Positions 1 to 64,000 of a stretch of 64,000 nucleotides of DNA are shown one piece after another. The notes beneath the pieces were generated by a model. That model had not been told where the DNA came from. It was given only the letters and a program-made list of their open reading frames with translations, and searched no databases. The number at the start of each line of letters is the position of its first letter. Position 1 is the stretch's first letter. This DNA is from an uncultured virus (IMG/VR IMGVR_UViG_3300050132_000502) (lineage: Duplodnaviria > Heunggongvirae > Uroviricota > Caudoviricetes): IMG/VR virus record IMGVR_UViG_3300050132_000502, one strand, 5' to 3'. The translations under genes were made by a program, and so were the position numbers.

Positions 1-420
1 CAGTTCGCTACCGATTTCGCCCTGCGTCTCTATCGTCGCAAGGCTCAAGAAGAGGGCATGGACTTCCCTTTGCACCTCTTCGTGGATGAGGCCGACAAGT
101 TCGTACCGCAACGCGTGAGCGGTGGCCCGATAGGCCACCTTGGGGTTATAGCCACAGACGATGATCTGATTCAGCGCGGTGTGCTGATGCGAGAGATCAA
201 TGACCTTGAAGGGCGACTGGGGTACAACGCGCACTCCGCGCTCCAAGACGCTCGCAGCGTTATTCGTACTCTTGAACGCTCTGCATCAACGATCACGAGA
301 GCCTCTCTTGACGCACTGATCAACAAGAGGTTCTCGGACGACCCTTCTTCACGTCGAAACGACCACATCGCGGGAGCGACCATGCTCCGTGACGCTCTCT
401 TCGCGAAAGAAGGCGGCTGA
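1..420 (+). pseudogene. Partial, apparently truncated HerA/FtsK-like (DUF87-type) ATPase; frame open from the window edge
   Basis: Frame reads QFATDFALRLYRRK..PLHLFVDEADKFVPQR (Walker-B-like), then lacks the downstream RGRK/SQRP-type motifs expected in this family. Confidence 0.4.
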
Positions 421-599
421 TGGGTTGCATGGACCAAGCCGGAGAGCGGTACGACCGTTGCGACAAGTGCCACACCTGGCACTTCGATGGCGAGTCGTGT
501 CCGACCGGACGTCGCTTGCGCGAAGCCTTGGTGAAAGCAAAGAGGCACTACGACCCTCCCGAGTGGCACGCACGCAAACGACTGCTGAGTAGGTCATGA
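420..599 (+). CDS. Small Cys/His-rich hypothetical protein (59 aa, absent from ORF track)
   Basis: ATG at 420 overlaps upstream TGA; MGCMDQAGERYDRCDKCHTWHFDGESC...; stop overlaps next ATG (ATGA). Confidence 0.55.
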   Translation: MGCMDQAGERYDRCDKCHTWHFDGESCPTGRRLREALVKAKRHYDPPEWHARKRLLSRS

Positions 600-799
600 G
601 TACGCGCCGCGACAACTTCCATCGGTGGGGTGGTGTACGACGCATCCTTTGCTCGGTCATCGGCCATCGTTACGAGGAAGACGTGGACTACATGAGCGGC
701 GACATCCAAGACTGGTGCTCACGTTGCGAGACGAGCCCCGTGCCGTGGCTATGGATCGACCGCATCAAGTCACGGGCACTCTCATTGGTGAAATCATGA
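596..799 (+). CDS. Small phage-type hypothetical protein (C-x3-GH...CxRC)
   Basis: ATGA coupling at both ends; ILCSVIGH...WCSRC. Confidence 0.55.
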   Translation: MSTRRDNFHRWGGVRRILCSVIGHRYEEDVDYMSGDIQDWCSRCETSPVPWLWIDRIKSRALSLVKS

Positions 800-1020
800 C
801 GACTCCCAACGACCCGTTCGTCTCGACCATCACGTCTAACGTGATTGCGCTTCTCCGCGAGGCGGGACTCGACGGACTCCTTCTGCGCATCGAGGCCGAA
901 CCTAAGGACGGTGGTGGTTTCGACTATTCCATTCATCACGTGGGCAGTGACGAGGACGAACTGGCGATTACTGGCGCGTTCAAGGCGGTGCTCGAACGTC
1001 ATGGAGTCTCTGTCAAGTGA
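796..1020 (+). CDS. Hypothetical protein
   Basis: ATG 796 overlaps previous stop (MTTPND...). Confidence 0.55.
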   Translation: MTTPNDPFVSTITSNVIALLREAGLDGLLLRIEAEPKDGGGFDYSIHHVGSDEDELAITGAFKAVLERHGVSVK

Positions 1021-1256
1021 AGAACCCTCTCCAGATTCGACGCGAGCGTCGTCAGATGACCAAGGAGATACTCGAACTCTTCTTCCAGGCGGGTTACGAC
1101 AACAGCACGGACGTGAGTCTCGACATGTACGTCATTAATTCTGTGCTCGTGTTTCAGATCAGCGGAGAAGACCTCGTAGCCAGAGAGGTCCTCGGAGGCA
1201 TCTTGAAGATTGTCATGGACGATCACGGCGTCGATGTCGAGATGGCGGATGTCTAA
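1017..1256 (+). CDS. Hypothetical protein
   Basis: Coupled ORF directly upstream of the helicase. Confidence 0.55.
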   Translation: MKNPLQIRRERRQMTKEILELFFQAGYDNSTDVSLDMYVINSVLVFQISGEDLVAREVLGGILKIVMDDHGVDVEMADV

Positions 1257-3121
1257 TGGCTCGCCGCGTCGCAGTTATTCATCCTGATAACTCGGTCTCG
1301 CTCACTTTCGACGTCAACGCGACGTACGGGGAGAGCGACAAGTACGGGCGGTCCAAACTGCTCCGTGACTTTGTGTCGGGAATGTCCGGGGCCTCCTGGT
1401 CGAAGAAGACCACCACGTGGGAGTTGCCCGACGTCTACGACTACCGTCCGGGCACCTTGAAGCGGCTCGGCTTCGACATCGAAGACGACGACGGGAACCC
1501 CATCAAGCGCGAGAAGCGTTCTCCGAGGCCACCACGCTCGACCGAACTGAGTCCCCTCCCCGAGACGTTCAACTTGCCGCTCTACGACTACCAGCGCGAG
1601 GGTTCACTTATCGTGGCCGAGAAGAATCGGGTACTCGCTGACGCTCCCGGCGTGGGCAAGACCAACCAGGCCCTCGCCAGTGCCGCCATGCTGAGATCGA
1701 CGCGCACGCTGGTCGTGTGTCCGCCGGTCGTCGTGACCCACTGGTCGAGGACCTCTTCGAAGTCTGGCCTTGGCCCGGTGCTCGCGATCCGTGACACGGG
1801 ATTCTCCACCCCTATCGAGGGAGCGACATCCACCACCCCAGCGAAGTTGAAGAGTAGCAAGACGAGTCTTCCCGACCGAGGCGTCGTGGTGGTCTCGACG
1901 TCGTTGCTGTCCCTCCAGACCGATCTTCACCAGATGATGCTGGAGTGGCAACCCACGGTGTTCATCGTGGACGAAGCACACTCGTGTAAGACGTGGAGTT
2001 CGCTCCGTGCTCGACGGATGCGGGCCATCGCTCGGGTAACTCCCGACACCATTCCCACGACCGGCACCCCGACTCCGGCGGCGAACCCTCTGGAGATGGC
2101 CCCGCTGCTGGAGATGACCGGCGATCTCCAACGACTCTTCGGCGACTTCGAGTCGTACCGCGACGAGTTCTGCTACCGCTCGAAGTTCGGCTGGCTCCCG
2201 CGCAAGCGCGAACTCAAGCGTCTGCGCAAGATTCTCGACGAAGAGGTGTGGATTCGCCGCACTAAGGCCGAGGTGCTCCCCGGTCTCCCGCCAAAGATTC
2301 GGGTGCCGTACTGGGTCGACGCCATCAATAAGGAGTACAAGGACGCGCTCACCAAGGTCTACGCCGAGATCGACGCGTGGCTCAAGACCATGCGCTGGGA
2401 CCCGAGCGACGACGAGATCACGTTGTGGGCTCAGGGCAAAGTCGGTCTCATCTCGCGTCTGCGCCAAGCCGCCGGACTCGCCAAAGTGCCCGCCGCCGTG
2501 GAGTTCGTCGCGGCGCGGCCGCAAGAGCCAATTTTGGTGTGGGCTCACCACCAAGAAGTAGTCGAGCGTCTCCACGACAGCATCCCCGGCTCCGAGATGA
2601 TCTACGGCAACACCACCGACCGCGAGCGCGACCGCCTGGTCGATGCGTACGAGGCGGGCGAGATCAAGGTGCTGATTCTCTCTATCCAGAAGGTGGGAGT
2701 GGGCGTCACCTTAGTGCGCGGCAACGAGGCACTCTTCGTCGAGAGCGACTGGACGCCGGACAACATCACCCAAGCCGAAGACCGTCAGCACCGCCCCGGA
2801 CAAGAGGCCGATCACGTCACGTACACCACGATGGTCTGTGCGGGTACCATCGACGAGAACGTACAGGCCGTGCTGACCGACAAGGTAGAGCGCCTCGACG
2901 TGCTGGTGAGCGGGGACCACGCGGTCAACACCGAGATGGAACTGACGGGCAACGTTCTCGTCAACATGGTCCGCGAACGACGTGATGCCCACTGGGGCCG
3001 CACCTCCCAGCCAATAGTGGTAGACGTGGACACCGCGTTCGAGACAGAACTCGAAGAAGAGATCAAAGCGGCCAGCGATGAGCAACGCAAAGTCCTTATC
3101 GACATGAACGAGGAGTGGTAG
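1256..3121 (+). CDS. SNF2/HARP-like SF2 helicase
   Basis: LYDYQ Q-motif, LADAPGVGKT, VDEAH, TGTP, GVGVTL, QAEDRQHRPGQ. Confidence 0.9.
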   Translation: MARRVAVIHPDNSVSLTFDVNATYGESDKYGRSKLLRDFVSGMSGASWSKKTTTWELPDVYDYRPGTLKRLGFDIEDDDGNPIKREKRSPRPPRSTELSPLPETFNLPLYDYQREGSLIVAEKNRVLADAPGVGKTNQALASAAMLRSTRTLVVCPPVVVTHWSRTSSKSGLGPVLAIRDTGFSTPIEGATSTTPAKLKSSKTSLPDRGVVVVSTSLLSLQTDLHQMMLEWQPTVFIVDEAHSCKTWSSLRARRMRAIARVTPDTIPTTGTPTPAANPLEMAPLLEMTGDLQRLFGDFESYRDEFCYRSKFGWLPRKRELKRLRKILDEEVWIRRTKAEVLPGLPPKIRVPYWVDAINKEYKDALTKVYAEIDAWLKTMRWDPSDDEITLWAQGKVGLISRLRQAAGLAKVPAAVEFVAARPQEPILVWAHHQEVVERLHDSIPGSEMIYGNTTDRERDRLVDAYEAGEIKVLILSIQKVGVGVTLVRGNEALFVESDWTPDNITQAEDRQHRPGQEADHVTYTTMVCAGTIDENVQAVLTDKVERLDVLVSGDHAVNTEMELTGNVLVNMVRERRDAHWGRTSQPIVVDVDTAFETELEEEIKAASDEQRKVLIDMNEEW

Positions 3122-3158
3122 TGAGGCAACGCTCACCAAGCAGGGTTAGAACGTCACC

Positions 3159-3440
3159 ATGAGCAAAGAGATCGAGGCCGTGGCGCTCTACCTAGCCGTG
3201 CAGAAGGACAAGTCGTGGAGTCTGACGCCCGAGGACCGCGAACTACTCGACGCGCATCGCACTCTGACGGAGTGCATCAATCCCAAGAGCAAGATTCGCG
3301 CCATCGGCTGTCCCGAGTGCGGTCGAGTGGGATTCACCACGACGGCGACCATCCCGAAGTGCCGACTCACCATCAATTGCTCGGGCAAACCAGTCATCAT
3401 CGTTGCCAAAGAAAAAGCAGAGGCCGAGGACTTCGAGTGA
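3159..3440 (+). CDS. Small Zn-ribbon hypothetical protein
   Basis: CPECG...C..C. Confidence 0.55.
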   Translation: MSKEIEAVALYLAVQKDKSWSLTPEDRELLDAHRTLTECINPKSKIRAIGCPECGRVGFTTTATIPKCRLTINCSGKPVIIVAKEKAEAEDFE

Positions 3441-3442
3441 TA

Positions 3443-3667
3443 ATGCGTCAAGTGAAGCACGTGTTCACTCCTTACGAAGAGGCGGCATCACTCAACTTCC
3501 AACTGAGGTGTCTCATGAAGCCGCAGTTACAGAAGATGTGCAAGGACGAACACATCACCGGATTTTCTCAGATGAACCGGATGCAGATGCGTCACGCGAT
3601 TCTTCGCAAGAAGTTCTCGTGGTCCAAGGATTGGTCCGAAGATTGGCTCTTGGATTGGGTCGATTGA
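3443..3667 (+). CDS. Small protein with Rho-N/HeH-like helical motif
   Basis: ATG 3443; LMKPQLQKMCKDEHITGFSQMNRMQMRHAI resembles the Rho N-terminal pattern. Confidence 0.45.
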   Translation: MRQVKHVFTPYEEAASLNFQLRCLMKPQLQKMCKDEHITGFSQMNRMQMRHAILRKKFSWSKDWSEDWLLDWVD

Positions 3668-3709
3668 TCATCCTTCGCACCCATAGTTAGGGTTAGAGAC
3701 GGAGGTTTT

Positions 3710-4225
3710 ATGGTCAAGCGCCAGCCCAAAGGCACACCAGTCGGAGGTCAGTTCGCCGAAGGACGCAAGCCCGAAGGCAACGACCTCACTACCTCCTCCG
3801 TCAACCCCGGATTCGGCTCGCGCTACGGCGGCGGCGAGCACTACCTCACCGACGAGGGAGTCACCGTCACCATGTGGCGCAAGGGTCAGAAAGTCCGCTT
3901 CTATGACAACGAGGGGAACCAAGTTGGACCTGAGCAGTCCAACGTGGCTCCCGCTGTGGCGTACATCCACGCCAATGGCTGGCAATCGGAACTCGACTAC
4001 ACGGTCGTCAAGGCTCGCGAAGTGAAGAAGGGCGAGTACATCCTCCTGCACGGGACTATCTGCGAGGTCATGGACGAAGCGGAGATCGAGGCCGAGGAAG
4101 ACATCTTCGGCCAAAAACTCGACCGGCTTCGCCTTCGTCGCACGGACACTGACGAGGTAGGAACCATGCCCTTCGGCCCTCAAGGGATCGTGCGCTCACT
4201 GCCCTCCATGACCCGTACCAACTAA
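3710..4225 (+). CDS. Leader-tagged protein 1; C-terminal SH3-like barrel
   Basis: MVKRQPKGTPVGGQF; GGAGG RBS; AREVKKGEYILL. Confidence 0.85.
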   Translation: MVKRQPKGTPVGGQFAEGRKPEGNDLTTSSVNPGFGSRYGGGEHYLTDEGVTVTMWRKGQKVRFYDNEGNQVGPEQSNVAPAVAYIHANGWQSELDYTVVKAREVKKGEYILLHGTICEVMDEAEIEAEEDIFGQKLDRLRLRRTDTDEVGTMPFGPQGIVRSLPSMTRTN

Positions 4226-4268
4226 GCGACCTGTCGCACCCATAGTGAAGGATGAGACGGAGGACCGT

Positions 4269-5072
4269 ATGACCAATCGACAGCCGAAGGGCACACCCGT
4301 GGGTGGACAGTTCTCTGAAGGACGCAAGCCGGACGGCAGCGACTTAGTGGACGACCGCGACATTGCCACGCGGGACTACATGAACTCGCAGAGGGGGAAA
4401 CAGTTGCCCGCCCGCGATTACTCCCGTGAGGCTATCGACGCGCACAAGGACGCGATTCTCGACGCAGAGCAGAATGTGGAGTCAACCATCGGCTCCTACG
4501 CCCCGGACGCGCTTTTCAACAGCACGACCCGCGAACTTCACGACAACATGCAAACCATCGTTGACAACCAGAAAGAGATCATCTACGAACTCGAATCGCA
4601 ACTTCGCGCCATCCGCGAACAGCCGAGTCCGCGTGTCTACATTTCTCCCGACGGAAACTGGGGTGGGGCCGAAGGTCTACTTCTCTTGAGTGACGCCGAC
4701 GTCGAGAAGGTAGGCGACCTGAGCGAACTGTACGAGGAGTACGGGGACAACATGATCGACGGGGTGCGCGAGCGTCTCGAACCAAAGCCCGAGTTGGTGC
4801 TCTCCTACAACGACTGGCACGACGTCGCCGAAGCAGTGGGCAATCTCACCGACGCGTGGAATACGACTCAAAACTTCTCGCCAGAGATGGATACCGCCAT
4901 GAATCGTCTGTACTTCTCATATGACACGCCTCACGACATGGTGGTCAAGTCGATTGTGGACATTCAGAACGCATGGCGAGATGTCGATTGGGGTGATGAC
5001 CCGGACGCGGTGAAGATCGACAAACTGGTGGACTCACTCGGAGACTTCCTCACCACCAAGGAGCCGTCATGA
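4269..5072 (+). CDS. Leader-tagged protein 2, acidic helical cargo
   Basis: ATG 4269 after GGAGG; leader present. Confidence 0.85.
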   Translation: MTNRQPKGTPVGGQFSEGRKPDGSDLVDDRDIATRDYMNSQRGKQLPARDYSREAIDAHKDAILDAEQNVESTIGSYAPDALFNSTTRELHDNMQTIVDNQKEIIYELESQLRAIREQPSPRVYISPDGNWGGAEGLLLLSDADVEKVGDLSELYEEYGDNMIDGVRERLEPKPELVLSYNDWHDVAEAVGNLTDAWNTTQNFSPEMDTAMNRLYFSYDTPHDMVVKSIVDIQNAWRDVDWGDDPDAVKIDKLVDSLGDFLTTKEPS

Positions 5073-5758
5073 CCAACCGCCAACCCAAGGGCACACCCGT
5101 CGGAGGTCAGTTCTCAGAAGGACGTAAGCCCGAAGGCGGAGACCTCTACGACGAGGTAAACGACAGTGTTGAGGTCGAGGAGTTCGAGGGTAACCTCACC
5201 GCATCCTACGAGGGGTACGTCTTCACCATCTCACCGCCGGACCCCGAGGCGCATCGCGCTCATTGGACCGCAGAGTTTCGCGCCGACGAAAGTTCCGTCG
5301 AGCAGTACGCGACCAAGGGGGAGTTCGCTTCTTTCGAAGAGGCCACCGACCTGTTCAAGGAATGGCCCGCAGTCGTGAAGTCGATGACACACGCCAATGA
5401 CGGATTGAAGGCCAGCGCCGGAGACCTCGAACTCACGGAACGACTCAATGATGTCCATATCCTGTGGCAGGAATTCGACGACAACGAGCAACTCTACGAC
5501 GGAGAGTTTGAGCAAATCTATGCCGTGTTAGATGAGGCTACTCGACGACTCGACGGCGACCCGAACGATCCGACATCTACCAACGCGAAGAACCTCGAAC
5601 TCTCTGACAAAGTACACAACGCACACATTTTGATTCTGAACTTCGACAAGGACGGCACAGCGATCAGCCGAGATGACTTCGACTACATCACTGAGGCCAT
5701 TGAGGAAGCCCGAGAGACGCTGGGGGCTGGTGGTCCTCACGGGGCCGTCGCCGAGTAA
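5069..5758 (+). CDS. Leader-tagged protein 3, acidic, with internal helical repeat
   Basis: Leader; DLELTERLNDVHIL / NLELSDKVHNAHIL. Confidence 0.85.
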   Translation: MTNRQPKGTPVGGQFSEGRKPEGGDLYDEVNDSVEVEEFEGNLTASYEGYVFTISPPDPEAHRAHWTAEFRADESSVEQYATKGEFASFEEATDLFKEWPAVVKSMTHANDGLKASAGDLELTERLNDVHILWQEFDDNEQLYDGEFEQIYAVLDEATRRLDGDPNDPTSTNAKNLELSDKVHNAHILILNFDKDGTAISRDDFDYITEAIEEARETLGAGGPHGAVAE

Positions 5759-5760
5759 CG

Positions 5761-6474
5761 ATGAACCGGCAACCTAAGGGCTCGCCGGTCGGTGGTCAGT
5801 TCGCGCAAGGTCGCAAACCTGACGGACCAGAACTCGACTTCGAGGATGACGAGTTTGAGATCACCACTCTTGAGCATGACGGTCTTCCTGCGGCGACGTT
5901 CTCGCACGTAGTCCACATCGGATCGCTCGACGCGGACGAGAAGCGGGGGTGGTCGCTCGAAGGCGATGGTCTTTCCGTGTCAACGGAACCCGAGGCGTGG
6001 GAAGAGATCGCTGGTCTCGGAGGCAATCAGTGGTGGACGCTCACCAAGAGCAACAATGTCTTTCTGGATGCGCACGAACTCTCCGACGAGCAGCGTGACG
6101 TCATCAACAATTGGGGTGTTGAACGCGGCTATCTGGTCAAGCAGGACGGCTGGCGTATCGAGTGGTTCGACGACGAGATGGATGACACCATGAGCACTGT
6201 CCTCGACACCGAAGAAGAAGCGCGGGAGGAACTCGACACAATGGAGGTCGATCAAGAGCCGGTCCTCGTCGAGCAACTCGTCGCTGGTCCGAACTTTCCC
6301 GATGCGGCGGGAGCAAGCAACGCGGATCAGGTCATTTTGTCCGTATGGGCTGACGAAATGTCCGACTTCGATGGCGTGTGGTGGAATGACGACCTCGCGC
6401 CCGAGCATCTCAGTGCTCCCCGAGCCGTCATTTTCAAGAGCAGACTGGCGGAGTGGGGTCGCACCCATAACTAG
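5761..6474 (+). CDS. Leader-tagged protein 4; possible enzymatic (ART-like?) cargo
   Basis: Leader; HIGSL..GLSVS..FDGVWW..SAPRAVIF. Confidence 0.8.
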   Translation: MNRQPKGSPVGGQFAQGRKPDGPELDFEDDEFEITTLEHDGLPAATFSHVVHIGSLDADEKRGWSLEGDGLSVSTEPEAWEEIAGLGGNQWWTLTKSNNVFLDAHELSDEQRDVINNWGVERGYLVKQDGWRIEWFDDEMDDTMSTVLDTEEEAREELDTMEVDQEPVLVEQLVAGPNFPDAAGASNADQVILSVWADEMSDFDGVWWNDDLAPEHLSAPRAVIFKSRLAEWGRTHN

Positions 6475-6478
6475 AGAT

Positions 6479-7594
6479 ATGACTAAGCGCCAGCCCAAGG
6501 GCACTCCCGTAGGTGGACAGTTCGCCGAAGATCGCAAACCAGATGGTGCCGACCTGGTGAGACTTCCTGACGGTCGCGAGTTCCCCAGTGACTATGAAGA
6601 TGAGTTACGTGGTGAGACAGCGGCTCACGAACGTTCTGAGCCGAACGAGCACTCAATGCCGTCTGCTCTGGCCGGAAATGTCTCAAACGTGCAGGTGGGC
6701 TCACGAACTCCGTGGGGAACTGCCGACTACGTGAACCACATCGCACCAGGCATCGTCTCGGTCGCCACGCCGGGACACGGCGGAGTCAAACTCTCGCCCG
6801 AGCGCAACAAGAAGGTGCCCGTACCTTTGCGCACGAAGTCGGGCTGGTACGAAGAGGACTGCGAAGCGTACATCCCCATGATGGTCCACGCGGGTGACAT
6901 GAAGCGAACGGGCGAGTCCACCGAAGACGCATTCAAGCGATCCGAACTCGGCGTCATGAACTGGTTCCCCGAGGGATACGAGGAGGCTTACTCGGTGGAG
7001 TTGCCCGTCGGCGCGTCACTCATGAAGGACGAAAAGACCTGGCTGACGACACACGCTCTCGACGAGATCGCGATCTCCGCCATTGGGACGGGTGACGGAA
7101 TGGTCAAGGTCACGGTCTGCGTAGGTGGTCGCGCCAAGTACGGACACGATGGAGTATCCGAGCGCGAGATTCTCGTTCCTAAAGAGGAGTACGACAGCCC
7201 TGATTTCCGTCACCCCATCGGTAAGCACAGCGGGTCGTTCGTGGTGGATTCTCGACAGAACTACGAGGACGTAACTCCACCGCCGAAGGCCCCGAACCCT
7301 CCGGCCCCGCGCTATCGCGAGATCAATTTAGGGTTAGTAACGAACGCTCAACGTGAGAGAGCCCAACGCGACCTGGACAAGAGATATCGCTTCAGTAACG
7401 GCAGTGTCCAATCAGTGCGTGAGGTCATCGAGAGTGGTGGCATCGCCAGCAAGTCGTCAATGGAGAACAACGGTCGACGCACCTACTACCTACGACGAGC
7501 GATTGAGGCCGAGGGAGAACCGGGACAGGACACCTTCAACGCTCTGGAGGTTTCCAAGGCTCTATGGGACGCGGTCGTCGCGCCAGCGAATTAG
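6479..7594 (+). CDS. Leader-tagged protein 5; DUF7007-like domain
   Basis: Leader; RTPWG...TPGHGGVKLS...GWYEEDCE. Confidence 0.8.
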   Translation: MTKRQPKGTPVGGQFAEDRKPDGADLVRLPDGREFPSDYEDELRGETAAHERSEPNEHSMPSALAGNVSNVQVGSRTPWGTADYVNHIAPGIVSVATPGHGGVKLSPERNKKVPVPLRTKSGWYEEDCEAYIPMMVHAGDMKRTGESTEDAFKRSELGVMNWFPEGYEEAYSVELPVGASLMKDEKTWLTTHALDEIAISAIGTGDGMVKVTVCVGGRAKYGHDGVSEREILVPKEEYDSPDFRHPIGKHSGSFVVDSRQNYEDVTPPPKAPNPPAPRYREINLGLVTNAQRERAQRDLDKRYRFSNGSVQSVREVIESGGIASKSSMENNGRRTYYLRRAIEAEGEPGQDTFNALEVSKALWDAVVAPAN

Positions 7595-7617
7595 TTTTCG
7601 CACCCATAACTAGAGGT

Positions 7618-7860
7618 ATGACTAAGCGACAGCCAAAGGGCACACCAGTGGGCGGGCAGTTCGCCGAAGGCCGCAAGCCCGAGGGTGCAGAACTGACTAC
7701 CTCTCCCGATGAAAAGACGACCACCGTCAAGTGCTCAGACTGTCAAACGGAAATCGATCCACTTGACGTGTTCCCCGAGGGGCGTTGTCTCAACTGTCAT
7801 GCAGCCGTGACGCCGATGCCCACCGCCGAAGAAGTTCGACGAGCATGGGGGGTTCGATGA
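7618..7860 (+). CDS. Leader-tagged protein 6; small Zn finger
   Basis: Leader; CSDC...CLNC. Confidence 0.85.
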   Translation: MTKRQPKGTPVGGQFAEGRKPEGAELTTSPDEKTTTVKCSDCQTEIDPLDVFPEGRCLNCHAAVTPMPTAEEVRRAWGVR

Positions 7861-8405
7861 CCACACGTCAGCCCAAGGGCACCCCCGTCGGTGGACAGTT
7901 CGCAGAAGGACGCAAGCCCGAAGGGGTCGTGTTAGCGCCGGTTTCACCGCTGTTCAATAAGGCCACCGTCGTCGATCACCAACGTCAGGTCAAGATACTC
8001 GAAGCGGAGATCGAAGACCTCTATCAGGACGCCTTCGTCAACGACACGAAGCCCGACAGTAGCGATCTACTTGCTTTGAAGAACGACTTGATTCATCAGC
8101 AGCACGAGATCATCCGCAAGCAGGCCAAGGAACTCGCAGACCTCCAGAGAGATGCTGGTGACTTTCAACTGCGTGGCATCATTCGTGCCAACGTTCGCGA
8201 CCGTCTATCCAACGTCGTTGATCTTGGCGATGATGATGCCCGTATCCGCGAGTTCTACGCTCAGATTGACGAACTTATGGAGCACCACTTCGCTAGGTTC
8301 GCCCCTGAGGAGAATGATGCGCTAGACGGCGTTGCGGCATCGGAGACGAACTTCTTCATGAAGCGGCTCGACCTCGACACGATGTCACTGAAAAAGGATG
8401 CGTAA
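7857..8405 (+). CDS. Leader-tagged protein 7; coiled-coil cargo
   Basis: ATG 7857 (ATGA overlap); leader. Confidence 0.85.
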   Translation: MTTRQPKGTPVGGQFAEGRKPEGVVLAPVSPLFNKATVVDHQRQVKILEAEIEDLYQDAFVNDTKPDSSDLLALKNDLIHQQHEIIRKQAKELADLQRDAGDFQLRGIIRANVRDRLSNVVDLGDDDARIREFYAQIDELMEHHFARFAPEENDALDGVAASETNFFMKRLDLDTMSLKKDA

Positions 8406-9259
8406 TGACCAATCGACAGCCCAAGGGCTCACCCGTAGGTGGACAGTTCGCAGAAGGACGCAAGCCCGAAGGCGGAGACCTTTCCGTCACCGGGGAGAAC
8501 GATGCGAACATGGAACTTGCCGAGCGACTGAACCGACTCGACTGCATGATGCAAGACCTCGAAGAGTTCGGAGCATCCGTTCTCGATGGGGAGATGTCCT
8601 TCATCCACGCCACTCTCACGGATGCTCGTACCGCCCTCGCCGAGCCTGGTGCCACCTTCGAAGGCAGGTACAAGGACACGTTGCCCGACGTGAATCAAGA
8701 AGATGGCGTCTTCACTCTTGGCGATCACACCTATGAGTTCGAAAAGACGGGACCAGAGAACGACATCACGGAGTACACACTCACCAACGCCGAGGGTGGC
8801 GGAGGATGGCGTTTCGGCTACGACCGCCTGACCCGTCGCGTCACGGCGCATGGCGTCGCTCCAGTTCGCCCCTCGGCGGAGTGGCGTGACAAAGGTGAGG
8901 CGGACATCCGCACCGTGGCTCGCTTGTTCGAACCAGACGCGAGACTGATTCAACTCGATGGCGAGACATATCTCATCGGCGGAAATCCGTGGCCCCTCAG
9001 CCCCTCACACCTGCAAGGAATCGCTACCGGCGAGATGATGCTGAACAGTGGCAAGACCGAGCATGACCTTCGCGCCTACGTGTCCCAGCAGCGCAGCGAC
9101 ACGGCCCGAAGTGAGACCGAGCGTCCTGACATGGCGAAGTCGTTCGCGGAGACGCGTAGTTACATCGACGGAATTGAGATCGCCATCAACCTCGGCGAGG
9201 AAGCGGCGAAAGCCAACACCGTGGGTGCAATGGACGCACGCTTCAAGGAGAAGTCATGA
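8405..9259 (+). CDS. Leader-tagged protein 8; multi-module cargo
   Basis: Leader; TAATG overlap. Confidence 0.85.
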   Translation: MTNRQPKGSPVGGQFAEGRKPEGGDLSVTGENDANMELAERLNRLDCMMQDLEEFGASVLDGEMSFIHATLTDARTALAEPGATFEGRYKDTLPDVNQEDGVFTLGDHTYEFEKTGPENDITEYTLTNAEGGGGWRFGYDRLTRRVTAHGVAPVRPSAEWRDKGEADIRTVARLFEPDARLIQLDGETYLIGGNPWPLSPSHLQGIATGEMMLNSGKTEHDLRAYVSQQRSDTARSETERPDMAKSFAETRSYIDGIEIAINLGEEAAKANTVGAMDARFKEKS

Positions 9260-9750
9260 CCAATCGACAGCCCAAGGGCACACCCGTTGGTGGACAGTTC
9301 GCAGAAGGACGCAAGCCCGAGGGTGCTGATCTAGCATTCGTTAATCCTGACTTCAGTGTCAGGAATGAAGGAGCGAGCGCAGTGGTCTTAACTCCCGAGC
9401 AAGAAGAGGTAGCCGCTGCCTACAAGGTCGCGGCGCTCTGGTCGACCAGTGGTGACGACGACGAGCCGTTAGACGCCGAATACGGGATCGACCAGATCAG
9501 CGAAGAATCCAGTGAGGAGATCGCCAAGGACGTCGTCGAGTTTTGGGAGCGAGCGAAGGCCGAAGGTCTCACCGAGCATTGGACACCGGGGCAGTTCGGC
9601 CACGACTTCTATCTGACGCGGGCGGGGCACGGAGCCGGATTTTGGGATCGAGGATTCGGCTACGCGGGCGGGCGTCTCACCGAGATGGCCAAGTCCTACA
9701 AGGAAAAGACCCCTATCGTCGGGGACGACGGTTCAATCTATTTCGAGTAA
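9256..9750 (+). CDS. Leader-tagged protein 9; phage-type GHDFxLTRxGHGxGFWDR domain
   Basis: Leader; GHDFYLTRAGHGAGFWDRG. Confidence 0.85.
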   Translation: MTNRQPKGTPVGGQFAEGRKPEGADLAFVNPDFSVRNEGASAVVLTPEQEEVAAAYKVAALWSTSGDDDEPLDAEYGIDQISEESSEEIAKDVVEFWERAKAEGLTEHWTPGQFGHDFYLTRAGHGAGFWDRGFGYAGGRLTEMAKSYKEKTPIVGDDGSIYFE

Positions 9751-9792
9751 TCCTCTGTCGCACCCATAGTGAAGGATGAGACGGAGGATCGT

Positions 9793-10302
9793 ATGACCAA
9801 TCGCCAACCCAAGGGAACGCCAGTGGGTGGACAGTTCGCGGAAGGTCGCAAGCCCGAGGGTGGCGACTTGGAAGTTTCAAGCACATCCGTCGAGCCTCTC
9901 AAGAAGAAAATCTCGTTCGGAAAAGTTGACGGCTACGGCAACGGTCGCAAGAGTTGCTCCGTCGATGTTCAGGTCTCCATCTCGGAGAACAACGAAGGTC
10001 AAGCACGGTTGAGCATCCAGGGCAACGTATGGAACGCAGGCCACACTGACATCATCAGTGGCGGGCAGAACGTTGACGAAATGTTGCGACTCGTCGATGA
10101 CCCCAAGATGCGCGAGATCGCCGAAGTGTGGAAACGTTGGCATCTCAACGACATGCGTGTCGGGTGTGAACACCAGCGGACGCAGCCGAAGGGCTCTGTC
10201 GAGGTTGGACAGGAATGTCCCGAATGCAGTTATCGCTACGGTTCGGCGTGGCTCTACGAGGAACTCCCACCGGAGGTCATCGAGCAAGTGAGGTCGTGGT
10301 GA
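9793..10302 (+). CDS. Leader-tagged protein 10; WxxWHLNDM/Zn-ribbon domain
   Basis: Leader; WKRWHLNDMRVGCEHQ...CPECSYRYGSAW. Confidence 0.85.
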   Translation: MTNRQPKGTPVGGQFAEGRKPEGGDLEVSSTSVEPLKKKISFGKVDGYGNGRKSCSVDVQVSISENNEGQARLSIQGNVWNAGHTDIISGGQNVDEMLRLVDDPKMREIAEVWKRWHLNDMRVGCEHQRTQPKGSVEVGQECPECSYRYGSAWLYEELPPEVIEQVRSW

Positions 10303-11102
10303 CAAATCGCCAGCCCAAGGGCACACCCGTGGGAGGTCAGTTCTCCGAAGGCCGTAAGCCCGAGGGCGACGACCTGACCAACATCGAAGTTGATGGAGTT
10401 ACGGTTGCCGGATATCGCCACGTGGACATCGACGGCAATACCGAGACTCTCAACGCGGGCAACCAGTGCATCTCGTGTGGCCGGAGCAGTGGCCTCGTCA
10501 ATCGCGTCTCGTCAGAGCGTTCGAGTGAGGACGGCATCCGTGTCGCGGGCTATATGTGCGCGGAGTGCGACGGCTGTGAGGACGGAACAACCCTTCGTTG
10601 GTGCAGCGAATGTGGGGACTTCACCGCTGGAGATGAAGAAGGCGTCTGTCACGAGTGTGGCAGTGAGCAAGACGGCTCTGTTCCCACCGATGGCGTTGAC
10701 GAAGACTCCTACCTTGCACGTTGTACCCAGTGCACGGGTGAGACGACCTTCGACTTCGAGGTGTTCGCACACCGACTGAAGGGCGACAACTTGATGACCA
10801 AAGTTGGGACGACCTACGGAGAAGTCAAGATTGGCGAATGGGTGCCAGCGGTGTTCCCCGAGACCTTGATGCAGATTTTGAGGATAGAGCACGAAGGTCC
10901 AGAGGACTACGAAGGGTGGAGTGCACAGAGCCTCGCTCAGATTCTCAAAGAGCGTGATCTCACGACGGCCAAGGTAACGGACGTGCTCGACATCTTCAAT
11001 GACGGCAGTGGTGACGTCGCGTCGGTGGCCTTCGATCCAAAACGCGGCATCAACCAAGTCATGCTGGAGATCAACGGAACGTTGGAGAGGATCACGCAAT
11101 GA
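10299..11102 (+). CDS. Leader-tagged protein 11; multiple CxxC Zn ribbons
   Basis: GTG 10299; leader; CISC, CAEC, CSEC, CHEC, CTQC. Confidence 0.85.
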   Translation: MTNRQPKGTPVGGQFSEGRKPEGDDLTNIEVDGVTVAGYRHVDIDGNTETLNAGNQCISCGRSSGLVNRVSSERSSEDGIRVAGYMCAECDGCEDGTTLRWCSECGDFTAGDEEGVCHECGSEQDGSVPTDGVDEDSYLARCTQCTGETTFDFEVFAHRLKGDNLMTKVGTTYGEVKIGEWVPAVFPETLMQILRIEHEGPEDYEGWSAQSLAQILKERDLTTAKVTDVLDIFNDGSGDVASVAFDPKRGINQVMLEINGTLERITQ

Positions 11103-11716
11103 ATCGCCAGTCAAAAGGCACACCCGTTGGTGGACAGTTCGCGCAAGACCGCAAGCCGGAGGGCGGTGACATCTTCACTGGAATAAGTCAAGACCGAGGG
11201 TTCGAGATACTTCGTGAGATGGGGGCGAATGACGATGACGTCTATCGCTTCCTCGAAGAAGTGGGAGATCGTGACCGCTACGAGCGCGAAGACGTAGAAG
11301 AGTGGTGGGCCGCTAGGTCGGGCCGTGTGGTCGAGGTCGACAGTTCTGGCACGGCATGTCTTGTCCATCCCGACGGAAGGCGCGAGTGGTCGAAGAATGG
11401 TGAGCCGGTGCCGCCGCCTATCGGGACAGAGATCAGCCCTTCTGAAGCCCGTGCTCTGCCGAGTTACACCGAAGTGATGGTGACGTTCGACACGACTCCT
11501 GATCGAGAGTTCCGACTCATGGCTCGGGACCTTCCACGCTGGACCTTCCTCGGAGTCGGTGCGGGTTCTGACCGAGAGACGCGAGACTCGCACTTGCCGA
11601 GACGATTCACCAACCTCGACACCGGCTTTGAAGTTTTCCTCGGAGGAGATGAAGGCATGAACTCGGCAGAGAGCACCGTCAACATGACCAAGATTCGAGT
11701 GAGCGGTCACGGATGA
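11099..11716 (+). CDS. Leader-tagged protein 12
   Basis: MNRQSKGTPVGGQF. Confidence 0.85.
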   Translation: MNRQSKGTPVGGQFAQDRKPEGGDIFTGISQDRGFEILREMGANDDDVYRFLEEVGDRDRYEREDVEEWWAARSGRVVEVDSSGTACLVHPDGRREWSKNGEPVPPPIGTEISPSEARALPSYTEVMVTFDTTPDREFRLMARDLPRWTFLGVGAGSDRETRDSHLPRRFTNLDTGFEVFLGGDEGMNSAESTVNMTKIRVSGHG

Positions 11717-12375
11717 CCAATCGTCAGCCCAAGGGCACACCCACCGGAGGTCAGTTTGCAGAGGGTCGCAAGCCCGAAGGTCTTGACTTATCGGCGGAAG
11801 ACCTCATTAGATCAGTAAGGGGAGACGCACTGCGAGGACTGAAAAGGATTGGCGATGGAGCCTATGGCTACAAGGGCCACACCATCACTAAGAGCGACTG
11901 GACTGGTTGGGAATGTCACACGGAGACTGGTACGGTCAGTCGTGACTCTCTTACCGAGATGAAGTACGCGCTCGACAGCATCGTCATCAAAGAGACTGAG
12001 CCACGTACAAAGATGCGCGTCACCAACAGTTCTGGCAACGAGTTTGAAGTTCGAGTGATCCGCAAAGGTGAGCGGTACGGTCGAGACGACTGTCTCGTGA
12101 ATGACGAGGGTAATAAGTTCTTCAACCCCAACGACCCAATCCTGGTGGAGTTTTGGGACGCGGAGCAAGACTCCGCTCACTTCCCCGGCGGGTGTCAATT
12201 CGTAAGTCGTTACGGGCTCAAAACGCTCACCGAGCGTTCAGGTGCTCACGCCTATGCTGGCCTGAACCTTTACGGGGGTGAGCCGAAGTGGTCAATCGAC
12301 GCCACTACCATGTCGGATGTCTACGAATGGCTAACACCAATTCTCGCCGAGACCGAACAGACGGAGAAATCGTGA
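11713..12375 (+). CDS. Leader-tagged protein 13; phage/plasmid-type GxxYG...VEFWD...QFVSRY domain
   Basis: Leader; KGERYGRDDCL..ILVEFWD..QFVSRY..GLNLYGGEPKW. Confidence 0.85.
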   Translation: MTNRQPKGTPTGGQFAEGRKPEGLDLSAEDLIRSVRGDALRGLKRIGDGAYGYKGHTITKSDWTGWECHTETGTVSRDSLTEMKYALDSIVIKETEPRTKMRVTNSSGNEFEVRVIRKGERYGRDDCLVNDEGNKFFNPNDPILVEFWDAEQDSAHFPGGCQFVSRYGLKTLTERSGAHAYAGLNLYGGEPKWSIDATTMSDVYEWLTPILAETEQTEKS

Positions 12376-13055
12376 CAAACCGACAGCCAGGTGGCTCACC
12401 AGTTGGAGGTCAATTCGCCGAAGGCCGCAAGCCCGAAGGCGGTGACCTCGGCAAGATCACCGAACTCGCTATCGACTTCGGATACGGCATCAAGGTGCCC
12501 GCACACCAGCACAAGAATCCCGATGGATCGACAGGTGGCTGGGTCGCCGACACCGCACTGGTCGATGAGACTGCGTACGTGAGCAAGGACGCTTTGGTGT
12601 TTGGTTACGCCAAGGTACTGGGTACCGCGAAGATACTCGACTCCGCCTCTATCTCTCAATCCGCCAATGTCTTCACTGGAGCCAGCGTCGGTGGCAAGGC
12701 CAAGGTTTCTGGTCACTCGGTGATCCTCTCAACCAACAGTGTCAAAGGCAATGCTGAAGTCTTTGGTACCGCCGAGATCAACGGAGCCATCGTGGAAGGT
12801 GATGCCAAGGTCTTCGGCAACAGTCGTCTGCACAGCAGTTCCTTGGTGTCGGGCAATGCTCAGATATACGACAACGCAAAGATTCGCGGGCACGTCGATG
12901 GACATGCCGACATCTGTGGCAACTCAATGATTAGTGCGGGCGCTCACGTCGGAGGGCACGTCTGTGTCTTCGGTGACGCCACGGTCTACGGCGAGTTCAT
13001 CGGCAACGAAACGTTCCACGAAGGTGTGCACGGCAGAGATGCGGCGGAAGAATAA
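12372..13055 (+). CDS. Leader-tagged protein 14; hexapeptide-repeat left-handed beta-helix
   Basis: GTG 12372; leader; AKVLGT/AKVSGH/AEVFGT/AKVFGN repeats. Confidence 0.85.
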   Translation: MTNRQPGGSPVGGQFAEGRKPEGGDLGKITELAIDFGYGIKVPAHQHKNPDGSTGGWVADTALVDETAYVSKDALVFGYAKVLGTAKILDSASISQSANVFTGASVGGKAKVSGHSVILSTNSVKGNAEVFGTAEINGAIVEGDAKVFGNSRLHSSSLVSGNAQIYDNAKIRGHVDGHADICGNSMISAGAHVGGHVCVFGDATVYGEFIGNETFHEGVHGRDAAEE

Positions 13056-13285
13056 TGAGCCAGCCACGCTCACCACAAGGAACTCCTACCGGAGGACAGT
13101 TCGCGGAAGACCGCAAGCCCGACGGCGGTGATCTCGCGACGGACGTGAAGCCACTGCCACCTGGCGCGGTTGCCGGTTGCACCATTTGCGAGAGACAAGG
13201 TGGAGGTATCGCTCCTCGTCATTTCGCCAGCAAGCGATGTGAGTCCGGCGGCTCTAACCACTGTTCCTGCGACGTCTGCTTCTAA
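13055..13285 (+). CDS. Leader-tagged protein 15; Cys/His-rich microprotein
   Basis: MSQPRSPQGTPTGGQF; CTIC..H...CESG..HCSCDVCF. Confidence 0.85.
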   Translation: MSQPRSPQGTPTGGQFAEDRKPDGGDLATDVKPLPPGAVAGCTICERQGGGIAPRHFASKRCESGGSNHCSCDVCF

Positions 13286-13295
13286 GAGGAGAAGG

Positions 13296-13667
13296 ATGAC
13301 CGACCGACAGCCGAGCGGCACACCAGTGGGAGGTCAGTTCGCCGAAGGACGCAAGCCCGAAGGCAACGACCTTTCTCAAACGCCAGAGATGATTGTGGTC
13401 ATGCCTAGTGCTGACGGTGAGCGTGCCGTGGAGTCTCCTTCGATGCGCTGTCACGACTGCGACGGAGTCATGACCATAGGCGATGATGGCATTTCAAATC
13501 ACCGCGATGACGACGGCAACATCGACTACGACACCGACCTCAACCACGTGGCGTTCACCTTGGAGGACAGCGAAGACGAGGAAGACGACGAGCCTGACGA
13601 GATGAGCGACGATTTCCCTATTTCGCTGGAATACGACACCTCCTACGAGGACGGCGATTACCAGTAG
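13296..13667 (+). CDS. Leader-tagged protein 16; Zn site plus very acidic tail
   Basis: ATG 13296 after GAGGAGAAGG; CHDC; EDSEDEEDDEPDE. Confidence 0.85.
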   Translation: MTDRQPSGTPVGGQFAEGRKPEGNDLSQTPEMIVVMPSADGERAVESPSMRCHDCDGVMTIGDDGISNHRDDDGNIDYDTDLNHVAFTLEDSEDEEDDEPDEMSDDFPISLEYDTSYEDGDYQ

Positions 13668-13705
13668 CCGTCTGCACCCATAGTGAAGGGTGAGACGGAG
13701 GACGC

Positions 13706-14533
13706 ATGACCAAACGGCAGCCAGGTGGCACACCAGTCGGCGGACAGTTCGCTGAAGACCGCAAACCTGAAGGCGGCGACCTCGCACACCGTTCAACTGC
13801 GCAGAAGATCGCCGCACGCCTCACCGTGGGGACTCGGGTTCTCTGCGTAGAGAACACCTTCATCCCTAACTCGTCAGGGGTCATCCTTGAGATTCAGAAG
13901 TCCGGCGCGAAATCGTTTGTCGGGATCGTGGTCGACCCAGCGGATCGGGAGCGTCTGAGGGCGGGATCGGCCTTCGACCTCTCTATCGGCACCGGAGCGG
14001 TACTCGACGAGGTGAACAACCAGTTCTCTAGCAACATCGTGATCAACAAAGAAGTCAAGGGACGCTCGACGTGGGAGTTCTTGCCTGACGCCACCGACGC
14101 CGAGTTTGACGACGATGCACAGCAAGACGAGTCCATCCCCGAGGAAACCAAGCAGCGATACATCGACGGCATCAAGGCTGGCTACGCCGATCTCGCGGCC
14201 ATGATTCCGAGCCTCGACGTATCGAGGTATTTGCCGAACGACAAGGGACTCAAACTCATTCACGAGTCGTCACTCACCATTACCAATGAGATGGAAATTA
14301 GCACCGGCATTGCGTGGACAGCGATCTTGAAGATGGACGGCAGAACCATCAACGTCGAGAATGACGGACGTGGTGGCTCAAACAAGTATTGGGTCGCAGA
14401 CGGTCCTCACGGCTGGCAACTGGAGGCGGCACTCAACGAGGAAGTGAAGGCGGGGTTCCCCGGTCTCGCCGACGACCAAGAGCAGATCGACGACTTCTGC
14501 TCCATTCTCGATATGGCTCACGGGAGAGAGTAG
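13706..14533 (+). CDS. Leader-tagged protein 17
   Basis: Leader; C-terminal YLPN...VENDGRGG domain. Confidence 0.85.
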   Translation: MTKRQPGGTPVGGQFAEDRKPEGGDLAHRSTAQKIAARLTVGTRVLCVENTFIPNSSGVILEIQKSGAKSFVGIVVDPADRERLRAGSAFDLSIGTGAVLDEVNNQFSSNIVINKEVKGRSTWEFLPDATDAEFDDDAQQDESIPEETKQRYIDGIKAGYADLAAMIPSLDVSRYLPNDKGLKLIHESSLTITNEMEISTGIAWTAILKMDGRTINVENDGRGGSNKYWVADGPHGWQLEAALNEEVKAGFPGLADDQEQIDDFCSILDMAHGRE

Positions 14534-14796
14534 TGACGACTCGGAATCCGAAAGGAACCCCGGTTGGCGGTCGATTCGCACAAGAGCGCAAGCCCGATGG
14601 TGTCGACTTCGTAGGAGTTGTCGAGGACACCGAGGACGAGGAATACAAAGAACGGTACTGCGGCTACTGCAAAGTCGAAGGTCACAACTTCGCGCATTGT
14701 TCGAGACGCGACATCGACGGCATCGCGATTGGCGTTGACAGCGACGACTTTCACGAAGACATGCTCACCTATAGAGATCGAGACGAGAATGACTAA
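14533..14796 (+). CDS. Leader-tagged protein 18; CCHC zinc knuckle
   Basis: GTG 14533; TRNPKGTPVGGRF; CGYCKVEGHNFAHC = CX2CX4HX4C. Confidence 0.85.
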   Translation: MTTRNPKGTPVGGRFAQERKPDGVDFVGVVEDTEDEEYKERYCGYCKVEGHNFAHCSRRDIDGIAIGVDSDDFHEDMLTYRDRDEND

Positions 14797-15583
14797 CCGT
14801 CAGCCCAAGGGCACACCCACCGGAGGACAGTTCGCAGAAGGGCGCAAGCCTGAGGGCAGTGATCTCCCGGCGATCACCCGATCCAAGGGCACGGCTGTCG
14901 GCGGCTTCGTCGTTGGTGGAGGATATCGAGGCATCACCGACGACCTTGACAGTGTGGTCGAAGCAACTGCCGAGTACATGACCACCGAGTTCAATATGCC
15001 GGTCGAGATTCGTTTCAACTCTGATCGTCGCCGTGGCGGTGCGTGGCTCAACTTCGATGGGAACACCTCAGCGGTCGGTATCAGCGCAAACCAGCACGAG
15101 ACGAAAAAAGAGGCTAAAGAAGGTCGGTACTACAAGTCGTTCGGCGACGACAAGGCTGGGGCTCAGGAATACCTCGCTAGTTGCGACGGAGAGGTACACC
15201 TCGACGTCTACGTCGTTGGAGAGTTCTTGCGCGACCCCAGTGAAGCCGAGGAGACCGCCAACGGCTCTCGTCGATTGATGACACCGATTGGTAACGTCGG
15301 CGACGCTCTTACCTTCGTGCGCGAGCACACCATCGTTGGCGACTTTGCCGAGATAGAGCGTCGTACCCTCATTCGCCTAGAGAGCATCAAAAAGCGTGAT
15401 GCCCTGAAGGAGAAGGCGAACAAAGACTACGAACTAGCGGTGGGCATCATTGTCAAGAACGGTGAACACACTCGTGAGCAAGCGATCAAAGAAATACAGC
15501 CCGCGTACGCCGCTCAGTACAGAGAGTTCGAGCAGGAACTCTTCGACGACTACTGGGCTCAAATCGCGAAAGGATCATCATGA
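14789..15583 (+). CDS. Leader-tagged protein 19
   Basis: ATG 14789; leader. Confidence 0.85.
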   Translation: MTNRQPKGTPTGGQFAEGRKPEGSDLPAITRSKGTAVGGFVVGGGYRGITDDLDSVVEATAEYMTTEFNMPVEIRFNSDRRRGGAWLNFDGNTSAVGISANQHETKKEAKEGRYYKSFGDDKAGAQEYLASCDGEVHLDVYVVGEFLRDPSEAEETANGSRRLMTPIGNVGDALTFVREHTIVGDFAEIERRTLIRLESIKKRDALKEKANKDYELAVGIIVKNGEHTREQAIKEIQPAYAAQYREFEQELFDDYWAQIAKGSS

Positions 15584-15987
15584 ACCGTGAACCCAAGGGG
15601 ACGCCGACTGGCGGACAGTTCGCACCAGGACGCAAGCCCGAAGGCGGAGACCTCCCGGTCGAGCCGATTATGACGCCGCACGGTCAACTCGTCATCAACG
15701 CCTTTCGTGCTGACAGTGGACAAGTGGTCGCCCTCATGGGTATTTTGACACCGTGCTGCAACGCCTCCGGCAAGGGGCTCTACGACGAAGATGCTGACCG
15801 TGGATACGTGGGATGTCGTCGTTGTTTCAATCCGGTCGACGACATTCACGGCTCGTGTTTCAGCGATGAAGAGTTCAAGGACGACACTCTGACGCAAGCG
15901 ATTGCCGACTATTGGTTTGATGGCGACAGTGAGAAAGTCGTGGGGCTACGCACGGTGATCGCCGAACGTATGAAGGACCCCTCGTAG
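15580..15987 (+). CDS. Leader-tagged protein 20; Cys-rich
   Basis: Leader; LTPCCNASGKG...GCRRC. Confidence 0.85.
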   Translation: MNREPKGTPTGGQFAPGRKPEGGDLPVEPIMTPHGQLVINAFRADSGQVVALMGILTPCCNASGKGLYDEDADRGYVGCRRCFNPVDDIHGSCFSDEEFKDDTLTQAIADYWFDGDSEKVVGLRTVIAERMKDPS

Positions 15988-16030
15988 TCGCACCCATAAC
16001 TAGGGGTAGAACGTTCGCAAGGAGACATCA

Positions 16031-16261
16031 ATGAGGAAGCGTCAACCCAAGGGCACTCCCGTCGGCGGACAGTTCGCTGAAGACCGCAAACCAGAAGGCG
16101 CTGACCTGTCCGAGCCGAAGTCGTATCTGCCTTCTGAATTGGAGCCGCGTCCTGACTCCAAGTTGACGAACTTCATGCTGAAGCCCCGGTCACGATCTTT
16201 TGCGTTGGACTGGGCAGACCGGCGTCGGAAGCGGGAAGAAAAGAAGACCACGAAGTCATGA
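16031..16261 (+). CDS. Leader-tagged microprotein 21, basic tail
   Basis: AAGGAG RBS; leader plus ~50 aa. Confidence 0.8.
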   Translation: MRKRQPKGTPVGGQFAEDRKPEGADLSEPKSYLPSELEPRPDSKLTNFMLKPRSRSFALDWADRRRKREEKKTTKS

Positions 16262-17082
16262 CCAATCGTCAACCCAAAGGAACGCCAGTCGGCGGGCAAT
16301 TCTCTGAAGATCGCAAGCCCGAAGGCAACGAACTATCGGAACCCTCACTCGCCAGTTGGAGACCAGTTCTTCGCAACGGAACCAGAGTGGTCGACTGGGT
16401 TCCCTCTGAACTGACCGAAGACCAATTGATGGTGCAGGTCTGGTTCCGTGGTGACGAAGATGAAGACGACGTCAGTGACGCAGTGATGGGCGGACTCAGT
16501 CCTCGCGAAATCGCCAACACCATGTTTCAGATGGGAGACGAAGCGGTCACGCCGAGGGACTTCTACGACTTCTTCGCGGACGACGACTACGTCAAGATTG
16601 CCTTTCGACCCGACGCGGACCTCCAGACAATGATTCAGAAGATCAACGAACTCGGAGATAGTGACCGTCGATTCAATTTCTCACCCCACGACGTAGATCG
16701 CTACCGTCAGATCATCAACGACGAATTCGCCACACCAGATGGAAGTCCCGTGGCCTACTTGCCGAACGAGAAGGGCGCTGAACTGCTCTCCCGTTCGTCA
16801 CTGGAAACGATGGAGGAGCACAGCACCGATGAGGGCACTTACTGGAGAGCAAAACTCAAGGTCGAGGACTTCGTGCTCAACGTTCGCAACGATGGATTAA
16901 GCGGACCGAACTCGTACGTCTTCATGGGCATTCCTGCTGCCAGTCAGACGGACATGCTCACCTCACTCAACGCCGAAGTGCTCAACGGCTTCCCCGGACT
17001 CGAACGAAGTGACGGCGGCAAAGACACTGAAGCACTCGATGTTCTCTGTACGCTTATCCAAGTGATCGAAGAGAACTCATGA
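16258..17082 (+). CDS. Leader-tagged protein 22; C-terminal domain shared with protein 17
   Basis: Leader; YLPNEKG...VRNDG..GPN...GFPGL. Confidence 0.85.
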   Translation: MTNRQPKGTPVGGQFSEDRKPEGNELSEPSLASWRPVLRNGTRVVDWVPSELTEDQLMVQVWFRGDEDEDDVSDAVMGGLSPREIANTMFQMGDEAVTPRDFYDFFADDDYVKIAFRPDADLQTMIQKINELGDSDRRFNFSPHDVDRYRQIINDEFATPDGSPVAYLPNEKGAELLSRSSLETMEEHSTDEGTYWRAKLKVEDFVLNVRNDGLSGPNSYVFMGIPAASQTDMLTSLNAEVLNGFPGLERSDGGKDTEALDVLCTLIQVIEENS

Positions 17083-17645
17083 GTCAGTCGCGAGTTCCCA
17101 AGGGCGCCCCCAAGACGGGTGGGCAGTTCGCGGCGGGCCGTAAGCCTGAAGGCGACGACCTCGTTCTTCCTCAACGTGGTCAGGCCGTAACGACCGCCTC
17201 GTGGACACAAGAGAAACTCATTGAGCGCAAGGTCTTCTTCGCCAAGCGAGTCGCCGCACAGAACAAAGAGATGGCTGGCTACGCCTATGACTGGTACGCG
17301 ATGGAGAGGGTCATGGTCGCCTACGGAGGAGTGGCTGCGGTGCCACCGATGGAACCCGAAGACAACATCTTTGAATTAGTGGACAACGGAACATTCAGTA
17401 GCGATCCCGCAATCATGAGAGAAGGAGACCCTAGCCAATGTCATGCCAACACCGCCCAGTTGTGGACCGACGGAGAGATCGACGAAATCTGTACCGGGTA
17501 CGCACTCAGCGGAGACGGCCTGTGGAGACAACACAGTTGGGGACGGAAGAACGGCAAAACGGTCGAGACGACTGAGCCACGTCTGGCGTACTACGGCTAC
17601 GTCGTTGAAGACCCGAAAGACTGGTCCGAAAAGCAACTTCGCTAG
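17079..17645 (+). CDS. Leader-tagged protein 23; putative Cys-His (papain/transglutaminase-like) enzyme
   Basis: MSQSRVPKGAPKTGGQF; SQCHAN...GYAL..DGLWRQHSW. Confidence 0.8.
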   Translation: MSQSRVPKGAPKTGGQFAAGRKPEGDDLVLPQRGQAVTTASWTQEKLIERKVFFAKRVAAQNKEMAGYAYDWYAMERVMVAYGGVAAVPPMEPEDNIFELVDNGTFSSDPAIMREGDPSQCHANTAQLWTDGEIDEICTGYALSGDGLWRQHSWGRKNGKTVETTEPRLAYYGYVVEDPKDWSEKQLR

Positions 17646-17677
17646 TCGCACCCATAGTGAAGGAGAGAAGGAGTCAC

Positions 17678-18658
17678 ATGACCAATCGCCAGCCGAAGGG
17701 CACCCCCGTAGGTGGACAGTTCGCCGAAGGACGCAAGCCCGAGGGCGGGGACCTCTATGTAGACGACGGACCTCAGTACCACATCTCAATGACTGAGGGC
17801 GACATCCTGACGGGCACCAAGGTGCTCGCGGCTGATGTCGCTACCGGAGACTCGCTCTACTTAGATCAGAACGACATCGAGACTGCGAGTGACTCTGCGT
17901 ACGACGAGGACAAAGGCGAAGTCCGACTCGAACTCACTAACGGACGGATCGTCGATGTCAATGCGGACGACGTGTTCATTGTCGAAGTTGCGCGAGCGGG
18001 CAGTGGTTCCACGTTCGACTTCGGCGACGGACCGGTAGCCGCGCACCAGCATCGCTTCGGACTCGGATGGGTTGCCGACACCGCCGATGTTGCCGACACC
18101 GTGTGGGTCGATCCCGAGGCGCAAGTCAAGGACAACGCTGTGGTGAAGGGTCATGTACGAATCTTCGATCAGGCAGTCATCAGTGGCAACGCCTGGGTAG
18201 CCGACGACGCGATGGTGTGCAACCATGCAGAAATCTCGGATGACGCCAAGGTGTTCGGTCGTGCGTCAGTGAGTGGAAACGCCAAGGTGCGTAACCGGGC
18301 TCGGGTCTTCGGCAGTGCGCGAGTTCTCGACTTCGCAGAAGTACGTGGCAACGGACTCGTCTCAGGTTTCGCACGCATCTCTTCTGAAGCGAAGGTCGCA
18401 CAGAATGCCAACGTCACGGACGACGCGCACGTCACCGGCTCTGCGATCATCAGCGGACAGGCGTGGGCGAGTGGACACTCGATCATCTCCGATAGTGCCA
18501 AGGTTCATGGCGAGGCGTGGGTGTGCAACGAGTCTCGGGTGGGCGGCATGGCAGTCGTCGCGGGCACTGTCATGGTCTGTGACAAAGCGTGGGTACACGT
18601 CAACGCCGAACTCAGCGGTAGCGAGAAGATCACTGGAGATACCGAACTCCGGGGATGA
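17678..18658 (+). CDS. Leader-tagged protein 24; SH3-like module plus hexapeptide beta-helix
   Basis: ATG 17678; AHQH..GWVADTA; repeated A.V.G.A. Confidence 0.85.
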   Translation: MTNRQPKGTPVGGQFAEGRKPEGGDLYVDDGPQYHISMTEGDILTGTKVLAADVATGDSLYLDQNDIETASDSAYDEDKGEVRLELTNGRIVDVNADDVFIVEVARAGSGSTFDFGDGPVAAHQHRFGLGWVADTADVADTVWVDPEAQVKDNAVVKGHVRIFDQAVISGNAWVADDAMVCNHAEISDDAKVFGRASVSGNAKVRNRARVFGSARVLDFAEVRGNGLVSGFARISSEAKVAQNANVTDDAHVTGSAIISGQAWASGHSIISDSAKVHGEAWVCNESRVGGMAVVAGTVMVCDKAWVHVNAELSGSEKITGDTELRG

Positions 18659-18750
18659 AATTCGTTGCACACACCGGATTTTTTGAGAAACCCCAATTGT
18701 GTAGTTTTTGCACCCATAATTAGAGATAGCAAAAAGCACGAGGAGTGAGC

Positions 18751-19785
18751 ATGGCAACGAACGTAAACCGACAGCCCAAGGGCACTCCCGTCGGTGGACG
18801 GTTCGCGGAAGGACGCAAGCCCGAGGGCGGCGACCTTTTCGAGACCACCAAGCCCCAAGATCGTGAACTTCAGGACCGTCAGGCCGCACTGATCGCCGGA
18901 CTCGGCATGAAGGCCACCGTCATCGCTGCCGGAGATCGCCCACGGTTCGCTGGCGACCAGAAGAAGGTAGATCGCTGGTGGGAGCGTAAGTTCATTGCGG
19001 GTGAATACTCACCCGGCGTCTCTCCCGAGGACCGGGACTTCAAGAAGATGCCCGATGACTACACCCCGAGCATGACGCCGGGTAACGCCACCACTCATAA
19101 TCGCCGGACTCACCGTATGCACTACGCCGGTCCCGAAGTTGACATGAGAATGCCGTCGTACGCCTCGGTCAATCGTTTCGCATCGGAGAACCCCGGCGAA
19201 TCATTCGACGTCCCCGTCACCGCCGAGTACCCCGGTGGCTCCATCGAAGGATGGGTCCGCGTCGCCCGCACCGAGAACGGTACGTGGCGGGCCAAGGGCC
19301 TCGGTTTCTCTCCCGAGCAGACCGCCTACGTTGACGAGGCCGTGCTGTGCGTTCTCGAAGCACGCCGACCCTCGCGAGCACTGAGTGGCGTGGCCTCACT
19401 GGTTGAAAGTCGCCGCGAGCGTTTCGCCCGACAGGGTGTGCAGGTCCCTCAGTTGGTGACGTCGGGCTGGATAAAGAATCTCGGCTACGACTCCGCCACC
19501 GACACCATGATGATGGAGACCGAGACCGGGAAGTCCTACGGCTACAAGGTGCCACTGCGTACCTACCAGGCCGTGGCACTGGCCCACTCCCCCGGATCAG
19601 TCTTCAACCGCATCGTGAAGAAGAACGCCGAGCGGGTCGAGGTGACGAAATGCCCGAACTGCAAGCGCACGTCCGCCGTACCTGGACACAAATGTCCACC
19701 CACCATGTCCGCGCCGCGCAATGACGACGAGGTTCGTGGGGACAACACGCGCATCCGTCGCTGGGTGAGCAAGCACCGCGTCTAA
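18751..19785 (+). CDS. Leader-tagged protein 25; KTSC-like domain plus Zn finger
   Basis: NRQPKGTPVGGRF; SGWIKNLGYD...GKSYGYKVP..Y..V..A.SPGSVFN; CPNC..HKC. Confidence 0.8.
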   Translation: MATNVNRQPKGTPVGGRFAEGRKPEGGDLFETTKPQDRELQDRQAALIAGLGMKATVIAAGDRPRFAGDQKKVDRWWERKFIAGEYSPGVSPEDRDFKKMPDDYTPSMTPGNATTHNRRTHRMHYAGPEVDMRMPSYASVNRFASENPGESFDVPVTAEYPGGSIEGWVRVARTENGTWRAKGLGFSPEQTAYVDEAVLCVLEARRPSRALSGVASLVESRRERFARQGVQVPQLVTSGWIKNLGYDSATDTMMMETETGKSYGYKVPLRTYQAVALAHSPGSVFNRIVKKNAERVEVTKCPNCKRTSAVPGHKCPPTMSAPRNDDEVRGDNTRIRRWVSKHRV

Positions 19786-19787
19786 TC

Positions 19788-20024
19788 GTGAAGCGTCAAC
19801 CGAAGGGCACACCCAAGGGTGGTCAGTTCGCGGAAGGTCGCAAGCCAGACGGACCTGATTTCCCGGCTACAGGCGATCTTCATCTCGGTAGTGGCGCAGT
19901 TGTCGAGGCCACCATCCATGACACAGGTGTAGTTCGTGGTGAAGCCACTCTGTACGCGAGTCGTGGGGTCGAGCCGAAGCGGAGCCTCGCCCAAAAACTC
20001 AAGAACTCACTGCGCCGCCCGTAA
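19788..20024 (+). CDS. Leader-tagged microprotein 26
   Basis: GTG start; KRQPKGTPKGGQF. Confidence 0.75.
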   Translation: MKRQPKGTPKGGQFAEGRKPDGPDFPATGDLHLGSGAVVEATIHDTGVVRGEATLYASRGVEPKRSLAQKLKNSLRRP

Positions 20025-20081
20025 CTCCGACCGACTTATCTGATTTGCACCCATAACTAAGGGTAGGAAAGAGGAGCACCC

Positions 20082-20975
20082 ATGACCGCACGTCAGCCAA
20101 AAGGCATCCCTGTTGGAGGCCAGTTCGCCGAGAGTCGCAAGCCCGACGGTGGCGATCTCGCAACATCAGTCGATACATTGCCGCCGCCCGTCGCTTCCTC
20201 GACCAAGGGGATATGGGACATCGAGCACGCCTCGAAGCCGAAGCCAATCGACCGAGGCAACGGGATCATCTCTACCTCGTTCAATCTCTCCGGCGAGCCA
20301 TCGGCCAACACCGACATTTCGGCACGCATCGCGGCCTACGAGAAGCCGAATGATCTCGACGAGAAAATTGCGGCCGCAATTGCGAGCAACGAGCCGGTCA
20401 CTGTTCTCAGTGTGGGTGACGGGGCCTTCGGCGGATCGTTTCCTCGAATCGTCCAAGGCAAACTCTTTCGAGGACGTAGTGGCGATGTTGCCTTCTTGCC
20501 AACCGGGAAGCGTACGCAAGGCTTCAAGTTGAAGACGCCTCTCGACATCATCTCCGACAAGAAGCCCGCGTCCATCACCGAGTTGAATCGTCGCTGGTAT
20601 GAAGGAACTGGTATCCCGCCCACCGAGCCGCTCACCTTAGAGATGCTCCGTGGCGCAAGCGAAGAGAATCCCATCGCCCTGATCTACACGCACCCCGGAT
20701 TCGATGGTGAGCCCACACCGGGCTGTGTCTGGTACATCGACTACTACGAAGAGGACGAAGACCAGGAGCCAGGAACCGGCATCGCGGGTGGCTACATGTG
20801 GGCTCCCGACGACCACGGACTCACCTCCGAGCACGGGTCGACCTACGCCAAGGAGATACTCACCAAGGGAGCCGTGGTGCCACTGAAGCCGGGGGTCAAC
20901 TTCAAGACGATGACAGAGTTGCCGGAAGATCGCGCAGGTGCGTACAAGCAGTTGTTCGGAGGGGCCGATGACTAA
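20082..20975 (+). CDS. Leader-tagged protein 27
   Basis: GAGGAG RBS; MTARQPKGIPVGGQF; C-terminal SEHGS motif. Confidence 0.85.
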   Translation: MTARQPKGIPVGGQFAESRKPDGGDLATSVDTLPPPVASSTKGIWDIEHASKPKPIDRGNGIISTSFNLSGEPSANTDISARIAAYEKPNDLDEKIAAAIASNEPVTVLSVGDGAFGGSFPRIVQGKLFRGRSGDVAFLPTGKRTQGFKLKTPLDIISDKKPASITELNRRWYEGTGIPPTEPLTLEMLRGASEENPIALIYTHPGFDGEPTPGCVWYIDYYEEDEDQEPGTGIAGGYMWAPDDHGLTSEHGSTYAKEILTKGAVVPLKPGVNFKTMTELPEDRAGAYKQLFGGADD

Positions 20976-21876
20976 TCGTCAGCCGAGGGGCATCCCAGTT
21001 GGAGGTCAATTCGCCGAAGGTCGCAACCCTGAGGGCGGAGACCTCGCGTCCGATGGCTTGCTCGCTACTTACAGCCAGATGAGGCAAGTCTTCGAGAGTT
21101 CCGTGGTGGAGATAGCCGACGGCGACGGTTCACAACTCAACGAGACCGACCACGACCGACTCATGGTCGCGGCTCGCAACTTCTTTGACAACCAGACGTT
21201 TCACCCACCCACCCGAAGTGGCATGAGAGAGATCGCCGAAAAGTTCGTGTATGAAGACCCCGCCGCGAAACTGATTCTTAGTCACGGCGCAACACCTCCA
21301 CCGACACCACCAGAAGACCTGAAGGCGACGTTGGAGGCCATGTGGCAAGAGGCCGAGTCTGAGTACAACGAAGCGTCCAAAGACAGCGCCGATGACGAAG
21401 AGAACGTCGGATACTGGGACGGGATGAAAGCGGGAATCGGCAAGGCGCAGGTCGCTCTCGCTGACTCTGGCTGGACTCCACCGACGACCTACCCCGAGAA
21501 CGAAGACGAACTTATGGTCATCTCAATGACCGTGAACCGTCGAACCGGAGAAGTCAACGTGACCACCGATGGAAAACTCTCGGGCAACACGGGGTTCCAG
21601 TACGCCTACGATCAACTCACCGAAGCGGCCAGCGACATCGTGTCGAGCAATCCTGAAGCGTTCATCACCGATCCTCTGCCTCGCACGATCACACTGAAGC
21701 ACGGCACCGTATCCGCGAGCAACTACGACAACGAGCACTTCTTCCTCTCCGAAGAGGCCGTCAAGGACGCCGAGTTCCTTCAGGACGATGGTGAGTACGT
21801 CTACCTGAAACTCAAGGACGGTCAAGTCGTCCTTCTCGACCCCATCGACGTTGAGGTCTCTGACCCACCGTTTTAG
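20968..21876 (+). CDS. Leader-tagged protein 28; multi-module acidic cargo
   Basis: ATG 20968; MTNRQPRGIPVGGQF. Confidence 0.85.
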   Translation: MTNRQPRGIPVGGQFAEGRNPEGGDLASDGLLATYSQMRQVFESSVVEIADGDGSQLNETDHDRLMVAARNFFDNQTFHPPTRSGMREIAEKFVYEDPAAKLILSHGATPPPTPPEDLKATLEAMWQEAESEYNEASKDSADDEENVGYWDGMKAGIGKAQVALADSGWTPPTTYPENEDELMVISMTVNRRTGEVNVTTDGKLSGNTGFQYAYDQLTEAASDIVSSNPEAFITDPLPRTITLKHGTVSASNYDNEHFFLSEEAVKDAEFLQDDGEYVYLKLKDGQVVLLDPIDVEVSDPPF

Positions 21877-21904
21877 GGAATTGGCGGGGCGTAGTCATCT
21901 TCGT

Positions 21905-21912
21905 GGGGCTAG
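21905..21912 (+). promoter_or_regulatory. Motif B (GGGGCTAG) upstream of the 21952-thyX operon
   Basis: Same 8-mer found upstream of 7 other gene starts. Confidence 0.55.
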
Positions 21913-21951
21913 GAAACCATTGAAGCGAGCAAGCCCTATGGAGACAACTAG

Positions 21952-22950
21952 ATGAAACTCAGTGACTACGACGACGCTAAATTCGCCGAGAGCCGAGACT
22001 CAGTCGCCAGGGGTGGTTTGCCTCTTCGTCGCACCACTCTTCCCGGCACTATTAAGCCCCTCGGCGAGTCACTGGTCTTGACTCCCGACAGCAACTTCGC
22101 CACGATCACGTTGACGCAACCGCAGATCATTCTGCTCGACGACGAGACACTCCACAAACTCCAACGCTCGATGGAAGCGAGTCTTGGTCACGCCCTCAAG
22201 ATCGCCGCTCGTAACCCCTTCATCACGTGCGTCGCTGTCGTGACCGACGCGCTCGCTCGTTCTTACTGGTCGCCCGACGTCGATCAATCCGGCAACGCGG
22301 CGATGTGGGCGAGGGCATTCAAACTCGATCCCAAAGACATCAACACCCCCAAGAGACTTTTTCGCCTCGCCGCCGAGTCCACCCAAGGCATGATGACCGG
22401 CGGAGCAACCGCACTCAAGGACGACGGAGTTATGGACCTTCTGCTCGATGAAGAAACCTCCTACGCGACGTCGTACAAGGCACTTTCGCTCATGGACAAG
22501 TTGGAAGAGATCAGTGAAGTTGGTTCGTCACTTCTTCGCTCTGACCCGTTACTGCGCGAACGCTACGTGTGCAATGGCGAAGTCTCGACGTTCACCAACG
22601 CTTCACTCACGGGCGGTGGAGAAATCAAGGGCATCCTCTCGTCACCCTCGAAATTGCGCGTGGCGAAGCCGCTCCTCGTCATGATTGGTCGCGAAGCGTT
22701 CAACACAGAGATACTCAGAATGTCGTATAAGAAAAGCGAAGGTGGACTCATCGCGACCATCAAGGCCACGGGCAAGGGAGTGTCCATCTCGAAGTTCATG
22801 GCTCGCGAAACGCCGTACCTCACGAACAAGCCGTACACGGGGAGTGGGTTCACCCCCAAGATGGCTTTGCGTGAGAGACTCACTACTCGTGAAGTACCCC
22901 TCGACGTGACGCTCGCCGCGTTCGGAGAACAGGAAGAGGAAGCATCTTGA
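21952..22950 (+). CDS. Hypothetical protein (no leader)
   Basis: 332-aa ORF with GGAG RBS. Confidence 0.75.
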   Translation: MKLSDYDDAKFAESRDSVARGGLPLRRTTLPGTIKPLGESLVLTPDSNFATITLTQPQIILLDDETLHKLQRSMEASLGHALKIAARNPFITCVAVVTDALARSYWSPDVDQSGNAAMWARAFKLDPKDINTPKRLFRLAAESTQGMMTGGATALKDDGVMDLLLDEETSYATSYKALSLMDKLEEISEVGSSLLRSDPLLRERYVCNGEVSTFTNASLTGGGEIKGILSSPSKLRVAKPLLVMIGREAFNTEILRMSYKKSEGGLIATIKATGKGVSISKFMARETPYLTNKPYTGSGFTPKMALRERLTTREVPLDVTLAAFGEQEEEAS

Positions 22951-23816
22951 CGTCAACACTTCAAATCGAAGCGCACATAGTCGCCGATTCCATCTCGACA
23001 ACCGGGGCTCGCATCACCACGGTGCAGGTCACCATTCACCGCTTCATGTTGCCCGAACTCAACACCCATCGAGTGTTCAGTCGCAACTCCGCATCGAGCC
23101 GCGCCATTCCCGTCAAGACGCAACTCGAACGTATCGAGGCATCACCCGCGTTCCCGATTTCGTGGCCCTTTGAGAAGCCCGGTATGCAGGGCGGCGGTGA
23201 ACTCGAAGGGAAGGACCTCGCCGAGGCGCAGGCTCTCTTTACTGAGGTCCACGCCTTCGTTATGAACGCGGTCAAGACCTACGTGGACGACCACCCCGAG
23301 ATCGAACACCGACTCCACAAGTCGGTCTTGAATCGCCTCCTCGAACCCTTCATGTGGCATACCGTGGTCATCACTTCGACCGAGTGGGATAACTTCTTCG
23401 GACTCCGTTGTTCACCACTCGCCCAGCCGGAGATTCGTCGAGCCGCCGAGTTAATCAAGGTGGCGTACGACGCCAGCACCCCCGTGAAGCGGAGTGAGTT
23501 CTCGATCAACAACGAATTCGACAGTTGGCACTTGCCGTACATCACGCTCATCGAGAGGGCGTCTCTGCCTCTGCGCGACCTACAGAAGATCAGTGTGGCT
23601 CGATGCGCTCGCGTGTCATCACTCCACGCCGGAGATGCTCGCGATTACGAGCAGGACTACCGTCTTGTTGACTCACTCACGAGTGCCTTTCCTCCTCACG
23701 CCTCACCACTGGAGCACGTCGCCGTTCCGTGTGACGACGCCGCCCACCACGAGCACGCCAACTTTGAGGGGTGGCACCAGTTACGCCACTTCGCAGGTTG
23801 GAACACCCGTGACTAA
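22947..23816 (+). CDS. thyX: Flavin-dependent thymidylate synthase
   Basis: HRFMLPELNTHRVFSRNSASSRAIP; NRLLEPFM; AQPEI; HASPLEH. Confidence 0.88.
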   Translation: MTSTLQIEAHIVADSISTTGARITTVQVTIHRFMLPELNTHRVFSRNSASSRAIPVKTQLERIEASPAFPISWPFEKPGMQGGGELEGKDLAEAQALFTEVHAFVMNAVKTYVDDHPEIEHRLHKSVLNRLLEPFMWHTVVITSTEWDNFFGLRCSPLAQPEIRRAAELIKVAYDASTPVKRSEFSINNEFDSWHLPYITLIERASLPLRDLQKISVARCARVSSLHAGDARDYEQDYRLVDSLTSAFPPHASPLEHVAVPCDDAAHHEHANFEGWHQLRHFAGWNTRD

Positions 23817-24105
23817 AACTGAAACATCTTGCGCCTGTAGCGAGGTCTACGCCGGAAGCGAGCCGACAGGCTCCTTCAACTGGAACCCGGATTGTCTCAT
23901 CCACGGCACCGAATCAAAGTGGTGGAACTCGACCGCGCAGGTAGCGCAACGTCGCAAAGACGATGAGCGTCTTCGGCTGATACAGACCAAGGCAAGATTC
24001 GCTCGTCAACTCGGCGTTGGTTGCCACGGACGTCCCATAGAAGAACTGGAGCCCGAGGGAGACTGTGAAGTCTGTGACCTCACTCGATCCGCACTAGAAA
24101 GGTAG
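23809..24105 (+). CDS. Cys-rich hypothetical protein
   Basis: GTG 23809 overlapping the thyX end; CAC..DCLIHG..CEVC. Confidence 0.5.
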   Translation: MTKTETSCACSEVYAGSEPTGSFNWNPDCLIHGTESKWWNSTAQVAQRRKDDERLRLIQTKARFARQLGVGCHGRPIEELEPEGDCEVCDLTRSALER

Positions 24106-24107
24106 CA

Positions 24108-24410
24108 GTGGACTATTTTCTCGCAGTGCTTGCCGTGGTAGTGACAGCCGTGGGATTCTTCTTCCGACGTCGGCCAAGCGCGGTCGTTCGCATCGTCGGT
24201 GACGTCATCATTGTGACGGGACTCCTCACGCTCGTCGAGTCGTTACTGACCATCCTCGGGGTAGTGTCGCCGTCTCCCACCAACATCAATGACCACGTGA
24301 CATCTCACGGGATCATGTTTGCGATCTTGATGGTCCTCTTAGACGCAGGGTTCTTCACGTTCGTATTCTTTCGCGCCCGAGGACGCAAGAGCCACGAGTT
24401 AAGCGAGTAG
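24108..24410 (+). CDS. Small membrane protein
   Basis: Three hydrophobic segments. Confidence 0.6.
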   Translation: MDYFLAVLAVVVTAVGFFFRRRPSAVVRIVGDVIIVTGLLTLVESLLTILGVVSPSPTNINDHVTSHGIMFAILMVLLDAGFFTFVFFRARGRKSHELSE

Positions 24411-25190
24411 CGCGGACACCAGTTCGATGTTCGCGTCGGCGTACGAGTCGACGATTGTTCGTAACTGTTCTCGCAAGGCCAGCACCGAGGAAAGTGACGC
24501 CTTGAATGCCACGTCCGTCCACTCGTCGCATCCTCGAAACCAGGTTGACGCCACGTCCGCTATGGGTCTGATCGCGGCGAGTTCACCAGCGGACAGAACC
24601 TCGTCAAGGGTATCGACCAACGACAACGCTCCGTCATGCCACGCACATCGATACAGCGGAGCCTGGAGCCACAACGCCGAGTCGAGGATCGACCGACCTT
24701 GACCGGAAACTTCGACACCCTTTTCGTCGAGCATGTCGAGAACCTCGTCGAAACTGCCGTCGAGCCACTTCTGGATTCGTCGTACTCCGTCCTCAGTCGT
24801 GGTGTCGATGCCCAGTGGCGCAAGCACGTCGGTCCACAGTCCGGTGATCGGGTCATAGAGTCCCGAGGCTTCTAGTTCGAGGCACAGCCGCACAGCCATG
24901 ACGTTTGTTCCTTCGGTCTGTCCGTCGTCGAGGAGCCAGAGCGCCGTGGTAGTTCGTGGGAGCCACCAGAGCGGTAGCCACATCGACGACGGATTGATGG
25001 AGCGCGGTCGTCCACTTTCGAGAAGCCTGCCTCCGTTGAACGGAAGGGGAAGTCTCGTGAGTGGTGACGCCACCACGTTGCTGACCCCGAGAGAGTGCAT
25101 GACCCTCTGCATACGAAGCGCCGCCTCAATCGGGTCGTGCGAGAGCAGCAACGAGTCACCTGGTTCGGTGAAGAATGTACGGTCGGTCAC
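24399..25190 (-). CDS. Hypothetical protein
   Basis: 263-aa ORF coupled to the upstream nuclease gene; PLWWLP..GLYDP..W.DVL. Confidence 0.7.
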   Translation of the reverse strand: MTDRTFFTEPGDSLLLSHDPIEAALRMQRVMHSLGVSNVVASPLTRLPLPFNGGRLLESGRPRSINPSSMWLPLWWLPRTTTALWLLDDGQTEGTNVMAVRLCLELEASGLYDPITGLWTDVLAPLGIDTTTEDGVRRIQKWLDGSFDEVLDMLDEKGVEVSGQGRSILDSALWLQAPLYRCAWHDGALSLVDTLDEVLSAGELAAIRPIADVASTWFRGCDEWTDVAFKASLSSVLALREQLRTIVDSYADANIELVSALLA

Positions 25191-25753
25191 GAAGCCTCCT
25201 CGGAAAGTGCAGCAATTCTGGCAAGCCCCATCCGGTCGCGCAGTGCGTCAAGCCACAGGTGCGCCGGAGCCACGTAGATGCCTCGCGCCGTCACTAACTC
25301 TCCCGTCTTGAGAACATGAGTGATGGCGGCGGGCATCGACTTCATCAAGATGACTGGTTCACCATTATCGAAGGGCCATTCAATACATGACGCGAGCCAC
25401 CTGGTGCCGTTGACGCGAGCGTGTTGCACGATAGAGAGTCCGACGGCGTACTCCAAAGGGGCCTTGGCGTTCTTCGCTTGGACGTGTGCGCCCTGAGCCG
25501 CCTGGATCAACGCTTGGCTGAGGTACTGACGCTTGAACGACTTGATCTGGATAGTCACTGCTCGGTCGTCGAAGCCGAATCCAAAGATGTCGCCGGTATC
25601 CATTGCTCGACCAGCACCGAGTTTGCGGTCGAGGTCGGCAACGGTATATTCGCCTTTGGCGAAGTGCCCGATCAAATCAGCGGCGTGCAACCGAAGGAAG
25701 TCTCGGGCCTCGCGTTCGCCGCGATCACCCTTGTTCTTATTGGCGTTCGCCAT
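25187..25753 (-). CDS. PD-(D/E)xK Holliday-junction-resolvase-like nuclease
   Basis: MANANKNKGDRGERE...GAGRAMDTGDI...TIQIK; GGAG RBS before 25753. Confidence 0.7.
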   Translation of the reverse strand: MANANKNKGDRGEREARDFLRLHAADLIGHFAKGEYTVADLDRKLGAGRAMDTGDIFGFGFDDRAVTIQIKSFKRQYLSQALIQAAQGAHVQAKNAKAPLEYAVGLSIVQHARVNGTRWLASCIEWPFDNGEPVILMKSMPAAITHVLKTGELVTARGIYVAPAHLWLDALRDRMGLARIAALSEEAS

Positions 25754-25872
25754 ACGCTCCTCTAGCGGTCTGTTGCCCAAAGGATAATGCCAAAAGGGTT
25801 GGTACGGTGGTATCTGCTCTCGTTCCAAGGTCGGTCAACTAGGGATAGATAGTCGTTAAGCGCATCACCCAC

Positions 25873-26346
25873 ATGGAGGAATTCAAAATGACTACGCTCA
25901 CCAAAATTGACCGAAACGCCCTCAGACTGATTGACGCAGAGATCACTGTTGCAATGACGGCCATCGCCGAAAAGTTCGGCTTGACCTACAAGCACGGCTC
26001 GGGACGATTCTCGGCCACCACCTATCGGACCAGCGCCGAGTTCGCTCTCCCCGCTGACCCCGAGACTGACCGCGCCGAGTTCGCTCGCAACGCCATGTTC
26101 ATACGCGACATCAAAGGTAACCAGGCGTTCACCGAGGATGACTTCGGTCGCACCTTCGTGCAGAACCGTCGCACCTACACTGTCACCGGACTTCACCCCA
26201 ACCGCCCTGCCTACCCCGTGACCGCGACTCGCGATGACGGTCGTGGCTACAAGTTCCCGGCCTCAATGGTGAGGTTGCTCTTGGACGGTGGCTACAAGTT
26301 CCCGGCCTCAATGGTGAGGTTGCTCTTGGACGCCGCCAAGAAGTAA
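25873..26346 (+). CDS. Phage-type hypothetical protein with duplicated C-terminal 15 aa
   Basis: GRTF..RRTYTVTGLHPNRPAYPV; GYKFPASMVRLLLD twice. Confidence 0.7.
   Translation: MEEFKMTTLTKIDRNALRLIDAEITVAMTAIAEKFGLTYKHGSGRFSATTYRTSAEFALPADPETDRAEFARNAMFIRDIKGNQAFTEDDFGRTFVQNRRTYTVTGLHPNRPAYPVTATRDDGRGYKFPASMVRLLLDGGYKFPASMVRLLLDAAKK
26243..26332. repeat. Perfect 45-bp tandem duplication
   Basis: gtggctacaagttcccggcctcaatggtgaggttgctcttggacg at 26243-26287 and 26288-26332. Confidence 0.95.
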
Positions 26347-26826
26347 ATGTTCTCATTCGTTTTCTGGCAGTCCGCCGTACAATTCGGTTTGCTCGGTGTT
26401 GCTGGCCTCGCTCTCAATGTCGCGTTGGTCGGCACCACCGGGTCTACCGGAACTCCACGAAAGAAACTCGCGGTGCGAGGACTCGTCGTCATGCTGATCG
26501 CCCTCGTGCTGGTAGCCGGTTCGGTACCACTGTTCGACAACGCGCCCGTGAGAAATTCGACTCTCTCACGCAACGACGCCCAGTTGATCGCGACCGACGC
26601 CGACCTCCTATCCAAGCCCACGTCACCCACGCAAGCGTTGTCGGTCATCAAAGAGGCGGCGGAGTCGGTCGAGACGCGCACCAACGACATCATCAAGGTC
26701 AACGAGGCGTATTTCTACCACTTCAACATCACGTCCTCCAACGGCCACGGCAAGAACACGTTCGCCGTCTGTGTGGCCTACAGCCACAACGACAATGTCT
26801 GGATTCCCTCCGTATCACCCTGCTGA
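26347..26826 (+). CDS. Membrane-anchored hypothetical protein
   Basis: Two N-terminal hydrophobic helices; C-terminal Cys pair. Confidence 0.6.
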   Translation: MFSFVFWQSAVQFGLLGVAGLALNVALVGTTGSTGTPRKKLAVRGLVVMLIALVLVAGSVPLFDNAPVRNSTLSRNDAQLIATDADLLSKPTSPTQALSVIKEAAESVETRTNDIIKVNEAYFYHFNITSSNGHGKNTFAVCVAYSHNDNVWIPSVSPC

Positions 26827-26851
26827 CCCAATGAACCGCAGGTCGCCAAGA

Positions 26852-26859
26852 GGGGCTAG
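26852..26859 (+). promoter_or_regulatory. Motif B upstream of dnaE
   Basis: GGGGCTAG in the intergenic region. Confidence 0.45.
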
Positions 26860-26989
26860 AGAGTCGGCAAGCAACGATGGAGAGGAAAAGTGATCAAGAC
26901 GCAAAACCACCTTCACCTATCCGCCCGTCGTAACACCATCCCGATAATCTGGATTCCTGTTCGTATGTCGCGACAGCGGCGAGGGTCAC

Positions 26990-29900
26990 ATGGCAGTTGA
27001 TAATTCAGACTCATTCGTGCATCTGCACACCCATAGTGACTTCTCCGTACGCGACTCCATTGCTCGACTGAACGATCTCTGCGTGGCCGCGATGCTCGAC
27101 GAGCAACCCGCGCTCGCCATCACCGACCACGGCAACCTCGGAGCGAGTCGCTTGTTGCGCGACGCCGCCGAACACAACGGGATCAAACCGATCTACGGAG
27201 TAGAGGCGTACCTCGCTATCGAGGACGGCGAGCCGAACGCTCGACTTCGCCAGAACACGGTCACCCGTGACAAGGCAGACGACGAGGACGACACCGTCTC
27301 CGCCGACAATGAGGGTGAGAAGGAGAAGAAGTACAACCACCTAACGATCCTCGCGGAGACTCCCGAGGGCTGGTCGAACTTGTTGCGCATCCAAGCCGAA
27401 GCCAACGACGCTTTCTGGAGCAAGCCTCGCGCCGACCTCGACCTCCTACAGGAGCATCACGAGGGACTCATCGTTCTGACCGGGTGTCTCGGTGGTCCGA
27501 TCAAGGAACCGCTCGCGCACGGTGACGTCGAGGGCGCACGCAAGAACCTCGGACGCCTCGTGGACATCTTCGGCAAGACCAACGTCTTCATTGAGGTCAT
27601 GAGTCACGGGATTCCCCAAGAGGATCGACTCAATGGGCAACTGGAGAAGTTCGCCAAGGAGTTCGGTCTGCGCTCAGTCGCCACCAACGACTCTCACTAC
27701 GTCCACGAGAGTGACGAGCACGCCCACGATGCGTGGCTCTGTGTCTCCTCGAACTCCACGCTCGACAATCCCAACCGATGGAAGTTCTCCGGTAGTGGCT
27801 TTCACCTTCGTAGCGCGGCGGAGATGCGCGAACTCTTCACCCTCGACCAGTGTGACCTCACCCTAGAGATCGCTGAACGATGCACCCAGTACGACATGAT
27901 GCCCAAGCACGGCCTCCGTCTACCGACCTACGACCCGAGCGATGAGCGCGACAGTGACCGCATCCTCTACGAGATGACTCGCGACGCCGCTCCGAAACGA
28001 TACGGCTCACCTCTGCCCGCTGTGGTGAAGGAGCGCCTGCGCTACGAACTCGACATCATCGCCAACGCCCACCTCTCGGACTACTTCCTCATCGTTGCCG
28101 ACATGATTCACTGGGCCAAGGCACAGGGCATCCGTGTCGGTCCCGGTCGAGGTTCCGCCGCTGGATCGTGCGTGTCGTACTCGCTCGGCATCACCAACAT
28201 CGACCCCATCAAGCACGGACTCCTGTTCGAGCGATTCTTGAACCCCACCCGTGTGAAGATGCCGGACATTGACTCCGACTTCGAGCAGAACCGTCGTGAA
28301 GAGGTCATTGCCTACCTCGCCCAACGTTGGGGTGACGACCGCGTGGCGCGTATCGGCACGCACGGAACGTCGATGGCGAAGAACTCACTCCGAGCGGCGG
28401 GCAAGGTACTCAGTGAGGGAGGGATGGCGAACAAACTCGCCTCGATGGTTCCCACGATGACCGGTGGCCGCACTGCCTCCATGAAAGAACTGGTCAGCGG
28501 ATCAGCCAGTCACGAATTCAAAGAGATGGCCGAAGGTGCGCCTCGCGTCATTGAGATTGCGACGGCCTTCGAGGGCATCGTCAACACCGAAGGTATTCAC
28601 GCCTGTGGCGTCGTGGTCAGCGACGAGTCACTCCTCGGACTGGTGCCCCTGCGACGTGACCGCAAGACCAACAGTCGTGTCACCGAGTGGGACGGCACCG
28701 AGATCGAAGACGCGAACTTCTTGAAGATGGACGTGCTCGGACTCACCGCGCTCGACATCATTCAGTCCACGGCACGTCTCGCTGGTATCGATCCCGACGA
28801 GATTGACTTCGAGGACGAGAAGGCATGGGACCTGATCGCCAAGGGGCACACCTCTGGCTTGTTCCAACTTGAGTCGACGGGTATGACCGACCTCGCGAGA
28901 CGCATCAACGCACGTTCGGTTGACGACCTCGGAGCCGTCATTGCTCTCTATCGTCCTGGTCCGCTCGGCATCGGTATGCACATCATGTACGCCGACCGCA
29001 AAGCGGGAACCGCACCCGTGGACTACGGCATCTTTAGTAACGACGAAGCCGAAGTCGAGATCATCAAGTCGATCCTCGGCGAGACCTACGGCGTCATCAC
29101 CTACCAGGAGCAGATTCTCCGACTCGCCGACGTGGTGGCTGGTTTCGGTCCGCCGGAACGAAGCAACCTCCTCACCGCCATCGGTAAAAAGATTCGTGAG
29201 CAGATGGACCTCTCGGGTGAGTTGTTCTTGAAGATGGCCGTTCAAAATGTTGACCACGCGGGCGAATCCAAGATGGCCTTCTCGACGTTGACCGCGAATA
29301 AGTTGTGGGACTCCTTCAAGTCGGCGGGAGACTACCTCTTCAACAAGTCGCACGCGGTGGGCTACGCCTACGTGACCTATCAGATGGCGTGGCTCAAGGC
29401 GAACTACCCCGCTGAGTTCGCGGCTGGTTGGTTGTCGCACACTGACGACGCCGACAAGCGAGCGACCTTCTTAGCCAACCTCGAAGGCGTGCCGCTGGCG
29501 TGCCCCGACGTCAACCACTCACTCGCCACTCCAAGCGTGCACGAAGGAAGTGTGACACTCGGACTTGGTGGTATCTCGGACGTGGGATCGGTAGCAGACG
29601 CCATCGTGAGCGAACGTCTGGCGAACGGTCCTTTCACCTCTCTGCACAACCTCGCCTCGCGGGTCAAGATCGACGACAAGCGCATCTCGGTCACGGCACT
29701 GAACGCGCTGGTGGACTGCGGTGCGTGCGACGCCTTCGGACCACGACTCGGCCAAGTGATGATGATGGGCACGGTCAAAGACGTTGACGCGCCCGTGCCC
29801 GACTTCGAGTTCGACGTCCTAGAGCGCAGTGCTCGCGAACGTCAGCGTCTCGGCATCCTCGTCTCCGAGAACCCTCTGCGGGTGTTGCGTGGTCAACTGA

Positions 29901-30751
29901 AACTGTGGAAGCCGCCCAGTGGCCGCTCCGTGACCCCGGTGCACAAACTGGCAGCGGGCAACGTGTCAACACTCGGCATCGTGGCATCGTTCGAGATCAT
30001 CAAGAAGCGCAGTCGCTTCGTCAAGATGCGTCTCGCAGGAACCAACGCCACCATCTCGTGCCTCATTTGGGAGCGCACCCTCTCACTCATTGAGAAGGGC
30101 GAAGGAGTGCCCCGCATCGGTGACGTCATTGGGGTCGACGGACTCGTCAAGACCAGCGTGAAGGTGTTAGACGAGGACGAGGAGACTGACGAGGACGAGA
30201 CGTTGGAGATGACGGTCAACGACATCTGGCGAGGTCCACTCGTTCCCCCGAGGTGGGGAGAGGAGGCTCGGCCCCTCACAACAGAGCAGGACGAGGCCGA
30301 TTTCGAGGAATCTGAACCCGAGGTCGTTTTGGAGGTCGAAATCGAGCCTTCGGACGTCGTGGAGTTCGATTTCACCGCCGAAGACGCCTTCCAAGCGAGC
30401 GAGGGGCTAAATCCCGAGGATCAGGCCCCTGTGATTGATTCTGGCGACTCTGAGCCTTCCGTCGTCGAAGAACCGGCTGAGGCCCAAGAAGAGGCTTACA
30501 GCCCCTTAGAATCGCCCATTTGGGACGAAGACGACGAGGAATGGGGCTCTTTCGGGAAACGGACCACTGCGAAGGGCTCAAAGCCCCTCGTGGAGGTGAC
30601 TGAGACCCTCCAGGCCGAGAAAAGGACCGTCAAGGTGAAGACCGAATCTGCGCCGAAATCTCCTACCCAAAATGGGTCAAAACCAAGCCAGCCGAAGACG
30701 CGATCCACTCGATTCATCAAGCCCTTCACGCAGGCGCAGAATCAGGACTGA
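26990..30751 (+). CDS. dnaE: DNA polymerase III alpha subunit with long acidic C-terminal tail
   Basis: PHP HLHTHS/ITDHG/NDSHY; GPGRGSAAGS; LLFERFLNP; MPDIDSDF; KMDVLGL; YLFNKSHA. Confidence 0.95.
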   Translation: MAVDNSDSFVHLHTHSDFSVRDSIARLNDLCVAAMLDEQPALAITDHGNLGASRLLRDAAEHNGIKPIYGVEAYLAIEDGEPNARLRQNTVTRDKADDEDDTVSADNEGEKEKKYNHLTILAETPEGWSNLLRIQAEANDAFWSKPRADLDLLQEHHEGLIVLTGCLGGPIKEPLAHGDVEGARKNLGRLVDIFGKTNVFIEVMSHGIPQEDRLNGQLEKFAKEFGLRSVATNDSHYVHESDEHAHDAWLCVSSNSTLDNPNRWKFSGSGFHLRSAAEMRELFTLDQCDLTLEIAERCTQYDMMPKHGLRLPTYDPSDERDSDRILYEMTRDAAPKRYGSPLPAVVKERLRYELDIIANAHLSDYFLIVADMIHWAKAQGIRVGPGRGSAAGSCVSYSLGITNIDPIKHGLLFERFLNPTRVKMPDIDSDFEQNRREEVIAYLAQRWGDDRVARIGTHGTSMAKNSLRAAGKVLSEGGMANKLASMVPTMTGGRTASMKELVSGSASHEFKEMAEGAPRVIEIATAFEGIVNTEGIHACGVVVSDESLLGLVPLRRDRKTNSRVTEWDGTEIEDANFLKMDVLGLTALDIIQSTARLAGIDPDEIDFEDEKAWDLIAKGHTSGLFQLESTGMTDLARRINARSVDDLGAVIALYRPGPLGIGMHIMYADRKAGTAPVDYGIFSNDEAEVEIIKSILGETYGVITYQEQILRLADVVAGFGPPERSNLLTAIGKKIREQMDLSGELFLKMAVQNVDHAGESKMAFSTLTANKLWDSFKSAGDYLFNKSHAVGYAYVTYQMAWLKANYPAEFAAGWLSHTDDADKRATFLANLEGVPLACPDVNHSLATPSVHEGSVTLGLGGISDVGSVADAIVSERLANGPFTSLHNLASRVKIDDKRISVTALNALVDCGACDAFGPRLGQVMMMGTVKDVDAPVPDFEFDVLERSARERQRLGILVSENPLRVLRGQLKLWKPPSGRSVTPVHKLAAGNVSTLGIVASFEIIKKRSRFVKMRLAGTNATISCLIWERTLSLIEKGEGVPRIGDVIGVDGLVKTSVKVLDEDEETDEDETLEMTVNDIWRGPLVPPRWGEEARPLTTEQDEADFEESEPEVVLEVEIEPSDVVEFDFTAEDAFQASEGLNPEDQAPVIDSGDSEPSVVEEPAEAQEEAYSPLESPIWDEDDEEWGSFGKRTTAKGSKPLVEVTETLQAEKRTVKVKTESAPKSPTQNGSKPSQPKTRSTRFIKPFTQAQNQD

Positions 30752-30807
30752 GTCAATGCACAATGATTCTCCGACGCCCCTCTCTGTTTGAGTGGAAGGT
30801 GCGTGAT

Positions 30808-31668
30808 CTAGTTCCACCAACTGGCTAGGTCGAGAGGCTTCGAACCTTCAGCCCACGCGAACATCTGATCGAGTCGGGTACTTATAGCCTTAACGCGCTC
30901 AACCGTCGGGTCGAAGGTGAGACCGAATGTCGTCGTCAAGGTGGCCTTCACTAGAGCCGAGTTCTCTAACGCCATTGGTTCATCAACCCCGCCAAACGCC
31001 TCGACCACGGCATCGAACGCAGCGGAATTGCCAGACTCAAGAACCAAGTTGTTGTGGCCGCTCGCGAGGTCCCAATACTTCGGACGCCACCCCGCTTGAT
31101 CGAGGTCGATAAGGAGCACTCTGCCGTCGTCTAAACAGAGGCAGTTCGAAATTGCCACGTCACCATGAGCGAACGAATGAGGCCCGTCAAAAATCAATTC
31201 CGCTATCGGTCGAACACACTCCACGAGTCGTTGAGTTCTCTCTCTAATCGACCAAGGAAATGTCGTATTTTCGATCCGTGAAGCGACGCGTCCAAATGGA
31301 TTCCAGGGGGTCGGTACACCAACATCGGCGAGAGAAATGATTCTCAAAGCAGAGCCCAATGAGGTCGCGTGGCTCTCTTGCACGTTACTGGCGGTCACGT
31401 TAGCGTGCTCAACGAGAGGCCAGAGTGACGCGGAACCAAGTTCGGTTTGCTCGATGGAATCGTGTAGTGGCAATACCACCGGCACACCGATGTCGTGAAA
31501 GGCAAACGCCATCTCTACGCCGTTTACTAGACCGGTCAGTCTGTCGGGGTATTTCGCCACTTTCACCACACTCGTTGCATCAACGTAAACGTCATTGTCG
31601 CGTGACGTGAGTAGACGCCACGGTCCTCCACCAAACGCTTTGGTAAGCGCGTCGCTACTGTTTCCCAT
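30808..31668 (-). CDS. Aminoglycoside-phosphotransferase/kinase-fold protein
   Basis: VVKV; HGDVAISN; LLIDLD; WDLA. Confidence 0.75.
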   Translation of the reverse strand: MGNSSDALTKAFGGGPWRLLTSRDNDVYVDATSVVKVAKYPDRLTGLVNGVEMAFAFHDIGVPVVLPLHDSIEQTELGSASLWPLVEHANVTASNVQESHATSLGSALRIISLADVGVPTPWNPFGRVASRIENTTFPWSIRERTQRLVECVRPIAELIFDGPHSFAHGDVAISNCLCLDDGRVLLIDLDQAGWRPKYWDLASGHNNLVLESGNSAAFDAVVEAFGGVDEPMALENSALVKATLTTTFGLTFDPTVERVKAISTRLDQMFAWAEGSKPLDLASWWN

Positions 31669-31671
31669 CGA

Positions 31672-34200
31672 CTAATGGACCTGCGCCAGAGCCGCTCGGC
31701 GGCGGATGTCCTCGGGGTTGGTCGATGCTCGCTCAAGGAAGTCCTTGGGCAGTTTGATCTCCACGGGAACCGCTCGTCCGGCGAGGTCAACGTAGATGCC
31801 GATGGCTCCTCGAACGACCTTGCCGTCCTTGTCACGGAGGGCTCGCATGGAGTTCCAGTTCGGCGCGGTGGACGTCTCGGTGTTGCCGCCGACGTACGCC
31901 TTGGCCGTGATCCGCTCCATGCGCTCCGGGGTCGCTTCGAGACGGAAGAGTTCACACGCGGCCTCGGCTTCCTCTCGGTCTTGGATCGGCAAAATGAGAC
32001 CCCGCGAGATGTAGCCCGCGAGTCCGGCGTCGAGCGCGTCGGAGATTCGCTGCGTGAACAACATGGGGAGAATCTGCTGGGACCTGGCGAGACGACCAAG
32101 ACGGTTCATCTCGGATCGACCGGCGGAGAGCATGACCCACGCTTCATCGAGCATGAGGACGCCCGAACGCATGGAGAGCGCCGCCGCCGAGCCGAAGACC
32201 ATCATTCGCACGAGCGCGAGCGCGATACGTTGCTGCTGAGTCGCCACATGGATGTCACCGGGCTCAGGAAGGTCGAGTACGCCTTCTCCGACCTTGATGA
32301 GGGTGATGCCTTCGGAGGTGCGCAGGCTCGTGCCACCGTGCTTCATACCGACACAGGCCCGGAACATGGGCGAACCACCCGCGAGGTCGAAGACCTTGGT
32401 GACCATCTCGTGAGGAGCCTGTCCGTCGTCGAGCGCAATCTGGAGTGCCTCGCCGATGCAGTCCGCTCCTTGTCCCGCCCCGTACGCCAGGGCCTTGATG
32501 AGTGGAGTTTCGTAGTCTTCTTTCATCGTGCCCCACGGGTTGATCGAGAGGAGCATGGTGGACGAGAGTTCCACGCCGACGTTGATGGTCGAAGAGAATC
32601 GCATCGGGTCGAAGACACCATCGGAGTGAATCAGGTCGTCGAGCGAGTGGATCTTGCCGCCCGACATCTGTACCGCCGCGTCGTGTGACGAACTCGACTT
32701 CGGGTCGATGATGACCACAGGTGTCTTCTCGCCGTAGGCCGTGGTGATGCGAGCGAATTGGTCAGCCAGGTAGAGCATGGTGACCGACTTACCCGAGCCC
32801 GACTGTCCCACGGTCACAAAGATCGGGAGGCTATCTTCGTCAGCGGCGGCGGTCGGCGAGATATACCCCGGTTGATGGTCGCGCTCGGTGAAGCCGAGCA
32901 GTGCGCCGCTTTGGTCACCCACCATCGACTGAGCGGTGAGACCAGAGGCCGCGAGAGCGTGGCTCGGGATGTCGTGCAGGTGAGGCACGGCTCTGATCGG
33001 TGAGCAGAGCATTGTCTCCATGATGGCGCTGTCTTGCCGGTCGGTCATCGTGTCGATGACCACGGACGTGCCTTGCCCGAAGTCGGAGATGTCGTAGCCG
33101 GTGCGTTTGTCGTAGCCACCCACGGCGATCATGATCGCTCCGTCCATCAGAGTGGCCGGTCCGCCCGTGGCGTAGATGCCTTCCATCTCGTCAAGGTTTT
33201 GGAGGAGTTCAGTCTGTTCCTGACGCTCCATCTTGTTCTGGTTCGACCGCTCATTGATGTCGTCGATGTAGTTCTTTTTGCGACGGCGAAGTTCACCACG
33301 AGTGACGTTCGGCGGCTCCACCTTGCCGTGAATCGAAACGCAGAGGGCTCCCCGGTCAACGAGTGCCGCTCCCCAGCGAGCCGCATTGGTCGTGGGGTTC
33401 ACGTACTCAAGATCGAACTCTCGAACACAGCCGAAGGTGATGGTGTGATGTCCACTATCGAGACCCCACTCTTCGCACTTCAGTTCGCTGTCTTCTTTCA
33501 TGATCACTGCGGCCGCACGGAGGGAGTCCGATGAGCGGAAGATGTGAAGATGGTCGAGGTGGGTCAGCATCGGAGTGTCGGGAGCCTGTCCGTAGTTCCA
33601 CCATCCGTTCAAAAGCGAGTAATCGGACGGACTGAGCGAGAGAAGACCGTTGCGCGACATGATGGCGTCGATCTCGGCGTAGTCACGGTCGTAGTCACTC
33701 ATAGGAGTGGCCCCGGTGATGACTGATTCGGCGAGGGAAGATACCGACGCCATCGCTGTCTCCAGTGGACCACCCACACTTTTCGCACCGATGTTGCTTC
33801 TCAACTTGACACCCATGACCAGCAAGCGACGGTCGGTGTCCACGTTGTTGAAGGCCGTGGAGAGATACGAGTAGAGAGGCGAGTCGACCGGCGGGGTATA
33901 GCGCCACGGAATGTTGACGAGAAGCGTGTGCACTTCTCGGTAGTTGTTCTTCGACGTCTGTCGGCGCAAGAGCCCCCTGAGGTGCGTGATGGCGGACAGT
34001 TCTTCGAGCACGTCTTGTATCGGGTCGCCGGTTGCGAGACCCTCTTCGGGTGAGCGGGCGTCGATCACCGGAGCCAGAGGCACGGCGCGGTAGACCCACA
34101 CCGATTTATCGACACCGATGGCGCGACCGTCTTTGGTCAAGCCCTTCATGGTGGTCGGCCACACCTGGTTGTCGATCAACTTCTTACTGAAGACTGCCAT
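31672..34200 (-). CDS. VirB4/TcpF-like conjugation ATPase
   Basis: VGQSGSGKS, IIDPK, LMLDEAW, RLARSQ, FTQ; 842 aa within a membrane-protein cluster. Confidence 0.82.
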   Translation of the reverse strand: MAVFSKKLIDNQVWPTTMKGLTKDGRAIGVDKSVWVYRAVPLAPVIDARSPEEGLATGDPIQDVLEELSAITHLRGLLRRQTSKNNYREVHTLLVNIPWRYTPPVDSPLYSYLSTAFNNVDTDRRLLVMGVKLRSNIGAKSVGGPLETAMASVSSLAESVITGATPMSDYDRDYAEIDAIMSRNGLLSLSPSDYSLLNGWWNYGQAPDTPMLTHLDHLHIFRSSDSLRAAAVIMKEDSELKCEEWGLDSGHHTITFGCVREFDLEYVNPTTNAARWGAALVDRGALCVSIHGKVEPPNVTRGELRRRKKNYIDDINERSNQNKMERQEQTELLQNLDEMEGIYATGGPATLMDGAIMIAVGGYDKRTGYDISDFGQGTSVVIDTMTDRQDSAIMETMLCSPIRAVPHLHDIPSHALAASGLTAQSMVGDQSGALLGFTERDHQPGYISPTAAADEDSLPIFVTVGQSGSGKSVTMLYLADQFARITTAYGEKTPVVIIDPKSSSSHDAAVQMSGGKIHSLDDLIHSDGVFDPMRFSSTINVGVELSSTMLLSINPWGTMKEDYETPLIKALAYGAGQGADCIGEALQIALDDGQAPHEMVTKVFDLAGGSPMFRACVGMKHGGTSLRTSEGITLIKVGEGVLDLPEPGDIHVATQQQRIALALVRMMVFGSAAALSMRSGVLMLDEAWVMLSAGRSEMNRLGRLARSQQILPMLFTQRISDALDAGLAGYISRGLILPIQDREEAEAACELFRLEATPERMERITAKAYVGGNTETSTAPNWNSMRALRDKDGKVVRGAIGIYVDLAGRAVPVEIKLPKDFLERASTNPEDIRRRAALAQVH

Positions 34201-34203
34201 CGG

Positions 34204-35256
34204 CTATCCGTTCCCGTAGGGCTTGAGCGACGGACCAGTTCCCGGCTGTCCCCACGCCACCACGACCGGAGCGGCGGTGTTCGCTCGCTCGATGAGCAGG
34301 TCGGTGGTGGTGGGTGGCCCATCAACAGAGGTGTTGGGCGCGAGTGCCTTTTCACCATTCCATTGGATGTTGAGCGACACCTCAACGAGGAGCGCGTCGG
34401 GAGAGGAGTTGTTGGGCGCTGGCGCGACGTTGGGAGCCTCACGAGGAGCGGCGTAGAGAACGGAGAAATTCGCAGAAGCAACACCTTGCAGAGCCCGGTA
34501 GTGGTGTGAGGTGTCCGGGTCGCCGACCGCCACCGCAAGTTGCGAGGATGATCCCGACACGTACGCGTCAAGCCATCCGGTGATGGCTTGAGTAACCGCC
34601 GGAGTCACCGACGTCGTAATGGCACCAGAAGAAACGGTCGGCCAAGGAGAGAGTGTGTTAGTGCTTCCACTGGTGCCATTGATCGGCTGTAGTCCAGGGC
34701 CACCAATCGGCACGAGACCATTCAAATCTATTTCAACAGTGGCTTCGTAGTATTTGTCCTGAAGACCCGTCGGGCTAGTCGCCGTCGCCGCGAGGGGCGT
34801 CTCCAATGTGAACGTGTCGAGTTCGACTTTTCCATTGGCCCCCTTAATGGTCTTGGCTCCATCCCACGAGAGGATTTGACCTCCCGGCAGCGGCGAAGGA
34901 ACTTCAGCCAGCCACGCCTGAATGGTGGTGGTTGCTACGTTCCTTCCTTTGGATGTGAGTTGCGTGTGGCCCCCGCCACCCGTGGGCTTCTTTGAGCCTT
35001 CCACCGACGTGATGAGTCCGATCATCGCTATGAAACCGAGCACCAGAGATGCAACGATGGCGATCCTCATCCTCTTGGCTATGCGGTTGGTGTGGTCAAC
35101 TGCCGGGGTACCCGGTCGAGGGATCAGGACCGATTCTTCGAGCCAGTCGAGCGAGTTGTTGTTGTTGTTCCTCCCGGTCTTGGCGGTCCTCGTATTCTTG
35201 ACGACCTTGGGAGTTTTCTTCTTCGGTTCCGACTTAGATCGGAAGAGGTCTACCAT
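34204..35256 (-). CDS. TcpC/VirB8-like conjugal transfer protein
   Basis: Single TM near N-terminus followed by two extracellular modules; WLDAY..GD; adjacent to the ATPase. Confidence 0.55.
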   Translation of the reverse strand: MVDLFRSKSEPKKKTPKVVKNTRTAKTGRNNNNNSLDWLEESVLIPRPGTPAVDHTNRIAKRMRIAIVASLVLGFIAMIGLITSVEGSKKPTGGGGHTQLTSKGRNVATTTIQAWLAEVPSPLPGGQILSWDGAKTIKGANGKVELDTFTLETPLAATATSPTGLQDKYYEATVEIDLNGLVPIGGPGLQPINGTSGSTNTLSPWPTVSSGAITTSVTPAVTQAITGWLDAYVSGSSSQLAVAVGDPDTSHHYRALQGVASANFSVLYAAPREAPNVAPAPNNSSPDALLVEVSLNIQWNGEKALAPNTSVDGPPTTTDLLIERANTAAPVVVAWGQPGTGPSLKPYGNG

Positions 35257-35660
35257 CCGAGAGCGTCCTCGTCTTCGATCTCTTCGACGTCTTCAATGGG
35301 TTCGTCGACCATCACATCAGAGTGACCTTGGTCTTCATCACGAGGACCCTCGACGATGTGTTCCTTCGGCCCTATGCCCGGTCGATTCGTCATGTGCCAG
35401 CGAGCAGTACCCGCGACGGAGAAGTTGCCATCATCGACCAACGCAACGACCACGTAGTCCGGGGGATTCTCTTCGTTGATGAGGAGACGTCGAACCCAGC
35501 CGACCTTCGACCCAGCGAGGGTCTCGTAGCAGGATCGACAGCGAGGGTGCCCTTCTTCGGCTTCATTCGTGCACTCGACCCAGCACGTGGGGCATTCGCC
35601 CGGATAGTGCAGCGGGTCGTGCAGCGACTCCCCGAACTTCCAAGATTGACAGGTGGACAT
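35250..35660 (-). CDS. Cys-rich hypothetical protein
   Basis: CPTC, CRSC; GGAGG RBS. Confidence 0.6.
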   Translation of the reverse strand: MSTCQSWKFGESLHDPLHYPGECPTCWVECTNEAEEGHPRCRSCYETLAGSKVGWVRRLLINEENPPDYVVVALVDDGNFSVAGTARWHMTNRPGIGPKEHIVEGPRDEDQGHSDVMVDEPIEDVEEIEDEDALGW

Positions 35661-35720
35661 CTTCCTCCTAAGGGGACGCCCTAATGCTAGTGACGCAAAT
35701 ACTTAAATGAGTGGATTGAA

Positions 35721-36368
35721 CTACTGCTGGGCTGGCAGTAAAAGTCGGTACTTGGTCCGCTCGAACAGGGCTGGCTCGATCTCCCACAGTGTGTACTGGT
35801 TCCACACCTGTCGTGGCGTCTTCGTTTCGGTGCCGAAGGAAAAGACAGCATCGCGACATTTGTCTCCCTCTTCTTTGGGCAGACTTCTCGCCTGCACAAA
35901 AACGTGAGCCATGCGCGACACTTGCTGTAACTCCTCCGGCGGAATCGCCCGAGGACCTTCTTGGATCGCCTGGAACTGCTGACTGAGGAGATTTTGCAAC
36001 CCTGGAACGTCTGCTTCGTTGTAGTGATTCTTGCGACGCCACGCGGGACGGTGGATGTCCTTCAAACGTTCCTTGTGCTCCTTGACCGCGTCCTTGTAGT
36101 ACAGGCGAGCACCACCGACGCCTACCGCGAGGTCGGCGACCGCGATGTTGTTGAGCAGGTGGTCGGGCATGTCGACATTCGTCCAGAACTCCAAGACCTG
36201 TCGCGCATCGCGAGGAAGAGGCGGGTGAATCGCGGAGCCCTGTGAGTTGTACGACTTGTTGTCGGTCAACTTGACCTCGATGAGGTCAACATCACTTGGC
36301 TTGCGGTCTTCTGCAAACTGGCCTCCTATTGGAGTCCCTCTGTGCCGACGTGGAAGATCACTCACCAT
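35721..36368 (-). CDS. Leader-tagged protein 29 (inside the conjugation cluster)
   Basis: PRRHRGTPIGGQFAEDRKPSDVDL. Confidence 0.85.
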   Translation of the reverse strand: MVSDLPRRHRGTPIGGQFAEDRKPSDVDLIEVKLTDNKSYNSQGSAIHPPLPRDARQVLEFWTNVDMPDHLLNNIAVADLAVGVGGARLYYKDAVKEHKERLKDIHRPAWRRKNHYNEADVPGLQNLLSQQFQAIQEGPRAIPPEELQQVSRMAHVFVQARSLPKEEGDKCRDAVFSFGTETKTPRQVWNQYTLWEIEPALFERTKYRLLLPAQQ

Positions 36369-36898
36369 GTACTCGATTCATCTAGTCGTTCTTCAAGCGG
36401 ACTTTCTACGGAGATCGCACTCGGTGCAATGCCGAGTTGTTCTCGGACGATGGCGTCAACGATCATTGCGAACCAGAGTGAGGCCCACTCGGGGCCATCG
36501 GTCTCATCGGACAACCCGACTGATGCGGCGAACTCCCAAAAGATGCTCGCGCCTAAGAGAATGTCGCCGACCGACTCTTGCTTCTCTTTCGGAATCTCTT
36601 GGTTTGGGTCGTAGACCTTCCACACGTCATCGAGTAATTCGCGACGCACGTTCGACAAGAAGTTCTTCCACTCTTCGAGAGACTCGCTTCCTTCGATGTA
36701 CGCGTGAACCCACTCGGCAAGATCGCTAGCGATTTCCGCGAAGTCGTTGTTGCCTTCGTCGGATAGGAAAGAGTTGGGATACGTCGTTGAACCGACGCAG
36801 AGAGCAACAGTCAACGCGGAGAATTGGCGACATGTTGAATCTTGTGCCCATATGGTCGGCTCGTCACTCGACAGAATGGACAAATCAACAGATGACAT
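36362..36898 (-). CDS. Acidic hypothetical protein
   Basis: 178-aa ORF coupled to protein 29. Confidence 0.6.
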   Translation of the reverse strand: MSSVDLSILSSDEPTIWAQDSTCRQFSALTVALCVGSTTYPNSFLSDEGNNDFAEIASDLAEWVHAYIEGSESLEEWKNFLSNVRRELLDDVWKVYDPNQEIPKEKQESVGDILLGASIFWEFAASVGLSDETDGPEWASLWFAMIVDAIVREQLGIAPSAISVESPLEERLDESSTW

Positions 36899-36949
36899 GC
36901 CCGTAGTCTACCCACGCGATGTTGAAAATTGGGTGCTTTTGGTTGCTGA

Positions 36950-37597
36950 TTAGTTGCCCAGTGGTGAAGGTTCGGCGCTCACCAACCACGACCGACCGAC
37001 CTTGGTAAGAGAGACAGAAACCGCGTTCACCGCCGCTCCCGTCACGGGAGGCAAACGTGTCCCGCTACTAGTGAACGAGCCGTACGTCCAGGTGACTTGC
37101 ACGACGCAATGAAGGGCGCACGTACCCACTCCTTCGGGCAGTTCTGCATCCGAAATGTATGGATAGATGCCGGTCTTGCCCACCGTTAAGAGCGTCCACG
37201 CGTTCTTCGATCCAGGGCTGGTGACAGTCCCGTTATGCGTGCTGTCGTAGGCGTAGAACGACGGAGTCTCAAAGGGCTTCGCGAGCACGTCTTCGCCGTG
37301 AAGAATGTTCGGCCACTTGTAGAACTCCGAGTAATAGTTCGTGACCCATTGAGCCGCCGACCAGATCACTGACCCTTTGTCGTTGATGCCATCAGGACCC
37401 GACGGTCCTGTCGTGAAGAGTGTGGTCGTCGTCGTTCCCGGCTTGGTAGTCGTCGTGCTTGGTGACGTCGTAGTCGTTGCGCTTGCTCCACCTCCGGGGT
37501 ACGTGGGTGTCGGCGTAGAACGACTCGTGAAGTACCAGATGACTGACGTGAGTACGACGACCACGACAACGAGATAGATGACTCCAGTCCGTCTCAT
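36950..37597 (-). CDS. Membrane-anchored protein with Thr-rich linker (transfer-associated)
   Basis: N-terminal TM, poly-Thr linker, globular C-terminal domain. Confidence 0.65.
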   Translation of the reverse strand: MRRTGVIYLVVVVVVLTSVIWYFTSRSTPTPTYPGGGASATTTTSPSTTTTKPGTTTTTLFTTGPSGPDGINDKGSVIWSAAQWVTNYYSEFYKWPNILHGEDVLAKPFETPSFYAYDSTHNGTVTSPGSKNAWTLLTVGKTGIYPYISDAELPEGVGTCALHCVVQVTWTYGSFTSSGTRLPPVTGAAVNAVSVSLTKVGRSWLVSAEPSPLGN

Positions 37598-37839
37598 TTG
37601 ACTGACCGATGTTCACATACCGTCTGCACGCGAATTGGATAAGCGGCGGGACACGGTTTTCCAGGGGCGCGTTCTATGTACGTGATCGTCACACCCGACG
37701 TAGTAGTCGTGAGGTTTGAACTCGTGTTCGCTCCACCTCCGACGTACGTGACGGTTTTAAGTGAGCCCGAAAGAAAGAAGGCGAGAGCCATGACCACGAT
37801 GACTGCTCCAGATATCCAAAGAGCGGTAGAGCGTTTCAT
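37594..37839 (-). CDS. Small membrane/secreted protein
   Basis: N-terminal hydrophobic helix; coupled to neighbours. Confidence 0.6.
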   Translation of the reverse strand: MKRSTALWISGAVIVVMALAFFLSGSLKTVTYVGGGANTSSNLTTTTSGVTITYIERAPGKPCPAAYPIRVQTVCEHRSVK

Positions 37840-38079
37840 TTACTTGGCCCTCTGTAGATGAGTGTTGATGAAGTTGCGGATGTGAGGAATGATATTTGCT
37901 CCGTTGTGCGTGTAGAGGTACCACGTCACGGCGATCACCACCACGATGAGAATCATCGAGATCAGTCGAGAGAATATCTCGCTCGCCACCGAGAGGAGGG
38001 CTATGAGGATGAGGGCGATGACAATGTGTGGTCCGGTGAGTAACTTCATTTGACTGTTCTCTAACCCCAAGAAATTCAC
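37840..38079 (-). CDS. Small membrane protein
   Basis: Two hydrophobic helices; overlaps the hydrolase stop. Confidence 0.6.
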   Translation of the reverse strand: MNFLGLENSQMKLLTGPHIVIALILIALLSVASEIFSRLISMILIVVVIAVTWYLYTHNGANIIPHIRNFINTHLQRAK

Positions 38080-40775
38080 GCCGCCGCTCCCCCGCCTTCA
38101 AAGCCGTCGCTATACCAAGGAATGATCTGGACGTCGCTGCCTTCTTCAGGAGCCTGAATGATCATTGGCGTGAACGTGGTGACCGTCTGCGTGAACGTGT
38201 TGCCGGTCGGACTGCCCGAGCACGTCGTTGACAACTCCACCAAGCCCGACATCACCTTGGACGTCACACACGAAGAGACAGTGCTGGTTGTGGGCGTGCC
38301 GGTCTGGACCATCCCGAGGAACATCACCACGTGATCGGGAAGTCCCGTTGAGTCAGGGAAGTAGAAGAGGAGGTCACCCGGTTCCATTGTGGTCATGTCC
38401 TGGGAGATACCCGACTGCGCTTGCACGTACTCGTACTGCGCCTGTGACGTTCGAGGCAACGCGACTCCGGCTTTGCCAAAGGAGTATTGGACAAGACCCG
38501 AGCAGTCGAATCCGGGATCGCCGGTCTGCGTCGCGTACTCAGCGGAACACGGGTTTCCTGATCCGTAGATCGCGGTCGAGACGACGAAGCCTCCAGAGCA
38601 CGCGGGTGCGCCGTACCCAGCAAGCCCCATGCCTACGCCCGCCGTGCCACCGCCACCGTAGACGTACGGGATGCCAACTTCTGTCTTCGCGGTAGTGACG
38701 GCGAGTTGCGCCTGCGGACTTCCACCGGGCACGTTGGGAATGTTTGATCCGTAGTTGCACGAGGGCAGTGTGTCGGTGAGGCTCTGCACAATGAGTGCCG
38801 CTGCTGACGACCACGGTTGGAGCACGGACACTGACGTCCCGAGCGTTGCGGCCTGTGCCGCTGGTGAAGCACTACGAATCTTGTCGCCCGACAAGAACTG
38901 AGAAACCGCATCGGGCACACTGGTGATGTCGTTGCCGAAGACGCCCGTCGTTGGGTAAAGAGAACTTTGTCCCAGCGTCGATCCGGTGAGTGCGTCAATG
39001 ATCATCGCCTCTTCCGTCGAACTGTTCGCGCCACGAGCCTTGGCAACATTCACGATCTTCTCCGCCAACTGCAACTGCCCCTGTGTGAGCACCAAGGTGC
39101 CGGTAGGACTGGAGACAGTGAGTGAGGTTGGTTGTGAGCCGCCCGTACCGCACGACTGATTTGCCTGAGGAGACCATCCCGCCGCCCAGTCGGTTGCCAA
39201 AAGATAGATGTTCTGATCCATCGTCACGGAGTTGTTCGCAATAGGCAACATGCCAAGAGCCTTGACGACGGCAGATCGAAGACTCTGCGCCGCCGAGTTC
39301 GTTGGGTCGAACGTCGGTATGACGAGACCGTTCGAGTTCACTCCTTGCAACAGGCTCACGTTGCCTTCGGCTTTTGACTTGTAGAGGTCCTTCGCCAGCG
39401 TGGTGCCGAACCACTCTGAAGAAAGCGAGAGGCTGGTCGCGCTCGCTGCGGGGAGAGCGGTCGTCGTGACGCAATATGGTCCACTGGACTCTGCCGGACA
39501 CGTGCCACTGCTCGTAGACGAAGGATTCGACGCCGACGTCTTCAGGGCAGTCCCCGTGTACGATCCGGGCACCTCAACGCCAGGGGCTATGGCCGAGATA
39601 GTGGGCGGTGGACTCTTGCCAGGAGCATTGATCGTGCAAGCATCGTCCCACCCTGGATAGAAACTGTTGGGGTGATTATTGAGGATGAAGAGGGCCGCAG
39701 CATTCTGCGCTGCCGGGGTTGCTTGGTACGGTTGCGACGCACCATATTGCGTGGAGAAACCGTCCGCCACCCACGTTGACTCAAGGATGCCGTACGCACC
39801 CGATGGCGCACTCGCGCTGTTGTATGCATCACCGGATTCCGCTTGACGGATGCACGCCCAGTCCGCCGTGTCAATGGTGGAGTAGTCCGTCGATGACGGG
39901 TCGATGGTGGCTGGCACTGATCCGTTGCGGCCTACCTCACAGTCAATGCCGACTCCGACGTAACCAACCGACGACACGCACGCACTCGTCGTCGGGGTTG
40001 CTGCCGTACCCGTGCTACTAGGACTCGATGAACCCGCCGACGAAGCGGTGAGAGGAACGACCGATGGGCAAATCGAGTCTGGTGCCGAACCAGCCGGACA
40101 CGCTCCTCCCGTCTGCGCAACATTGGACCCGACTCCCGTTTCGTAATAGACTGTCGCCGCCATCAACTCCCACGGCGTGATTGATGATTCCGCCGCGTCC
40201 TGAATCGACGCGAGGTTGTTCGCTGGCTCACCCGTACTCGTCGTGGCCGATGAGGTCTGCTGGGCGTTGTTGGCAATGAGTGAGTTCACGGTGGCACCCA
40301 CGCCGAGCAACAGACTGATCCACAAGAAGACCGGCAAGAGCGGCAAGAAGATCAGCGCCAGTATCCAACGACCCTTGGTCGTCGTGAGGACACCTTTGAC
40401 GAGGCCAACGGCTGCACCTTGAAGACCGCCACCCACGACCGCACCTTCAGCGGACTTTCCGGTGGCCCCCTTAACGGTGTCCTTGAGGATTTTTCCGGTC
40501 TTCGCCTTGGCCGACGTGTTCTTGTTGGCGTCACGTTCCGCCTTGAGACCTTTCGGAGTGAGACCCTTGGCGTCAGGCACACCGGCTTTCTTCGCGACCT
40601 TGCCACCGACCTTCTTGGCCGTTTCCGATTCCGCCTTCTTCGTGGCTCCAGCACTCTCTTTGCCGGGTGGTGGTCCAATCGCCTTGTGTTTCTTCTCTAC
40701 GTTCAGCGGAGGTTTGCGACTAGAGACTTTCTTGCCCGCATTCGATGCGGCGTTGGGAAGCCGTGGATCAGACAT
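38076..40775 (-). CDS. Conjugation peptidoglycan hydrolase: Rpf-like transglycosylase plus NlpC/P60
   Basis: TM; DWACIRQAESG...GAYGI..STW; PYVYGG..GFDCSGLVQY..LPRTS..QY..PGDLLF..HV. Confidence 0.85.
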   Translation of the reverse strand: MSDPRLPNAASNAGKKVSSRKPPLNVEKKHKAIGPPPGKESAGATKKAESETAKKVGGKVAKKAGVPDAKGLTPKGLKAERDANKNTSAKAKTGKILKDTVKGATGKSAEGAVVGGGLQGAAVGLVKGVLTTTKGRWILALIFLPLLPVFLWISLLLGVGATVNSLIANNAQQTSSATTSTGEPANNLASIQDAAESSITPWELMAATVYYETGVGSNVAQTGGACPAGSAPDSICPSVVPLTASSAGSSSPSSTGTAATPTTSACVSSVGYVGVGIDCEVGRNGSVPATIDPSSTDYSTIDTADWACIRQAESGDAYNSASAPSGAYGILESTWVADGFSTQYGASQPYQATPAAQNAAALFILNNHPNSFYPGWDDACTINAPGKSPPPTISAIAPGVEVPGSYTGTALKTSASNPSSTSSGTCPAESSGPYCVTTTALPAASATSLSLSSEWFGTTLAKDLYKSKAEGNVSLLQGVNSNGLVIPTFDPTNSAAQSLRSAVVKALGMLPIANNSVTMDQNIYLLATDWAAGWSPQANQSCGTGGSQPTSLTVSSPTGTLVLTQGQLQLAEKIVNVAKARGANSSTEEAMIIDALTGSTLGQSSLYPTTGVFGNDITSVPDAVSQFLSGDKIRSASPAAQAATLGTSVSVLQPWSSAAALIVQSLTDTLPSCNYGSNIPNVPGGSPQAQLAVTTAKTEVGIPYVYGGGGTAGVGMGLAGYGAPACSGGFVVSTAIYGSGNPCSAEYATQTGDPGFDCSGLVQYSFGKAGVALPRTSQAQYEYVQAQSGISQDMTTMEPGDLLFYFPDSTGLPDHVVMFLGMVQTGTPTTSTVSSCVTSKVMSGLVELSTTCSGSPTGNTFTQTVTTFTPMIIQAPEEGSDVQIIPWYSDGFEGGGAAA

Positions 40776-40778
40776 GGA

Positions 40779-43700
40779 CTACGACTCGTTCATCTCATCA
40801 AAGAAGTGATCCGCTCGTCGATTGAACTCTTCGTTGTCAGCCTCTCTACGAGCATCGTCGTCTTGGCGGGCTGGTGCTACGTCGGGATCGAGCGGGTTGC
40901 CTGAGGAGCGTTCTCTTGGATCAACTGGCTCGCGTGTCGGAGTCTCTCCGCCGGTCTCGACATGAACGGTGCGACTCGTGGGGGTTTGCCATTCGTTCAA
41001 GCGTCGATTGGTGGCATCAACCTCATCAGGGCTCAAGACGTGAGCATCGTCTGCCGTCGTGTATCTACCATCGGGCGACGTCGTGGGTCCTTGATCGTCT
41101 GGCGTCAATACAGAAGGTTGACGAACAGACCTATCCGGCTTGGTGATTCCATGACGACGAGTGTGCAACTTGCGACCAACCGCCGCCGCGCCCACCGCAC
41201 CAGCCGCAATTGCCCCGAGACCAAGAACGCCTGCGCCGACGGGAGCCATCGCAAGACCCACCGTGCCAATCGCGGCATACTTGGCTGACTTTCTACCGGC
41301 GACCGCAACCTTCCCCATTACCGACTTACCCCTCATTGCCTCAAGTGGATGAGGTCCTACGTACTTGGCACCGTTGACCAATCTACTGCCCACTGCTTTC
41401 GCGGTATCTTTCGCTCCGGCGACGCGATGAGTTGCCCCTTCTGCATCACGCTTGCTCATCTTCGCCCGAGCCGCCGCCGAGAAGTTCTTCGCTCTCGCCG
41501 CTGCTGAAACCTTGGTCGTCCCTCGTCCACCGGCTGTCGCACCCTCGACACCAGCGGCGGCTTGTGTAGCGGCTAAACCTTCGGTGGTCGTATCGCCGCC
41601 GGTTGGAGTTCCTCCGGTATCACTGTCTCCGCTGGGCGCTCCAGAACCGGCATCATGCTCTCCGGCTTTCCCGGCACCACTTCCGCTTCCGCCGCGACCT
41701 CCACCAGACATTCCGCCTCGACGGTGTCGACCACCACCTCGACGACCAGCAATGGCACCAGCACCAGGTACGCCGTTGTTCGATGCGTAGTTGCCCGCCA
41801 TACGACGAGCCTTGGCCCAGTGGCTCTCCAGTTCAGCGCCACCGATGGCACCCAGTGTTCCGGCTGATGCCGCGTATCCCATCACGCTCGATGGCTTGAA
41901 GGGAGACGGAGCCTTCAGAACTTTCTTGAAGAACATGTGGATGATGTAGATGGAGACGAGTGGGCAAAGTCCGATCCACAGCAGAGCGAAGATCGAACCT
42001 GGTCCCGTCAGCGCCGAACCAACCGTCGCGAGCATTGATGAGATGCCCGCGATAACTGAAAGCACGAGTCCCACGCACGTTGAGAAGATGACCAGGCTCA
42101 ACGTCTTCTTCGCCATCATCAAGAACTTGCCTTCGCTGTTCGCAAACGGCAACAGCATGAAGATCAGCATGATGGGCAACATCAAGAGCAGTAAGAGGAG
42201 CGCGATCTTAGAGATGAGCAACGCAATGGAGAGTCCGAAGAAGACCAGCATGATGATGGTCGAGGAGAACAGGAACAGGAGAGCCGCCGTCTCCGCACTG
42301 ACGTTCGACGTGCCGTGCAAGTTGTTCAAGTAATCAGCAATGCCCGCTCCGTACTGCTCTCCGTTGATCGTGCTGGCCGGAGCGCCATCGACCGTCAGGC
42401 CGCTGGGAACCGTGCCCGAAGTGTCGCTCTCGATGTTGGCCGGAGTTGCGGCCCACCAATTGAAGACTGAGTAGTCGGAGTTCGCGATGCCACCGGCCAT
42501 CACCGTCGGCGTCCCGTACGTCGTGCCGCCGTTGTCGTGTACCGGGGTCTCAAAGAATGCTTGACAATCGTCTGCTGCCACTGCCGCGCTACCGCTCGGG
42601 GTGACGCTGTTGTCTACTTGGGTCCATTCGGAGGGGCTGATGAGACCACCACTCTGCACGTCCCACTCCATTGGCATGTCGGTACTCGCGTTGGTTTGAC
42701 ACGCGGCCCAACCGACCATCGATTCGTCTTGCGTCTGCGGAGAGATCGCACCGTTCCACGCGAGTGACGACGACGACGAAGAACCGGTGCTACCAAGAAT
42801 CCCGCCGCTCACGGCCCCCGAACTTTGATCGTACGTTCCGGCGAGAGAGGGCGACTCCGAGAGAGCAATCGCCGCGCTCTCCATCTGCGCCTGATATCTC
42901 GGACGGATACCCGCGTTCTGTTCAAGAAGGTGACAGTACGAGAGTAAGCCGAAGTTGTTGCTCGAACCGAACTGTTCCTCAACGTAAGTAGGAACCGCGA
43001 GACCTTCCCACAGTGTGTTGAGGGCTATGGGGACAGCGGCGTAGTTCGAGCCCACACCAGCACTGCCTCCATCGGCGGCGGAGACTCCGCCCGCCGCGCC
43101 CGAGTAGGTGTCAACGAGAGCCTCGTTGTAGTAGTAGCAGTTGAGCGGATCGCCAAGAGCCTGTCCACCGCCATTCGCCCCAATGCCCGACACGGCAGCG
43201 GCCATGAGTTCGGTTGGTTTGGACGTGATCGCACTCACGGTTCCGTACACGGTATTGAGTATCCACGCGGGAGAGAAGGTGGGATCGGGATTTGTCGCCG
43301 TTGTCGCTGACGAAGCGTTGATCATCAAGGTGAAAATCGCCACCACAACGACAATGCGAAAGAGACTGCTGAGGAGACCTTTGCCACTGCCGCGTATCCG
43401 ACTGATGAGCAGAGCCACGAGAGCGACGATGACGACAATGACGATGATGTTGCCCTGGACGAGCGCATTGTCAAACGCCGCCGACGCACTGTCCACCGCC
43501 GTGCCGACTGATGACGAGATGCAGAAATTGTTCGCGAACTCTGTTGATGAGACACCGAGCCCCCACTCGGTGTCGCCTGCTGACATTAGCGGGGAGATCA
43601 GTCCACTGCGCTGGGCGTAGGCAATGTCGTTGCCGATGTTGAAGCCGAGTGAAAGATCGGTGTGCGTCGTTCCGAGCGAGCCAAGCCAACGATTCGCTGG

Positions 43701-43910
43701 CAGGTAGTTCGATGCGGTGGTCGAGGCCGCGACACTGCTTGCGGTTGAGGTCGGACAAAGAGTCGTAGCCCCGGTGGTCGCGGCGGGAGTGGTGGTGGGT
43801 GGTGTCGTTCCGGCTGATGCGGACGAGACGGCGATGAAGAGGGGAAAGATCGAGGCAACGAGTAGCGCAAGGAAGCCTTTAACTACTCGTTGAGACCACA
43901 CCTTTCTCAT
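40779..43910 (-). CDS. Large polytopic membrane protein, VirB6/TcpH-like
   Basis: Signal peptide, multiple TMs, Gly/Ala/Arg-rich disordered C-terminus; position in cluster. Confidence 0.65.
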   Translation of the reverse strand: MRKVWSQRVVKGFLALLVASIFPLFIAVSSASAGTTPPTTTPAATTGATTLCPTSTASSVAASTTASNYLPANRWLGSLGTTHTDLSLGFNIGNDIAYAQRSGLISPLMSAGDTEWGLGVSSTEFANNFCISSSVGTAVDSASAAFDNALVQGNIIVIVVIVALVALLISRIRGSGKGLLSSLFRIVVVVAIFTLMINASSATTATNPDPTFSPAWILNTVYGTVSAITSKPTELMAAAVSGIGANGGGQALGDPLNCYYYNEALVDTYSGAAGGVSAADGGSAGVGSNYAAVPIALNTLWEGLAVPTYVEEQFGSSNNFGLLSYCHLLEQNAGIRPRYQAQMESAAIALSESPSLAGTYDQSSGAVSGGILGSTGSSSSSSLAWNGAISPQTQDESMVGWAACQTNASTDMPMEWDVQSGGLISPSEWTQVDNSVTPSGSAAVAADDCQAFFETPVHDNGGTTYGTPTVMAGGIANSDYSVFNWWAATPANIESDTSGTVPSGLTVDGAPASTINGEQYGAGIADYLNNLHGTSNVSAETAALLFLFSSTIIMLVFFGLSIALLISKIALLLLLLMLPIMLIFMLLPFANSEGKFLMMAKKTLSLVIFSTCVGLVLSVIAGISSMLATVGSALTGPGSIFALLWIGLCPLVSIYIIHMFFKKVLKAPSPFKPSSVMGYAASAGTLGAIGGAELESHWAKARRMAGNYASNNGVPGAGAIAGRRGGGRHRRGGMSGGGRGGSGSGAGKAGEHDAGSGAPSGDSDTGGTPTGGDTTTEGLAATQAAAGVEGATAGGRGTTKVSAAARAKNFSAAARAKMSKRDAEGATHRVAGAKDTAKAVGSRLVNGAKYVGPHPLEAMRGKSVMGKVAVAGRKSAKYAAIGTVGLAMAPVGAGVLGLGAIAAGAVGAAAVGRKLHTRRHGITKPDRSVRQPSVLTPDDQGPTTSPDGRYTTADDAHVLSPDEVDATNRRLNEWQTPTSRTVHVETGGETPTREPVDPRERSSGNPLDPDVAPARQDDDARREADNEEFNRRADHFFDEMNES

Positions 43911-43965
43911 GCTTTCGTCTTTCTTCACGCATTCTGGTCGCTCCGTTTGCACACCTTGAGTGGGC

Positions 43966-44268
43966 TTATCCGCCGAATGCCTTTAGAACGATATTGCAAA
44001 ACCCATCAACAATGTCCAAGAGGTAGCCGATGAACGTGCTGGGGTCCGACAGAATCATTCCGAGGATCACGGTCAGAATCAATCCAATGTGACTCCCTCG
44101 CTGGCCTTTGCGACGGTCCATGATGTACTTGACCGCCGAGAAGATGACCAAGAGCACACCAACGAAAGCCATCCACTTCGTGACCACTCCGATGCCAGAG
44201 GCTCCACTCAAGGTGGTCCAAAAACTCTTCCAACTGGAGGTGAAGTCCACGGTCGCTGCTACTAACAT
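43966..44268 (-). CDS. Small two-TM protein, VirB2/pilin-like
   Basis: 100 aa, two hydrophobic helices around a basic loop; first gene of operon. Confidence 0.5.
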   Translation of the reverse strand: MLVAATVDFTSSWKSFWTTLSGASGIGVVTKWMAFVGVLLVIFSAVKYIMDRRKGQRGSHIGLILTVILGMILSDPSTFIGYLLDIVDGFCNIVLKAFGG

Positions 44269-44300
44269 TGGTGACTCCCTTTAGTTCGTCTGTTCTTTGT

Positions 44301-44309
44301 TATGGGTGC
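44301..44309 (-). promoter_or_regulatory. Motif A upstream of the conjugation operon
   Basis: tatgggtgc is the reverse complement of GCACCCATA, 32 nt before the 44268 start. Confidence 0.7.
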
Positions 44310-44332
44310 GAGATGACGAATTTCTCATACCT

Positions 44333-44473
44333 TTAGATGCCGAACGCAGTGAGAATCGCAAACACGACGAGTAACGCCGCTATTCCGAGGATCACGTAGA
44401 GGCCACGACCGTCCCGCCACTCCGCAATTTCCCGTTTTTCTCTCGCTGTTTTAGAGAACTTCTCTTCGTTCAT
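44333..44473 (-). CDS. 46-aa membrane protein (absent from ORF track)
   Basis: MNEEKFSKTAREKREIAEWRDGRGLYVILGIAALLVVFAILTAFGI; ATGA overlap with upstream gene. Confidence 0.6.
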   Translation of the reverse strand: MNEEKFSKTAREKREIAEWRDGRGLYVILGIAALLVVFAILTAFGI

Positions 44474-44907
44474 CCCTGCAAGAGTACATCGGAATAATCT
44501 CCGGTTGGGCGACTATCGAGCATTGGATTGGGCATTGAACTGGAGACCAACGTTCCCCATTTTCCACCCAAAGGATCGACTTGAACGCCACAACACGTGA
44601 ACTTGCCCACGTTTGAACGACGTCGGTCGAGAAGTGACTGATATTGACGAAGGTGAAGACCACTCCTCGTCCTGCTTTCGATGAGCCAAAACACTGCACC
44701 TTCAATGATGAACAGCATGGAGAAGCCGTAGGTGCCGATCAATTGATACGCGATGAGTGAGGCGAAAAGACCGGGAAGAAATCCGATGGCCGCGATGATG
44801 AGACCCCGAGCCGGTAAGTCGAGACCTTGGATCACGACTCGACGTTGCGACGATGACTTACGTGTGAGGTTGGTGAGGGTATAGACCTTCATCCGGGCGA
44901 GGGCCAC
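44470..44907 (-). CDS. TcpE/VirB3-like membrane protein
   Basis: MKVYTLT...IQGLDLP, two TMs, basic C-terminus. Confidence 0.5.
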   Translation of the reverse strand: MALARMKVYTLTNLTRKSSSQRRVVIQGLDLPARGLIIAAIGFLPGLFASLIAYQLIGTYGFSMLFIIEGAVFWLIESRTRSGLHLRQYQSLLDRRRSNVGKFTCCGVQVDPLGGKWGTLVSSSMPNPMLDSRPTGDYSDVLLQG

Positions 44908-45236
44908 TAACGAACGACCTCGAAGACGTGACCGACGAGCCGATACTGAGTGTCCGGTTCGAGATCGCCACCGATGTTTCCGGTCACCGTGTAGCGGACA
45001 TCCGGGGCGTCTTCATCTTCACCCATGATGGAGATCGATCCGCCTTCACCGGCTTGCGCGGTTCCACCGATTCCGGTGATGGCGACACCACTGGGTCCTA
45101 CTGAGGAGATGCCGTCGTCACCCGAGATGGCAATGCCGTAGACGCCCGCCTGAGCGAGTCCACCGTCACCGGCAATGGCAACCCCGTTGTCACCGGCAAT
45201 GGACTCTTCTCCGTAGCCGCTCAGTTCACGAGCCAC
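44907..45236 (-). CDS. Gly-rich AGxxG repeat protein
   Basis: GTG overlapping upstream TAG; AGDNG/AGDGG/AGVYG/SGDDG; LEPDTQY. Confidence 0.65.
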   Translation of the reverse strand: MARELSGYGEESIAGDNGVAIAGDGGLAQAGVYGIAISGDDGISSVGPSGVAITGIGGTAQAGEGGSISIMGEDEDAPDVRYTVTGNIGGDLEPDTQYRLVGHVFEVVR

Positions 45237-46159
45237 TACCGGCGCTCCGCGATGCTCATGGAAACAGCCCACAGGTTGTCCCCGTAGTTCGGGTGCCGCG
45301 TAATCACTTCGCACACTAAGTCCTTTTCGTCTTCACTAAGAGTACCGAATGGTGCAAAGAGTGATTCGCTGTCGAGCAATCCACGCTGGAACATCTCCGC
45401 GCACTTCACCGCGCCACCGCGCTCTTTGACGTCGGTGCGGAGTGTCGTCGCTTGGCGCTTCGGGATGGTCGCACCGAGTGGTCGTGGTGCAGGTCCGGCC
45501 ACCGCGTCCCACGCCATCTGGCGAGCGGCAATAGGGTCCTTCTCCACGGTCTTCATGGTGAATGACGCCACCGAGTCTTCGTCAAACTCATCAAGGTTGA
45601 CCTCAATGACTTCGTTGGCTCCGACCGCTTCGACCCGACGCAACACGTGGTCGTTGCCACCGTTGTGATTGTACTCGGTCGCGTCACCGGTCGTCGTGAA
45701 CGACGTCTCCATCACTCGACGATGGAAACCGTGCGAGGGTGGGTACTTTGTCGTCTTCTCTCGGATATCGGCAGCGATGGCGTCTTCCTCGATTGGGGTG
45801 AGGAGTCGACCAAGACGGTTCATCTCGGATGCGCACGTGTCGTGGTACTCACGGAGTGCCCCGTCGTCGCGGTGATTCGAGCGACCCTTCATCGCGGCAA
45901 TGGCGGCGAACTTGCAGGCGGAGTTGATCGAGGCTTCGTTGACCACTCGGTCAGGATTCTTCACCACGCTGGAGAACGTGAGCAATGCCTCTTGCATAAT
46001 GTCGTCCGCGTCCGCGCCGACGTACTTGCGGGCGTAGGTCTTCGACCATTTCCTGGCCCATGCCACGGTCGTTTCGAGTTCACCACCGTCGGGACGTCGG
46101 TTCTCCGCGTACTGTCCACCGGCCTTCGGTGTTCCCTTGGGTACTCGTGGTTGGCTCAT
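45236..46159 (-). CDS. Leader-tagged protein 30; sigma-70 region-2-like cargo
   Basis: MSQPRVPKGTPKAGGQYAENRRPDGGEL; YARKY..ADADDIMQEALL; LGRLLT..EED. Confidence 0.75.
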   Translation of the reverse strand: MSQPRVPKGTPKAGGQYAENRRPDGGELETTVAWARKWSKTYARKYVGADADDIMQEALLTFSSVVKNPDRVVNEASINSACKFAAIAAMKGRSNHRDDGALREYHDTCASEMNRLGRLLTPIEEDAIAADIREKTTKYPPSHGFHRRVMETSFTTTGDATEYNHNGGNDHVLRRVEAVGANEVIEVNLDEFDEDSVASFTMKTVEKDPIAARQMAWDAVAGPAPRPLGATIPKRQATTLRTDVKERGGAVKCAEMFQRGLLDSESLFAPFGTLSEDEKDLVCEVITRHPNYGDNLWAVSMSIAERR

Positions 46160-46186
46160 GTAATTCCCTTCGGTTCTTCCTTCTAT

Positions 46187-46195
46187 TATGGGTGC
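46187..46195 (-). promoter_or_regulatory. Motif A upstream of protein 30
   Basis: GCACCCATAAT on the minus strand. Confidence 0.7.
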
Positions 46196-46241
46196 GAAAT
46201 GTGACATCTTGTGGGATTCCGTTATCCCTCAAGGAGATGGC

Positions 46242-46790
46242 CTACGGAGTGGCCCTTGGGATGCTGTAGCCGTTCTCGGTGGCCCAGTCGAAGAAGTAAT
46301 CGACCTCCTGCGCCCGAAGATCGGCGAGACCTTTGATGTCAGCAGGATCGTTCAAATTGAAGTACAGATCGACGACTTCGGATACCTCTTCACGCTGAGT
46401 GTCCTCGCTGATGTCGTCGTCGTACAGAGCCTCGTCGAGAATTTCGTTGCGGATGGACTGACTGAAACTGTCTTGATTTTGATTCGCGTCCGCCAATTTT
46501 TTCTGGAGGGCTTCGATCATCATAGATTTCTGAAAGTCGATATCTTGATAACGACTTGACAACTTCTCGTAGTGCTTGGCGTGATCCAAGGGAGTCAACG
46601 TGCCATTCTCGTCCGCTTGACGGTGGGCACGGATGAGTTCATCAATCGAATTCGACGTCTCCATGATCAAAGTCTCACGATCAGCAAGCGTCGTGGGCTC
46701 AAAATCATTGTCGAGATCACTACCGTCGGGCCTGCGTCCTTCTGAGAACTGTCCACCGACGGGGGTTCCCTTCGGTTGTCGATTCGTCAT
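46242..46790 (-). CDS. Leader-tagged protein 31; cargo similar to protein 7
   Basis: MTNRQPKGTPVGGQFSEGRRPDGSDL; AAGGAG RBS. Confidence 0.85.
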   Translation of the reverse strand: MTNRQPKGTPVGGQFSEGRRPDGSDLDNDFEPTTLADRETLIMETSNSIDELIRAHRQADENGTLTPLDHAKHYEKLSSRYQDIDFQKSMMIEALQKKLADANQNQDSFSQSIRNEILDEALYDDDISEDTQREEVSEVVDLYFNLNDPADIKGLADLRAQEVDYFFDWATENGYSIPRATP

Positions 46791-46816
46791 CTTCGCTCCT
46801 TCGTCTCACCCTTAGT

Positions 46817-46825
46817 TATGGGTGC
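46817..46825 (-). promoter_or_regulatory. Motif A upstream of protein 31
   Basis: GCACCCATAACTAAGGGTGAGACG on the minus strand, similar to array copies. Confidence 0.7.
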
Positions 46826-46833
46826 AACAACGT

Positions 46834-48993
46834 TTAGTCGCGAAACATAGCCTTTCGCACCTGACGGTGCCGGGGGTCGTCCGCGTTCTGCCAACTGTCA
46901 TCGTGAATCCACGTGAGGTGCGTGGTGTGTCGAGAAGCCATGACACAGAGACGTCCGAGCGACTGCGCGTGCTCGCTGTTGTCCTCGCCCATCATGGGAT
47001 CGAGCGCCACTACCGACGTCCACTCGCCACCCTGGAGGCGGTCGGCAGTACCGATGCGCACCGGATAGTCGTGAAGCATGGCGGTGAGAATGGTGGCTTG
47101 CGAGTTCCGTGAGACGATGGCCGCGACAATGCCGCAGTCCGTCAGTGCTCGCGCTCGATGCGCCATGACAGTGAGCGCGTTGATATCGTCGGCGGTCTCC
47201 ACTCTCGGTACTTCGATGGCTTCGACTTCACGTACCGGCTGTCCATCGACCGTCACCAGTTCGCGCTCAAGGCACGCACTCTCGAACTTGAAGTCGTAGA
47301 GCGGAGCCACCACACCGGCTGACACCGGACCGAGGCGATACGTCGTAGAGAGGGCGAACCGCGCTACGTCTTTCGTGAACATCATCGACGGAGCCGGAAG
47401 GAAAGGACCATGCCCCGTCTTCCAGAATGACGTGTCAACGGTGATGACTGGTCCAATCTGTCCGGGGTCGCCCACCATGAGCAACTGAGGGATGCCACTG
47501 CGAGCGCGAATCACCGCCGCGTAGGTCGCTTGGTACGCCTCATCGACGATCATCAAGTCGTAGGACTCACTGTCCTTGGCGATGCGAGCACCCGCGAGCG
47601 TGCGAACGACGACGACAGGATCGACACCCTTGATGTCCTCCGCGTCGCGACCGCTGTTGCTCATCATCAGGCATACGCGGTCACCGATGACTGCGTAGAT
47701 GCGGTCGTAGAGCGAAAGTACCTGTGCGCGAGTGAACGCGCAGACGAGAATCTGCATATCGGTTCGCGTGGTGAGTTGCTCCACGACGTCAACAATCAGA
47801 CTCGTGTTGTGGGTGACCATCAAACCATTGCCGCAGAGGAACAGGTGGTTGGGAGAGTCGACTTGAATGCACTGAGTCGGAACCGAGGCAACTGGCGTGA
47901 CCGTGAGATAGCGATTATTTGTTCGCGTTCCATTGCAGGTCGACATTGCTTTTCTCGGGAGTCGAGCGGCCCCTTCTAGATAAAAGGTCACTCGATACTT
48001 TGGTCCACAATCGCGACCATTGAGTGTGGCGCGTCCTTCGGAGAGCGATGCCTTCACGCCAAGACTCCGGGCGAGAAACTGAACGCCTTGAGCGAGATTC
48101 AGTTTTGTCGACATGAATTCGATCATGCCGTGTCGTTCTCCAGCAACGTGTCCATCGGTGTCAATGAGACCTTGCAGAAGCGCAAGGCGCTGTTCTTTCG
48201 ATGCTCGAAAATAGGCGTCAGGAATGTGCTTGTTGTTCAACAGCCCAGCAACGCGAAGTTGCTTTTGTAAGCCAAGTATCCCAATGGTGATTGGGTCCTT
48301 GCGCTCGGTCGTGACATAACCGGCTTCCTCAATGAACTGGCGCATCCACTTCTGGTCTTCGACCGATGATGTGATTGCACCACATGATGCAGTGCCATCG
48401 CCAAGCCAAGCGCCTAAGACGTACGGGTCAATAGGAAGTTCTGCGTGTGGTAGTTCCAGTGGCTTTGCGAGGTTCAATCGCGGTCTCTTGCTTCGTGGAG
48501 TCTCTGCCAAACAACGAGTGGTGTGATTATGAACTCCACTGCCAATCCCGCGAAGTATTGGTCCAGTCTTTCCGGGGTAGTGAGGTATCGCTTGTTTTGC
48601 GACTTTCTTAGGATTCTCCAACATGACGGGCCAGAGGTGGTCGGCATCAGCGATGACACTCTCCCCATCGTCGGTTGAGACCTCAAAACAGTCATGATCG
48701 TAGAAAATTTCTGACTTGAACGTCACGGTGCAGGGGTTCCCTTGCTCGTCGATGAGTTGGTCGCCGATCTGGACATCGCCCATTGTCGTCCAACCAGTTG
48801 GCGTGGGGAGTGGTGTATCAAGAGCCAGTGCTTTACCTGCCCCCGGAGGACTGTCCACCACCACGTCGTGACCGCGCCAGATTCTCTCTAGCGTCTTGGC
48901 GAGAACGGAGCCAACCTCTAGGGGCTTGTGGAGAGGGGTGTCAGCATAGATTGTCGCAACGCTATTGCCGGTGGTGTCCTTCTTTATGAGCAT
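46834..48993 (-). CDS. SF1 (Upf1/DNA2-like) helicase with intein
   Basis: SPPGAGK[intein]T; IVDEAYQ; VGDPGQ; TYRL; TADRLQG; VMASRH. Confidence 0.85.
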   Translation of the reverse strand: MLIKKDTTGNSVATIYADTPLHKPLEVGSVLAKTLERIWRGHDVVVDSPPGAGKALALDTPLPTPTGWTTMGDVQIGDQLIDEQGNPCTVTFKSEIFYDHDCFEVSTDDGESVIADADHLWPVMLENPKKVAKQAIPHYPGKTGPILRGIGSGVHNHTTRCLAETPRSKRPRLNLAKPLELPHAELPIDPYVLGAWLGDGTASCGAITSSVEDQKWMRQFIEEAGYVTTERKDPITIGILGLQKQLRVAGLLNNKHIPDAYFRASKEQRLALLQGLIDTDGHVAGERHGMIEFMSTKLNLAQGVQFLARSLGVKASLSEGRATLNGRDCGPKYRVTFYLEGAARLPRKAMSTCNGTRTNNRYLTVTPVASVPTQCIQVDSPNHLFLCGNGLMVTHNTSLIVDVVEQLTTRTDMQILVCAFTRAQVLSLYDRIYAVIGDRVCLMMSNSGRDAEDIKGVDPVVVVRTLAGARIAKDSESYDLMIVDEAYQATYAAVIRARSGIPQLLMVGDPGQIGPVITVDTSFWKTGHGPFLPAPSMMFTKDVARFALSTTYRLGPVSAGVVAPLYDFKFESACLERELVTVDGQPVREVEAIEVPRVETADDINALTVMAHRARALTDCGIVAAIVSRNSQATILTAMLHDYPVRIGTADRLQGGEWTSVVALDPMMGEDNSEHAQSLGRLCVMASRHTTHLTWIHDDSWQNADDPRHRQVRKAMFRD
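47806..48831 (-). mobile_element. 342-aa intein with LAGLIDADG endonuclease, Ala1 class 3-type
   Basis: Starts ALALDTPLPTPTGWTTMGD, ends VTHN/T; DHLW, TQCIQV; PYVLGAWLGDG and LLQGLIDTDG. Confidence 0.9.
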
Positions 48994-49029
48994 TGCAGGG
49001 CTTTCTAGTGGTGACTTGTTACCAACTTA

Positions 49030-49263
49030 CTAACCCCATGTATCGCCATTCGCCACAGGCTCTACGCCGAAAATCAGGGATGTGATACCGAGTCCGGCAG
49101 TAAGGATGATGAGAAAGAACAATGCCGTGGGCTCGATGATGTGGAAGGGGTGACTCACGTTGAAATTAGTGAGCACCGACCCGATCATGAGTAACGACAG
49201 TGCGCTGTAGAGAAACAGGACCGAAACAAATAGCCACCAGTACCTCGTGAGTCGACTCATCAT
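49030..49263 (-). CDS. Small membrane protein
   Basis: Two hydrophobic helices; ATGA overlap. Confidence 0.55.
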   Translation of the reverse strand: MMSRLTRYWWLFVSVLFLYSALSLLMIGSVLTNFNVSHPFHIIEPTALFFLIILTAGLGITSLIFGVEPVANGDTWG

Positions 49264-50561
49264 TTCTCATCCTTCACGTGGACAACCTTCGCCCACTCCG
49301 GTGTTGGGTAGTAGTCACTTGCTTCGTCAATGAGGCACACGACAACGGGCACTCGCGGTCGCTCAGTGGGCCACGGGGTGTAGCCGTCCGTCATGACCAC
49401 GATCACCGAGGGCTTGTGCTTCATCGCGGACTCGATGCCTACGCCCATGTCCGTGCCGCCGTTACCTGCTCGATTGGTCAAGTCATCGTTGCGACGAAAT
49501 TTCACCGTCGCTCCCACAACCGTGTCCACGTCGAGGATAACCAATTGCTGATCGCGAACCCCGAGTTGCTTGGCAATACCGATGATCTCGTTAGTCGCCG
49601 CGAGGAACATCTCCGTGTTGACCGATCCTGACGTGTCGCGAACCACGGCCACCGTGGGGATCGGCGTGTGCAGTCCTGGCATGGCTACTCCGTTGAAGAC
49701 GGGGATGTGTCGGTTGCGACGACGGTACGTTGACTCGTGGTCACCCGCCCGACTCGCAATGGATTGGCGCACGAATCCTGCCAGCACTCGACGCCACGAG
49801 ACGACGGGTGGAGCAAGAATAATTTCAGCGGTCTTGAGTAGTCCACCGGGAACGGTGCCGGGGTGCTTATCGGCGAAGGCGCGAATCTCACCAGCGGTTG
49901 CGATCTGTTTGAGTTCGCGCTCGATATCGCCAACACCGGGGTCGCCCGTGTCGTCTTCCTCAGCGGGTGAAGGGTTGCCGCTCGCCGAACCACAACCCTC
50001 GTCGTCATCGTCCTCATCGGAGTCACCACCGCCATCACTGCCGCCGTCGGTGCCATCCCCATCACCGGGGTCTCCTGGTTGCTTCTGCGACTTCGGAGGC
50101 GGTGGCTGGTTCTTGAGTATTGCGTAGTACGTCTCGGCCAGTTCGTGGCGCTCGGCTCCGAACTGCTCGGCCAGAACTCCGTACTCACCGAGAGCGACGC
50201 ATCCGGCTTCCACCAAGTCGTCGTTGTTCGCGGCGTCTGCCGCCCGATTCCAGAGTTTGCGAGCGGCCCTCGTCGTCGGCACAGCGGCTTCGTTGGCCCG
50301 AGCGAAGTCGTTGCTGAACAAGTGACCGCACTCGTGTAGGAGAGCCTCGGAACTGAGTCGATTGCTGAACTCTTCTTGCACGTAATCGAAGTTGATGTAG
50401 AGCCGATACTTGTCGTCGCACGCGAACGTCTTCGTCTCATTGGAGTTGAATGGTCGCAACGCGAACAGGATGTGCGACATGTACGGCATGATTTCGAGTG
50501 CCCCGACGACCCATCCACTGAGGAGAGCCATCTGCTCCTTGTTGGGCTTGGTCGCGGACAT
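49260..50561 (-). CDS. Metallopeptidase-like plus vWA domain protein (DUF2201-type)
   Basis: LLHECGH (HExxH); DTSGS MIDAS; GGTDM; MTDG. Confidence 0.85.
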   Translation of the reverse strand: MSATKPNKEQMALLSGWVVGALEIMPYMSHILFALRPFNSNETKTFACDDKYRLYINFDYVQEEFSNRLSSEALLHECGHLFSNDFARANEAAVPTTRAARKLWNRAADAANNDDLVEAGCVALGEYGVLAEQFGAERHELAETYYAILKNQPPPPKSQKQPGDPGDGDGTDGGSDGGGDSDEDDDDEGCGSASGNPSPAEEDDTGDPGVGDIERELKQIATAGEIRAFADKHPGTVPGGLLKTAEIILAPPVVSWRRVLAGFVRQSIASRAGDHESTYRRRNRHIPVFNGVAMPGLHTPIPTVAVVRDTSGSVNTEMFLAATNEIIGIAKQLGVRDQQLVILDVDTVVGATVKFRRNDDLTNRAGNGGTDMGVGIESAMKHKPSVIVVMTDGYTPWPTERPRVPVVVCLIDEASDYYPTPEWAKVVHVKDEK

Positions 50562-50944
50562 TACTGCACGTCCTTCAAGGACTCTGATTTTGCGATCTTC
50601 CAGTTTCGAACGGTTGTCGATGAGACACCAGCCACCCTCGATAGGTGGTTGTTGCTCATGCTCTCGTTCCCAACTGTTGCTTCGATGATGGAGCGAATGG
50701 AGTTATCGCACGCGATGCGGATTGAGGCGAGGTGTTCCAGCACGAGAAGCGCGTAGATATCGACGAGGTCGAGTCCAACCAGTGCTTCGGCCTTCACCAT
50801 CTTTTCGATTTCGGCACTCGCGCCATGACGCACGTAGTTCGCGCATTGGGTAACGTGCTCTCCGAACTCGCCTTGGTTTAAGAGACGAGACGGCGACAAA
50901 GAACCCTCTTGTGGACCTGAACTGTTGCCAGCACGTTGGGTCAC
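50561..50944 (-). CDS. Small protein with C-terminal HTH
   Basis: GTG overlapping upstream TGA; SNNHLSRVAGVSSTTVRNW. Confidence 0.55.
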   Translation of the reverse strand: MTQRAGNSSGPQEGSLSPSRLLNQGEFGEHVTQCANYVRHGASAEIEKMVKAEALVGLDLVDIYALLVLEHLASIRIACDNSIRSIIEATVGNESMSNNHLSRVAGVSSTTVRNWKIAKSESLKDVQ

Positions 50945-51519
50945 AACGGGCACTCGTTGGCGGCGTCTTGCATAGCGGTGAAGACCTCTTGACGCCACGC
51001 ATCGAACTTCTCTTCGTCGGTGAGGTCGGTCTTTTCGGTGTCGTCCTCATCCTCGTCATCACTGTCGTCGAACTCACTGAGTGAGTCGAGTGCATCACGA
51101 AGCGCCGATGCCCAGTCGGAGCACTCATCTGCGTGGTCGGTCATTTCCTCGCTCTGTGAAGTGGGGTGGCCGAAGCCGTCCTCAATGGAACTAGCGCCCT
51201 CGCTGTACTGCTCGCCGACCTCTTCGACCGCATCGGCGGCTTCTTCCATGACGGCCTGAGCATCATCCAGAGTGAAGGTCTCACCCTGACTGCCCTCAAT
51301 CCAATCCTCAACGGCTTCCTGTGCGCTGTAGAGCGACGAGAGTTTGTCGTTGCTGGCGATCTGCGATGCGCGAAACGGACCACACTCGATGTGACGAACC
51401 ACGCGAGGACTACGGAATGCCGCCGCCCAGTAGTAGCCCTGACCAACGTCAATGGACTCGTGGCAGGAGATGCACGTACCGGCGACCTTCTGTGCTTTGT
51501 TGACGGTGTTCACTCGCAT
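50941..51519 (-). CDS. Zn-finger plus acidic helical hypothetical protein
   Basis: CISCHESIDVGQGY..H.EC; AAGGAG RBS. Confidence 0.7.
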   Translation of the reverse strand: MRVNTVNKAQKVAGTCISCHESIDVGQGYYWAAAFRSPRVVRHIECGPFRASQIASNDKLSSLYSAQEAVEDWIEGSQGETFTLDDAQAVMEEAADAVEEVGEQYSEGASSIEDGFGHPTSQSEEMTDHADECSDWASALRDALDSLSEFDDSDDEDEDDTEKTDLTDEEKFDAWRQEVFTAMQDAANECPL

Positions 51520-51578
51520 GTCGTGCTCCTTCGATCTACGAGTTATCTAGCCCCAATATCGAGCCATCGCTCCAGGGC

Positions 51579-51791
51579 TCAGGTGTCTAGGCCAGCCATC
51601 CAGACGGTATATGCCTCACCAACCCATCCGGTGTCGAGTTCAGCGTCGATCTTTTCGATGATCGCTTCGATGTGAGGTTTGGTGACGTCGTTGACCGGAT
51701 AGATGTCGCCGTTGTTGACGGAGAGAAGAACGTCGATGACTCGTCGTAGATCGTCCTCATCCAGAACCGGGACCTCGTGCGTTAGACCCAT
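51579..51791 (-). CDS. Hypothetical protein
   Basis: Coupled small ORF. Confidence 0.5.
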   Translation of the reverse strand: MGLTHEVPVLDEDDLRRVIDVLLSVNNGDIYPVNDVTKPHIEAIIEKIDAELDTGWVGEAYTVWMAGLDT

Positions 51792-52300
51792 TCTCCGGCC
51801 TTACCGATGAGGACTCCGTGTATTCCCTCAGTGACAGTTGCGTCGTTCAGGATTATCAGTTCGGTGATGGAGTTGGTCGCGTCTTTCTCCAAACTCGTCG
51901 GCATAGGTCCGACTTGCGCGAAGCCAATACTCGTGACGTCATCGAAGAAGAACGAGAGGTAGTACGCGGGCACCGAGAATCCAAGTTCGGTGTACGGATA
52001 CATTTGCTCATTGGTGTTGATGGTGGTCTCTCGTTCAGGAGCATCAATAGGCGCGGGGAAGACATGGTCGATCACTTCGCGCAAAATGATGTCAGTCAGA
52101 TCGCCAAACTGCGTCAGTGACGCGAGTAGTTCTGGCGTCGCGACCAAATCGAAGCACTCTCTCGCCGACATAATTCTCTTGCGCAACTGAATCGTCGCGT
52201 CAGTGAAGACCTGCTGTTGAGCGTCGAACATCGCACGAATGGATGCCGCGTCAACAGCGCTCGGGTACATGGTGAAAACGTTGGGGATATTCGCGGTCAT
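51782..52300 (-). CDS. Hypothetical protein
   Basis: 172-aa coupled ORF. Confidence 0.6.
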   Translation of the reverse strand: MTANIPNVFTMYPSAVDAASIRAMFDAQQQVFTDATIQLRKRIMSARECFDLVATPELLASLTQFGDLTDIILREVIDHVFPAPIDAPERETTINTNEQMYPYTELGFSVPAYYLSFFFDDVTSIGFAQVGPMPTSLEKDATNSITELIILNDATVTEGIHGVLIGKAGEWV

Positions 52301-52839
52301 GAGATTTTTGTTGCTACCTCAAATAAATACGCGTCGAAGTGGCGACCCACAGGAATGCTGGTCGTAGTGCTCGCCGCCACGACCCACACTTGACCAGTGG
52401 TAGCCCGGTAGGTGACTTCGTTCTGTGCCACCACACCGTGCTGATCCACCAACGACTTCGGCTTTGTGGTGAACGCTCCGAGGATGAGGGAGTTCTTGCC
52501 GACGTGGTAGTCGCAGAGAACCTCGCCATTGCTGTTCACACTCAGTGCGTCGTTGATCGAGGTCACTGTGACCGAAAACTGTCTGTCAACCACTGCCACT
52601 GCTCCAAAGAGGGTCGAGCATTCCGTGGCGAGTTCCGTATCGTACGTGGCCTTCTCGGACGCGATGAGCGCATTCTTCTCCGAGTTAGTGCCGTTGTTGA
52701 CCCCGAGCGAGTACGAGAGAGTAAATGCCGCTACCACACCGAGGACGATTAGTCCTTTGGTGGCTTTCGTTAGTGGTGGCTTCGCCTGTCGGTCCGACGC
52801 GATGGTGGGATTCGTTTTGCGAAAGTAGTTACGCGGCAT
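52297..52839 (-). CDS. Membrane-anchored hypothetical protein
   Basis: N-terminal TM. Confidence 0.6.
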   Translation of the reverse strand: MPRNYFRKTNPTIASDRQAKPPLTKATKGLIVLGVVAAFTLSYSLGVNNGTNSEKNALIASEKATYDTELATECSTLFGAVAVVDRQFSVTVTSINDALSVNSNGEVLCDYHVGKNSLILGAFTTKPKSLVDQHGVVAQNEVTYRATTGQVWVVAASTTTSIPVGRHFDAYLFEVATKIS

Positions 52840-53941
52840 CCTCGGCCTTCCAACGACCCGTAGACGTGAACAGGTCTTGGAAGGCAGTGATAGTGGCCTT
52901 CGGTACCTTCACACCGTCAGGCATGTGTTGCATCAGGTTACGCATACCGGGGTAGGCCAGATCGGGACGACCCTTCGCCGCGCACATCGTCAGCGCGTTC
53001 ACGGCTTGCGTCCACGTCGTGGCGTCACCACGGATGCGAGCAATCGCGGTCAGTGACAACACCAGGGCATAGATGCGGTCGGGACGTTCAGTCCAGTCGA
53101 CAATCGAGGGGTCCGCGAGCACTTCGTCAGCGTCGTAGAGGTCAGCGGTCATGAACCACTGGACGAACTCACGACCGGCACCTTCACCGACGCAACCAAT
53201 CGCGGCGACCATGAGAGCCTCTTGGTCGTCCTCGCGAAGTTTCGCCGCCACGGAGACGAGGTTCGTCCACGAACGCGGTGAGGGCCAGCCACGACCGGCG
53301 GTGATTGCGTCCTTCGGCACGCCGGGTTCGATGAGGTCAGGTCGAGTCTTGAGGAAGGCCGCGACCATCGTGCGGGCGGCTATCGTGCGGTCGGTCGTCG
53401 CGAGCATTTCGCGAAGATCGGGTGCCGTGGAAAACTCGAAGCCGCTCATCAAGCCTTCGAGCCATCCGTCGGAATCGAAGTGCCAGTCGAGGTGCAAGAA
53501 ACGGTTGGCGACCGGCGCGGCGAGGTCCCACCCATCTACCGCGACGTCTGCCGGGTTTGCGGCGGCAACGATAGCCACAGTGTCGGGAAGTTTCGTCTCG
53601 CCCACGTAGCGTTCTTGAGCGACACGCAACATGGCCTTCTGCACGGTCGGGGCCGACGTGCTGAGTTCGTCAAGAAAGAGAATTCCCTTCACCGCTTCGC
53701 GAAGGCGCTCGGCCCACGCCAACGAAAGGTAACTGGTCACGCCATTTTTGTCGGCGGGAAAACCGAGGAAGTCGGTGGCTTCACGGTTCGACCCCACGAC
53801 AGTCTCGACGTGGTAGCCCCACTCGGCACCCCATAGTTCGATCAGCGCGGTCTTACCGATGCCCGGATTACCCCACAGAAGGACAGGAACGTTAGCCATG
53901 ATGCTGGCGGCGAATACGCGAGTAGTCGGATGGGTAGTCAT
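52829..53941 (-). CDS. MoxR-family AAA+ ATPase
   Basis: WGNPGIGKT; ILFLDE; AAANP; ANRF; PSPRSW. Confidence 0.88.
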   Translation of the reverse strand: MTTHPTTRVFAASIMANVPVLLWGNPGIGKTALIELWGAEWGYHVETVVGSNREATDFLGFPADKNGVTSYLSLAWAERLREAVKGILFLDELSTSAPTVQKAMLRVAQERYVGETKLPDTVAIVAAANPADVAVDGWDLAAPVANRFLHLDWHFDSDGWLEGLMSGFEFSTAPDLREMLATTDRTIAARTMVAAFLKTRPDLIEPGVPKDAITAGRGWPSPRSWTNLVSVAAKLREDDQEALMVAAIGCVGEGAGREFVQWFMTADLYDADEVLADPSIVDWTERPDRIYALVLSLTAIARIRGDATTWTQAVNALTMCAAKGRPDLAYPGMRNLMQHMPDGVKVPKATITAFQDLFTSTGRWKAEDAA

Positions 53942-54009
53942 TGGTGCTCCTGGGTCTGGTACTTCTCTACCAAACCTCTAGCCCCCAGTAAAGGCCGTTG
54001 GCCCCTTGC

Positions 54010-54207
54010 TTAACTGACCGCAGTGGGTTCGGGATTCCTCAGTTTCAGAATCTCGGCACTGTTGGTCTCCACCTTCTTGTAGAGCCAGAACGCAACGACG
54101 GCGAGAGCCAGTGTCGCGTACGCCAGAAAGAAGAACCCGATGATGAATAACGGGCTGATTTGATGACTGACGAAGACGAAGAAGTGGGCTTTGTGCATGG
54201 TTGCCAT
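54010..54207 (-). CDS. Small membrane protein
   Basis: Hydrophobic core. Confidence 0.45.
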   Translation of the reverse strand: MATMHKAHFFVFVSHQISPLFIIGFFFLAYATLALAVVAFWLYKKVETNSAEILKLRNPEPTAVS

Positions 54208-54276
54208 CCTATCGTTTGGACCCTATTGATTTTTCAAGAACCACCAATTCATCATCACCTGTCCTAGAATTCACGC

Positions 54277-54801
54277 ATGACTACAGCCCCCACATCCGAA
54301 CCGGATGACGCCGCCAACTCTCCAAGTAACGACAAAGGAGCCGATGCATCACGCGAGAAGAAGACGCCGAAGACATCTCGTTCGCCAGTCAAGTTCGGCA
54401 GTCCGAAGCACTGTGTTGACTTAACCCTCGCGGTCAACAACACGAAAGGAATCGGACTTACGATTCTTGCGGCCGCAAGTGGATCGAGCAATGAATCAGT
54501 CGCGAACGTCGCGCTCGCACTCATCACCAACTTCAGTCGTGCCAAGTCCGTCCTGAGCACCGCACAAGAGATCGCCACCGCCGATCCAATGGAGTCAGGC
54601 ATCTTGGCTATCGAGTGCGCCAACGAAGACTCAGCATTGTTCAAATTGGTGTGGTCGATGGCTCGTGTTCTCAACGACACAATGCCGTCACAGGTTCCTC
54701 CTACCAAAGCGAAGAGTGGACTCGAATTAGCCAAGGGTCTCCAGTCGCTCAGTGACGATGCTCGCGTCGCGTTGCGCCGTGCAGAAACGGTGATCTCGTG
54801 A
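54277..54801 (+). CDS. Hypothetical protein
   Basis: First of three coupled + strand ORFs. Confidence 0.55.
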   Translation: MTTAPTSEPDDAANSPSNDKGADASREKKTPKTSRSPVKFGSPKHCVDLTLAVNNTKGIGLTILAAASGSSNESVANVALALITNFSRAKSVLSTAQEIATADPMESGILAIECANEDSALFKLVWSMARVLNDTMPSQVPPTKAKSGLELAKGLQSLSDDARVALRRAETVIS

Positions 54802-55031
54802 GCGATACCGCAGACCTCGACCTAGAGAAGAAGGCCGTCCTCATCGGCGAATATCTCGTGCGTGACCTGAACGAAATTGGTCTCGGGCACGTCCAAGTAA
54901 CTCTGAGCGTGACACCGTCCGAAAATGGCCCCGTGGTCACCGTGTCGCACACAGGTGACTCCGAAGACGACACGGTCGTGGCGACCCTCGTCAACGCCCT
55001 CCTCAAAGAGCAGGAATGGCCGGGGTTCTAG
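54798..55031 (+). CDS. Hypothetical protein
   Basis: GTGA overlap. Confidence 0.5.
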   Translation: MSDTADLDLEKKAVLIGEYLVRDLNEIGLGHVQVTLSVTPSENGPVVTVSHTGDSEDDTVVATLVNALLKEQEWPGF

Positions 55032-55579
55032 TCCGCAAGATTGTCTCCGGGGGACAGACGGGGGCGGATCGGGCCGGTATTGACTTCGCCATCGCCTACG
55101 GCATTGAGTACGGCGGTTGGGTGCCCAAGGGAGGCAAGGCCGAAGACCTCACGACCCCGCCAGGTCTACTCGCGCTCTACCCGTTACTCGAAGAAGCACC
55201 TACAACGTCAATGGCCGCTCGAACCAAGTTCAACATCCGCGACTCCGACGCGACCCTCATCATTCGTCCTCACGGCGGAGTGATGTCACCGGGAACGAAG
55301 TTGACTATCGAACTCTGTGAGCAACTCAAAAAGCCCTACGCAGTCATTGACCCGAACGACTGGGATGGAGCCGATCAGTTCGCGGAGTTTCTCCACTTCG
55401 TCGATAAGTCGTGGCGAGACAATCACATGTGGCTCGATGGAGAGTCCGAATCAACTCCAATGGACCCCATCGTGCTCAACGTGGCGGGTCCGCGAGAGAG
55501 TAAGTCGAAAGGCATCTACGACGCGGCGATGGGTTTCCTCGTCGAGTCCGTTGGTGTGGTGCAGTACGCCTCGGCCTAG
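55016..55579 (+). CDS. SLOG-superfamily putative molybdenum-carrier-like protein
   Basis: KIVSGGQTGADRAG; GGWVPKG; RT..N..DSDATL; LNVAGPRES. Confidence 0.85.
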   Translation: MAGVLVRKIVSGGQTGADRAGIDFAIAYGIEYGGWVPKGGKAEDLTTPPGLLALYPLLEEAPTTSMAARTKFNIRDSDATLIIRPHGGVMSPGTKLTIELCEQLKKPYAVIDPNDWDGADQFAEFLHFVDKSWRDNHMWLDGESESTPMDPIVLNVAGPRESKSKGIYDAAMGFLVESVGVVQYASA

Positions 55580-55899
55580 AGCGCGAGGAACGTCTTTACT
55601 TGCTCGTCCGTGAGGCTCTCGTTCTCGCCCTCGGGGTCAACCAGTCCGATGAGGACCACGTCACCACAGATGACGTCCGTCTCTCCGTACGAGGCGACCC
55701 ACAGTGCGGTGGCCTTCTCGTTGATCGGAAGACGATGAATCTTGCCTTCTTCGTTCAGGTACATCTCGATGTTGTGAGCCAGGAGTCGAACGCGCTCGAT
55801 ATAGCCACCGACCGCGATGCTCAGTGCCGCGTACGAGGTCTCGCTTTTGAACTCGGCAACGCTGGTCGTTCCGTCGATCTTGAGAATGACTGCCTTCAT
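55576..55899 (-). CDS. DUF3846-like protein
   Basis: VGGYIE..YLNEEGK..LPIN..AT...ICGDVV. Confidence 0.75.
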   Translation of the reverse strand: MKAVILKIDGTTSVAEFKSETSYAALSIAVGGYIERVRLLAHNIEMYLNEEGKIHRLPINEKATALWVASYGETDVICGDVVLIGLVDPEGENESLTDEQVKTFLAL

Positions 55900-55947
55900 G
55901 GGGTGCTCCTCTGTTACTGGTTTCCTAGCCCCACATGAGTACCTCGG

Positions 55948-56730
55948 TCACACCCAGTCGCGAGAGTCCACGATCTGACGCAAGTTCGACAACATGAGCG
56001 CCATCCGGTACGTCATCTCACCGTCCGAGACGTTGTAGGCCGTGCGCTCGGCGACCGTAAGCAGTTCCATGCGCTCACGGTCTACTTCGATGGGGTTAAG
56101 ACCCATGAGGCGGGCCACCGGCTTGAGGCTCTTGGAGATGCCCGCCGCTTCCGCGATTGGTTCATAGGCGTAACAGATGTCGGCGTGGTCGTGCGGACCC
56201 CACGCGAGCAGATACTCGGTTTCGTGACCGGCACAGGGACCGTACTTCGAGGGACGGAGTTTGGTGGGTTGAAGCCGCAAGTTGTGACGGAGTCCGTATC
56301 GCTCGGCTCGTGTCTGATAGACGGGTCCGTCGAATCCTGCTCCATTCCAGGTAACGATGATGCCAGGGTCAGTCTCGGCGTCCATGAAGAAGTCATTGAC
56401 GGCGATCAGTAGTCGCTCCTCTTTCGGATCATCGAGCGAAATCACACCTTCTGGCCCCGCGCCCTCAACCGAGGGTCCGAAGTAGATCGCCACCGAGGTA
56501 ACACGAGTGGTGGGGTACGTCGGGTCAAGCCCGTGTCCGTCACCCGTGTACGTCTCGAAGTCAAGGTTGTAGAGCGTGATCGAATCAGCCACGTCACCGA
56601 TGAGTTGTTTCACCGTGAGCGCCTTCTCGTGGAGAGTCTCTTCGATCTGACGATCAATGTTGTCAGATATCTCAACTGTGAATTCAGTCACTTCGGCTGT
56701 CTCCGTCGTGGTGTTAGTGATCTTTTTCAT
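55948..56730 (-). CDS. DnaQ/RNase H-fold 3'-5' exonuclease
   Basis: LDFET (ExoI), TWNGAGFD (ExoII), YNVSD (ExoIII); AAGGA RBS. Confidence 0.78.
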   Translation of the reverse strand: MKKITNTTTETAEVTEFTVEISDNIDRQIEETLHEKALTVKQLIGDVADSITLYNLDFETYTGDGHGLDPTYPTTRVTSVAIYFGPSVEGAGPEGVISLDDPKEERLLIAVNDFFMDAETDPGIIVTWNGAGFDGPVYQTRAERYGLRHNLRLQPTKLRPSKYGPCAGHETEYLLAWGPHDHADICYAYEPIAEAAGISKSLKPVARLMGLNPIEVDRERMELLTVAERTAYNVSDGEMTYRMALMLSNLRQIVDSRDWV

Positions 56731-56911
56731 GACTTTCCTTTGCTTGGTAGTCGGTCGTGTTGCCACCATGACTTCTTTACTCGGTACGCCTCTCCTCGGA
56801 TACGACGAGTGTGATGGCGAGTCAGGTTGCCGTCGCATACGTCGCACACAGCGCGTCGTCCCATCTGAATAGTTGACGTTCGTGGGGTTGGTCGATGTTT
56901 GACTGGACTGG

Positions 56912-57313
56912 TCACAGTTTCCCGCGTTGACCTTTCCAATCCATCACCTTGACAGTGTTGATGACCTCATCAACGAAGTGGGTGCCACGCGTCTCGGGCT
57001 TGTCGCGAAGTTTCTCCAAGAGCGCCACGATGACTGCGCTGTCGTCGCCGTCAATGAGCAGTTGTGTCAGCGCGGCAATCTCCATGCACTCTTCGGCGGT
57101 TGGCCTGGTCGTGACGAATCCGTTGCCACTACGCAATTGCCACCGCTCAACCGGATCACCGGCTTTGACTTTCGGATAGGTCGGAGAGAAGAGTTCGAGG
57201 AATGTGGCTTCGAGTGGGCACGGGATGACTACCCACTTCGGGTCCTCCCACGTGATGAAGCCGCGCTCGTGGTTGTAGTCGTCCGTGGGTTTGGTCCATA
57301 CAAGATCAGTCAT
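56912..57313 (-). CDS. Hypothetical protein
   Basis: ORF directly after motif B. Confidence 0.55.
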   Translation of the reverse strand: MTDLVWTKPTDDYNHERGFITWEDPKWVVIPCPLEATFLELFSPTYPKVKAGDPVERWQLRSGNGFVTTRPTAEECMEIAALTQLLIDGDDSAVIVALLEKLRDKPETRGTHFVDEVINTVKVMDWKGQRGKL

Positions 57314-57322
57314 AGTGAATCT

Positions 57323-57505
57323 CTAGCCCCACTTCTGTAAATGTGACTCGTACACGTCGTCGATCTCTTTGGCGAGCGACTTCGCTTCATCCACAGAGCC
57401 GCAAGCAAATGAGCCTCGGTAGTCGAGTTCGGCTGTTCCCTGCGGGCGCTCCTCGATGCGCCACTTGTTGCTGATCCACAACTTCCCCATCTTGATCCAC
57501 TTCAT
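57323..57505 (-). CDS. Hypothetical protein
   Basis: MKWIKMGK start with ATGA overlap. Confidence 0.5.
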   Translation of the reverse strand: MKWIKMGKLWISNKWRIEERPQGTAELDYRGSFACGSVDEAKSLAKEIDDVYESHLQKWG

Positions 57506-58005
57506 GGTCGCCAGATTTCCAATGGCGTCTCCGTCTTCAAGTAGAGAGGGTGGCACGGGTGATTGTGCTTCGTCGTGCCGAGACACCGAACTGTAGAACC
57601 AGGCTGTGACGCGTGAGCCTCAATCAATGCTTTCGCTCTTGATGGAACGATCCCCGAAATCACCGCGCCTGCTCCCCACGCCGCGACCAGCGCACCCGAG
57701 TCCACCATCTCAGACACGTACCGAAGGTTCTCAGGCCCCTCGGCGTCGTAGGAGACCACTAGGTCACTCGGATACCGACTACGCAAGGCGTAGAGGTTCG
57801 TCACGGTGATGCCACCGAAGCCTTCACGCTCGGCGAACTTCATGCACCGTCTGATCGTGTTGTCGTCGGTATTCGCATCCGCTGTTGAAGGGTTGAGCAT
57901 GACGAAGTTCAATGACGCTTCACTTCGTGACCACGTACGCCATAGGAGGTAGCGATAAATGGTGTTGCTCGATATCTCCGCGCCGGAATCAATGATCTGC
58001 GTCAT
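57502..58005 (-). CDS. DUF1643-family protein
   Basis: YRYLLWRTW; FVMLNPSTAD..DD.TIRRC; AAWG; HPLY. Confidence 0.85.
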   Translation of the reverse strand: MTQIIDSGAEISSNTIYRYLLWRTWSRSEASLNFVMLNPSTADANTDDNTIRRCMKFAEREGFGGITVTNLYALRSRYPSDLVVSYDAEGPENLRYVSEMVDSGALVAAWGAGAVISGIVPSRAKALIEAHASQPGSTVRCLGTTKHNHPCHPLYLKTETPLEIWRP

Positions 58006-61000
58006 GACAACCTTCGCGGGTGTGCTTGATGTGATCGTAGGCAAGCACGTATCCCACTCTCGGGTGCAGTCGCTTTTCTCCGCACGCGCAGTAGCCCTCA
58101 ACCGGTTTCTTGTCATTGGTCAGGAAAGGATCGTCGAGATCGATATCGTCGATGCTCTCATCGGGACCGACCCCGAAAGCATCGAGCAAGATGTTGATGG
58201 AACGTTGGACGCCACGTTTCTCGCTCGTCAGTTCCGCCTCGTCGAGTGGAGCAACCACGAGTTTGTTGATCTCCATCTGGAGACGGTCGCGTTCGTTGCG
58301 CATATCGGTGAGTGCTTGAGTGAATGAGTCAGGCACAAATCTCCCTGGAGTGCTCGTTGCTGTACCCGTACGCCTGACAGATGCGACAGAACCCGTACTG
58401 GCCGCGAGACGGCTCCTCGACGTTGTCGCTCTCATCCTCGGTGTCGTGCTCGGGGCCGGATGTGATCCCCATGTAGAGCCCCTCCGAGTCGAAGTCGGGA
58501 AGCGAGGTTCCCACCGGTTCGCACTCCGAGGTTCCGTCATCATCGTGGACCCACTCGACGCCGATCACCGAACCGAAGTCACCAGGTTCTTCAATAGAGA
58601 CGAGTTCGCGCTTGCACTCAGGACAGTTTCTTGCCACTGTCAGCCTTCCTCTTCCTCTTTGACTTGGGTACGTCGATGACCTCAACAGAGAAGCGAAGTC
58701 TCGCACCCTCCGGTGCATTACGAATCGCACTCTCAATCCACTCGGTCAGATTTTCATTGCGGCTGTAGAAAATGCTCTTAGGCGGGTCAATGAGGTCGAT
58801 GCGGTGAGCAAAGACGTGAGGGCCATCACAGCAAATGCAGGGTGACCCGTCATTCCTCTTGCTTCGTAGCCAACTGGTGATCCCCTCGATGACCACGGTG
58901 CTCTCTTTGCGATGGGCTTCGCTATGGATTTGATCGAGTCCTTCTCGGTCGGACTTCCACAATGCCTTGGTCTCCTCAACGTCGTGATACGCCACGAGGT
59001 GATTCAGTTCATCAACTAATGACGTGAACTCCTCAGGTAAATATGTTGTGCTCTCGCTCATGATTTCTCTCCTTGTGCGGCGAGAAGTGCGTCACGCAGA
59101 TCGTTGACGTCGAGATAGGTGAACCACTCATTTTCACCGGAGACTCTCTTCACTGGGAGTTTCGCAATCATCGCGTCAATCGACTCTTTTGTCGGTCGCG
59201 CCTCTTCGAGTGGAACGGACTTCAAGATGAGGGTCGATGCCTCAGCGTCAGTAAGCGCCACGACCGGAAACGACGGCTCATCGCTCTCTCCATCGTCATC
59301 TCCGTAAACCTTGAACGCCAGAGCCCGCAACGACTCAATCACGTCATTGCGTGACACCGGCCCTAGAGCGTCGTTCAGTTCCCTGATTTCGGCGTCCGTC
59401 GCGTTCAGCGGTACAGAGCCGACAGGCTCGTCTAAGGGCGGTGTCCAGCCTTGGCTGATGAGGTAGGGAACCAGATCGTCCGTTACATCGTGCTTGGTGT
59501 TCGAACTAATGATTCCGTTGTCGAGTTGCGTGTAGTCGGTGATGACAACCCAGTGACCGCTCAGAGCGCCTCGACGAACAAGAATTGGCTTCTTCCGCTT
59601 GCACTTGTACTCGTTGCAACAATCGCTCATTCTCGGTTTCCTTCCGTTTGGGTACTGGGGTGATCCGTCGCGAACGTCGAAGTTTCAATAGGTGCGTTAG
59701 GCCAGTTGCACACACGGCACTTGTCCTTAGGGTGCATGTCGGCCTCGCAACGCGGGCACACAACATCTTGGCTACAGGCCATCGACTTGTCTTGCTCGTG
59801 AATCCACTCAGCGCCTATCAAGTAGCCCTTTTCGTAATCCTCACGCCAGTACACGGCACGACCACAGACAGGGCATCGAGGATAGATCGGCCCAGTCTTC
59901 TTTTTCTCGGACGTCGGCGGGTGCTCCGTCGCGATCCCGAGTTGTTCAGCGATCTCTTGGCCGTGAAGTATCTCGGCTTCGGTCGGCGGTGAGAAGTCCA
60001 GTGTTTCGAGATGCACGTTGTCATCAATGATCGCCAACACACCGTCCACCGCAAATCCGTTGCCGAAACGGTTGTCGGCATTTTTCACATTGGTGACGAA
60101 CGCTTTGATTCTCGCGAGAAGATTTTCGAGTTCAGCGATGTATCTGATCTGATGTTGGCATAGTTCGCTCTCGCACTCGTAGCAATCTCTCATAAGTCCC
60201 TCGAATGATCGCGTCCGTCACGAGGAGGCCCGATGTAAATTGCTCTATTGCGCCACAAGCGTGAGACTCGAAATGTCTCGCCGTCCAGAGTGAACACCTG
60301 TCCTCGACGCGGCGCGTCCTTGACGTTCACGATGTTGAGTTTCCTGATTTCTTTTTTCATGATCGCCGCTCTTTCAATCGCTCAGTCTCGAAGGACTCCA
60401 GAATTTCGCGACATCGAGTAATTGCCTTCGACGTCTCAACCTCGGCGGCGAGCGTGTTGTTGTCTCGAATGATGAGTGGAAACAATTGTGCAATCTCCGC
60501 GAGTTTGGCACGAAGGGCTTCAATAATTTCTTTCGGTGTTTCAAACACGAATCCACACTCAGCGCAACGGTCATCGCGAAACCCCAACCTGTGTTTGTGT
60601 TCGTCGTCGTCGTAACCAGGAGGCACGAAATTCATATCGTCGCTCATGATTCTTCCTTCTTCACGGTCTTGTCGGCTAGATCGCAAATCGCTTGAGCGAG
60701 TTGGCGAGCCTTCTCCGGTGTGTCAATGCCGCGAACGAGAAGGTTGACCGACAGCGAGATGCCATCGTGTCGCCTATCAATGACGTAAGGCACCGTTCTT
60801 TGGGGAGCCCGATGAGTGCTCGTCTCCGAATATGTCTCTCCTCGGGCACTCTCTTTGCTCCACTCAATTTCGCCGTTCATCACAACTCCTGCGTTTTCCA
60901 TTCGCCAGAGTTGATGAGTTCGATGATGAGGTCGAATGTAGATTCGATATTCGCTCCGGTCACAACATGAAGATTCTCGTGCGACTCTTTGAGGTCGGAC

Positions 61001-61625
61001 AGGTAATTTTCGAGGAATGCCGCGATCTTTTCGCCGTCGTTAAGTGATGACGGAATGTGCAATTCGATAACGTCCATCACGGCAATTTTGATCTTCAAAA
61101 GATCATTGATGGGTAAGGACACCGAGTCGTCGATGGCTCGAACTATCTCCGACTCCTCGATGGGGCCGAACTTCAATTCGGGGACTGCGTCAGACTTGTT
61201 GAGGATGGTCACGAGTGGACGATTATCCGTGATTGGAACACTCGTCTTGAACACCCATGCTCGCGCTTCTGCAACTATTGCCCGTAGTTTCTGTTCGCCG
61301 TTCATCGCTTCACCTATACGCGAAGCGAATGTTCAAATGAACGAAAGTCACGAAAGGCGATCTCGACGTCTTGCACCGTGACGTCATTGACCTCACAATA
61401 AAGTTTGAAGAGGGCGAAGTCGAAGTCCTTCTCTTGGAAGACGGTCGGGAACAACGTGGCGTCAGCGGGTGCGGCACCAAGAACTTCAAGTGCCCACACG
61501 TACGCGTTCTTCTGACAGTCCATCGCAAAACGAATATCAACCTCGGTCTCGATTTCGATGCCAGCGGTCAGTAGTCGAACCTGTTGCTTGATGGCGTTGA
61601 TCCCAAATGATGTGTGTTCGCACAT
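57989..61625 (-). other. Run of ~10 small coupled phage-like hypothetical genes: 57989-58336, 58329-58637, 58618-59061, 59058-59630, 59627-60193, 60190-60360, 60357-60647, 60644-60880, 60880-61305, 61314-61625
   Basis: Overlapping stop/start codons; many CxxC motifs; no recognisable family. Confidence 0.6.
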
Positions 61626-61699
61626 GGTGACTCCTTTGACTACCTACTAGCCCCAACGATACGAGGGTGTCTCAACCCATAGGGTGACCGGCTTTGGGG

Positions 61700-62668
61700 C
61701 TACTGATCCAATTGCTTGGCGAGCACCGAGCACTGATGGTTGGTGATGCCGTAGACATCTGACGTGGTGCTGATTCTCAGGCACGTAAAGGCCGCTTTGC
61801 CGCGATACGCGGTGACAACACGAACGGTGTAGTAGTCATTCAATGACGTGCTGAGAGGTTGATACTCGTGCCAGGTGACGCTGTAGAAACCGAACACGTG
61901 AGTTGGGGCGACAAGAGCACACGATTCGGTCCCCTTGGGGAAGTCACAAGTGATGTCGGCAACGTACTTCGTCGCGTCCATCGCTTCGGCTTGCGTCGTC
62001 GGAGCCACTTTGCTCCAAGGAAGGCGGAGGCTGTTTGGCGAGAAAATGAAGAAAGCACCCGCCGCAATGACTACGACCAAGAACAGAAGCAAGAGCAATC
62101 CCACTCGCACCCTGCTCCGACGTAATCGGTCCTTGTGTTTCACGACCTTTTTGCTTGATCGTTTCTTCGTTTTCGGGGGTCTACTTCCTGCCGCCGACGC
62201 TGGTTGATGACGTGCGCTCATAGTCGCTGGAGGAGGACTTGCTTCTGGCGGTTCGTCCACGCTTGACGCAGGAGGTAGTTCAATGCACTCGCGCTCCGAA
62301 GCGAGACTCTCGGCCTCCGATGAGTGCTCGCCGATCTGGAGAGAACGAGACACCCGCTCAACTGCGCGAGTCAACGTATCACGCTCTGATGAGAGAGTCT
62401 CGACCTCCGAACGAAGGGCTTCGCGGTCGCTCTCTATTGCGCGTGCCAACACATCTCGATCTAATGTCAGTGCCTCAACTTCCGAACGAAGGGCTTCTTG
62501 TTCGCTCTCAATCGTTTGCGTCAAGGCATCTCGCTCCGAGATGAGTGTTTCGACTTCCAAGCGAAGGGACTTGAGTTCGTCGTCAACCTGACCAAACAAT
62601 CGATCCACGCTTGACGTGAACTCTCGTTGCGCGAGTTGCGCTGGTGTTGGTGACTCTCGCTCGCTCAT
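61700..62668 (-). CDS. Coiled-coil repeat membrane protein
   Basis: LRSEVE.L..ERD repeats, Pro-rich linker, TM, C-terminal domain with Cys pairs. Confidence 0.7.
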   Translation of the reverse strand: MSERESPTPAQLAQREFTSSVDRLFGQVDDELKSLRLEVETLISERDALTQTIESEQEALRSEVEALTLDRDVLARAIESDREALRSEVETLSSERDTLTRAVERVSRSLQIGEHSSEAESLASERECIELPPASSVDEPPEASPPPATMSARHQPASAAGSRPPKTKKRSSKKVVKHKDRLRRSRVRVGLLLLLFLVVVIAAGAFFIFSPNSLRLPWSKVAPTTQAEAMDATKYVADITCDFPKGTESCALVAPTHVFGFYSVTWHEYQPLSTSLNDYYTVRVVTAYRGKAAFTCLRISTTSDVYGITNHQCSVLAKQLDQ

Positions 62669-62670
62669 GT

Positions 62671-63072
62671 TCAATTCCCTTCTGACGGGGGAGGTGTGAT
62701 TGAAATGCCAACACCCTTGAGAGACGTCGCAATGCCATCGATTGTTTGAGCCAATGCATTGCGCTCTGACGTGAGCACCTCTACTTCGGAACGAAGGGCG
62801 CTCAGTTCACGGTCGCCCGTCTGCGCCAACGTATTACGTTCGGCGGTGAGTACCTCGATATCGGAACGAAGGGCGCTGAGTTCGCGCTCGCTTGTTTGAG
62901 CCAACGTATTGCGTTCGGCGGTGAGTGTCTCGATCTCCGAACGAAGGGTACTAAGTTCGCGATCAACCTCGGCGAAGAAGCGATTCATACCGAGATTTAT
63001 GTCGTCCATAAATGCTTGGTGAGAAGGTTTCACATCGGTCGATGTCTCAATTGGTGTGTCGTGTTCGCTCAT
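62671..63072 (-). CDS. Coiled-coil repeat protein paralogous to the N-terminus of the downstream gene
   Basis: RELSxLRSE/DIExLTAERNTLAQT x3; AAAGGA RBS. Confidence 0.7.
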   Translation of the reverse strand: MSEHDTPIETSTDVKPSHQAFMDDINLGMNRFFAEVDRELSTLRSEIETLTAERNTLAQTSERELSALRSDIEVLTAERNTLAQTGDRELSALRSEVEVLTSERNALAQTIDGIATSLKGVGISITPPPSEGN

Positions 63073-63136
63073 GTTGTTCCTTTCAGAGATCAGTTGATTA
63101 TTCTCTAGCCCCACCACTAATGGTCCGGCCCCGTGC

Positions 63137-63979
63137 TCATCTTTTGTTGTACGTCCGCTTATGACACTGTGGACACCTGTAACCGTGCGTACGAGCACGG
63201 ATACTGACGTTCCACGTGTGGTCTTTACTGCAACGCCACTTCATGATCTTGTTCGAGGTTGGTCGCACGGTTGAGGGGTCCCAACCGTCGGCTTCTTTGG
63301 CGATCTCTGGATAGAAGAAGGCAAGGTCATTGAATCCGGCAAGGATTTTCGTGTTCGAGCAGTAGGGACAACCCGCACCTCTATCACGTTGGGTGACTTG
63401 TGACTCCCACACGTGTCCCTTGTCGCACCGCCACGACATTCTTTTGTTGCTCCCATACACGAGCGTTGAGGGGTCCCATCCGTAGGCTTCCCTGGCAAGG
63501 TCGGGATGAACGGAGGCAAAGTCATTGAACCCGACCAGCAGTTTGCGATTAGCACAGTACGGACATTCGTGTCCTCGTGTGCGATGACACAGTTGGGTAG
63601 TCCAGATGTGGCCCTTACGACACTTCCACTCGAAGTATCTCGTGGACCCTCGACTGACTTTGGTCGGGTCCCATCCGTGGGCTTCCTTGGCGAGTGCAGG
63701 ATGAACGAAAGCAAGAGAGTTGATCTCTCGTGCTTTTTGAATTGCCTTACGTTGAGCCGGGGTTTTCTCCTTGACGATCTTGCCGTCCTTACAGCGAGGA
63801 CAGCGTCCGAGTCCACGCGAACGATTGACTGGTGACGCCTTCCAGACGTGACCCTTTGCGCACTTCCATTCGTAGTTTTTGCTCGATCCATGACTAACCA
63901 TGTCCGAGTCCCACCCGTGGGCTTCCTTCGCGAGTTCGGGGTAGATGGCGGCGACCGACTTCGCTCGCTTTGCGGCCAT
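63137..63979 (-). CDS. Treble-clef zinc-ribbon repeat protein (DUF4379-like)
   Basis: Four repeats of PELAKE..GW....GS.....W.C.KGH.W......R....CP.C. Confidence 0.8.
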   Translation of the reverse strand: MAAKRAKSVAAIYPELAKEAHGWDSDMVSHGSSKNYEWKCAKGHVWKASPVNRSRGLGRCPRCKDGKIVKEKTPAQRKAIQKAREINSLAFVHPALAKEAHGWDPTKVSRGSTRYFEWKCRKGHIWTTQLCHRTRGHECPYCANRKLLVGFNDFASVHPDLAREAYGWDPSTLVYGSNKRMSWRCDKGHVWESQVTQRDRGAGCPYCSNTKILAGFNDLAFFYPEIAKEADGWDPSTVRPTSNKIMKWRCSKDHTWNVSIRARTHGYRCPQCHKRTYNKR

Positions 63980-64000
63980 AATTTTCCCAAACTCTGCGAA

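What the first reader, a model, noticed from the sequence alone, without database searches (positions are those of the whole stretch)
3677..46825. One promoter-like motif (GCACCCATA) links the tagged array and the conjugation operon
Seen: 13 exact copies, all in gene orientation. Ten split the array into units (1 | 2-4 | 5 | 6-9 | 10-16 | 17-20 | 21-23 | 24 | 25-26 | 27-28). Two precede tagged genes 30 and 31. The only copy before an untagged gene (44301-44309) heads the pilin-like/VirB6-like/hydrolase/TcpC-like/VirB4-like run. Inference: cargo and transfer machinery form one regulon, which favours conjugative delivery of the tagged proteins.
Basis: partly seen in the sequence, partly recalled or inferred. 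Interest (0 to 1): 0.85.

Follow-up and report, generated by a model that had tools for sequence, protein, structure and literature searches.

The report
Shared promoter box on peat megaplasmid
A nine-base signal, very probably the core of a plasmid-specific promoter, stands in front of every separately started group of 'tagged' genes and of the DNA-transfer channel genes on a giant plasmid-like element from peat, so the two sets are probably switched on together, but this does not show that the tagged proteins travel through the channel.

Summary
GCACCCATA occurs 13 times (0.15 expected), always in gene orientation and 9-32 nt before a start codon. Ten copies head the units of a 28-gene N-terminally tagged array, two head further tagged genes, and one heads the pilin-like/VirB6-like/hydrolase operon. 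Two metagenomic relatives (VirB6-like 58-60% identical) carry 7 more exact copies, all before tagged or T4SS genes, including the orthologous T4SS head with diverged flanks. The block is 8/9 identical to GCACACATA, the general promoter-like block of an Arthrobacter megaplasmid. There it lies 6 nt before leaderless start codons and often has a -35-like partner. By that geometry the start site here is the 7th base after the 9-mer, a G in 17 of 20 sites. Untagged genes in the window use a different block, GGGGCTAG (8 copies, 0.62 expected). So the 9-mer is most likely one class of an element-private promoter code, specific to tagged and T4SS units. No transcript data exist. In the Arthrobacter-type relatives, tagged genes and T4SS operons carry different blocks. 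Co-regulation is plausible in this lineage; conjugative delivery remains unsupported.

The parts
3677..3685 (+). 9-mer copy 1, heads tagged gene 1 (3710-4225); predicted start site G at 3692
4236..4244 (+). 9-mer copy 2, heads tagged genes 2-4 (4269-6474)
6461..6469 (+). 9-mer copy 3, overlaps the end of gene 4, heads tagged gene 5; ATG 9 nt after the block (predicted 3-nt leader)
7600..7608 (+). 9-mer copy 4, heads tagged genes 6-9; ATG 9 nt after the block (predicted 3-nt leader)
9760..9768 (+). 9-mer copy 5, heads tagged genes 10-16
13674..13682 (+). 9-mer copy 6, heads tagged genes 17-20
15990..15998 (+). 9-mer copy 7, heads tagged genes 21-23
17648..17656 (+). 9-mer copy 8, heads tagged gene 24
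18710..18718 (+). 9-mer copy 9, heads tagged genes 25-26
20047..20055 (+). 9-mer copy 10, heads tagged genes 27-28
44301..44309 (-). 9-mer copy 11, heads the pilin-like/VirB6-like/NlpC-P60 operon; the block is invariant in the orthologous spacers of L032 and L033
46187..46195 (-). 9-mer copy 12, heads the divergently tagged gene 45236-46159
46817..46825 (-). 9-mer copy 13, heads tagged gene 46242-46790
36928..36936 (-). Degenerate copy GCACCCAAT before gene 36362-36898 and the tagged gene 35721-36368 inside the T4SS run; the exact 9-mer stands at the orthologous site in L032 (16707) and L033 (16783)
3710..21876 (+). Array of 28 genes that share the N-terminal tag MTNRQPKGTPVGGQFAEGRKPEGxDL
30808..44268 (-). 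Co-directional T4SS-like run: 100-aa gene, VirB6-like, NlpC/P60 hydrolase, small membrane genes, a tagged gene, VirB4-like AAA_10 ATPase, APH-fold kinase-like gene
21905..21912 (+). Contrast class: GGGGCTAG before untagged gene 21952-22950. The other exact copies are at 26852 (+) and 51547, 53978, 55925, 57323, 61647, 63105 (-)

Best explanation
GCACCCATA is the invariant core of one class of an element-specific ('private') promoter. I infer that it occupies about -15 to -7 relative to the transcription start. It has no conserved -35 partner. I infer that it is read by a specialised holoenzyme or activator supplied by the element rather than by the host's housekeeping sigma alone. Transcription would start at the 7th base after the block, usually a G. 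This would give 15-26-nt leaders with a GGAGG-type ribosome site at 11 window sites and 3-nt, near-leaderless leaders at two. Genes inside a unit are read by translational coupling. In this lineage the class is used only for the tagged-gene units and for two units of the T4SS cluster. Other genes of the element use a second block, GGGGCTAG, at the same distance from minimal-leader start codons. Shown: the occurrence, orientation, position, conservation and class specificity of the block. Inferred: promoter function, the start-site position, the recognising factor, and co-regulation of tagged genes and T4SS.
For: (1) There are 13 copies against 0.15 expected. All are in gene orientation and all lie at the non-overlapping junctions of gene runs. 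(2) The selection acts on nucleotides. The 9 positions are invariant in 20 of 20 sites across three elements. In contrast, synonymous positions of the adjacent tag-coding sequence are scrambled (entropy 1.31 bits at codon position 3 against 0.18 and 0.17 at positions 1 and 2, 27 genes). In the orthologous T4SS-head spacer, only the 9-mer and the ribosome site are kept. (3) The block is homologous to a promoter-like block with diagnostic geometry. On the Arthrobacter sp. zg-Y1110 plasmid, GCACACATA (8/9 identical) occurs 121 times. In 63 of 121 a start codon lies exactly 6 nt downstream (leaderless geometry), and in 79 of 121 a GGTGAG-like block lies upstream at a fixed distance. On pACHL01, CCG[CT]ACAC occurs 224 times, and in 112 of these a start codon lies exactly 9 nt after the 8-mer. 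(4) Transferring that geometry predicts the start site at the 7th base after the 9-mer. That base is G in 17, A in 2 and C in 1 of 20 sites, and G in 12 of the 13 window sites. In 4 of 20 sites a start codon lies exactly 9 nt after the block. (5) A second block, GGGGCTAG (8 copies, 0.62 expected), heads 8 of 8 untagged ORFs and no tagged one. In minimal-leader cases it shows the same 9-nt spacing to ATG. (6) The block is a non-palindromic, one-directional, contiguous stretch, which suits a promoter element better than a dimeric operator. (7) Relatives encode their own sigma. pACHL01 has a 990-aa helicase-Sigma70 r2/r3/r4-HA fusion. (8) There is a published precedent. [quoted passage not shown]
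Against: There are no transcript data for this element. 20 public runs hold the DNA and none is on record as RNA. No -35-like block is conserved. The block lacks the A at -11 and T at -7 of sigma-70-type -10 boxes. The spacing to minimal-leader start codons is 9 nt here against 6 nt in the Arthrobacter plasmid, so the transferred start site implies a 3-nt leader that has not been observed. No terminator-like sites separate the units (7 found in 3000-22500 against 16.7 expected; none at unit ends), so read-through from upstream could express the array without internal promoters. No sigma or other candidate recognising factor lies in the window or in L032/L033. Only 64 kb of the replicon is visible.
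Confidence: 0.7

Rival explanations
1. The 9-mer is an operator, the binding site of an element-encoded repressor or activator laid over otherwise ordinary promoters. It defines a regulon but is not itself the polymerase-recognition element.
For: The authors of the pMP7017 study read their 34-bp motif overlapping the -10 box as a likely transcription-factor site (PMC10832533, passage read). Absolute invariance of 9 bases is stronger than is usual for -10 boxes. HTH-domain genes lie in the T4SS clusters of relatives.
Against: The block is asymmetric and strictly one-directional. No second half-site or inverted repeat is conserved. No sigma-70-like promoter underlies the sites: 4 matches were found in 3000-22500 against 4.4 expected, and none lies at a motif. 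The homologous blocks in relatives sit at a fixed 6-nt distance from leaderless start codons and pair with a -35-like block, which is how a promoter core behaves.
Confidence: 0.13
2. The block works in RNA. It is a processing or cleavage site, or a binding site for an RNA-binding protein, that cuts a long read-through transcript into unit mRNAs or sets their translation or stability.
For: There are no terminators or -35 boxes between units, and spacers are as short as 4-43 nt. The block lies 9-32 nt upstream of start codons. In 3 of 13 sites the block pairs with a downstream GGGTG to form a hairpin (z below -2).
Against: No structure is shared: the mean z is -0.73 and the T4SS head has none. 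In the homologous general class of relatives, a DNA-level -35-like block occurs at fixed spacing in 79 of 121 and 96 of 160 sites. An RNA site does not predict this.
Confidence: 0.08
3. The block has no function of its own. It is a hitch-hiking piece of a duplicated 5' module (leader plus tag) kept alike by recent duplication or gene conversion, or a recombination site for cassette shuffling.
For: Some leaders are near-identical paralogues, for example 4236 and 9760. Contigs from other peat samples join units differently, with breakpoints between the 9-mer leader and the tag (tables 5 and 5c).
Against: The T4SS-head copy has an unrelated leader and no tag, yet it keeps the block in 3 of 3 elements. 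Synonymous sites of the adjoining tag are saturated, so there is no ongoing homogenisation. Only 10 of the 28 genes in the array are preceded by the block (one is the array head, nine are internal junctions), so it is not a per-cassette site. No inverted repeats of the attC kind are present.
Confidence: 0.05

Closest known systems
Promoter-like blocks private to Micrococcales megaplasmids (GCACACATA on the Arthrobacter sp. zg-Y1110 plasmid NZ_CP104273.1; CCGCACACAT on pACHL01 NC_011879.1), as seen here and in earlier scan note e1-7840584
   Same: 8/9 and 7/9 identity of the core. Strict gene orientation and position at unit heads. Purine or start codon at a fixed short distance. Same plasmid family (VirB4-like about 50% identical). 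The same N-terminal tag family is present: 42, 30 and 35 copies in pACHL01, W02 and W04.
   Different: In those plasmids the block is the general promoter (121-160 sites, nearly all untagged genes), has a GGTGAG-like -35 partner and lies 6 nt before leaderless ATGs. In the window it has no -35, lies 9 nt before minimal-leader start codons, and in the visible DNA is limited to tagged and T4SS units. The exact 9-mer is not enriched in those plasmids (4, 2, 1, 4 and 0 copies in W01-W05, against 3, 1, 16, 2 and 2 for the control). I found no published description.
pMP7017 (Bifidobacterium breve conjugative megaplasmid) 34-bp motif regulon, PMC10832533
   Same: A plasmid-specific conserved motif overlaps the -10 region of many promoters on a conjugative actinobacterial megaplasmid: 19 sites, 56 genes, about 24% of coding capacity (passages read). 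Its VirB4-like ATPase is a distant homologue, about 28% identical.
   Different: That motif is 34 bp long, AT-rich and laid over a canonical TATACT -10 box. The exact 9-mer is absent from pMP7017 (0 copies), as is the tag (0 matches). Its gene set was reported as defence, replication, transcription and carbohydrate metabolism, not T4SS plus a tagged family.
Leaderless housekeeping promoters of Actinobacteria (TANNNT, then ATG/GTG about 6-7 nt downstream; recalled knowledge)
   Same: A short -10-proximal block with the start site 6-7 nt downstream. Near-leaderless geometry at 4 of 20 sites.
   Different: The core CCCATA has neither A at -11 nor T at -7. A 9-base invariant block extends upstream. 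Most sites have 15-26-nt leaders with a ribosome site.
Promoter classes of phages and plasmids read by element-encoded sigma factors, and regulons that co-express secretion machines with their substrates (for example the Agrobacterium vir boxes; recalled knowledge)
   Same: Several distinct short promoter classes occur on one mobile element. One class is shared by a secretion machine and a large family of accessory genes.
   Different: The recognising factor is unknown. No timing or expression data exist. Substrate status of the tagged proteins is untested.

Membership tests
Sigma-70 housekeeping promoter (TTGACA-N17-TATAAT; actinobacterial TANNNT) | -10 hexamer with A at position 2 and T at position 6 | tested here: not met
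   At the inferred -12 to -7 the block reads CCCATA. The consensus scan of 3000-22500 found 4 sites against 4.4 expected, none at a motif copy.
Sigma-70 housekeeping promoter (TTGACA-N17-TATAAT; actinobacterial TANNNT) | -35 hexamer 16-18 nt upstream | tested here: not met
   Across the 20 sites, no position from -50 to -4 exceeds 0.6 bits.
Micrococcales megaplasmid private promoter (GCACACATA / CCGCACACAT type) | Core block GCAC-N-CAT-R in gene orientation at unit heads | tested here: met
   GCACCCATA against GCACACATA is 8/9; against GCACACATG it is 7/9. All 20 sites are in gene orientation.
Micrococcales megaplasmid private promoter (GCACACATA / CCGCACACAT type) | Start codon at a fixed 6 nt after the block (leaderless) | tested here: inconclusive
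   Here 4 of 20 sites have a start codon at exactly 9 nt, not 6. The base at the 7th position after the block is G in 17 of 20, which fits a start site there. No 5'-end data exist.
Micrococcales megaplasmid private promoter (GCACACATA / CCGCACACAT type) | GGTGAG-like -35 block about 16 nt upstream of the core | tested here: not met
   It is absent from the 20 sites. It is also mostly absent from the tagged-gene subclass of relatives: 4 of 40 sites in W02 and 4 of 64 non-AT sites in pACHL01.
Micrococcales megaplasmid private promoter (GCACACATA / CCGCACACAT type) | Element-encoded sigma factor | not testable with these tools
   pACHL01 has a helicase-sigma fusion. No homologue lies in the window, L032 or L033. 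The rest of the replicon is not held.
pMP7017 34-bp promoter motif | The published 34-bp consensus over a TATACT box | tested here: not met
   The 9-mer has 0 copies on pMP7017. The published consensus shows no likeness to the block by eye; I did not align the two.
Single-subunit (T7-like) polymerase promoter | A T7-like RNA polymerase gene on the element | tested here: inconclusive
   PF00940 gave no match in 3 related plasmids, but the control genomes did not ring either. Only part of the window's replicon is visible.
Single-stranded-DNA promoters of plasmid leading regions (Frpo type; recalled) | A long conserved hairpin that mimics a duplex promoter | tested here: not met
   Mean fold z is -0.73. 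Only 3 of 13 sites fall below -2, and the T4SS head has no hairpin.
Gram-positive-type conjugative T4SS (for the operon headed by copy 44301) | VirB4-family ATPase, VirB6-like polytopic protein, cell-wall hydrolase | tested here: met
   AAA_10 E 1.2e-9. NlpC/P60 E 2.6e-13. TrbL E 0.0018 and CD3337/EF1877 E 1.8e-4 are both below their cut-offs. The ATPase is 47-51% identical to ATPases of eight Micrococcales megaplasmids and about 28% to that of conjugative pMP7017.
Gram-positive-type conjugative T4SS (for the operon headed by copy 44301) | Relaxase and coupling protein | tested here: not met
   None was recognised among the 77 window ORFs scanned against Pfam. PLSDB types the related plasmids as non-mobilizable. 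Either gene may lie outside the 64 kb.

The most novel reading that the evidence does not exclude
The element runs a phage-like, multi-class private transcription code. One -35-less class (GCACCCATA), read by an element-encoded factor, fires the T4SS channel genes and about 30 N-terminally tagged genes together. The 25-residue tag would then be a new N-terminal translocation signal, and the array a strain-variable arsenal of proteins injected into recipients during conjugation. Relatives include a tagged Fic-family protein and tagged DUF2958 proteins.
Probability: 0.15. Interest if true: 0.9.

Novelty: new variant of a known kind. Interest (0 to 1): 0.62.

Why it matters
Giant actinobacterial plasmids are common in soil but their biology is almost unknown. 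This work shows that one lineage marks its transcription units with short invariant blocks that differ from host promoters. It also shows that the block in front of a 30-member family of N-terminally tagged proteins is the same block that heads the conjugation-channel operon. That gives a concrete, testable regulon: one 9-mer, about 15 units and a predicted start site. It also gives a handle for finding the factor that reads the block, and a way to ask when the tagged proteins are made relative to transfer. The comparative result matters too. Related plasmids use several promoter classes, a dedicated class for tagged genes, and a helicase-sigma fusion. This suggests a private transcription programme comparable to that of large phages, which I did not find described (searches; the pMP7017 study is the nearest).

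Tried and rejected
Whole-replicon scan: no genome is held for the window, and the metagenome contigs behind L032/L033 cannot be searched whole.

Near-identical DNA in plasmids: none. VirB4-like protein in the phage collection: none. VirB6-like protein in genome contigs: none. Tag profile in genome contigs: 4 weak hits in unrelated taxa, not used. Tag profile in viral contigs: none.

Expression: no RNA holder is listed among the 24 runs, 20 of which hold the DNA.

Read laying on four peat runs returned contigs only. 40 of 531 variant positions were shown, and none of those 40 falls in a 9-mer. The list is cut, so this says nothing about conservation.

T7-like polymerase: PF00940 had no match in 3 relatives, but the control failed.

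A shared hairpin or ssDNA-promoter structure: rejected. Sigma-70 consensus promoters and terminators in the array: at or below chance.

GGG[CT]TAG as a 7-mer is not enriched (15 found, about 20 expected from plain shuffles). Only the 8-mer GGGGCTAG is enriched. GCATAG as a hexamer is not enriched on pACHL01 (79 against 76 for the control). Only the two-block form, about 22 sites picked by eye, looks like a class.

Function of the tagged proteins: Pfam, PHROGs and NCBIfam gave DUF7007, beta-helix repeats, KTSC and a few phage families of unknown function, nothing more.

Literature on the tag sequence, pACHL01 promoters and plasmid sigma factors: nothing relevant. Supplements of PMC10832533 were not opened.

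Complex prediction, structure prediction and the large protein searches were not used, because no binding claim is made.

Full report
**Observation.** GCACCCATA occurs 13 times in the 64-kb window, against 0.15 expected from dinucleotide shuffles (largest 2; 0 of 100 shuffles reached 13). Ten copies lie on the + strand between 3677 and 20055, and three on the - strand at 44301, 46187 and 46817. Every copy points the same way as the gene just downstream and ends 9 to 32 nt before its start codon.

My gene table shows 28 consecutive + strand genes (3710-21876) that begin with MTNRQPKGTPVGGQFAEGRKPEGxDL (alignment A1). The 10 junctions with the motif have gaps of 4-92 nt. The 18 junctions without it have -8 to +10 nt, meaning overlapping or abutting genes.

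The copies at 46817 and 46187 precede two more tagged genes. The copy at 44301 precedes a 100-aa gene that opens a co-directional run down to 30808. That run holds a VirB6-like protein (weak TrbL and CD3337/EF1877 matches), an NlpC/P60 hydrolase and a VirB4-like AAA_10 ATPase. 'Pilin-like' and 'TcpC-like' found no family match. None of the five one-mismatch variants sits at a gene head.

**What the element is.** No whole genome is held. Twenty public runs hold the stretch; those with an organism label (16) are peat metagenomes or, in one case, 'metagenome', four carry no label, and none is on record as RNA. The VirB4-like ATPase is 47-51% identical to ATPases on eight 375-608-kb megaplasmids of Arthrobacter, Pseudarthrobacter, Paenarthrobacter and Curtobacterium. 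It is about 28% identical to that of the conjugative Bifidobacterium megaplasmid pMP7017. The window also encodes a Pol III alpha subunit, ThyX, helicases and a MoxR/VWA pair. The tag family recurs on the relatives: 42 genes on pACHL01, 30 and 35 profile matches on two other Arthrobacter-type plasmids, 3 on a Curtobacterium plasmid, and none on pMP7017.

**Conservation.** A metagenome scan with the VirB6-like protein found two relatives, L032 and L033 (58-60% identical). They carry 4 and 3 exact copies of the 9-mer, all on the gene strand and none on the other.

- Three of these copies precede tagged genes.
- Two precede the orthologous 100-aa/VirB6-like operon.
- Two precede a T4SS-internal unit made of a 10-codon mini-ORF, a 178-aa gene and a tagged gene.

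In the three-way alignment of the T4SS-head spacer, only the 9-mer and the ribosome-site block AAGGGAGTCACC are kept; the flanks have diverged. At the T4SS-internal site the window has a degenerate GCACCCAAT (36928-36936).

Across the 20 sites the nine positions are invariant. The consensus extends to kTyGCACCCATARnkARnG, and nothing upstream of -4 is conserved. In contrast, the tag-coding DNA next to the blocks is saturated at synonymous positions (entropy 1.31 bits at codon position 3 against 0.18 and 0.17 at positions 1 and 2, 27 genes). So the block is held by selection on nucleotides, not by recent copying.

**Why a promoter.** I scanned two related plasmids whole.

- On pACHL01, CCG[CT]ACAC occurs 224 times. 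160 of these continue with AT, and 96 of the 160 have a GG[N][GC]A block at a fixed distance upstream. In 112 of the 224 a start codon lies exactly 9 nt after the 8-mer.
- On the Arthrobacter sp. zg-Y1110 plasmid the top over-represented 9-mer is GCACACATA, with 121 copies. 63 have a start codon exactly 6 nt downstream, and 79 have the -35-like block.

This is the geometry of a two-block promoter that drives leaderless mRNAs.

The window's block differs from GCACACATA at one base. Carrying the geometry over puts the start site at the 7th base after the block. That base is G in 17, A in 2 and C in 1 of the 20 sites, and G in 12 of 13 in the window. The predicted leaders are 15-26 nt with GGAGG-type ribosome sites at 11 window sites, and 3 nt at 6476 and 7615. 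Four of the 20 sites have a start codon exactly 9 nt after the block.

There is no shared hairpin (mean z -0.73). There is no excess of sigma-70-like promoters or terminators in the array. pACHL01 encodes a 990-aa protein that fuses an SF2 helicase to Sigma70 regions 2-4 and an HA domain. No homologue is visible in the window or in L032/L033.

**Class specificity.** The window has a second recurrent block, GGGGCTAG: 8 copies against 0.62 expected.

- All eight precede untagged ORFs in the same orientation. Among them are the MoxR ATPase, a DUF3846 protein, the Pol III gene and the gene upstream of ThyX. None precedes a tagged gene.
- Set against the 12 tagged heads and 1 T4SS head of the 9-mer, this gives Fisher p 4.4e-5.
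- In minimal-leader cases GGGGCTAG also lies 9 nt before the ATG (57330 in the window, 5094 in L033). The two blocks therefore appear to occupy the same promoter position.
- Orthologues of the GGGGCTAG-headed genes carry the general class on pACHL01.
- A single CCCGTC-N13-GATAAT site before Pol III resembles a further class of the relatives.

**Limits of the 'one regulon' reading.** In L032/L033 the T4SS cluster is a mosaic. The 9-mer heads its first and third units, and GGGGCTAG heads the middle one.

On the Arthrobacter-type plasmids the tagged genes have their own subclass. On pACHL01 it is GCACACA followed by A, C or G: 22 of the 29 tagged genes that carry the motif. On the other plasmid it is GCACACAG[AG]: 14 of 40 sites are tagged, against 1 of 121 for the general block. 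This subclass mostly lacks the -35-like block.

The T4SS operons there use different blocks. CCCGTC-N12-GCATAG stands before the VirB4-cluster heads. CTACGCATGT stands before the pilin-like/VirB6-like genes, and 0 of 26 sites of that class are tagged on W02.

A dedicated promoter class for tagged genes is therefore shared across the family. Sharing that class with the T4SS is specific to the window's lineage. Shared expression says nothing about export. pACHL01 also carries its own secY, secE and secG among the tagged arrays, which offers a rival route. A tagged Fic-family protein and tagged DUF2958 proteins on pACHL01 fit an effector-like or establishment role, but they are annotation only. 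The tagged proteins of the window have almost no family matches.

**Comparison with what is known.** The nearest published case is pMP7017. There, RNA-seq and promoter mapping revealed a 34-bp motif overlapping the -10 box of 19 promoters predicted to drive 56 genes, and the authors read it as a likely transcription-factor site (PMC10832533; passages read; supplements not opened). That motif is unrelated in sequence, and pMP7017 has neither the 9-mer nor the tag. I found nothing in print on pACHL01 promoters, on the tag, or on plasmid sigma factors of this group.

**Verdict.**

- The motif is most likely (0.7) the core of one class of an element-private promoter.
- Its restriction to tagged and T4SS units is supported within the 110 kb I could see.
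- Co-regulation is plausible.
- Conjugative delivery of the tagged proteins is not supported by this evidence.
- No transcript data exist for any of these elements in the tools available.

Noticed in passing
window 21905, 26852 (+); 51547, 53978, 55925, 57323, 61647, 63105 (-): A second promoter-like block, GGGGCTAG (8 copies, 0.62 expected), precedes only untagged genes. The variant GGGGTTAG lies before the intein-bearing helicase at about 49030. The block is conserved before the MoxR and DUF2201 orthologues in L033.
   Followed up: partly
pACHL01 (NC_011879.1) 377249-380221; L038 15250-18222: A 990-aa fusion of an SF2 helicase (ResIII/DEAD plus Helicase_C), Sigma70 regions 2, 3 and 4, and a helicase-associated (HA) domain lies next to the plasmid's dnaE. 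It is a candidate reader of the plasmid-wide promoter.
   Followed up: partly
pACHL01 and NZ_CP104273.1, whole records: At least four promoter-like classes occur per plasmid: a general class (GGTGAG-N14-CCGCACACAT[A/G], 120-160 sites, leaderless), a tagged-gene subclass without -35, CCCGTC-N12-GCATAG(A/G), and CTACGCATGT (26-36 sites).
   Followed up: partly
window 3001-23000, contigs of runs X17-X20: Contigs from other peat samples join the array differently. For example, the leader after the 9-mer at 17648 joins to the start of tagged gene 7 at 7857 in three runs, and the leader after 20047 joins to 17678 or 4269. Other tagged genes follow the first unit. This suggests strain-level cassette turnover, with breakpoints between the promoter leader and the tag. 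Assembly artefacts at repeats are not excluded.
   Followed up: no
L032 16707-16766; L033 16783-16842: A conserved 10-codon mini-ORF starts exactly 9 nt after the T4SS-internal 9-mer (ATG in L032, GTG in L033). The window's orthologous spacer is shorter and lacks it.
   Followed up: no
pACHL01 11238-12836 and 50166-50444: The megaplasmid encodes its own SecG, SecY and SecE, set among the arrays of tagged genes. This is a possible alternative export route for tagged proteins. No Sec genes lie in the 64-kb window.
   Followed up: no
pACHL01 26062-27330; 216054-217076; 391487-392287; 357317-358354: Tagged genes with annotated domains: a Fic-family protein, two DUF2958 proteins, and one with a weak Sigma70_r2 match (E 0.001, below cut-off).
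   Followed up: no
window 46834-48993 (-): A superfamily-1 helicase-like gene carries a LAGLIDADG/Hom_end intein-type insert (Pfam E 1.7e-9 and 2.4e-6).
   Followed up: no
window 26924-26957 (+): CCCGTC-N13-GATAAT lies 66 nt before the Pol III alpha gene. It resembles the CCCGTC-N12-GCATAG class that precedes dnaE on pACHL01. It is the only such site at a gene head in the window; the regex hit one other place (8751, - strand).
   Followed up: partly
Curtobacterium plasmid NZ_CP126255.1 (W03): The control word for the 9-mer (the pattern read backwards) occurs 14 times on one strand and twice on the other. This hints at yet another plasmid-specific recurrent block there.
   Followed up: no

Follow-up and report, generated by a model that had tools for sequence, protein, structure and literature searches.

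A conserved N-terminal leader on the genes of an actinobacterial plasmid array, and its apparent relatives ahead of effector modules in phage MuF proteins

Results

A leader repeated at gene starts

We analysed a window of 64,000 nucleotides (the whole stretch of DNA studied here). The source of the leader genes that it holds is a large, conjugative actinobacterial plasmid with type IV secretion genes (a megaplasmid), akin to Arthrobacter-type plasmids. A six-frame scan of the window found 31 leaders, 28 of them on the + strand, where their genes form one co-oriented array (3710-21876), and three on the - strand (starts 36368, 46159 and 46790). The leader is a 25-residue N-terminal peptide with the consensus M-T-N-RQPKGTPVGGQFAEGRKPEGxDL, in which R, G, P, G, G, R and P are invariant (31/31) and Q (29/31), F (30/31) and K (28/31) are nearly so. 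Against this count of 31, mononucleotide shuffles (100) yielded 0.11 motif matches on average and triplet shuffles (100) 0.07, never more than one in any shuffle. The leader genes (g01 to g31) and the features around them are the following.

3677..3689, + strand, promoter-like motif GCACCCATA(G/A)(T/C)(T/G)A, upstream of g01
Starts 4236, 6461, 7600, 9760, 13674, 15990, 17648, 18710 and 20047, + strand, further copies of the promoter-like motif
3710..4225, + strand, g01, 171 aa; the leader is its first ~29 codons
4269..5072, + strand, g02, 267 aa; acidic body
5069..5758, + strand, g03, 229 aa; acidic body, net -31
5761..6474, + strand, g04, 237 aa; acidic body, net -34
6479..7594, + strand, g05, 371 aa; DUF7007 body (Pfam 3.6e-30)
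7618..7860, + strand, g06, 80 aa; 4-Cys body
7857..8405, + strand, g07, 182 aa
8405..9259, + strand, g08, 284 aa
9256..9750, + strand, g09, 164 aa; phrog_1915 body
9793..10302, + strand, g10, 169 aa
10299..11102, + strand, g11, 267 aa; GTG start, Cys-rich body
11099..11716, + strand, g12, 205 aa
11713..12375, + strand, g13, 220 aa
12372..13055, + strand, g14, 227 aa; GTG start, left-handed beta-helix body
13055..13285, + strand, g15, 76 aa; leader variant MSQPR
13296..13667, + strand, g16, 123 aa; very acidic body
13706..14533, + strand, g17, 275 aa
14533..14796, + strand, g18, 87 aa; GTG start
14789..15583, + strand, g19, 264 aa
15580..15987, + strand, g20, 135 aa
16031..16261, + strand, g21, 76 aa
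16258..17082, + strand, g22, 274 aa
17079..17645, + strand, g23, 188 aa; leader variant MSQSRVPKGAPKTGGQF
17678..18658, + strand, g24, 326 aa; left-handed beta-helix body
18751..19785, + strand, g25, 344 aa; KTSC-like body
19788..20024, + strand, g26, 78 aa; GTG start
20082..20975, + strand, g27, 297 aa
20968..21876, + strand, g28, 302 aa; last gene of the array
31672..34200, - strand, VirB4-like secretion ATPase (AAA_10); context, outside the leader set
35721..36368, - strand, g29, 215 aa; most divergent leader, within the type IV secretion operon
38076..43952, - strand, two proteins of the secretion operon, an NlpC/P60 protein of 899 aa and a polytopic membrane protein of 1057 aa; context
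44297-44309, 46183-46195 and 46813-46825, - strand, copies of the promoter-like motif
45236..46159, - strand, g30, 307 aa; leader variant MSQPRVPKGTPKAGGQY
46242..46790, - strand, g31, 182 aa; at the head of the secretion operon

The interval 3710-5830, from which a preliminary description of the repeat had been made, corresponds to the first four leaders (starts 3710, 4269, 5069 and 5761), and the two copies quoted in it, the first and the fourth, are present as written (3719-3754 and 5767-5802). Its statement that the repeat always lies in frame at a start codon extends to the full set: all 31 leaders are in frame, 6-10 codons past the start codon, which is ATG in 27 genes and GTG in four. 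Within the array 18/27 gene junctions measure at most 5 nt, as in expressed operons. The promoter-like motif has 15 matches against 0.37 expected, and 13 of these are placed 6-35 nt ahead of a start codon.

The bodies behind the leader are unrelated, with only 2/465 pairs similar. Orthologues of g05 and of g25 carrying the leader occur in W01, W04 and W02, g04 gave a weak Atlas lead to ART-PolyVal/AcrIF11 (scores <0.9), and g30 had no Pfam match. As for the leader itself, its residues 1-30 matched nothing in Pfam (31 leader proteins scanned), NCBIfam or PHROGs (30 scanned in each case). The alignment of the 31 copies shows many G, P and charged residues and no run of hydrophobic ones, and the leader is predicted to be disordered (pLDDT 23-25 in the AF2 model of g05); the hydrophobic core following a basic N region that is typical of Sec/Tat signal peptides is not found in it. 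A near-identity search of the array region (3000-22000) against plasmids and phages matched nothing, the F-type leader pattern had no relative in IMG/VR, and tblastn with the leader gave none in isolate phages. In the literature, nothing relevant was found among the matches listed for 'GGQF' and 'GGQW', nor anything on the leader under megaplasmid, Arthrobacter or N-terminal motif.

The three - strand leader genes all lie within the secretion operon. At the matching places of pACHL01, the plasmid of Pseudarthrobacter chlorophenolicus A6, there are leader genes homologous to g29 and akin to g30, and in the Arthrobacter zg-Y1110 plasmid the gene at the operon place of g30 has a weak sigma-70 region 2 match. 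No coupling protein was found in the window; related plasmids have one. One candidate for this role, the intein-bearing SF1 helicase at 46834-48993, was rejected, since its Pfam matches point to a RecD/TraA-type helicase. The 48 window proteins scanned, from a window that is part of its element, included no capsid, portal or terminase families, no type VI or contractile injection genes and no C39 peptidase/ABC exporter.

Selection on the peptide

The preliminary description had proposed that the differences between copies are concentrated at third codon positions and that selection acts on the peptide, not on an attC, CRISPR or iteron site. Our results support both claims. Over 23 core codon columns, mean entropy was 0.31, 0.32 and 1.38 bits at the first, second and third codon positions, and the corresponding values were 0.43/0.26/1.19 for the 43 leaders of pACHL01 and 0.47/0.35/1.19 for the 29 leaders of the zg-Y1110 plasmid. 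The dN/dS ratio, a check that had been called for, was ~0.10 (pooled Nei-Gojobori, pS 0.64, pN 0.13). Codons drawn freely from the codon usage of the bodies give an expected pS of 0.77 +/- 0.01, the synonymous divergence of the leaders being 83% of this simulated saturation value, and pS was below 0.1 in none of the 465 leader pairs. Mean nucleotide identity among leaders is 74%, while seven residues are invariant. The frame-independent nucleotide conservation of an attC site, CRISPR repeat or iteron was hence not found in these entropy and identity values.

Folding the 31 leader DNAs with RNAalifold, the second check that had been called for, gave -3.19 kcal/mol with a covariation term of +0.09 and no covarying hairpin. 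Of the seven predicted pairs, six are confined to codon positions 1 and 2, which hardly vary, and the remaining one is disrupted in 7/31 leaders; a double change is seen in just one of the seven, in a single sequence. No hairpin therefore accounts for the conservation of the leader, and the analysis found no inverted repeat or hairpin kept by covariation, as an attC site, CRISPR repeat or iteron would have. Taken together, the third-position variation, the near-saturated synonymous sites and the lack of a hairpin do not support an attC-, CRISPR- or iteron-like role, and they support the conclusion that the leader is maintained by selection on its amino-acid sequence. A segment of ~75 nt that recurs regularly at gene starts could still suggest a DNA or RNA element (attC, CRISPR repeat, iteron or translation-control hairpin) lying by chance in coding sequence. 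We consider this vanishingly improbable: besides the position of the variation and the absence of covarying structure, the segment is always in frame at a start codon, and the peptide is kept across plasmids that differ in G+C (58% vs 64-67%) and in codons.

Third positions are partly constrained, with a modest residual bias among synonymous codons that the preliminary description had not noted. ACA is found at the Thr codon in 13/25 leaders (10% in gene bodies), GAA at the first Glu in 23/26 (39% in gene bodies) and CGC at the second Arg in 27/31 (30% in gene bodies), which shows that the DNA is shaped in part by incomplete saturation or by something besides the peptide and counts against the effector header proposed below. 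Cassette swapping is a proposed function of the conserved pre-toxin segments found in polymorphic toxin loci, and the leader could be a handle of this kind, a conserved 5' segment through which effector cassettes are swapped between genes at the DNA level. This would be consistent with the synonymous bias, with the exact runs of at least 20 nt shared by 31/465 leader pairs (the longest of 44 nt), with the highly diverse bodies behind a constant start and with the existence of database proteins that have two tandem leaders or one leader at each end. However, shared runs have a median length of no more than 11 nt, nucleotide identity averages 74%, synonymous sites approach saturation while seven residues stay invariant in every copy, and each copy has its own in-register start codon in an array of closely packed genes. 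We regard a recombination handle as very unlikely.

Leader genes in related plasmids

Related plasmids carry from 29 (zg-Y1110) to ~43 (pACHL01) leader genes; Curtobacterium pS16 has ~10 leaders, and a Brevibacterium chromosomal island has three leader genes. The motif is N-terminal in 110/123 of the database proteins bearing it. Its core, R-x-P-K-G-x-P-x-G-G-Q-F, is common across plasmid lineages, and the tail (AEGRKPEGxDL in the window) varies by lineage. Plasmids with a VirB4 47-51% identical carry the leader, which was not found in pMP7017 (VirB4 27% identical). The main leader array adjoins ParA in two related plasmids and, in pACHL01, lies ~10 kb from the coupling protein; a complex prediction for this coupling protein (53-row alignment) with residues 1-40 of a pACHL01 leader (10 rows), run without controls, scored 0.00. 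Bodies of the relatives, among them ArdC-N with an M78 peptidase, pentapeptide repeats, LPD29, DUF7007, a nucleotidyltransferase of the CCA-adding type and one with a weak match to sigma-70 region 2, are of the kinds known from proteins escorting transferred DNA.

Two candidates for an obligate partner of the leader were considered, a DUF2201 zincin/VWA gene with MoxR and a 332-aa protein encoded after the array. Both are present in the two plasmids with 29-43 leaders, but they are absent from pS16 and were not found in the Brevibacterium draft, which is incomplete, and they were therefore dropped. Both the distribution of the DUF2201/MoxR candidate and the Brevibacterium island, which has no secretion genes beside its leader genes, weigh against the effector header discussed below.

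The motif in phage proteins

A profile search with the window leaders retrieved nine large proteins with 29 internal motif copies. Seven of the nine start with Phage_Mu_F, their modules include ADP-ribosyltransferase, Zeta, NUDIX, HNH and Acb1, and Pfam domains come after each internal copy. In these phage MuF polyvalent proteins the junction motif Q-[AP]-R-x-P-K-G-T-P-x-G-G-Q-W lies ahead of each effector module. It shares with the leader the core R-x-P-[KA]-G-x-P-x-G-G-[QE]-[WF], in which R, P, G, P, G and G are invariant, and the MSQPR variants g15 and g30 match the upstream Q-P-R of the junction too. Furthermore, small phage proteins with the motif have a constant pre-motif and a variable post-motif part, and their ORF lies between portal and prohead protease in 3/3 head modules examined. 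The motif is thus found directly upstream of a variable effector domain in window leaders, phage junctions and the small-protein family alike. On the strength of this sequence match, we assign the leader and the phage MuF junction motif to the same motif family, a kinship that the preliminary description had not noted. Among isolate phages, tblastn with the W-type junction (32 aa) found none, and the best match to P0269, the Microbacterium phage Caron minor capsid protein, is without the motif; P0280 had no relatives in IMG/VR.

Repeated inter-module sites (29 in nine proteins) resemble polyprotein cleavage sites. The motif could accordingly be a processing or turnover site that a protease recognises and cuts after GG or upstream of Q-x-R, freeing the modules of polyproteins and, in single genes, removing or exposing the N terminus for activation or timed degradation. 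A prohead protease gene follows the motif ORF in 2/3 of the phage head modules examined, a papain-fold domain is present in 3/9 polyvalent proteins, stand-alone leaders begin where the conserved Q-x-R of the junction begins, and passages of PMC5512222 propose zincin-like processing of polyvalent proteins. On the other hand, cleavage at the very start of a single-domain protein would have no obvious use, yet purifying selection is strong; not all motif-bearing polyvalent proteins have a protease domain, and one leader-bearing plasmid lacks the conserved zincin/VWA gene that the window has. We find a processing site quite improbable. The position before the junction (Asn in 13/29) is too variable for a self-cleaving Asn, which leaves an Asn-Pro self-cleavage reading unsupported; a Pup-like reading of G-G-Q/E was likewise unsupported by any result.

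It could also be that the peptide binds one conserved protein or structure of the host, for instance a hub component of the replisome, a polymerase, a chaperone or a protease, so that all effectors would be anchored at a single site in the invaded cell whatever their route of delivery. The same core is found in type IV secretion plasmids, tailed phages and an island without adjoining transfer genes, a conserved pocket would fit the observation that R, P, G, P, G, G and the aromatic residue are strictly kept in both Actinobacteria and Devosia phages, and the lineage-specific tail could follow host variation. Binding does not, however, require a strictly N-terminal or pre-module position, nor is there an obvious reason for ArdC-like, sigma-like, tRNA-repair-like and acidic proteins to share one target. 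We hold this reading to be unlikely.

Discussion

Several known systems resemble the leader in part. The T4 internal proteins IPI-III and Alt are separately encoded, travel with the DNA into the host and share a short N-terminal capsid-targeting leader, which works via the prohead scaffold and is removed by the prohead protease; their cargo includes anti-restriction and ADP-ribosylating proteins. The likeness lies in a short N-terminal leader common to unrelated proteins, but the two sequences are unrelated. A capsid built with scaffold and prohead protease was not found in the window, which is part of its element, and there was no Phage_Mu_F or HK97 capsid match in three related plasmids or among the 48 window proteins. 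The pre-toxin motifs of polymorphic toxins (VENN of CdiA, PT-TG, DPxGL of Rhs) are likewise short conserved peptides at the start of a variable cargo domain, and the small phage-protein family, with its constant and variable parts, is organised like their junctions. They differ in sequence, however, and are internal to large secreted toxins, whereas the plasmid motif can be the N terminus of a cytoplasmic-type protein.

The type VI markers MIX and RIX and the packing signals of contractile injection cargo are also shared N-terminal markers of a polymorphic effector class, useful for finding effectors, but they belong to different machines and are longer domains or lack sequence conservation. 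Double-glycine bacteriocin leaders have a hydrophobic pattern before GG and depend on a C39 peptidase/ABC exporter. The leader has an N-terminal G-G as they do, but P-K-G-T-P-V, which is not hydrophobic, precedes it, conservation runs 13 residues beyond it, and no exporter family was found among the 48 window proteins.

A parallel in cargo is offered by the polyvalent and MuF proteins of phages and conjugative elements (PMC5512222; PMC5576092), which have cargo domains of the same kinds (ArdC-N, LPD29, ART, SNF2 neighbours). The same motif family is present there, at module boundaries, whereas on plasmids each module is its own gene beginning at the motif, up to ~43 per plasmid; the searched passages of neither paper mention the motif. 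In conjugation, the abstracts available for pED208/F describe plasmid establishment proteins sent to the recipient by type IV transfer (PMC8406263, PMC11288057), and that for plasmid leading regions describes anti-defence genes expressed first in the recipient (PMC11541004). These systems resemble ours in their co-oriented gene arrays beside transfer and partition genes, but they are Gram-negative, their abstracts name no shared N-terminal motif, and transfer of the plasmid leader proteins is putative.

We tentatively propose that the motif acts as an "effector header": a disordered stretch by which proteins that enter a new host together with the DNA would be recognised. We give this reading a probability of roughly 0.45. 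The same peptide occurs on plasmid genes and ahead of injected phage effector modules, so that it looks like a portable label for proteins travelling with mobile DNA. Header proteins accompanying DNA into the new cell would be recognised by a common partner, be it an adaptor, a processing enzyme or a component of the transfer machine, and would travel through the type IV secretion system for plasmids and in the virion for phages; on the plasmid, the effectors would be encoded one by one, with every gene beginning at the header, and not as modules of one polyprotein. Several points weigh against the header. Since phage heads and type IV secretion systems are unrelated, one docking signal for both is unlikely, which favours a machine-independent role. 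The MuF domain should suffice for packaging of MuF fusions, and internal motif copies would thus not be needed for loading. The N-terminal position of the leader also differs from the C-terminal or internal one of known type IV secretion signals. In favour of the header stand the selection on the peptide, its place ahead of unrelated bodies, the association of leader genes with the secretion operon and plasmid backbone, the bodies of the relatives and the motif in phage proteins. In addition, passages of PMC5512222 propose that polyvalent proteins are injected with DNA and that ArdC-N acts as a 'header', and, according to the abstract of PMC8406263, an F-like type IV system translocates plasmid-encoded proteins.

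A narrower reading, possible but doubtful, is that conjugative type IV secretion in Gram-positive bacteria would use the leader as a translocation tag of a new, N-terminal kind, and that phages would tag their injected polyvalent modules in the same way. To our knowledge, type IV secretion signals are C-terminal or internal, and the motif is N-terminal in 31/31 window genes. If the leader were such a tag, about one in ten megaplasmid proteins (31 in the window, ~43 in pACHL01) would form an injected 'effectorome', entering ahead of or with the DNA, and the cargo could include a sigma-like factor starting transcription from the plasmid's own promoter motif.

Most proteins found by the motif are annotated 'hypothetical'. 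If the effector header does mark proteins travelling with mobile DNA, a single 13-residue pattern would serve as a search key for anti-defence and host-takeover effectors, and the choice and route of plasmid proteins entering a recipient would become directly testable in the sequenced and non-pathogenic strain Pseudarthrobacter chlorophenolicus A6 with pACHL01. One set of effector modules could then be deployed in two ways, as parts of a fused polyprotein or as dozens of separately tagged genes, and two fields that are now studied separately would be joined, that of phage polyvalent/MuF proteins and that of the establishment genes of conjugative plasmids.

Leader genes in the window

A six-frame motif scan combined with ORF analysis identified 31 genes (g01-g31) that start with the leader. 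Twenty-eight form a single unbroken, co-oriented array on the + strand (3710-21876), of which the first four fall in 3710-5830; the remaining three are on the - strand, with starts at 36368, 46159 and 46790. In shuffled sequence 0.07-0.11 motifs were obtained, against the 31 observed. The preliminary description had the repeat always in frame at the start codon, and this holds for 31/31 genes, with the motif 6-10 codons past the start (27 ATG, 4 GTG). The consensus is M-T-N-R-Q-P-K-G-T-P-V-G-G-Q-F-A-E-G-R-K-P-E-G-x-D-L, in which R, G, P, G, G, R and P show no variation at all. Genes of the array are tightly packed, 18 of 27 junctions overlapping or spanning ≤5 nt. Past the D-L of the leader the window proteins have no resemblance to one another: once leaders were stripped, BLASTP found 2 similar pairs of bodies among 465 (g14/g24 and g17/g22). 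Most bodies are strongly acidic, and several beyond those below are zinc-ribbon-like or very acidic.

Recognizable bodies of window leader genes
g05: DUF7007
g09: member of phrog_1915
g14 and g24: left-handed beta-helix
g25: KTSC-like

For g04 (5761-6474), ESM Atlas features gave weak leads (0.80-0.87, under the 0.9 level) to ART-PolyVal and AcrIF11 ADP-ribosyltransferase clusters.

The bodies of 175 database proteins matching the leader profile include ArdC-N with M78 peptidase, pentapeptide repeats, LPD29, DUF7226 and DUF6745. Arthrobacter plasmids add a CCA-adding-type nucleotidyltransferase with an HD domain, one weak sigma-70 region 2 match, DUF2958 and DUF7007. One study assigns several of these domain types, ArdC-N and LPD29 included, to proteins that accompany DNA into a new host (PMC5512222). 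When g05 was modelled with AlphaFold2 from a 6-row alignment (mean pLDDT 64), residues 1-30 and 32-65 came out at pLDDT <50 and the leader had no secondary structure; the leader is thus predicted to be a short linear motif in a flexible tail.

Selection acts on the peptide

The preliminary description proposed that selection acts on the peptide and not on an attC-, CRISPR- or iteron-like site, on the ground that differences concentrate at third codon positions. Codon alignment of the 31 leaders bears this out: averaged over 23 core codon columns, the first, second and third codon positions have entropies of 0.31, 0.32 and 1.38 bits. Pooled Nei-Gojobori estimates give pS 0.64 and pN 0.13, that is, dN/dS ~0.10. 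As a reference for saturation we redrew codons from the usage of each gene's own body, keeping amino acids, which yielded a pS of 0.77 +/- 0.01; leader synonymous sites have therefore gone about five-sixths of the way towards saturation, and none of the 465 pairs has a pS <0.1. RNAalifold was given the leader DNA of all 31 genes plus 25-30 nt of flank upstream. It returned -3.19 kcal/mol with a covariation term of +0.09 and only 7 pairs, six of them at near-invariant first and second codon positions and the seventh broken in 7/31 sequences; no covarying hairpin was found. The same codon-position pattern was found in 43 leaders of pACHL01 and 29 of the Arthrobacter sp. zg-Y1110 plasmid. The leader is real, and entropy, dN/dS, the folding result and the recurrence of the codon-position pattern in two other plasmids support the claim of peptide-level selection.

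Two observations qualify this. Codon choice is skewed relative to bodies, with ACA (Thr) in 13/25 vs 10%, GAA (Glu) in 23/26 vs 39% and CGC (Arg) in 27/31 vs 30%, and the synonymous skew reaches p values from 1e-3 to 5e-12 at alignment columns 10, 11, 16, 20, 22 and 24 (ACA, GAA, CGC, GGC, GGA and CCC). Furthermore, 31 of the 465 pairs share an exact run of >=20 nt, the longest being 44 nt. The skew could reflect common ancestry or a constraint acting at the mRNA 5' end, and together with the shared runs it is what saturation that is not yet complete, or sporadic duplication or conversion, would give. The DNA-site reading is not restored by it. That leaders serve as a DNA-level recombination handle is very improbable, and that they are a DNA or RNA element is extremely improbable.

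Leaders in other plasmids and genomes

The leader is not covered by any model in Pfam, NCBIfam or PHROGs, and the leader proteins of pACHL01 are annotated as 'hypothetical' in NCBI and UniRef.

Leader genes in related plasmids
Arthrobacter sp. zg-Y1110 plasmid (400 kb): 29-30, N-terminal
pACHL01 of P. chlorophenolicus A6: 43 (47 profile matches)
Curtobacterium pS16: ~10, of a more divergent form
B. breve pMP7017: none

In both Arthrobacter-type plasmids the largest leader array adjoins ParA, and in pACHL01 a coupling protein and a giant FtsK-like protein are ~10 kb away from it. All leader-bearing plasmids compared have the leader's first half, R-Q-P-x-G-[IVT]-P-x-G-G-Q-F-A, in common. The second half is constant inside one plasmid lineage and specific to it (AEGRKPEGxDL in the window vs AATxHxEPxVxL in Arthrobacter), and evolves in concert at the peptide level, its codons having diverged. 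Such a lineage-specific tail would be expected if many tagged proteins co-evolved with one lineage-specific partner. Four genes, g05, g25, g29 and g30, retain the leader across lineages though their bodies are just 21-41% identical.

Of 401 evenly sampled Actinomycetota genomes, only one, a Brevibacterium, gave strong leader matches, and 2 others gave weak single ones. The Brevibacterium genome carries 3 leader genes in a small island (L056, G001:C67 ~66.7-79.9 kb) downstream of dnaA-dnaN-gyrB-gyrA, which begins with a tyrosine integrase directly after gyrA and a DUF3566 gene. Further genes of the island encode an R2K ATP-grasp protein, a metallophosphoesterase, resolvases and a Mu-type transposase. 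Some database proteins (P0093, P0268, P0273, P0325 and P0275 form this set) have two tandem N-terminal leaders; P0275 (Arthrobacter, 301 aa) has one at residue ~16 and a second at its C-terminal end. This suggests that multi-leader proteins are in-frame fusions of adjacent leader genes, standing between single genes and polyproteins.

The secretion operon and a promoter-like motif

Genes around the array
SNF2 helicase, DnaE-type polymerase and ThyX-like protein
VirB4-like AAA_10 ATPase
899-aa NlpC/P60 protein and 1057-aa polytopic membrane protein
30808-31668, -: APH-type phosphotransferase-fold gene, last of the secretion operon, directly after the VirB4-like gene
46834-48993, -: SF1 (RecD/TraA-like) helicase with a DnaB-type intein bearing a LAGLIDADG homing endonuclease
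49260-50561 and 52829-53941, -: DUF2201 zincin/VWA protein and MoxR AAA_5 ATPase

With small membrane proteins, this set resembles a type IV secretion operon of Gram-positive bacteria. No near-identical record for the array region was found among plasmids or phages; contigs of 208 and 332 kb encode proteins identical, or nearly so, to those of the window. In the VirB4-like protein, identity is 47-51% to the counterparts on plasmids of 370-600 kb from Arthrobacter, Pseudarthrobacter, Paenarthrobacter and Curtobacterium, and 27% to those on Bifidobacterium megaplasmids. SNF2, DnaE, VirB4 and 4 more secretion-operon proteins are common to the window and the Arthrobacter and Curtobacterium plasmids. 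The DUF2201 zincin/VWA and MoxR AAA_5 pair is conserved in both Arthrobacter-type plasmids, beside the SF1 helicase and a homologue of a 332-aa gene (window 21952-22950), and is absent in Curtobacterium pS16 and B. breve pMP7017. The pACHL01 homologue of the helicase is intein-free (431 aa). Several coupling-protein homologues likewise bear homing-endonuclease domains. For the APH-type gene, tblastn found no homologue in the related plasmids. In pS16 (546 kb; L028, 356-366 kb), flgK, flgL, flgN, fliD, fliW and flagellin lie within ~7 kb of the VirB4-like gene.

A 13-nt motif, GCACCCATA(G/A)(T/C)(T/G)A, occurs 15 times in the window vs 0.37 expected.

Copies of the promoter-like motif
3677-3689, and starts at 4236, 6461, 7600, 9760, 13674, 15990, 17648, 18710 and 20047, +
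44297-44309, 46183-46195 and 46813-46825, -

Thirteen of the 15 copies lie 6-35 nt upstream of starts, those of leader genes and of one secretion-operon gene. Upstream of the motif no conserved -35-like block is visible, and at g05 and g06 it ends 5 nt from the ATG, so that the transcript would be leaderless. The motif looks like a plasmid-specific promoter. The leader gene heading the secretion operon of the zg-Y1110 plasmid (L021:8045-9064, -) matches sigma-70 region 2 weakly (E 3e-4, under the Pfam cut-off). The window gene in the same position, g30 (45236-46159, -), lacks a Pfam match of its own but has relatives in the corresponding pACHL01 gene and in one gene of Curtobacterium pS16; it is a candidate factor for the motif.

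Phage relatives

Searching the window-leader profile against 1.84 billion representative proteins yielded 146 proteins at E <=0.001, nearly all matching at residues 1-30. Nine large proteins (1159-2335 aa) carry 2-5 internal copies each, in total 29 instances of [YFW]-[NSD]-P-x-Q-[AP]-R-x-P-K-G-T-P-x-G-G-Q-W with invariant Q, R, P, G, P, G and G. Seven of the nine start with a Phage_Mu_F domain, and their post-motif modules comprise ADP-ribosyltransferases, a glutamine deamidase-type papain fold, HNH, Zeta toxin, NUDIX, ART-PolyVal, anti-CBASS Acb1, PARP-like and Tpt1-like domains. They belong to the polyvalent or MuF polymorphic proteins of phages.

A back-translated pattern recovered 12 IMG/VR contigs with the motif. 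In 3/3 annotated head modules the motif ORF is directly downstream of the portal gene, and is followed by an S78 prohead protease in 2/3 and a major capsid gene in 3/3.

Portal-adjacent small motif proteins of HK97-type prophages
L112:4551-5030
L101:5749-6159
L111:7351-7788 and 5650-6162

These proteins have a constant start of ~45 residues, then YRPDQPRAPKGTPEGGQW, then a variable end. Devosia and its relatives are the source of this family; the members with a name are from Devosia and are all called 'hypothetical', and three members contain PF18431. In a set biased by seeding with one full-length member, the pre-motif part is similar in 3403/3403 pairs and the post-motif part in 1802/3403. 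These small proteins look like portal-adjacent polymorphic effectors. Stand-alone leaders of the window start 2-4 residues ahead of the conserved R, and the g15 and g30 variants M-S-Q-P-R-x-P-x-G match the Q-P-R of the internal junction, so that the plasmid proteins look like polyvalent-protein modules turned into single genes starting at the junction. In the related megaplasmids no MuF or HK97 capsid match was found.

Proposed function

The leader is a disordered tag under strong peptide-level selection, and what follows it is always a variable domain of effector type. It has been amplified on plasmids that bear type IV secretion genes, and phages have it as well, in virion-module and MuF polyvalent proteins. 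We propose that it may act as a recognition handle, an 'effector header', on proteins that would accompany mobile DNA into a new cell, to which we give a probability of about 0.45. This reading is favoured by the three leader genes embedded in the secretion operon, by arrays near the coupling protein and ParA, and by cargo of anti-restriction and takeover type. It is also favoured by F-like systems, which are reported to send plasmid proteins into recipients (PMC8406263, PMC11288057). Against it, phage and plasmid delivery machines are unrelated, MuF by itself should suffice for packaging, and the small Brevibacterium island bears the tag without nearby transfer genes. The known type IV signals, moreover, are not N-terminal. 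These points keep two rivals alive: binding of the motif to one conserved host hub, which we consider unlikely, and use of the leader as a processing or turnover site, somewhat less likely still.

No description of the motif was found in the searched text of PMC5576092, PMC12226406 and PMC5512222, nor in full-text literature for GGQF or GGQW. Polymorphic effector sets can be defined by short marker motifs, and the leader is a new, apparently undescribed member of that class. What is unusual is that dozens of single genes on a conjugative megaplasmid have it as their very N terminus.

Follow-up and report, generated by a model that had tools for sequence, protein, structure and literature searches.

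The window, a stretch of 64,000 nucleotides, carries 31 genes whose products open with a common tag of approximately 25 amino acids (consensus M(T)NRQPKGTPVGGQFAEGRKPEGxDL). The core of this tag is the motif that stands before each effector domain in the MuF-type polyvalent proteins of phages, a correspondence that emerged from sequence comparison and is new here. Its probable role is to mark proteins that accompany invading DNA. It may be a portable leader carried by proteins that are delivered along with mobile DNA, in this case through a conjugation apparatus, a tentative reading to which we give rather less than an even chance.

The tagged genes comprise 28 contiguous genes on the plus strand (3710-21876) and three on the minus strand (35721-36365, 45236-46159 and 46242-46790). 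A six-frame scan with the pattern P.G.P.{1,2}GG[QR]F gave 28 matches, 27 on the plus strand (3725-20983) and one at 46775 on the minus strand, and a looser six-frame scan for GG[QR]F recovered additional tags at 11129 (+) and 36326 (-). Two further matches to GG[QR]F, at 33991 and 39768, are unrelated to the tag. Scans and gene models together returned the total of 31 given in an earlier note on this DNA, including its extra tagged gene at 46159, which is real and starts at 46159 (-) with the variant MSQPRVPKGTPKAGGQYAENRRPDGGEL. In the gene models the array lies back to back with gaps of -8 to +92 nt, the end of the preceding gene being overlapped at 15 of 27 junctions (gaps of -1 to -8 nt). 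SD-like motifs were present 5' of 20 of the 31 tagged starts, as against 21 of 206 internal in-frame ATG or GTG codons. On the evidence of the gene models, these motifs and the overlapping junctions, translation begins at the tag and not, as the earlier note had allowed, downstream of it.

In an alignment of 30 tags, R4, G8, P10, G12, G13, F15, R19 and P21 were invariant, P6, Q14, K20, G23 and L26 were kept in at least 90%, and similarity stopped at about residue 26. Synonymous codons at the invariant residues were all used (for Arg, CGC/CGA/CGG/CGT in the proportions 8/8/3/10). Synonymous sites are thus randomised: it is the peptide that is under selection, rather than a DNA repeat. That the segment is a DNA- or RNA-level repeat (a recombination site, an attC-like element or a regulatory RNA) translated by chance can be virtually dismissed: there are 31 copies of an approximately 75-nt segment at gene starts, but the fixation of amino acids while third-codon positions vary freely contradicts this explanation, and the truly conserved DNA element is a separate upstream box, GCACCCATA. 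It is also improbable that the 5' end is an expression or cassette module, supplying a captured ORF with a working start, an RBS context and a well-translated, harmless N-terminus, together with an in-frame joint for cassette swapping by recombination, the peptide itself having no binding function. The close packing of the arrays, in which stop and start codons overlap, long identical DNA runs between some tag pairs and, in related plasmids, a start codon approximately 9 nt from a plasmid-wide box would agree with such a module; the invariance of eight residues at randomised synonymous sites would not, nor would the retention of the peptide across lineages after DNA similarity has gone and inside polyvalent proteins, at positions that require no start of translation.

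Neither Pfam nor NCBIfam has a model that covers the tag. It lacks both a hydrophobic stretch and a twin-arginine motif, so that the earlier description of it as neither Sec-like nor of twin-Arg consensus can be read directly from the sequence. No description of the motif was found in the literature searched, in agreement with the earlier statement that no characterised system of this kind is known. The general form of the leader is a basic, Pro-containing start (RxPxG or HPR), G-x-[F/W/Y], approximately ten variable residues and then Leu, the core grading into a shorter HPR..GxF form with a single G. In an AlphaFold model of gene 5, pLDDT ranged from 41 to 60 over residues 1-60 and exceeded 90 over residues 65-371; leader and linker are therefore predicted to be disordered.

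The array lies on the plus strand directly downstream of a SNF2-family helicase gene (1256..3121, +). Gene 1 (3710..4225, 171 aa), with GGAGG 4 nt upstream, is followed by three genes for acidic proteins, genes 2 (4269..5072, 267 aa), 3 (5069..5758, 229 aa) and 4 (5761..6474, 237 aa). Gene 5 (6479..7594, 371 aa) has a DUF7007 cargo and gene 6 (7618..7860, 80 aa) encodes a Zn-ribbon-like protein with four Cys; genes 7 (7857..8405, 182 aa), 8 (8405..9259, 284 aa), 9 (9256..9750, 164 aa) and 10 (9793..10302, 169 aa) follow. Gene 11 (10299..11102, 267 aa) has a GTG start and 11 Cys, gene 12 (11099..11716, 205 aa) an RQSKG variant, and beyond gene 13 (11713..12375, 220 aa) lie gene 14 (12372..13055, 227 aa; GTG start, beta-helix cargo), gene 15 (13055..13285, 76 aa; six Cys) and gene 16 (13296..13667, 123 aa; 33% Asp+Glu). 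Gene 17 (13706..14533, 275 aa) is a paralogue of gene 22 (16258..17082, 274 aa), and between them are genes 18 (14533..14796, 87 aa; GTG start, GGRF variant), 19 (14789..15583, 264 aa), 20 (15580..15987, 135 aa) and 21 (16031..16261, 76 aa; basic cargo). The tag of gene 23 (17079..17645, 188 aa) has a one-residue insertion; gene 24 (17678..18658, 326 aa) has a beta-helix cargo, and gene 25 (18751..19785, 344 aa), with a weak KTSC match, is the most conserved tagged cargo across plasmids. Gene 26 (19788..20024, 78 aa; GTG start), gene 27 (20082..20975, 297 aa) and gene 28 (20968..21876, 302 aa) complete the array. On the minus strand, gene 29 (35721..36365, 214 aa), with the divergent tag RRHRGTPIGGQFAEDRKP, lies inside a T4SS-like operon and has a tagged orthologue in pACHL01; gene 30 (45236..46159, 307 aa), a GGQY variant, has tagged orthologues in pACHL01 and zg-Y1110; and gene 31 (46242..46790, 182 aa) encodes an acidic protein. 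A sigma-like assignment of gene 30 is weak.

The cargos following the tag are 48-344 aa in length, and BLASTP similarity was found in only two of 435 cargo pairs (12372/17678, both beta-helix, and 13706/16258). The cargo types named in the earlier note held for DUF7007 (6479-7594, E 3.6e-30); the remaining Pfam matches to cargos were all sub-threshold, namely a KTSC match in 18751-19785 and matches to bactofilin/hexapeptide beta-helix models in both 12372-13055 and 17678-18658. None of the window's cargos had a match to a known anti-defence family in Pfam or NCBIfam, and structure comparison with the DUF7007 fold of the gene 5 model matched nothing. DUF7007 of gene 5 has 192 homologues; among the best 120, the leader was of the long form in 88, of the short form in 14 and other in 18, of which approximately six, judged by eye, appear truly leaderless. 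Relatives of the beta-helix cargo of gene 24 on phages and plasmids are untagged and align only from residue 110 onward. Untagged homologues of cargos, although few, therefore exist, and the leader is separable from its cargo and portable. Codon use, cargo BLASTP and the DUF7007 homologues with and without leader all uphold the earlier view of a portable peptide-level module on unrelated proteins.

A leader library search gave 140 matches, 128 of them small proteins with the leader within the first 60 residues and ten of them proteins of 558-2335 aa with two to five internal copies. Pfam detected Phage_Mu_F in six of these ten and toxin- or enzyme-type domains in eight (ART, Gln_amidase, zeta toxin, HNH, NUDIX, GNAT and DUF3626 were represented); P0109 and P0127 had no Pfam match. 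In phages the leader also heads single effectors whose genes neighbour those for portal, MuF and head protease. One locus (L109) has the order TerL, portal-MuF fusion, leader-topoisomerase IB; a second (L118) has leader-zeta toxin, MuF-like minor head protein, head maturation protease; in a third (L122) a NUDIX/ART polyvalent protein lies downstream of MuF.

The presence of one copy per domain in polyvalent proteins is awkward for a pure address, as one address per polypeptide should suffice, and fits better with a role exercised domain by domain, for instance in processing, regulation or the binding of chaperones. The leader could accordingly be a processing or turnover signal read by a protease or adaptor of the element (papain-like or head-maturation) or of the host, releasing domains from polyproteins and, on single-domain proteins, directing pro-peptide removal or acting as a shared degron; the activity of invasion-phase proteins would then be timed as a group, and delivery, if any, specified elsewhere. 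Papain-fold Gln_amidase/Tox-PL1 domains occur in three of the ten large proteins, a head maturation protease adjoins the leader-zeta-toxin gene, a 2012 survey lists papain-like releasing peptidases for MuF systems, and the leader would be accessible because of its predicted disorder. We nevertheless consider processing unlikely, though deserving of real weight. Single-domain proteins and the polyvalent proteins P0109, P0127 and P0137 carry the leader at their very N-terminus, with nothing upstream to release; short forms, having a single G, lack the GG pair; and no protease is common to all tag-bearing plasmids, a DUF2201 putative metallopeptidase and its MoxR partner being missing from Curtobacterium pS16, which has tags.

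The element resembles Micrococcales megaplasmids, of the large actinobacterial conjugative type, which bear between 26 and 41 or more tagged genes apiece. Its genes include those for a VirB4-like ATPase, a VirB6-like protein, an NlpC/P60 hydrolase, DnaE and ThyX. The T4SS-like operon, on the minus strand, encodes a 100-aa protein with two TM-like segments (43966..44268), putatively VirB3-like by position; a 1057-aa polytopic membrane protein (40779..43952) with nine TM-like segments, conserved in relatives, whose TrbL/VirB6 Pfam match is weak and below cut-off (E 0.0018); an 899-aa NlpC/P60 hydrolase with an N-terminal TM-like segment (38076..40775); a 350-aa single-TM protein (34204..35256), conserved beside VirB4 in three plasmid lineages; and an 842-aa VirB4-like AAA_10 ATPase (31672..34200). 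VirB4 is common to pACHL01, zg-Y1110, Curtobacterium pS16 and the window at 47-51% identity. With a leader HMM (score >=15), pACHL01 yielded 41 tagged genes and the zg-Y1110 plasmid 26, the tag being N-terminal in every case; pS16 has at least 11 diverged tags. Tagged genes lie inside the T4SS-like operon in pACHL01 as in the window, and directly adjoin an FtsK-like coupling-protein gene in pACHL01 and G386.

The 9-nt box GCACCCATA (extended consensus of approximately 20 nt, tcGCACCCATAayTArGGgT) occurs 13 times in the window, where 0.15 copies are expected. Twelve copies precede tagged genes, namely genes 1 (3677..3685), 2 (4236..4244), 5 (6461..6469), 6 (7600..7608), 10 (9760..9768), 17 (13674..13682), 21 (15990..15998), 24 (17648..17656), 25 (18710..18718) and 27 (20047..20055) on the plus strand and 30 (46187..46195) and 31 (46817..46825) on the minus strand; the other heads the T4SS-like operon (44301..44309, -). 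In this window, then, a promoter-like box is common to the tagged genes and that operon. The homologous box of relatives, CCG[CT]ACAC, is plasmid-wide, its 224 copies standing in front of genes with and without the tag, so the co-regulation argument is valid for this window only.

In relatives the tagged genes lie dispersed over the plasmid under the control of the plasmid-wide box, as might be expected if the leader were an intracellular docking motif binding one hub (a chaperone, a replication or transcription complex, or a condensate) with no intercellular transfer. The cargos include a ligase, a CCA-adding enzyme and a possibly sigma-like protein, which work on DNA or RNA of the element itself, and the leader has the shape of a short linear motif. 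Docking is rather doubtful, however: it does not explain why the leader is so closely tied to phage head-morphogenesis modules and to MuF fusions, and it requires thirty to forty different clients to compete for one site, and presence/absence comparison of the plasmids gave no candidate hub protein.

T4 internal proteins carry an N-terminal capsid-targeting peptide, a precedent for a packaging signal, and the phage copies of the motif are encoded in head modules. It is nevertheless very improbable that the leader loads a capsid-like or encapsulin-like shell encoded, undetected, beyond the window. Phage_Mu_F, the HK97-type Phage_capsid (PF05065) and TerL_ATPase (PF03354) were absent from four complete relatives in which controls were detected, leaving the particle outside the window proposed in the earlier note unsupported; tblastn with phage protease, MuF, portal and TerL returned nothing in the window or the four plasmids, and no capsid, terminase or MuF gene was found in the window. 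A 'terminase', the sole head/packaging PHROG match among 49 untagged window ORFs, covers the intein of a helicase and is an artefact.

For delivery with mobile DNA, the earlier proposal is supported as far as the link itself is concerned, by the core preceding effectors in MuF polyvalent proteins and phage head modules and by the box common with the T4SS-like operon; that the transfer machine recognises the leader, that the proteins are indeed transferred, and what the cargos do are points that we infer. The leader would flag a protein domain as one of a set sent into, or deployed in, a newly invaded cell. Phage effectors with the leader are packed in the head and injected together with the DNA, whereas in this megaplasmid-type element, which lacks capsid genes, each effector has its own gene and leader, as though a polyvalent protein had been divided among the separate genes of an operon array. 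A T4SS-like apparatus could then export the proteins to the recipient with the DNA, the FtsK-like coupling protein or an adaptor being the probable reader, and the delivered cargos would act in establishment and counter-defence. T4SS signals are typically C-terminal. An N-terminal T4SS signal is described in Legionella (PMC10100965), and F-type T4SSs are reported to translocate at least 16 plasmid proteins (PMC8406263, PMC11288057). As the motif also works in phages without a T4SS, a T4SS-specific receptor does not follow from homology. No relaxase or oriT was identified, and MOB-suite typed 16 of 16 related plasmids as non-mobilizable. Conjugation is reported as demonstrated only for the distant pMP7017, which has a related VirB4 (28%) and a related coupling protein (27%) but no tags; tags are thus not needed for transfer as such. 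Large enzymes such as a 701-aa ligase could simply act in the producing cell. The tagged cargos of relatives include NAD-ligase, CCA/poly(A) polymerase+HD, Fic, ParB-like nuclease, DUF2958 and LPD29, types that fit functions of the invasion phase.

Twenty-eight tagged genes were modelled back to back on the plus strand at 3710-21876, directly downstream of an SNF2 helicase gene. Gaps at the junctions ranged from -8 to +92 nt, and at 15 of the 27 the start overlapped the end of the preceding gene (-1 to -8 nt). Three further tagged genes were located on the minus strand at 35721-36365, 46242-46790 and 45236-46159, the last with a GGQY variant of the leader. Six-frame scanning of the window with the core P.G.P.{1,2}GG[QR]F returned 28 occurrences, to which a looser GG[QR]F scan added two tagged starts and two unrelated matches. 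Alignment of 30 tags yielded the consensus MTNRQPKGTPVGGQFAEGRKPEGxDL, with eight invariant residues. Beyond the tag, similarity between cargos was limited to two of 435 pairs; each of the 31 proteins comprised one leader and one cargo region, and most cargos were acidic, with a pI below 5.7 for 26 of 30. The earlier note had described an array of tagged genes with unrelated cargos and three extra tagged genes elsewhere, a description that proved right in every particular, and had held the tag to be neither Sec-like nor Tat-like, which agrees with a consensus containing no hydrophobic run and no RR. No model in Pfam or NCBIfam covered the tag. DUF7007 was the sole match above cut-off among the window cargos in these databases, the KTSC and beta-helix matches falling below it.

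The codons of the invariant arginine were CGC, CGA, CGG and CGT on 8, 8, 3 and 10 occasions respectively, each invariant glycine was encoded by three or four codon forms, and synonymous positions in the tag were essentially random. Selection therefore acts on the amino acid sequence of the tag. The same randomisation rules out a DNA or RNA repeat as the shared element and is at odds with the DNA-level conservation of an integron-like or DNA-repeat cassette array; the probability that the tag is a DNA repeat is negligible. An SD-like motif was present 3-11 nt upstream of 20 of the 31 tagged starts, compared with 21 of 206 internal in-frame ATG or GTG codons, and the next in-frame ATG mostly lay 30-190 codons downstream of the tagged start. 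The SD-like motifs and the overlapping junctions indicate that translation begins at the tag and not downstream of it, the latter having been named earlier as a possible refutation.

Searches with the DUF7007 cargo retrieved 192 homologues, the named ones all from Actinobacteria. Among the best 120 of the 192, the long leader was found in 88 and a clear short form, F(D/N)ExxHPRxxxxG(Q/K/R)F..K.N..P...L, in 14. The other 18 were unclassified; most retained a degenerate G-x-[FYW]...L and about six appeared by eye to be truly leaderless, P0200 beginning at the domain itself. GG is not universal in this leader family, as the DUF7007 homologues, short forms included, demonstrate. We take the short HPRxxxGxF form to be recurrent in phage and plasmid proteins. 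AlphaFold prediction of the tagged DUF7007 protein from a 66-sequence alignment gave a pLDDT of >90 for residues 65-371 and of 41-60, with no secondary structure, for residues 1-60; the leader columns were conserved in the alignment despite the low pLDDT. Relatives of the beta-helix cargo in phages and plasmids aligned only from residue 110 onward. The leader is thus predicted to be disordered and appears to be old and separable from its cargo. The earlier note had asked whether cargo homologues elsewhere lack the tag; the beta-helix relatives and apparently about six DUF7007 homologues do, and most of the 120 best DUF7007 homologues keep the leader. Comparison of the DUF7007 cargo fold with the PDB gave no assignment (best Foldseek E 0.017, best VIA-align Z 4.1).

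A set of minus-strand genes between approximately 44.3 and 31.7 kb encodes a VirB4-like AAA_10 ATPase, an 899-aa NlpC/P60 hydrolase, a 100-aa protein with two TM-like segments, a 1057-aa polytopic protein with a weak TrbL/VirB6 match (E 0.0018, below cut-off) and a 350-aa single-TM protein. Judged by sequence, the set looks like a Gram-positive-type T4SS core. The tagged gene at 35721-36365 lies inside this operon and the other two minus-strand tagged genes at its head. VirB4-like, VirB6-like and hydrolase genes are all present in the 64-kb window, which holds no FtsK/SpoIIIE coupling-protein homologue; an FtsK-like coupling protein was found in relatives only. The closest VirB4 homologues (47-51% identity) were encoded on 375-608-kb plasmids of Arthrobacter, Pseudarthrobacter, Paenarthrobacter and Curtobacterium, followed at about 27-28% by Bifidobacterium megaplasmids of the pMP7017 type. 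The abstracts of two reports (PMC10832533, PMC8313286) call pMP7017 conjugative. MOB-suite typed all 16 of 16 related plasmids as non-mobilizable, so that conjugation of the plasmid family is presumed. The largest array of the related plasmid pACHL01 (200-228 kb) lies between parA and the gene for a 1416-aa FtsK/SpoIIIE protein, which is conserved in the zg-Y1110 plasmid (62%), Curtobacterium pS16 (41%) and pMP7017 (27%). In a further relative, genome G386, which carries five tags, the FtsK/SpoIIIE homologue was again directly upstream of a tagged gene and a VirB4 homologue (48%) was found among the tagged genes. Co-folding of a fragment of the G386 coupling protein (residues 76-661) with the neighbouring leader scored 0.00, which counts neither way. 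Coupling-protein homologues of the plasmid family (P0143-P0176; L099:116-2101) are about 1300-2100 aa long and possess an acidic stretch; several have a C-terminal HAD-type domain (PF18143, or a DxDG motif), and inteins occur in several of the homologues elsewhere.

When the tag alone was used as a tblastn query, matches were obtained solely on those Micrococcales plasmids, at many sites per plasmid. A tag profile gave 49 matches in pACHL01 (E up to 1) and 30 in the zg-Y1110 plasmid (E up to 0.01). HMM counts on whole records, at a score threshold of 15 or more, were 31 for the window, 41 for pACHL01, 26 for zg-Y1110, 1 for pS16 and 0 for pMP7017. Every tag so counted sits at the N-terminus of an ORF, a point that the earlier note had proposed to check by a leader search. 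The HMM under-counted pS16, in which a looser pattern revealed at least 11 N-terminal tags with a one-residue insertion and in which the orthologues of the DUF7007 and KTSC-like cargos bear degenerate tags; pMP7017 had no tags even with the looser pattern. The core RQPxG(I/V)PxGGQFA is conserved in the relatives, and the second half of the tag is lineage-specific (ATxHxEPxxxL versus EGRKPEGxDL). The tag is rare, occurring in two of 401 genomes sampled from the order, one of which was the centre genome itself. A locus search with the tag profile picked lineage-specific patterns, with 29 stretches matched and two confirmed on genome contigs and 31 matched and none confirmed on viral contigs, for which scans with core patterns were used instead.

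Tagged cargos in the relatives included an NAD-dependent DNA ligase, Fic, two DUF2958 proteins, DUF7007 and, in both plasmids, a CCA/poly(A)-polymerase+HD enzyme. ParB-like nuclease (ParBc_2), LPD29 and sigma70 region 2 were matched below threshold, and 57 of the 68 cargos scanned had no Pfam match. Genes for a DUF2201 VWA/putative metallopeptidase (49260-50561, minus strand), its MoxR AAA+ partner (52829-53941, minus strand) and a 332-aa protein (21952-22950, plus strand) are common to the window and Micrococcaceae megaplasmids; on the latter they form a cluster with the genes for the intein helicase and the KTSC-like tagged protein. Neither pS16 nor pMP7017 yielded them, and they were rejected as a required receptor or protease given that pS16 bears tags. 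In Brevibacterium genome G001 (L009:5905-6969, L009:7492-8628) a tagged gene stands beside a tyrosine-integrase-like gene at the edge of an integrated element, adjoining a gyrase/topoisomerase IV subunit A-like gene; the window VirB4 found no homologue in this genome.

The 9-nt element GCACCCATA occurs upstream of genes in 13 copies in the window against 0.15 expected, a number reached in 0 of 100 shuffles, and is always co-oriented with the downstream gene. Ten copies divide the array into sub-operons, two precede the tagged genes at 46.2 and 46.8 kb and one stands at the head of the T4SS-like operon; the element is absent from the other roughly 45 window genes. Allowing one mismatch added a single site, inside dnaE. 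The conserved block around the 13 copies extends over about 20 nt and includes no conserved -35-like sequence. This distribution suggests that, in the window only, the transfer operon and the tagged genes are under common regulation. What looks like a homologous box, CCG[CT]ACAC, numbers 224 copies in pACHL01 (L019-L040) and 222 in the zg-Y1110 plasmid (L051-L070), where about 45 would be expected. Its copies typically end about 9 nt ahead of start codons throughout each plasmid, whether the gene is tagged or not; box specificity is consequently not a trait of the family, and a tag-specific promoter for the whole family is not claimed. The position of CCG[CT]ACAC suggests a promoter peculiar to the element, from which mRNAs with no leader or a very short one would start. 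A sigma-factor identity for the tagged protein of 45236-46159 was considered and left as a weak lead: the window protein had no Pfam match, its zg-Y1110 orthologue matched sigma70 region 2 below cut-off (E 3.1e-4), and its profile found nothing among PDB sequences. If sigma-like, this protein could read the box of the element. It is improbable that the tagged start is essentially an expression or cassette module.

We tentatively favour, as quite possible, a portable leader that marks proteins deployed with invading DNA and that would be used here with the T4SS-like apparatus. The transfer machine would recognise the leader and the tagged proteins would be transferred to the new cell; machine recognition, the transfer itself and the roles of the cargos are what we infer. 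Peptide-level selection, translation from the N-terminal tag, portability between cargos and conservation in the plasmid family support this reading, to which the predicted disorder of the leader may be added, and the tagged genes are linked to the transfer genes locally by both regulation and position. A main difficulty is that the related conjugative plasmid pMP7017 manages without tags.

Another main difficulty for a T4SS reading comes from phages without a T4SS, in which the leader also serves. A profile search of 1.84 billion cluster representatives gave 140 matches (E up to 1e-3). The leader lay within the first 60 residues in 128, which were 44-467 aa long (median 204), and was present in two to five internal copies in 10 large proteins of 558-2335 aa; the remaining matches were one with a copy at each end and one apparently spurious. 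The protein with the leader at both ends, P0071, may represent two adjacent genes read together, and two small proteins, P0062 and P0064, carry it twice in tandem at the N-terminus. Pfam identified Phage_Mu_F in six of the 10 large proteins and toxin- or enzyme-type domains in eight (ADP-ribosyltransferases, papain-fold glutamine deamidase, HNH, zeta toxin, NUDIX, GNAT and DUF3626), with no match for P0109 and P0127. The motif ..Q(A/P)RxPKGTPxGGQ(W/F).. is placed before their downstream domains. In P0066, for example, copies at 852 and 1103 precede an ART domain (927-1068) and a deamidase domain (1190-1291). The motif is also found at the very start of three of the large proteins, and this placement points to leader plus domain as the repeating unit, which appears with n = 1 in plasmids and up to 5 in phage proteins. 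BLASTP of the window cargos against the 10 large proteins gave no similarity.

Exact core scans of viral contigs identified 15 loci for the W variant and 11 for the F variant, giving 23 ORFs. Among them were a topoisomerase IB bearing the leader close to the N-terminus, a zeta toxin of 338 aa in which the leader lies about 16 residues into the protein, DUF3626 proteins, NUDIX+ART giants and a zeta-toxin-MuF fusion. Their neighbours are head-morphogenesis genes, in the order TerL, portal-MuF fusion, leader-topoisomerase IB at L109; MuF, ParA-like gene, polyvalent protein at L122; and leader-zeta toxin, MuF-like minor head protein, head maturation protease at L118, while at L128 a head decoration protein follows the MuF fusion. 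The tag core is identical with that of the leaders on phage head-module effectors, a further support for the favoured reading. Both Iyer et al. 2017 (PMC5512222) and Zhang et al. 2012 (PMC3482391) describe MuF fusions as effectors carried inside the head and injected along with the DNA. Viral contigs L103, L104, L110, L112, L113, L114 and L117 encode a family of 136-170-aa phage proteins in which ..LERRYRPDQPRAPKGTPEGGQWIDD.. comes after about 40 conserved residues at the N-terminus; the family had no Pfam or PHROG match.

Possession of a separate copy by each domain of a polyprotein favours a per-domain role. This, the use in phages and the tagless conjugative relative leave real weight with readings other than delivery by the T4SS-like apparatus. 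The leader could be a processing or degron signal, which a copy per domain would suit; we consider this fairly unlikely. An intracellular docking motif is distinctly unlikely. Doubtful is a universal 'invasion leader' independent of the delivery machine: a disordered peptide of 15-28 residues (HPR/RxP ... G-x-[F/W] ... L) that would license any domain to exit with mobile DNA, by way of the phage head (portal/MuF) or the actinobacterial T4SS, with the two routes having one step in common, for example a state competent for unfolding, a shared adaptor or attachment to the DNA pilot. Under this broader proposal the 28-gene array would be an effector library of the plug-and-play kind, and the leader could serve to deliver proteins of choice from one bacterium to another.

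The earlier suggestion of a particle encoded outside the window was not upheld. Phage_Mu_F (PF04233), Phage_capsid (PF05065) and TerL_ATPase (PF03354) were absent from four complete relatives, control genomes being positive, and phage protease, MuF, portal and TerL queries gave no tblastn match in the window or the four plasmids. PHROGs searches of 49 untagged window ORFs gave 'terminase' matches for 46834-48993 only, at residues 43-406. This minus-strand ORF encodes a 719-aa SF1 helicase (AAA_11 extein) with a LAGLIDADG/Hom_end intein just after Walker A. The matches cover the intein and are read as an artefact, and a terminase identity was rejected; PHROG 'primase' matches of the same ORF are likewise confined to the intein region. 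Loading of the tagged proteins into a particle, for which the head-gene neighbourhoods of the viral ORFs speak and the absence of these head genes from the plasmids does not, is very improbable.

Double-glycine leaders are cleaved by C39 peptidase ABC exporters and, like the tag, are short GG-containing N-terminal leaders on diverse cargos. The tag differs in having no hydrophobic or helical pattern and in belonging to a family in which GG is not universal, and no C39 peptidase match was obtained among the window ORFs scanned with Pfam, a scan that covered larger ORFs. Leading-region anti-defence islands of conjugative plasmids contain genes expressed in the recipient from the incoming strand; they resemble the array in their long co-oriented runs of small, often acidic function-unknown genes beside transfer functions, but have no shared peptide. 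The internal proteins and Alt of phage T4 bear an N-terminal capsid-targeting sequence that the prohead scaffold recognises and the head protease cleaves. They too present a short N-terminal peptide on unrelated proteins, which in T4 are delivered with the DNA and include counter-defence factors. There is no sequence similarity between the two peptides, and neither head genes in general nor the T4-type combination of capsid, scaffold and head protease was found here for the families searched. Alt is mentioned in the accessible text of Iyer et al. 2017 (PMC5512222).

Conjugative T4SSs translocate plasmid proteins, among them ParA, ParB, SSB and PsiB of pED208, with at least 16 proteins reported in the abstracts of PMC8406263 and PMC11288057. 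Their substrates, like those proposed here, are plasmid-encoded establishment proteins sent by the plasmid's own T4SS; they have no common N-terminal tag, are not arrayed and belong to Gram-negative F-type systems. Recognised T4SS signals are usually C-terminal or internal, whereas the element shared by the window proteins is N-terminal. A close likeness is to MuF polyvalent proteins and MuF polymorphic toxins (PMC5512222, PMC5576092, PMC3482391), in which the leader core R-x-P-K-G-T-P-x-G-G-Q-[F/W] also stands before effector domains. Both are encoded by mobile elements, cargo families may overlap in the relatives (LPD29 and ParB-like nuclease, both below cut-off), and the concept of an effector battery deployed at invasion is common to them. 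As with polyvalent proteins, transfer genes (VirB4-like, VirB6-like, NlpC/P60) lie nearby in the window. In contrast, effectors here are encoded singly, each by its own gene with one N-terminal leader, 28 of these genes forming an operon array; no MuF anchor or capsid was found, and the only visible machine is T4SS-like. The window proteins do not combine two or more disparate effector domains in one polypeptide, and their cargos matched DUF7007 alone, apart from weak KTSC and beta-helix matches.

Effectors sent with mobile DNA are a known kind, comprising polyvalent proteins, head internal proteins and T4SS-translocated plasmid proteins. A keyword search of the main, accessible text of PMC5512222, PMC5576092 (Jamet et al. 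2017) and PMC3482391 did not find the junction motif. In the open literature searched, main texts only, we found no description of the leader motif or of its gradation between the HPR..GxF and RQPKGTPVGGQF forms. Nor did the literature searched yield a case of actinobacterial megaplasmids using such a motif as a single tag per gene, in arrays of as many as 28 genes, and the earlier remark that no such arrayed system had been characterised accords with the main texts of this open literature. Should the leader be a delivery or deployment signal, it would supply a rule by which proteins sent into new hosts by megaplasmids and many phages could be listed from sequence; with most of the roughly 100 cargos belonging to no known family, these would be a rich source of counter-defence and host-takeover functions. 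Phage polyvalent proteins or MuF toxins and conjugative protein transfer would then share one leader-plus-domain unit, whether joined one after another in a single protein or distributed over an operon. The leader also makes testable how Gram-positive and actinobacterial T4SSs choose their protein substrates. Should it prove to serve in processing or docking instead, the leader is still a linear motif that is widespread and under strong selection, and it sets apart a regulon-like class of genes in a plasmid family that has received little study.

Other genes of the element encode ThyX (22947-23816, plus strand), a full DnaE with PHP and Pol III alpha (26990-30751, plus strand), an APH-like kinase beside VirB4 (30808-31668, minus strand) and a cpYpsA SLOG protein (55016-55579, plus strand). 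A 280-aa protein encoded at 63137-63979 on the minus strand contains four DUF4379 treble-clef zinc-finger repeats (E 1.6e-45), has PHROG endonuclease matches and is conserved in three plasmid lineages. pACHL01 carries in addition dut, Thg1, SecE-like, signal peptidase I and Lsr2 genes.
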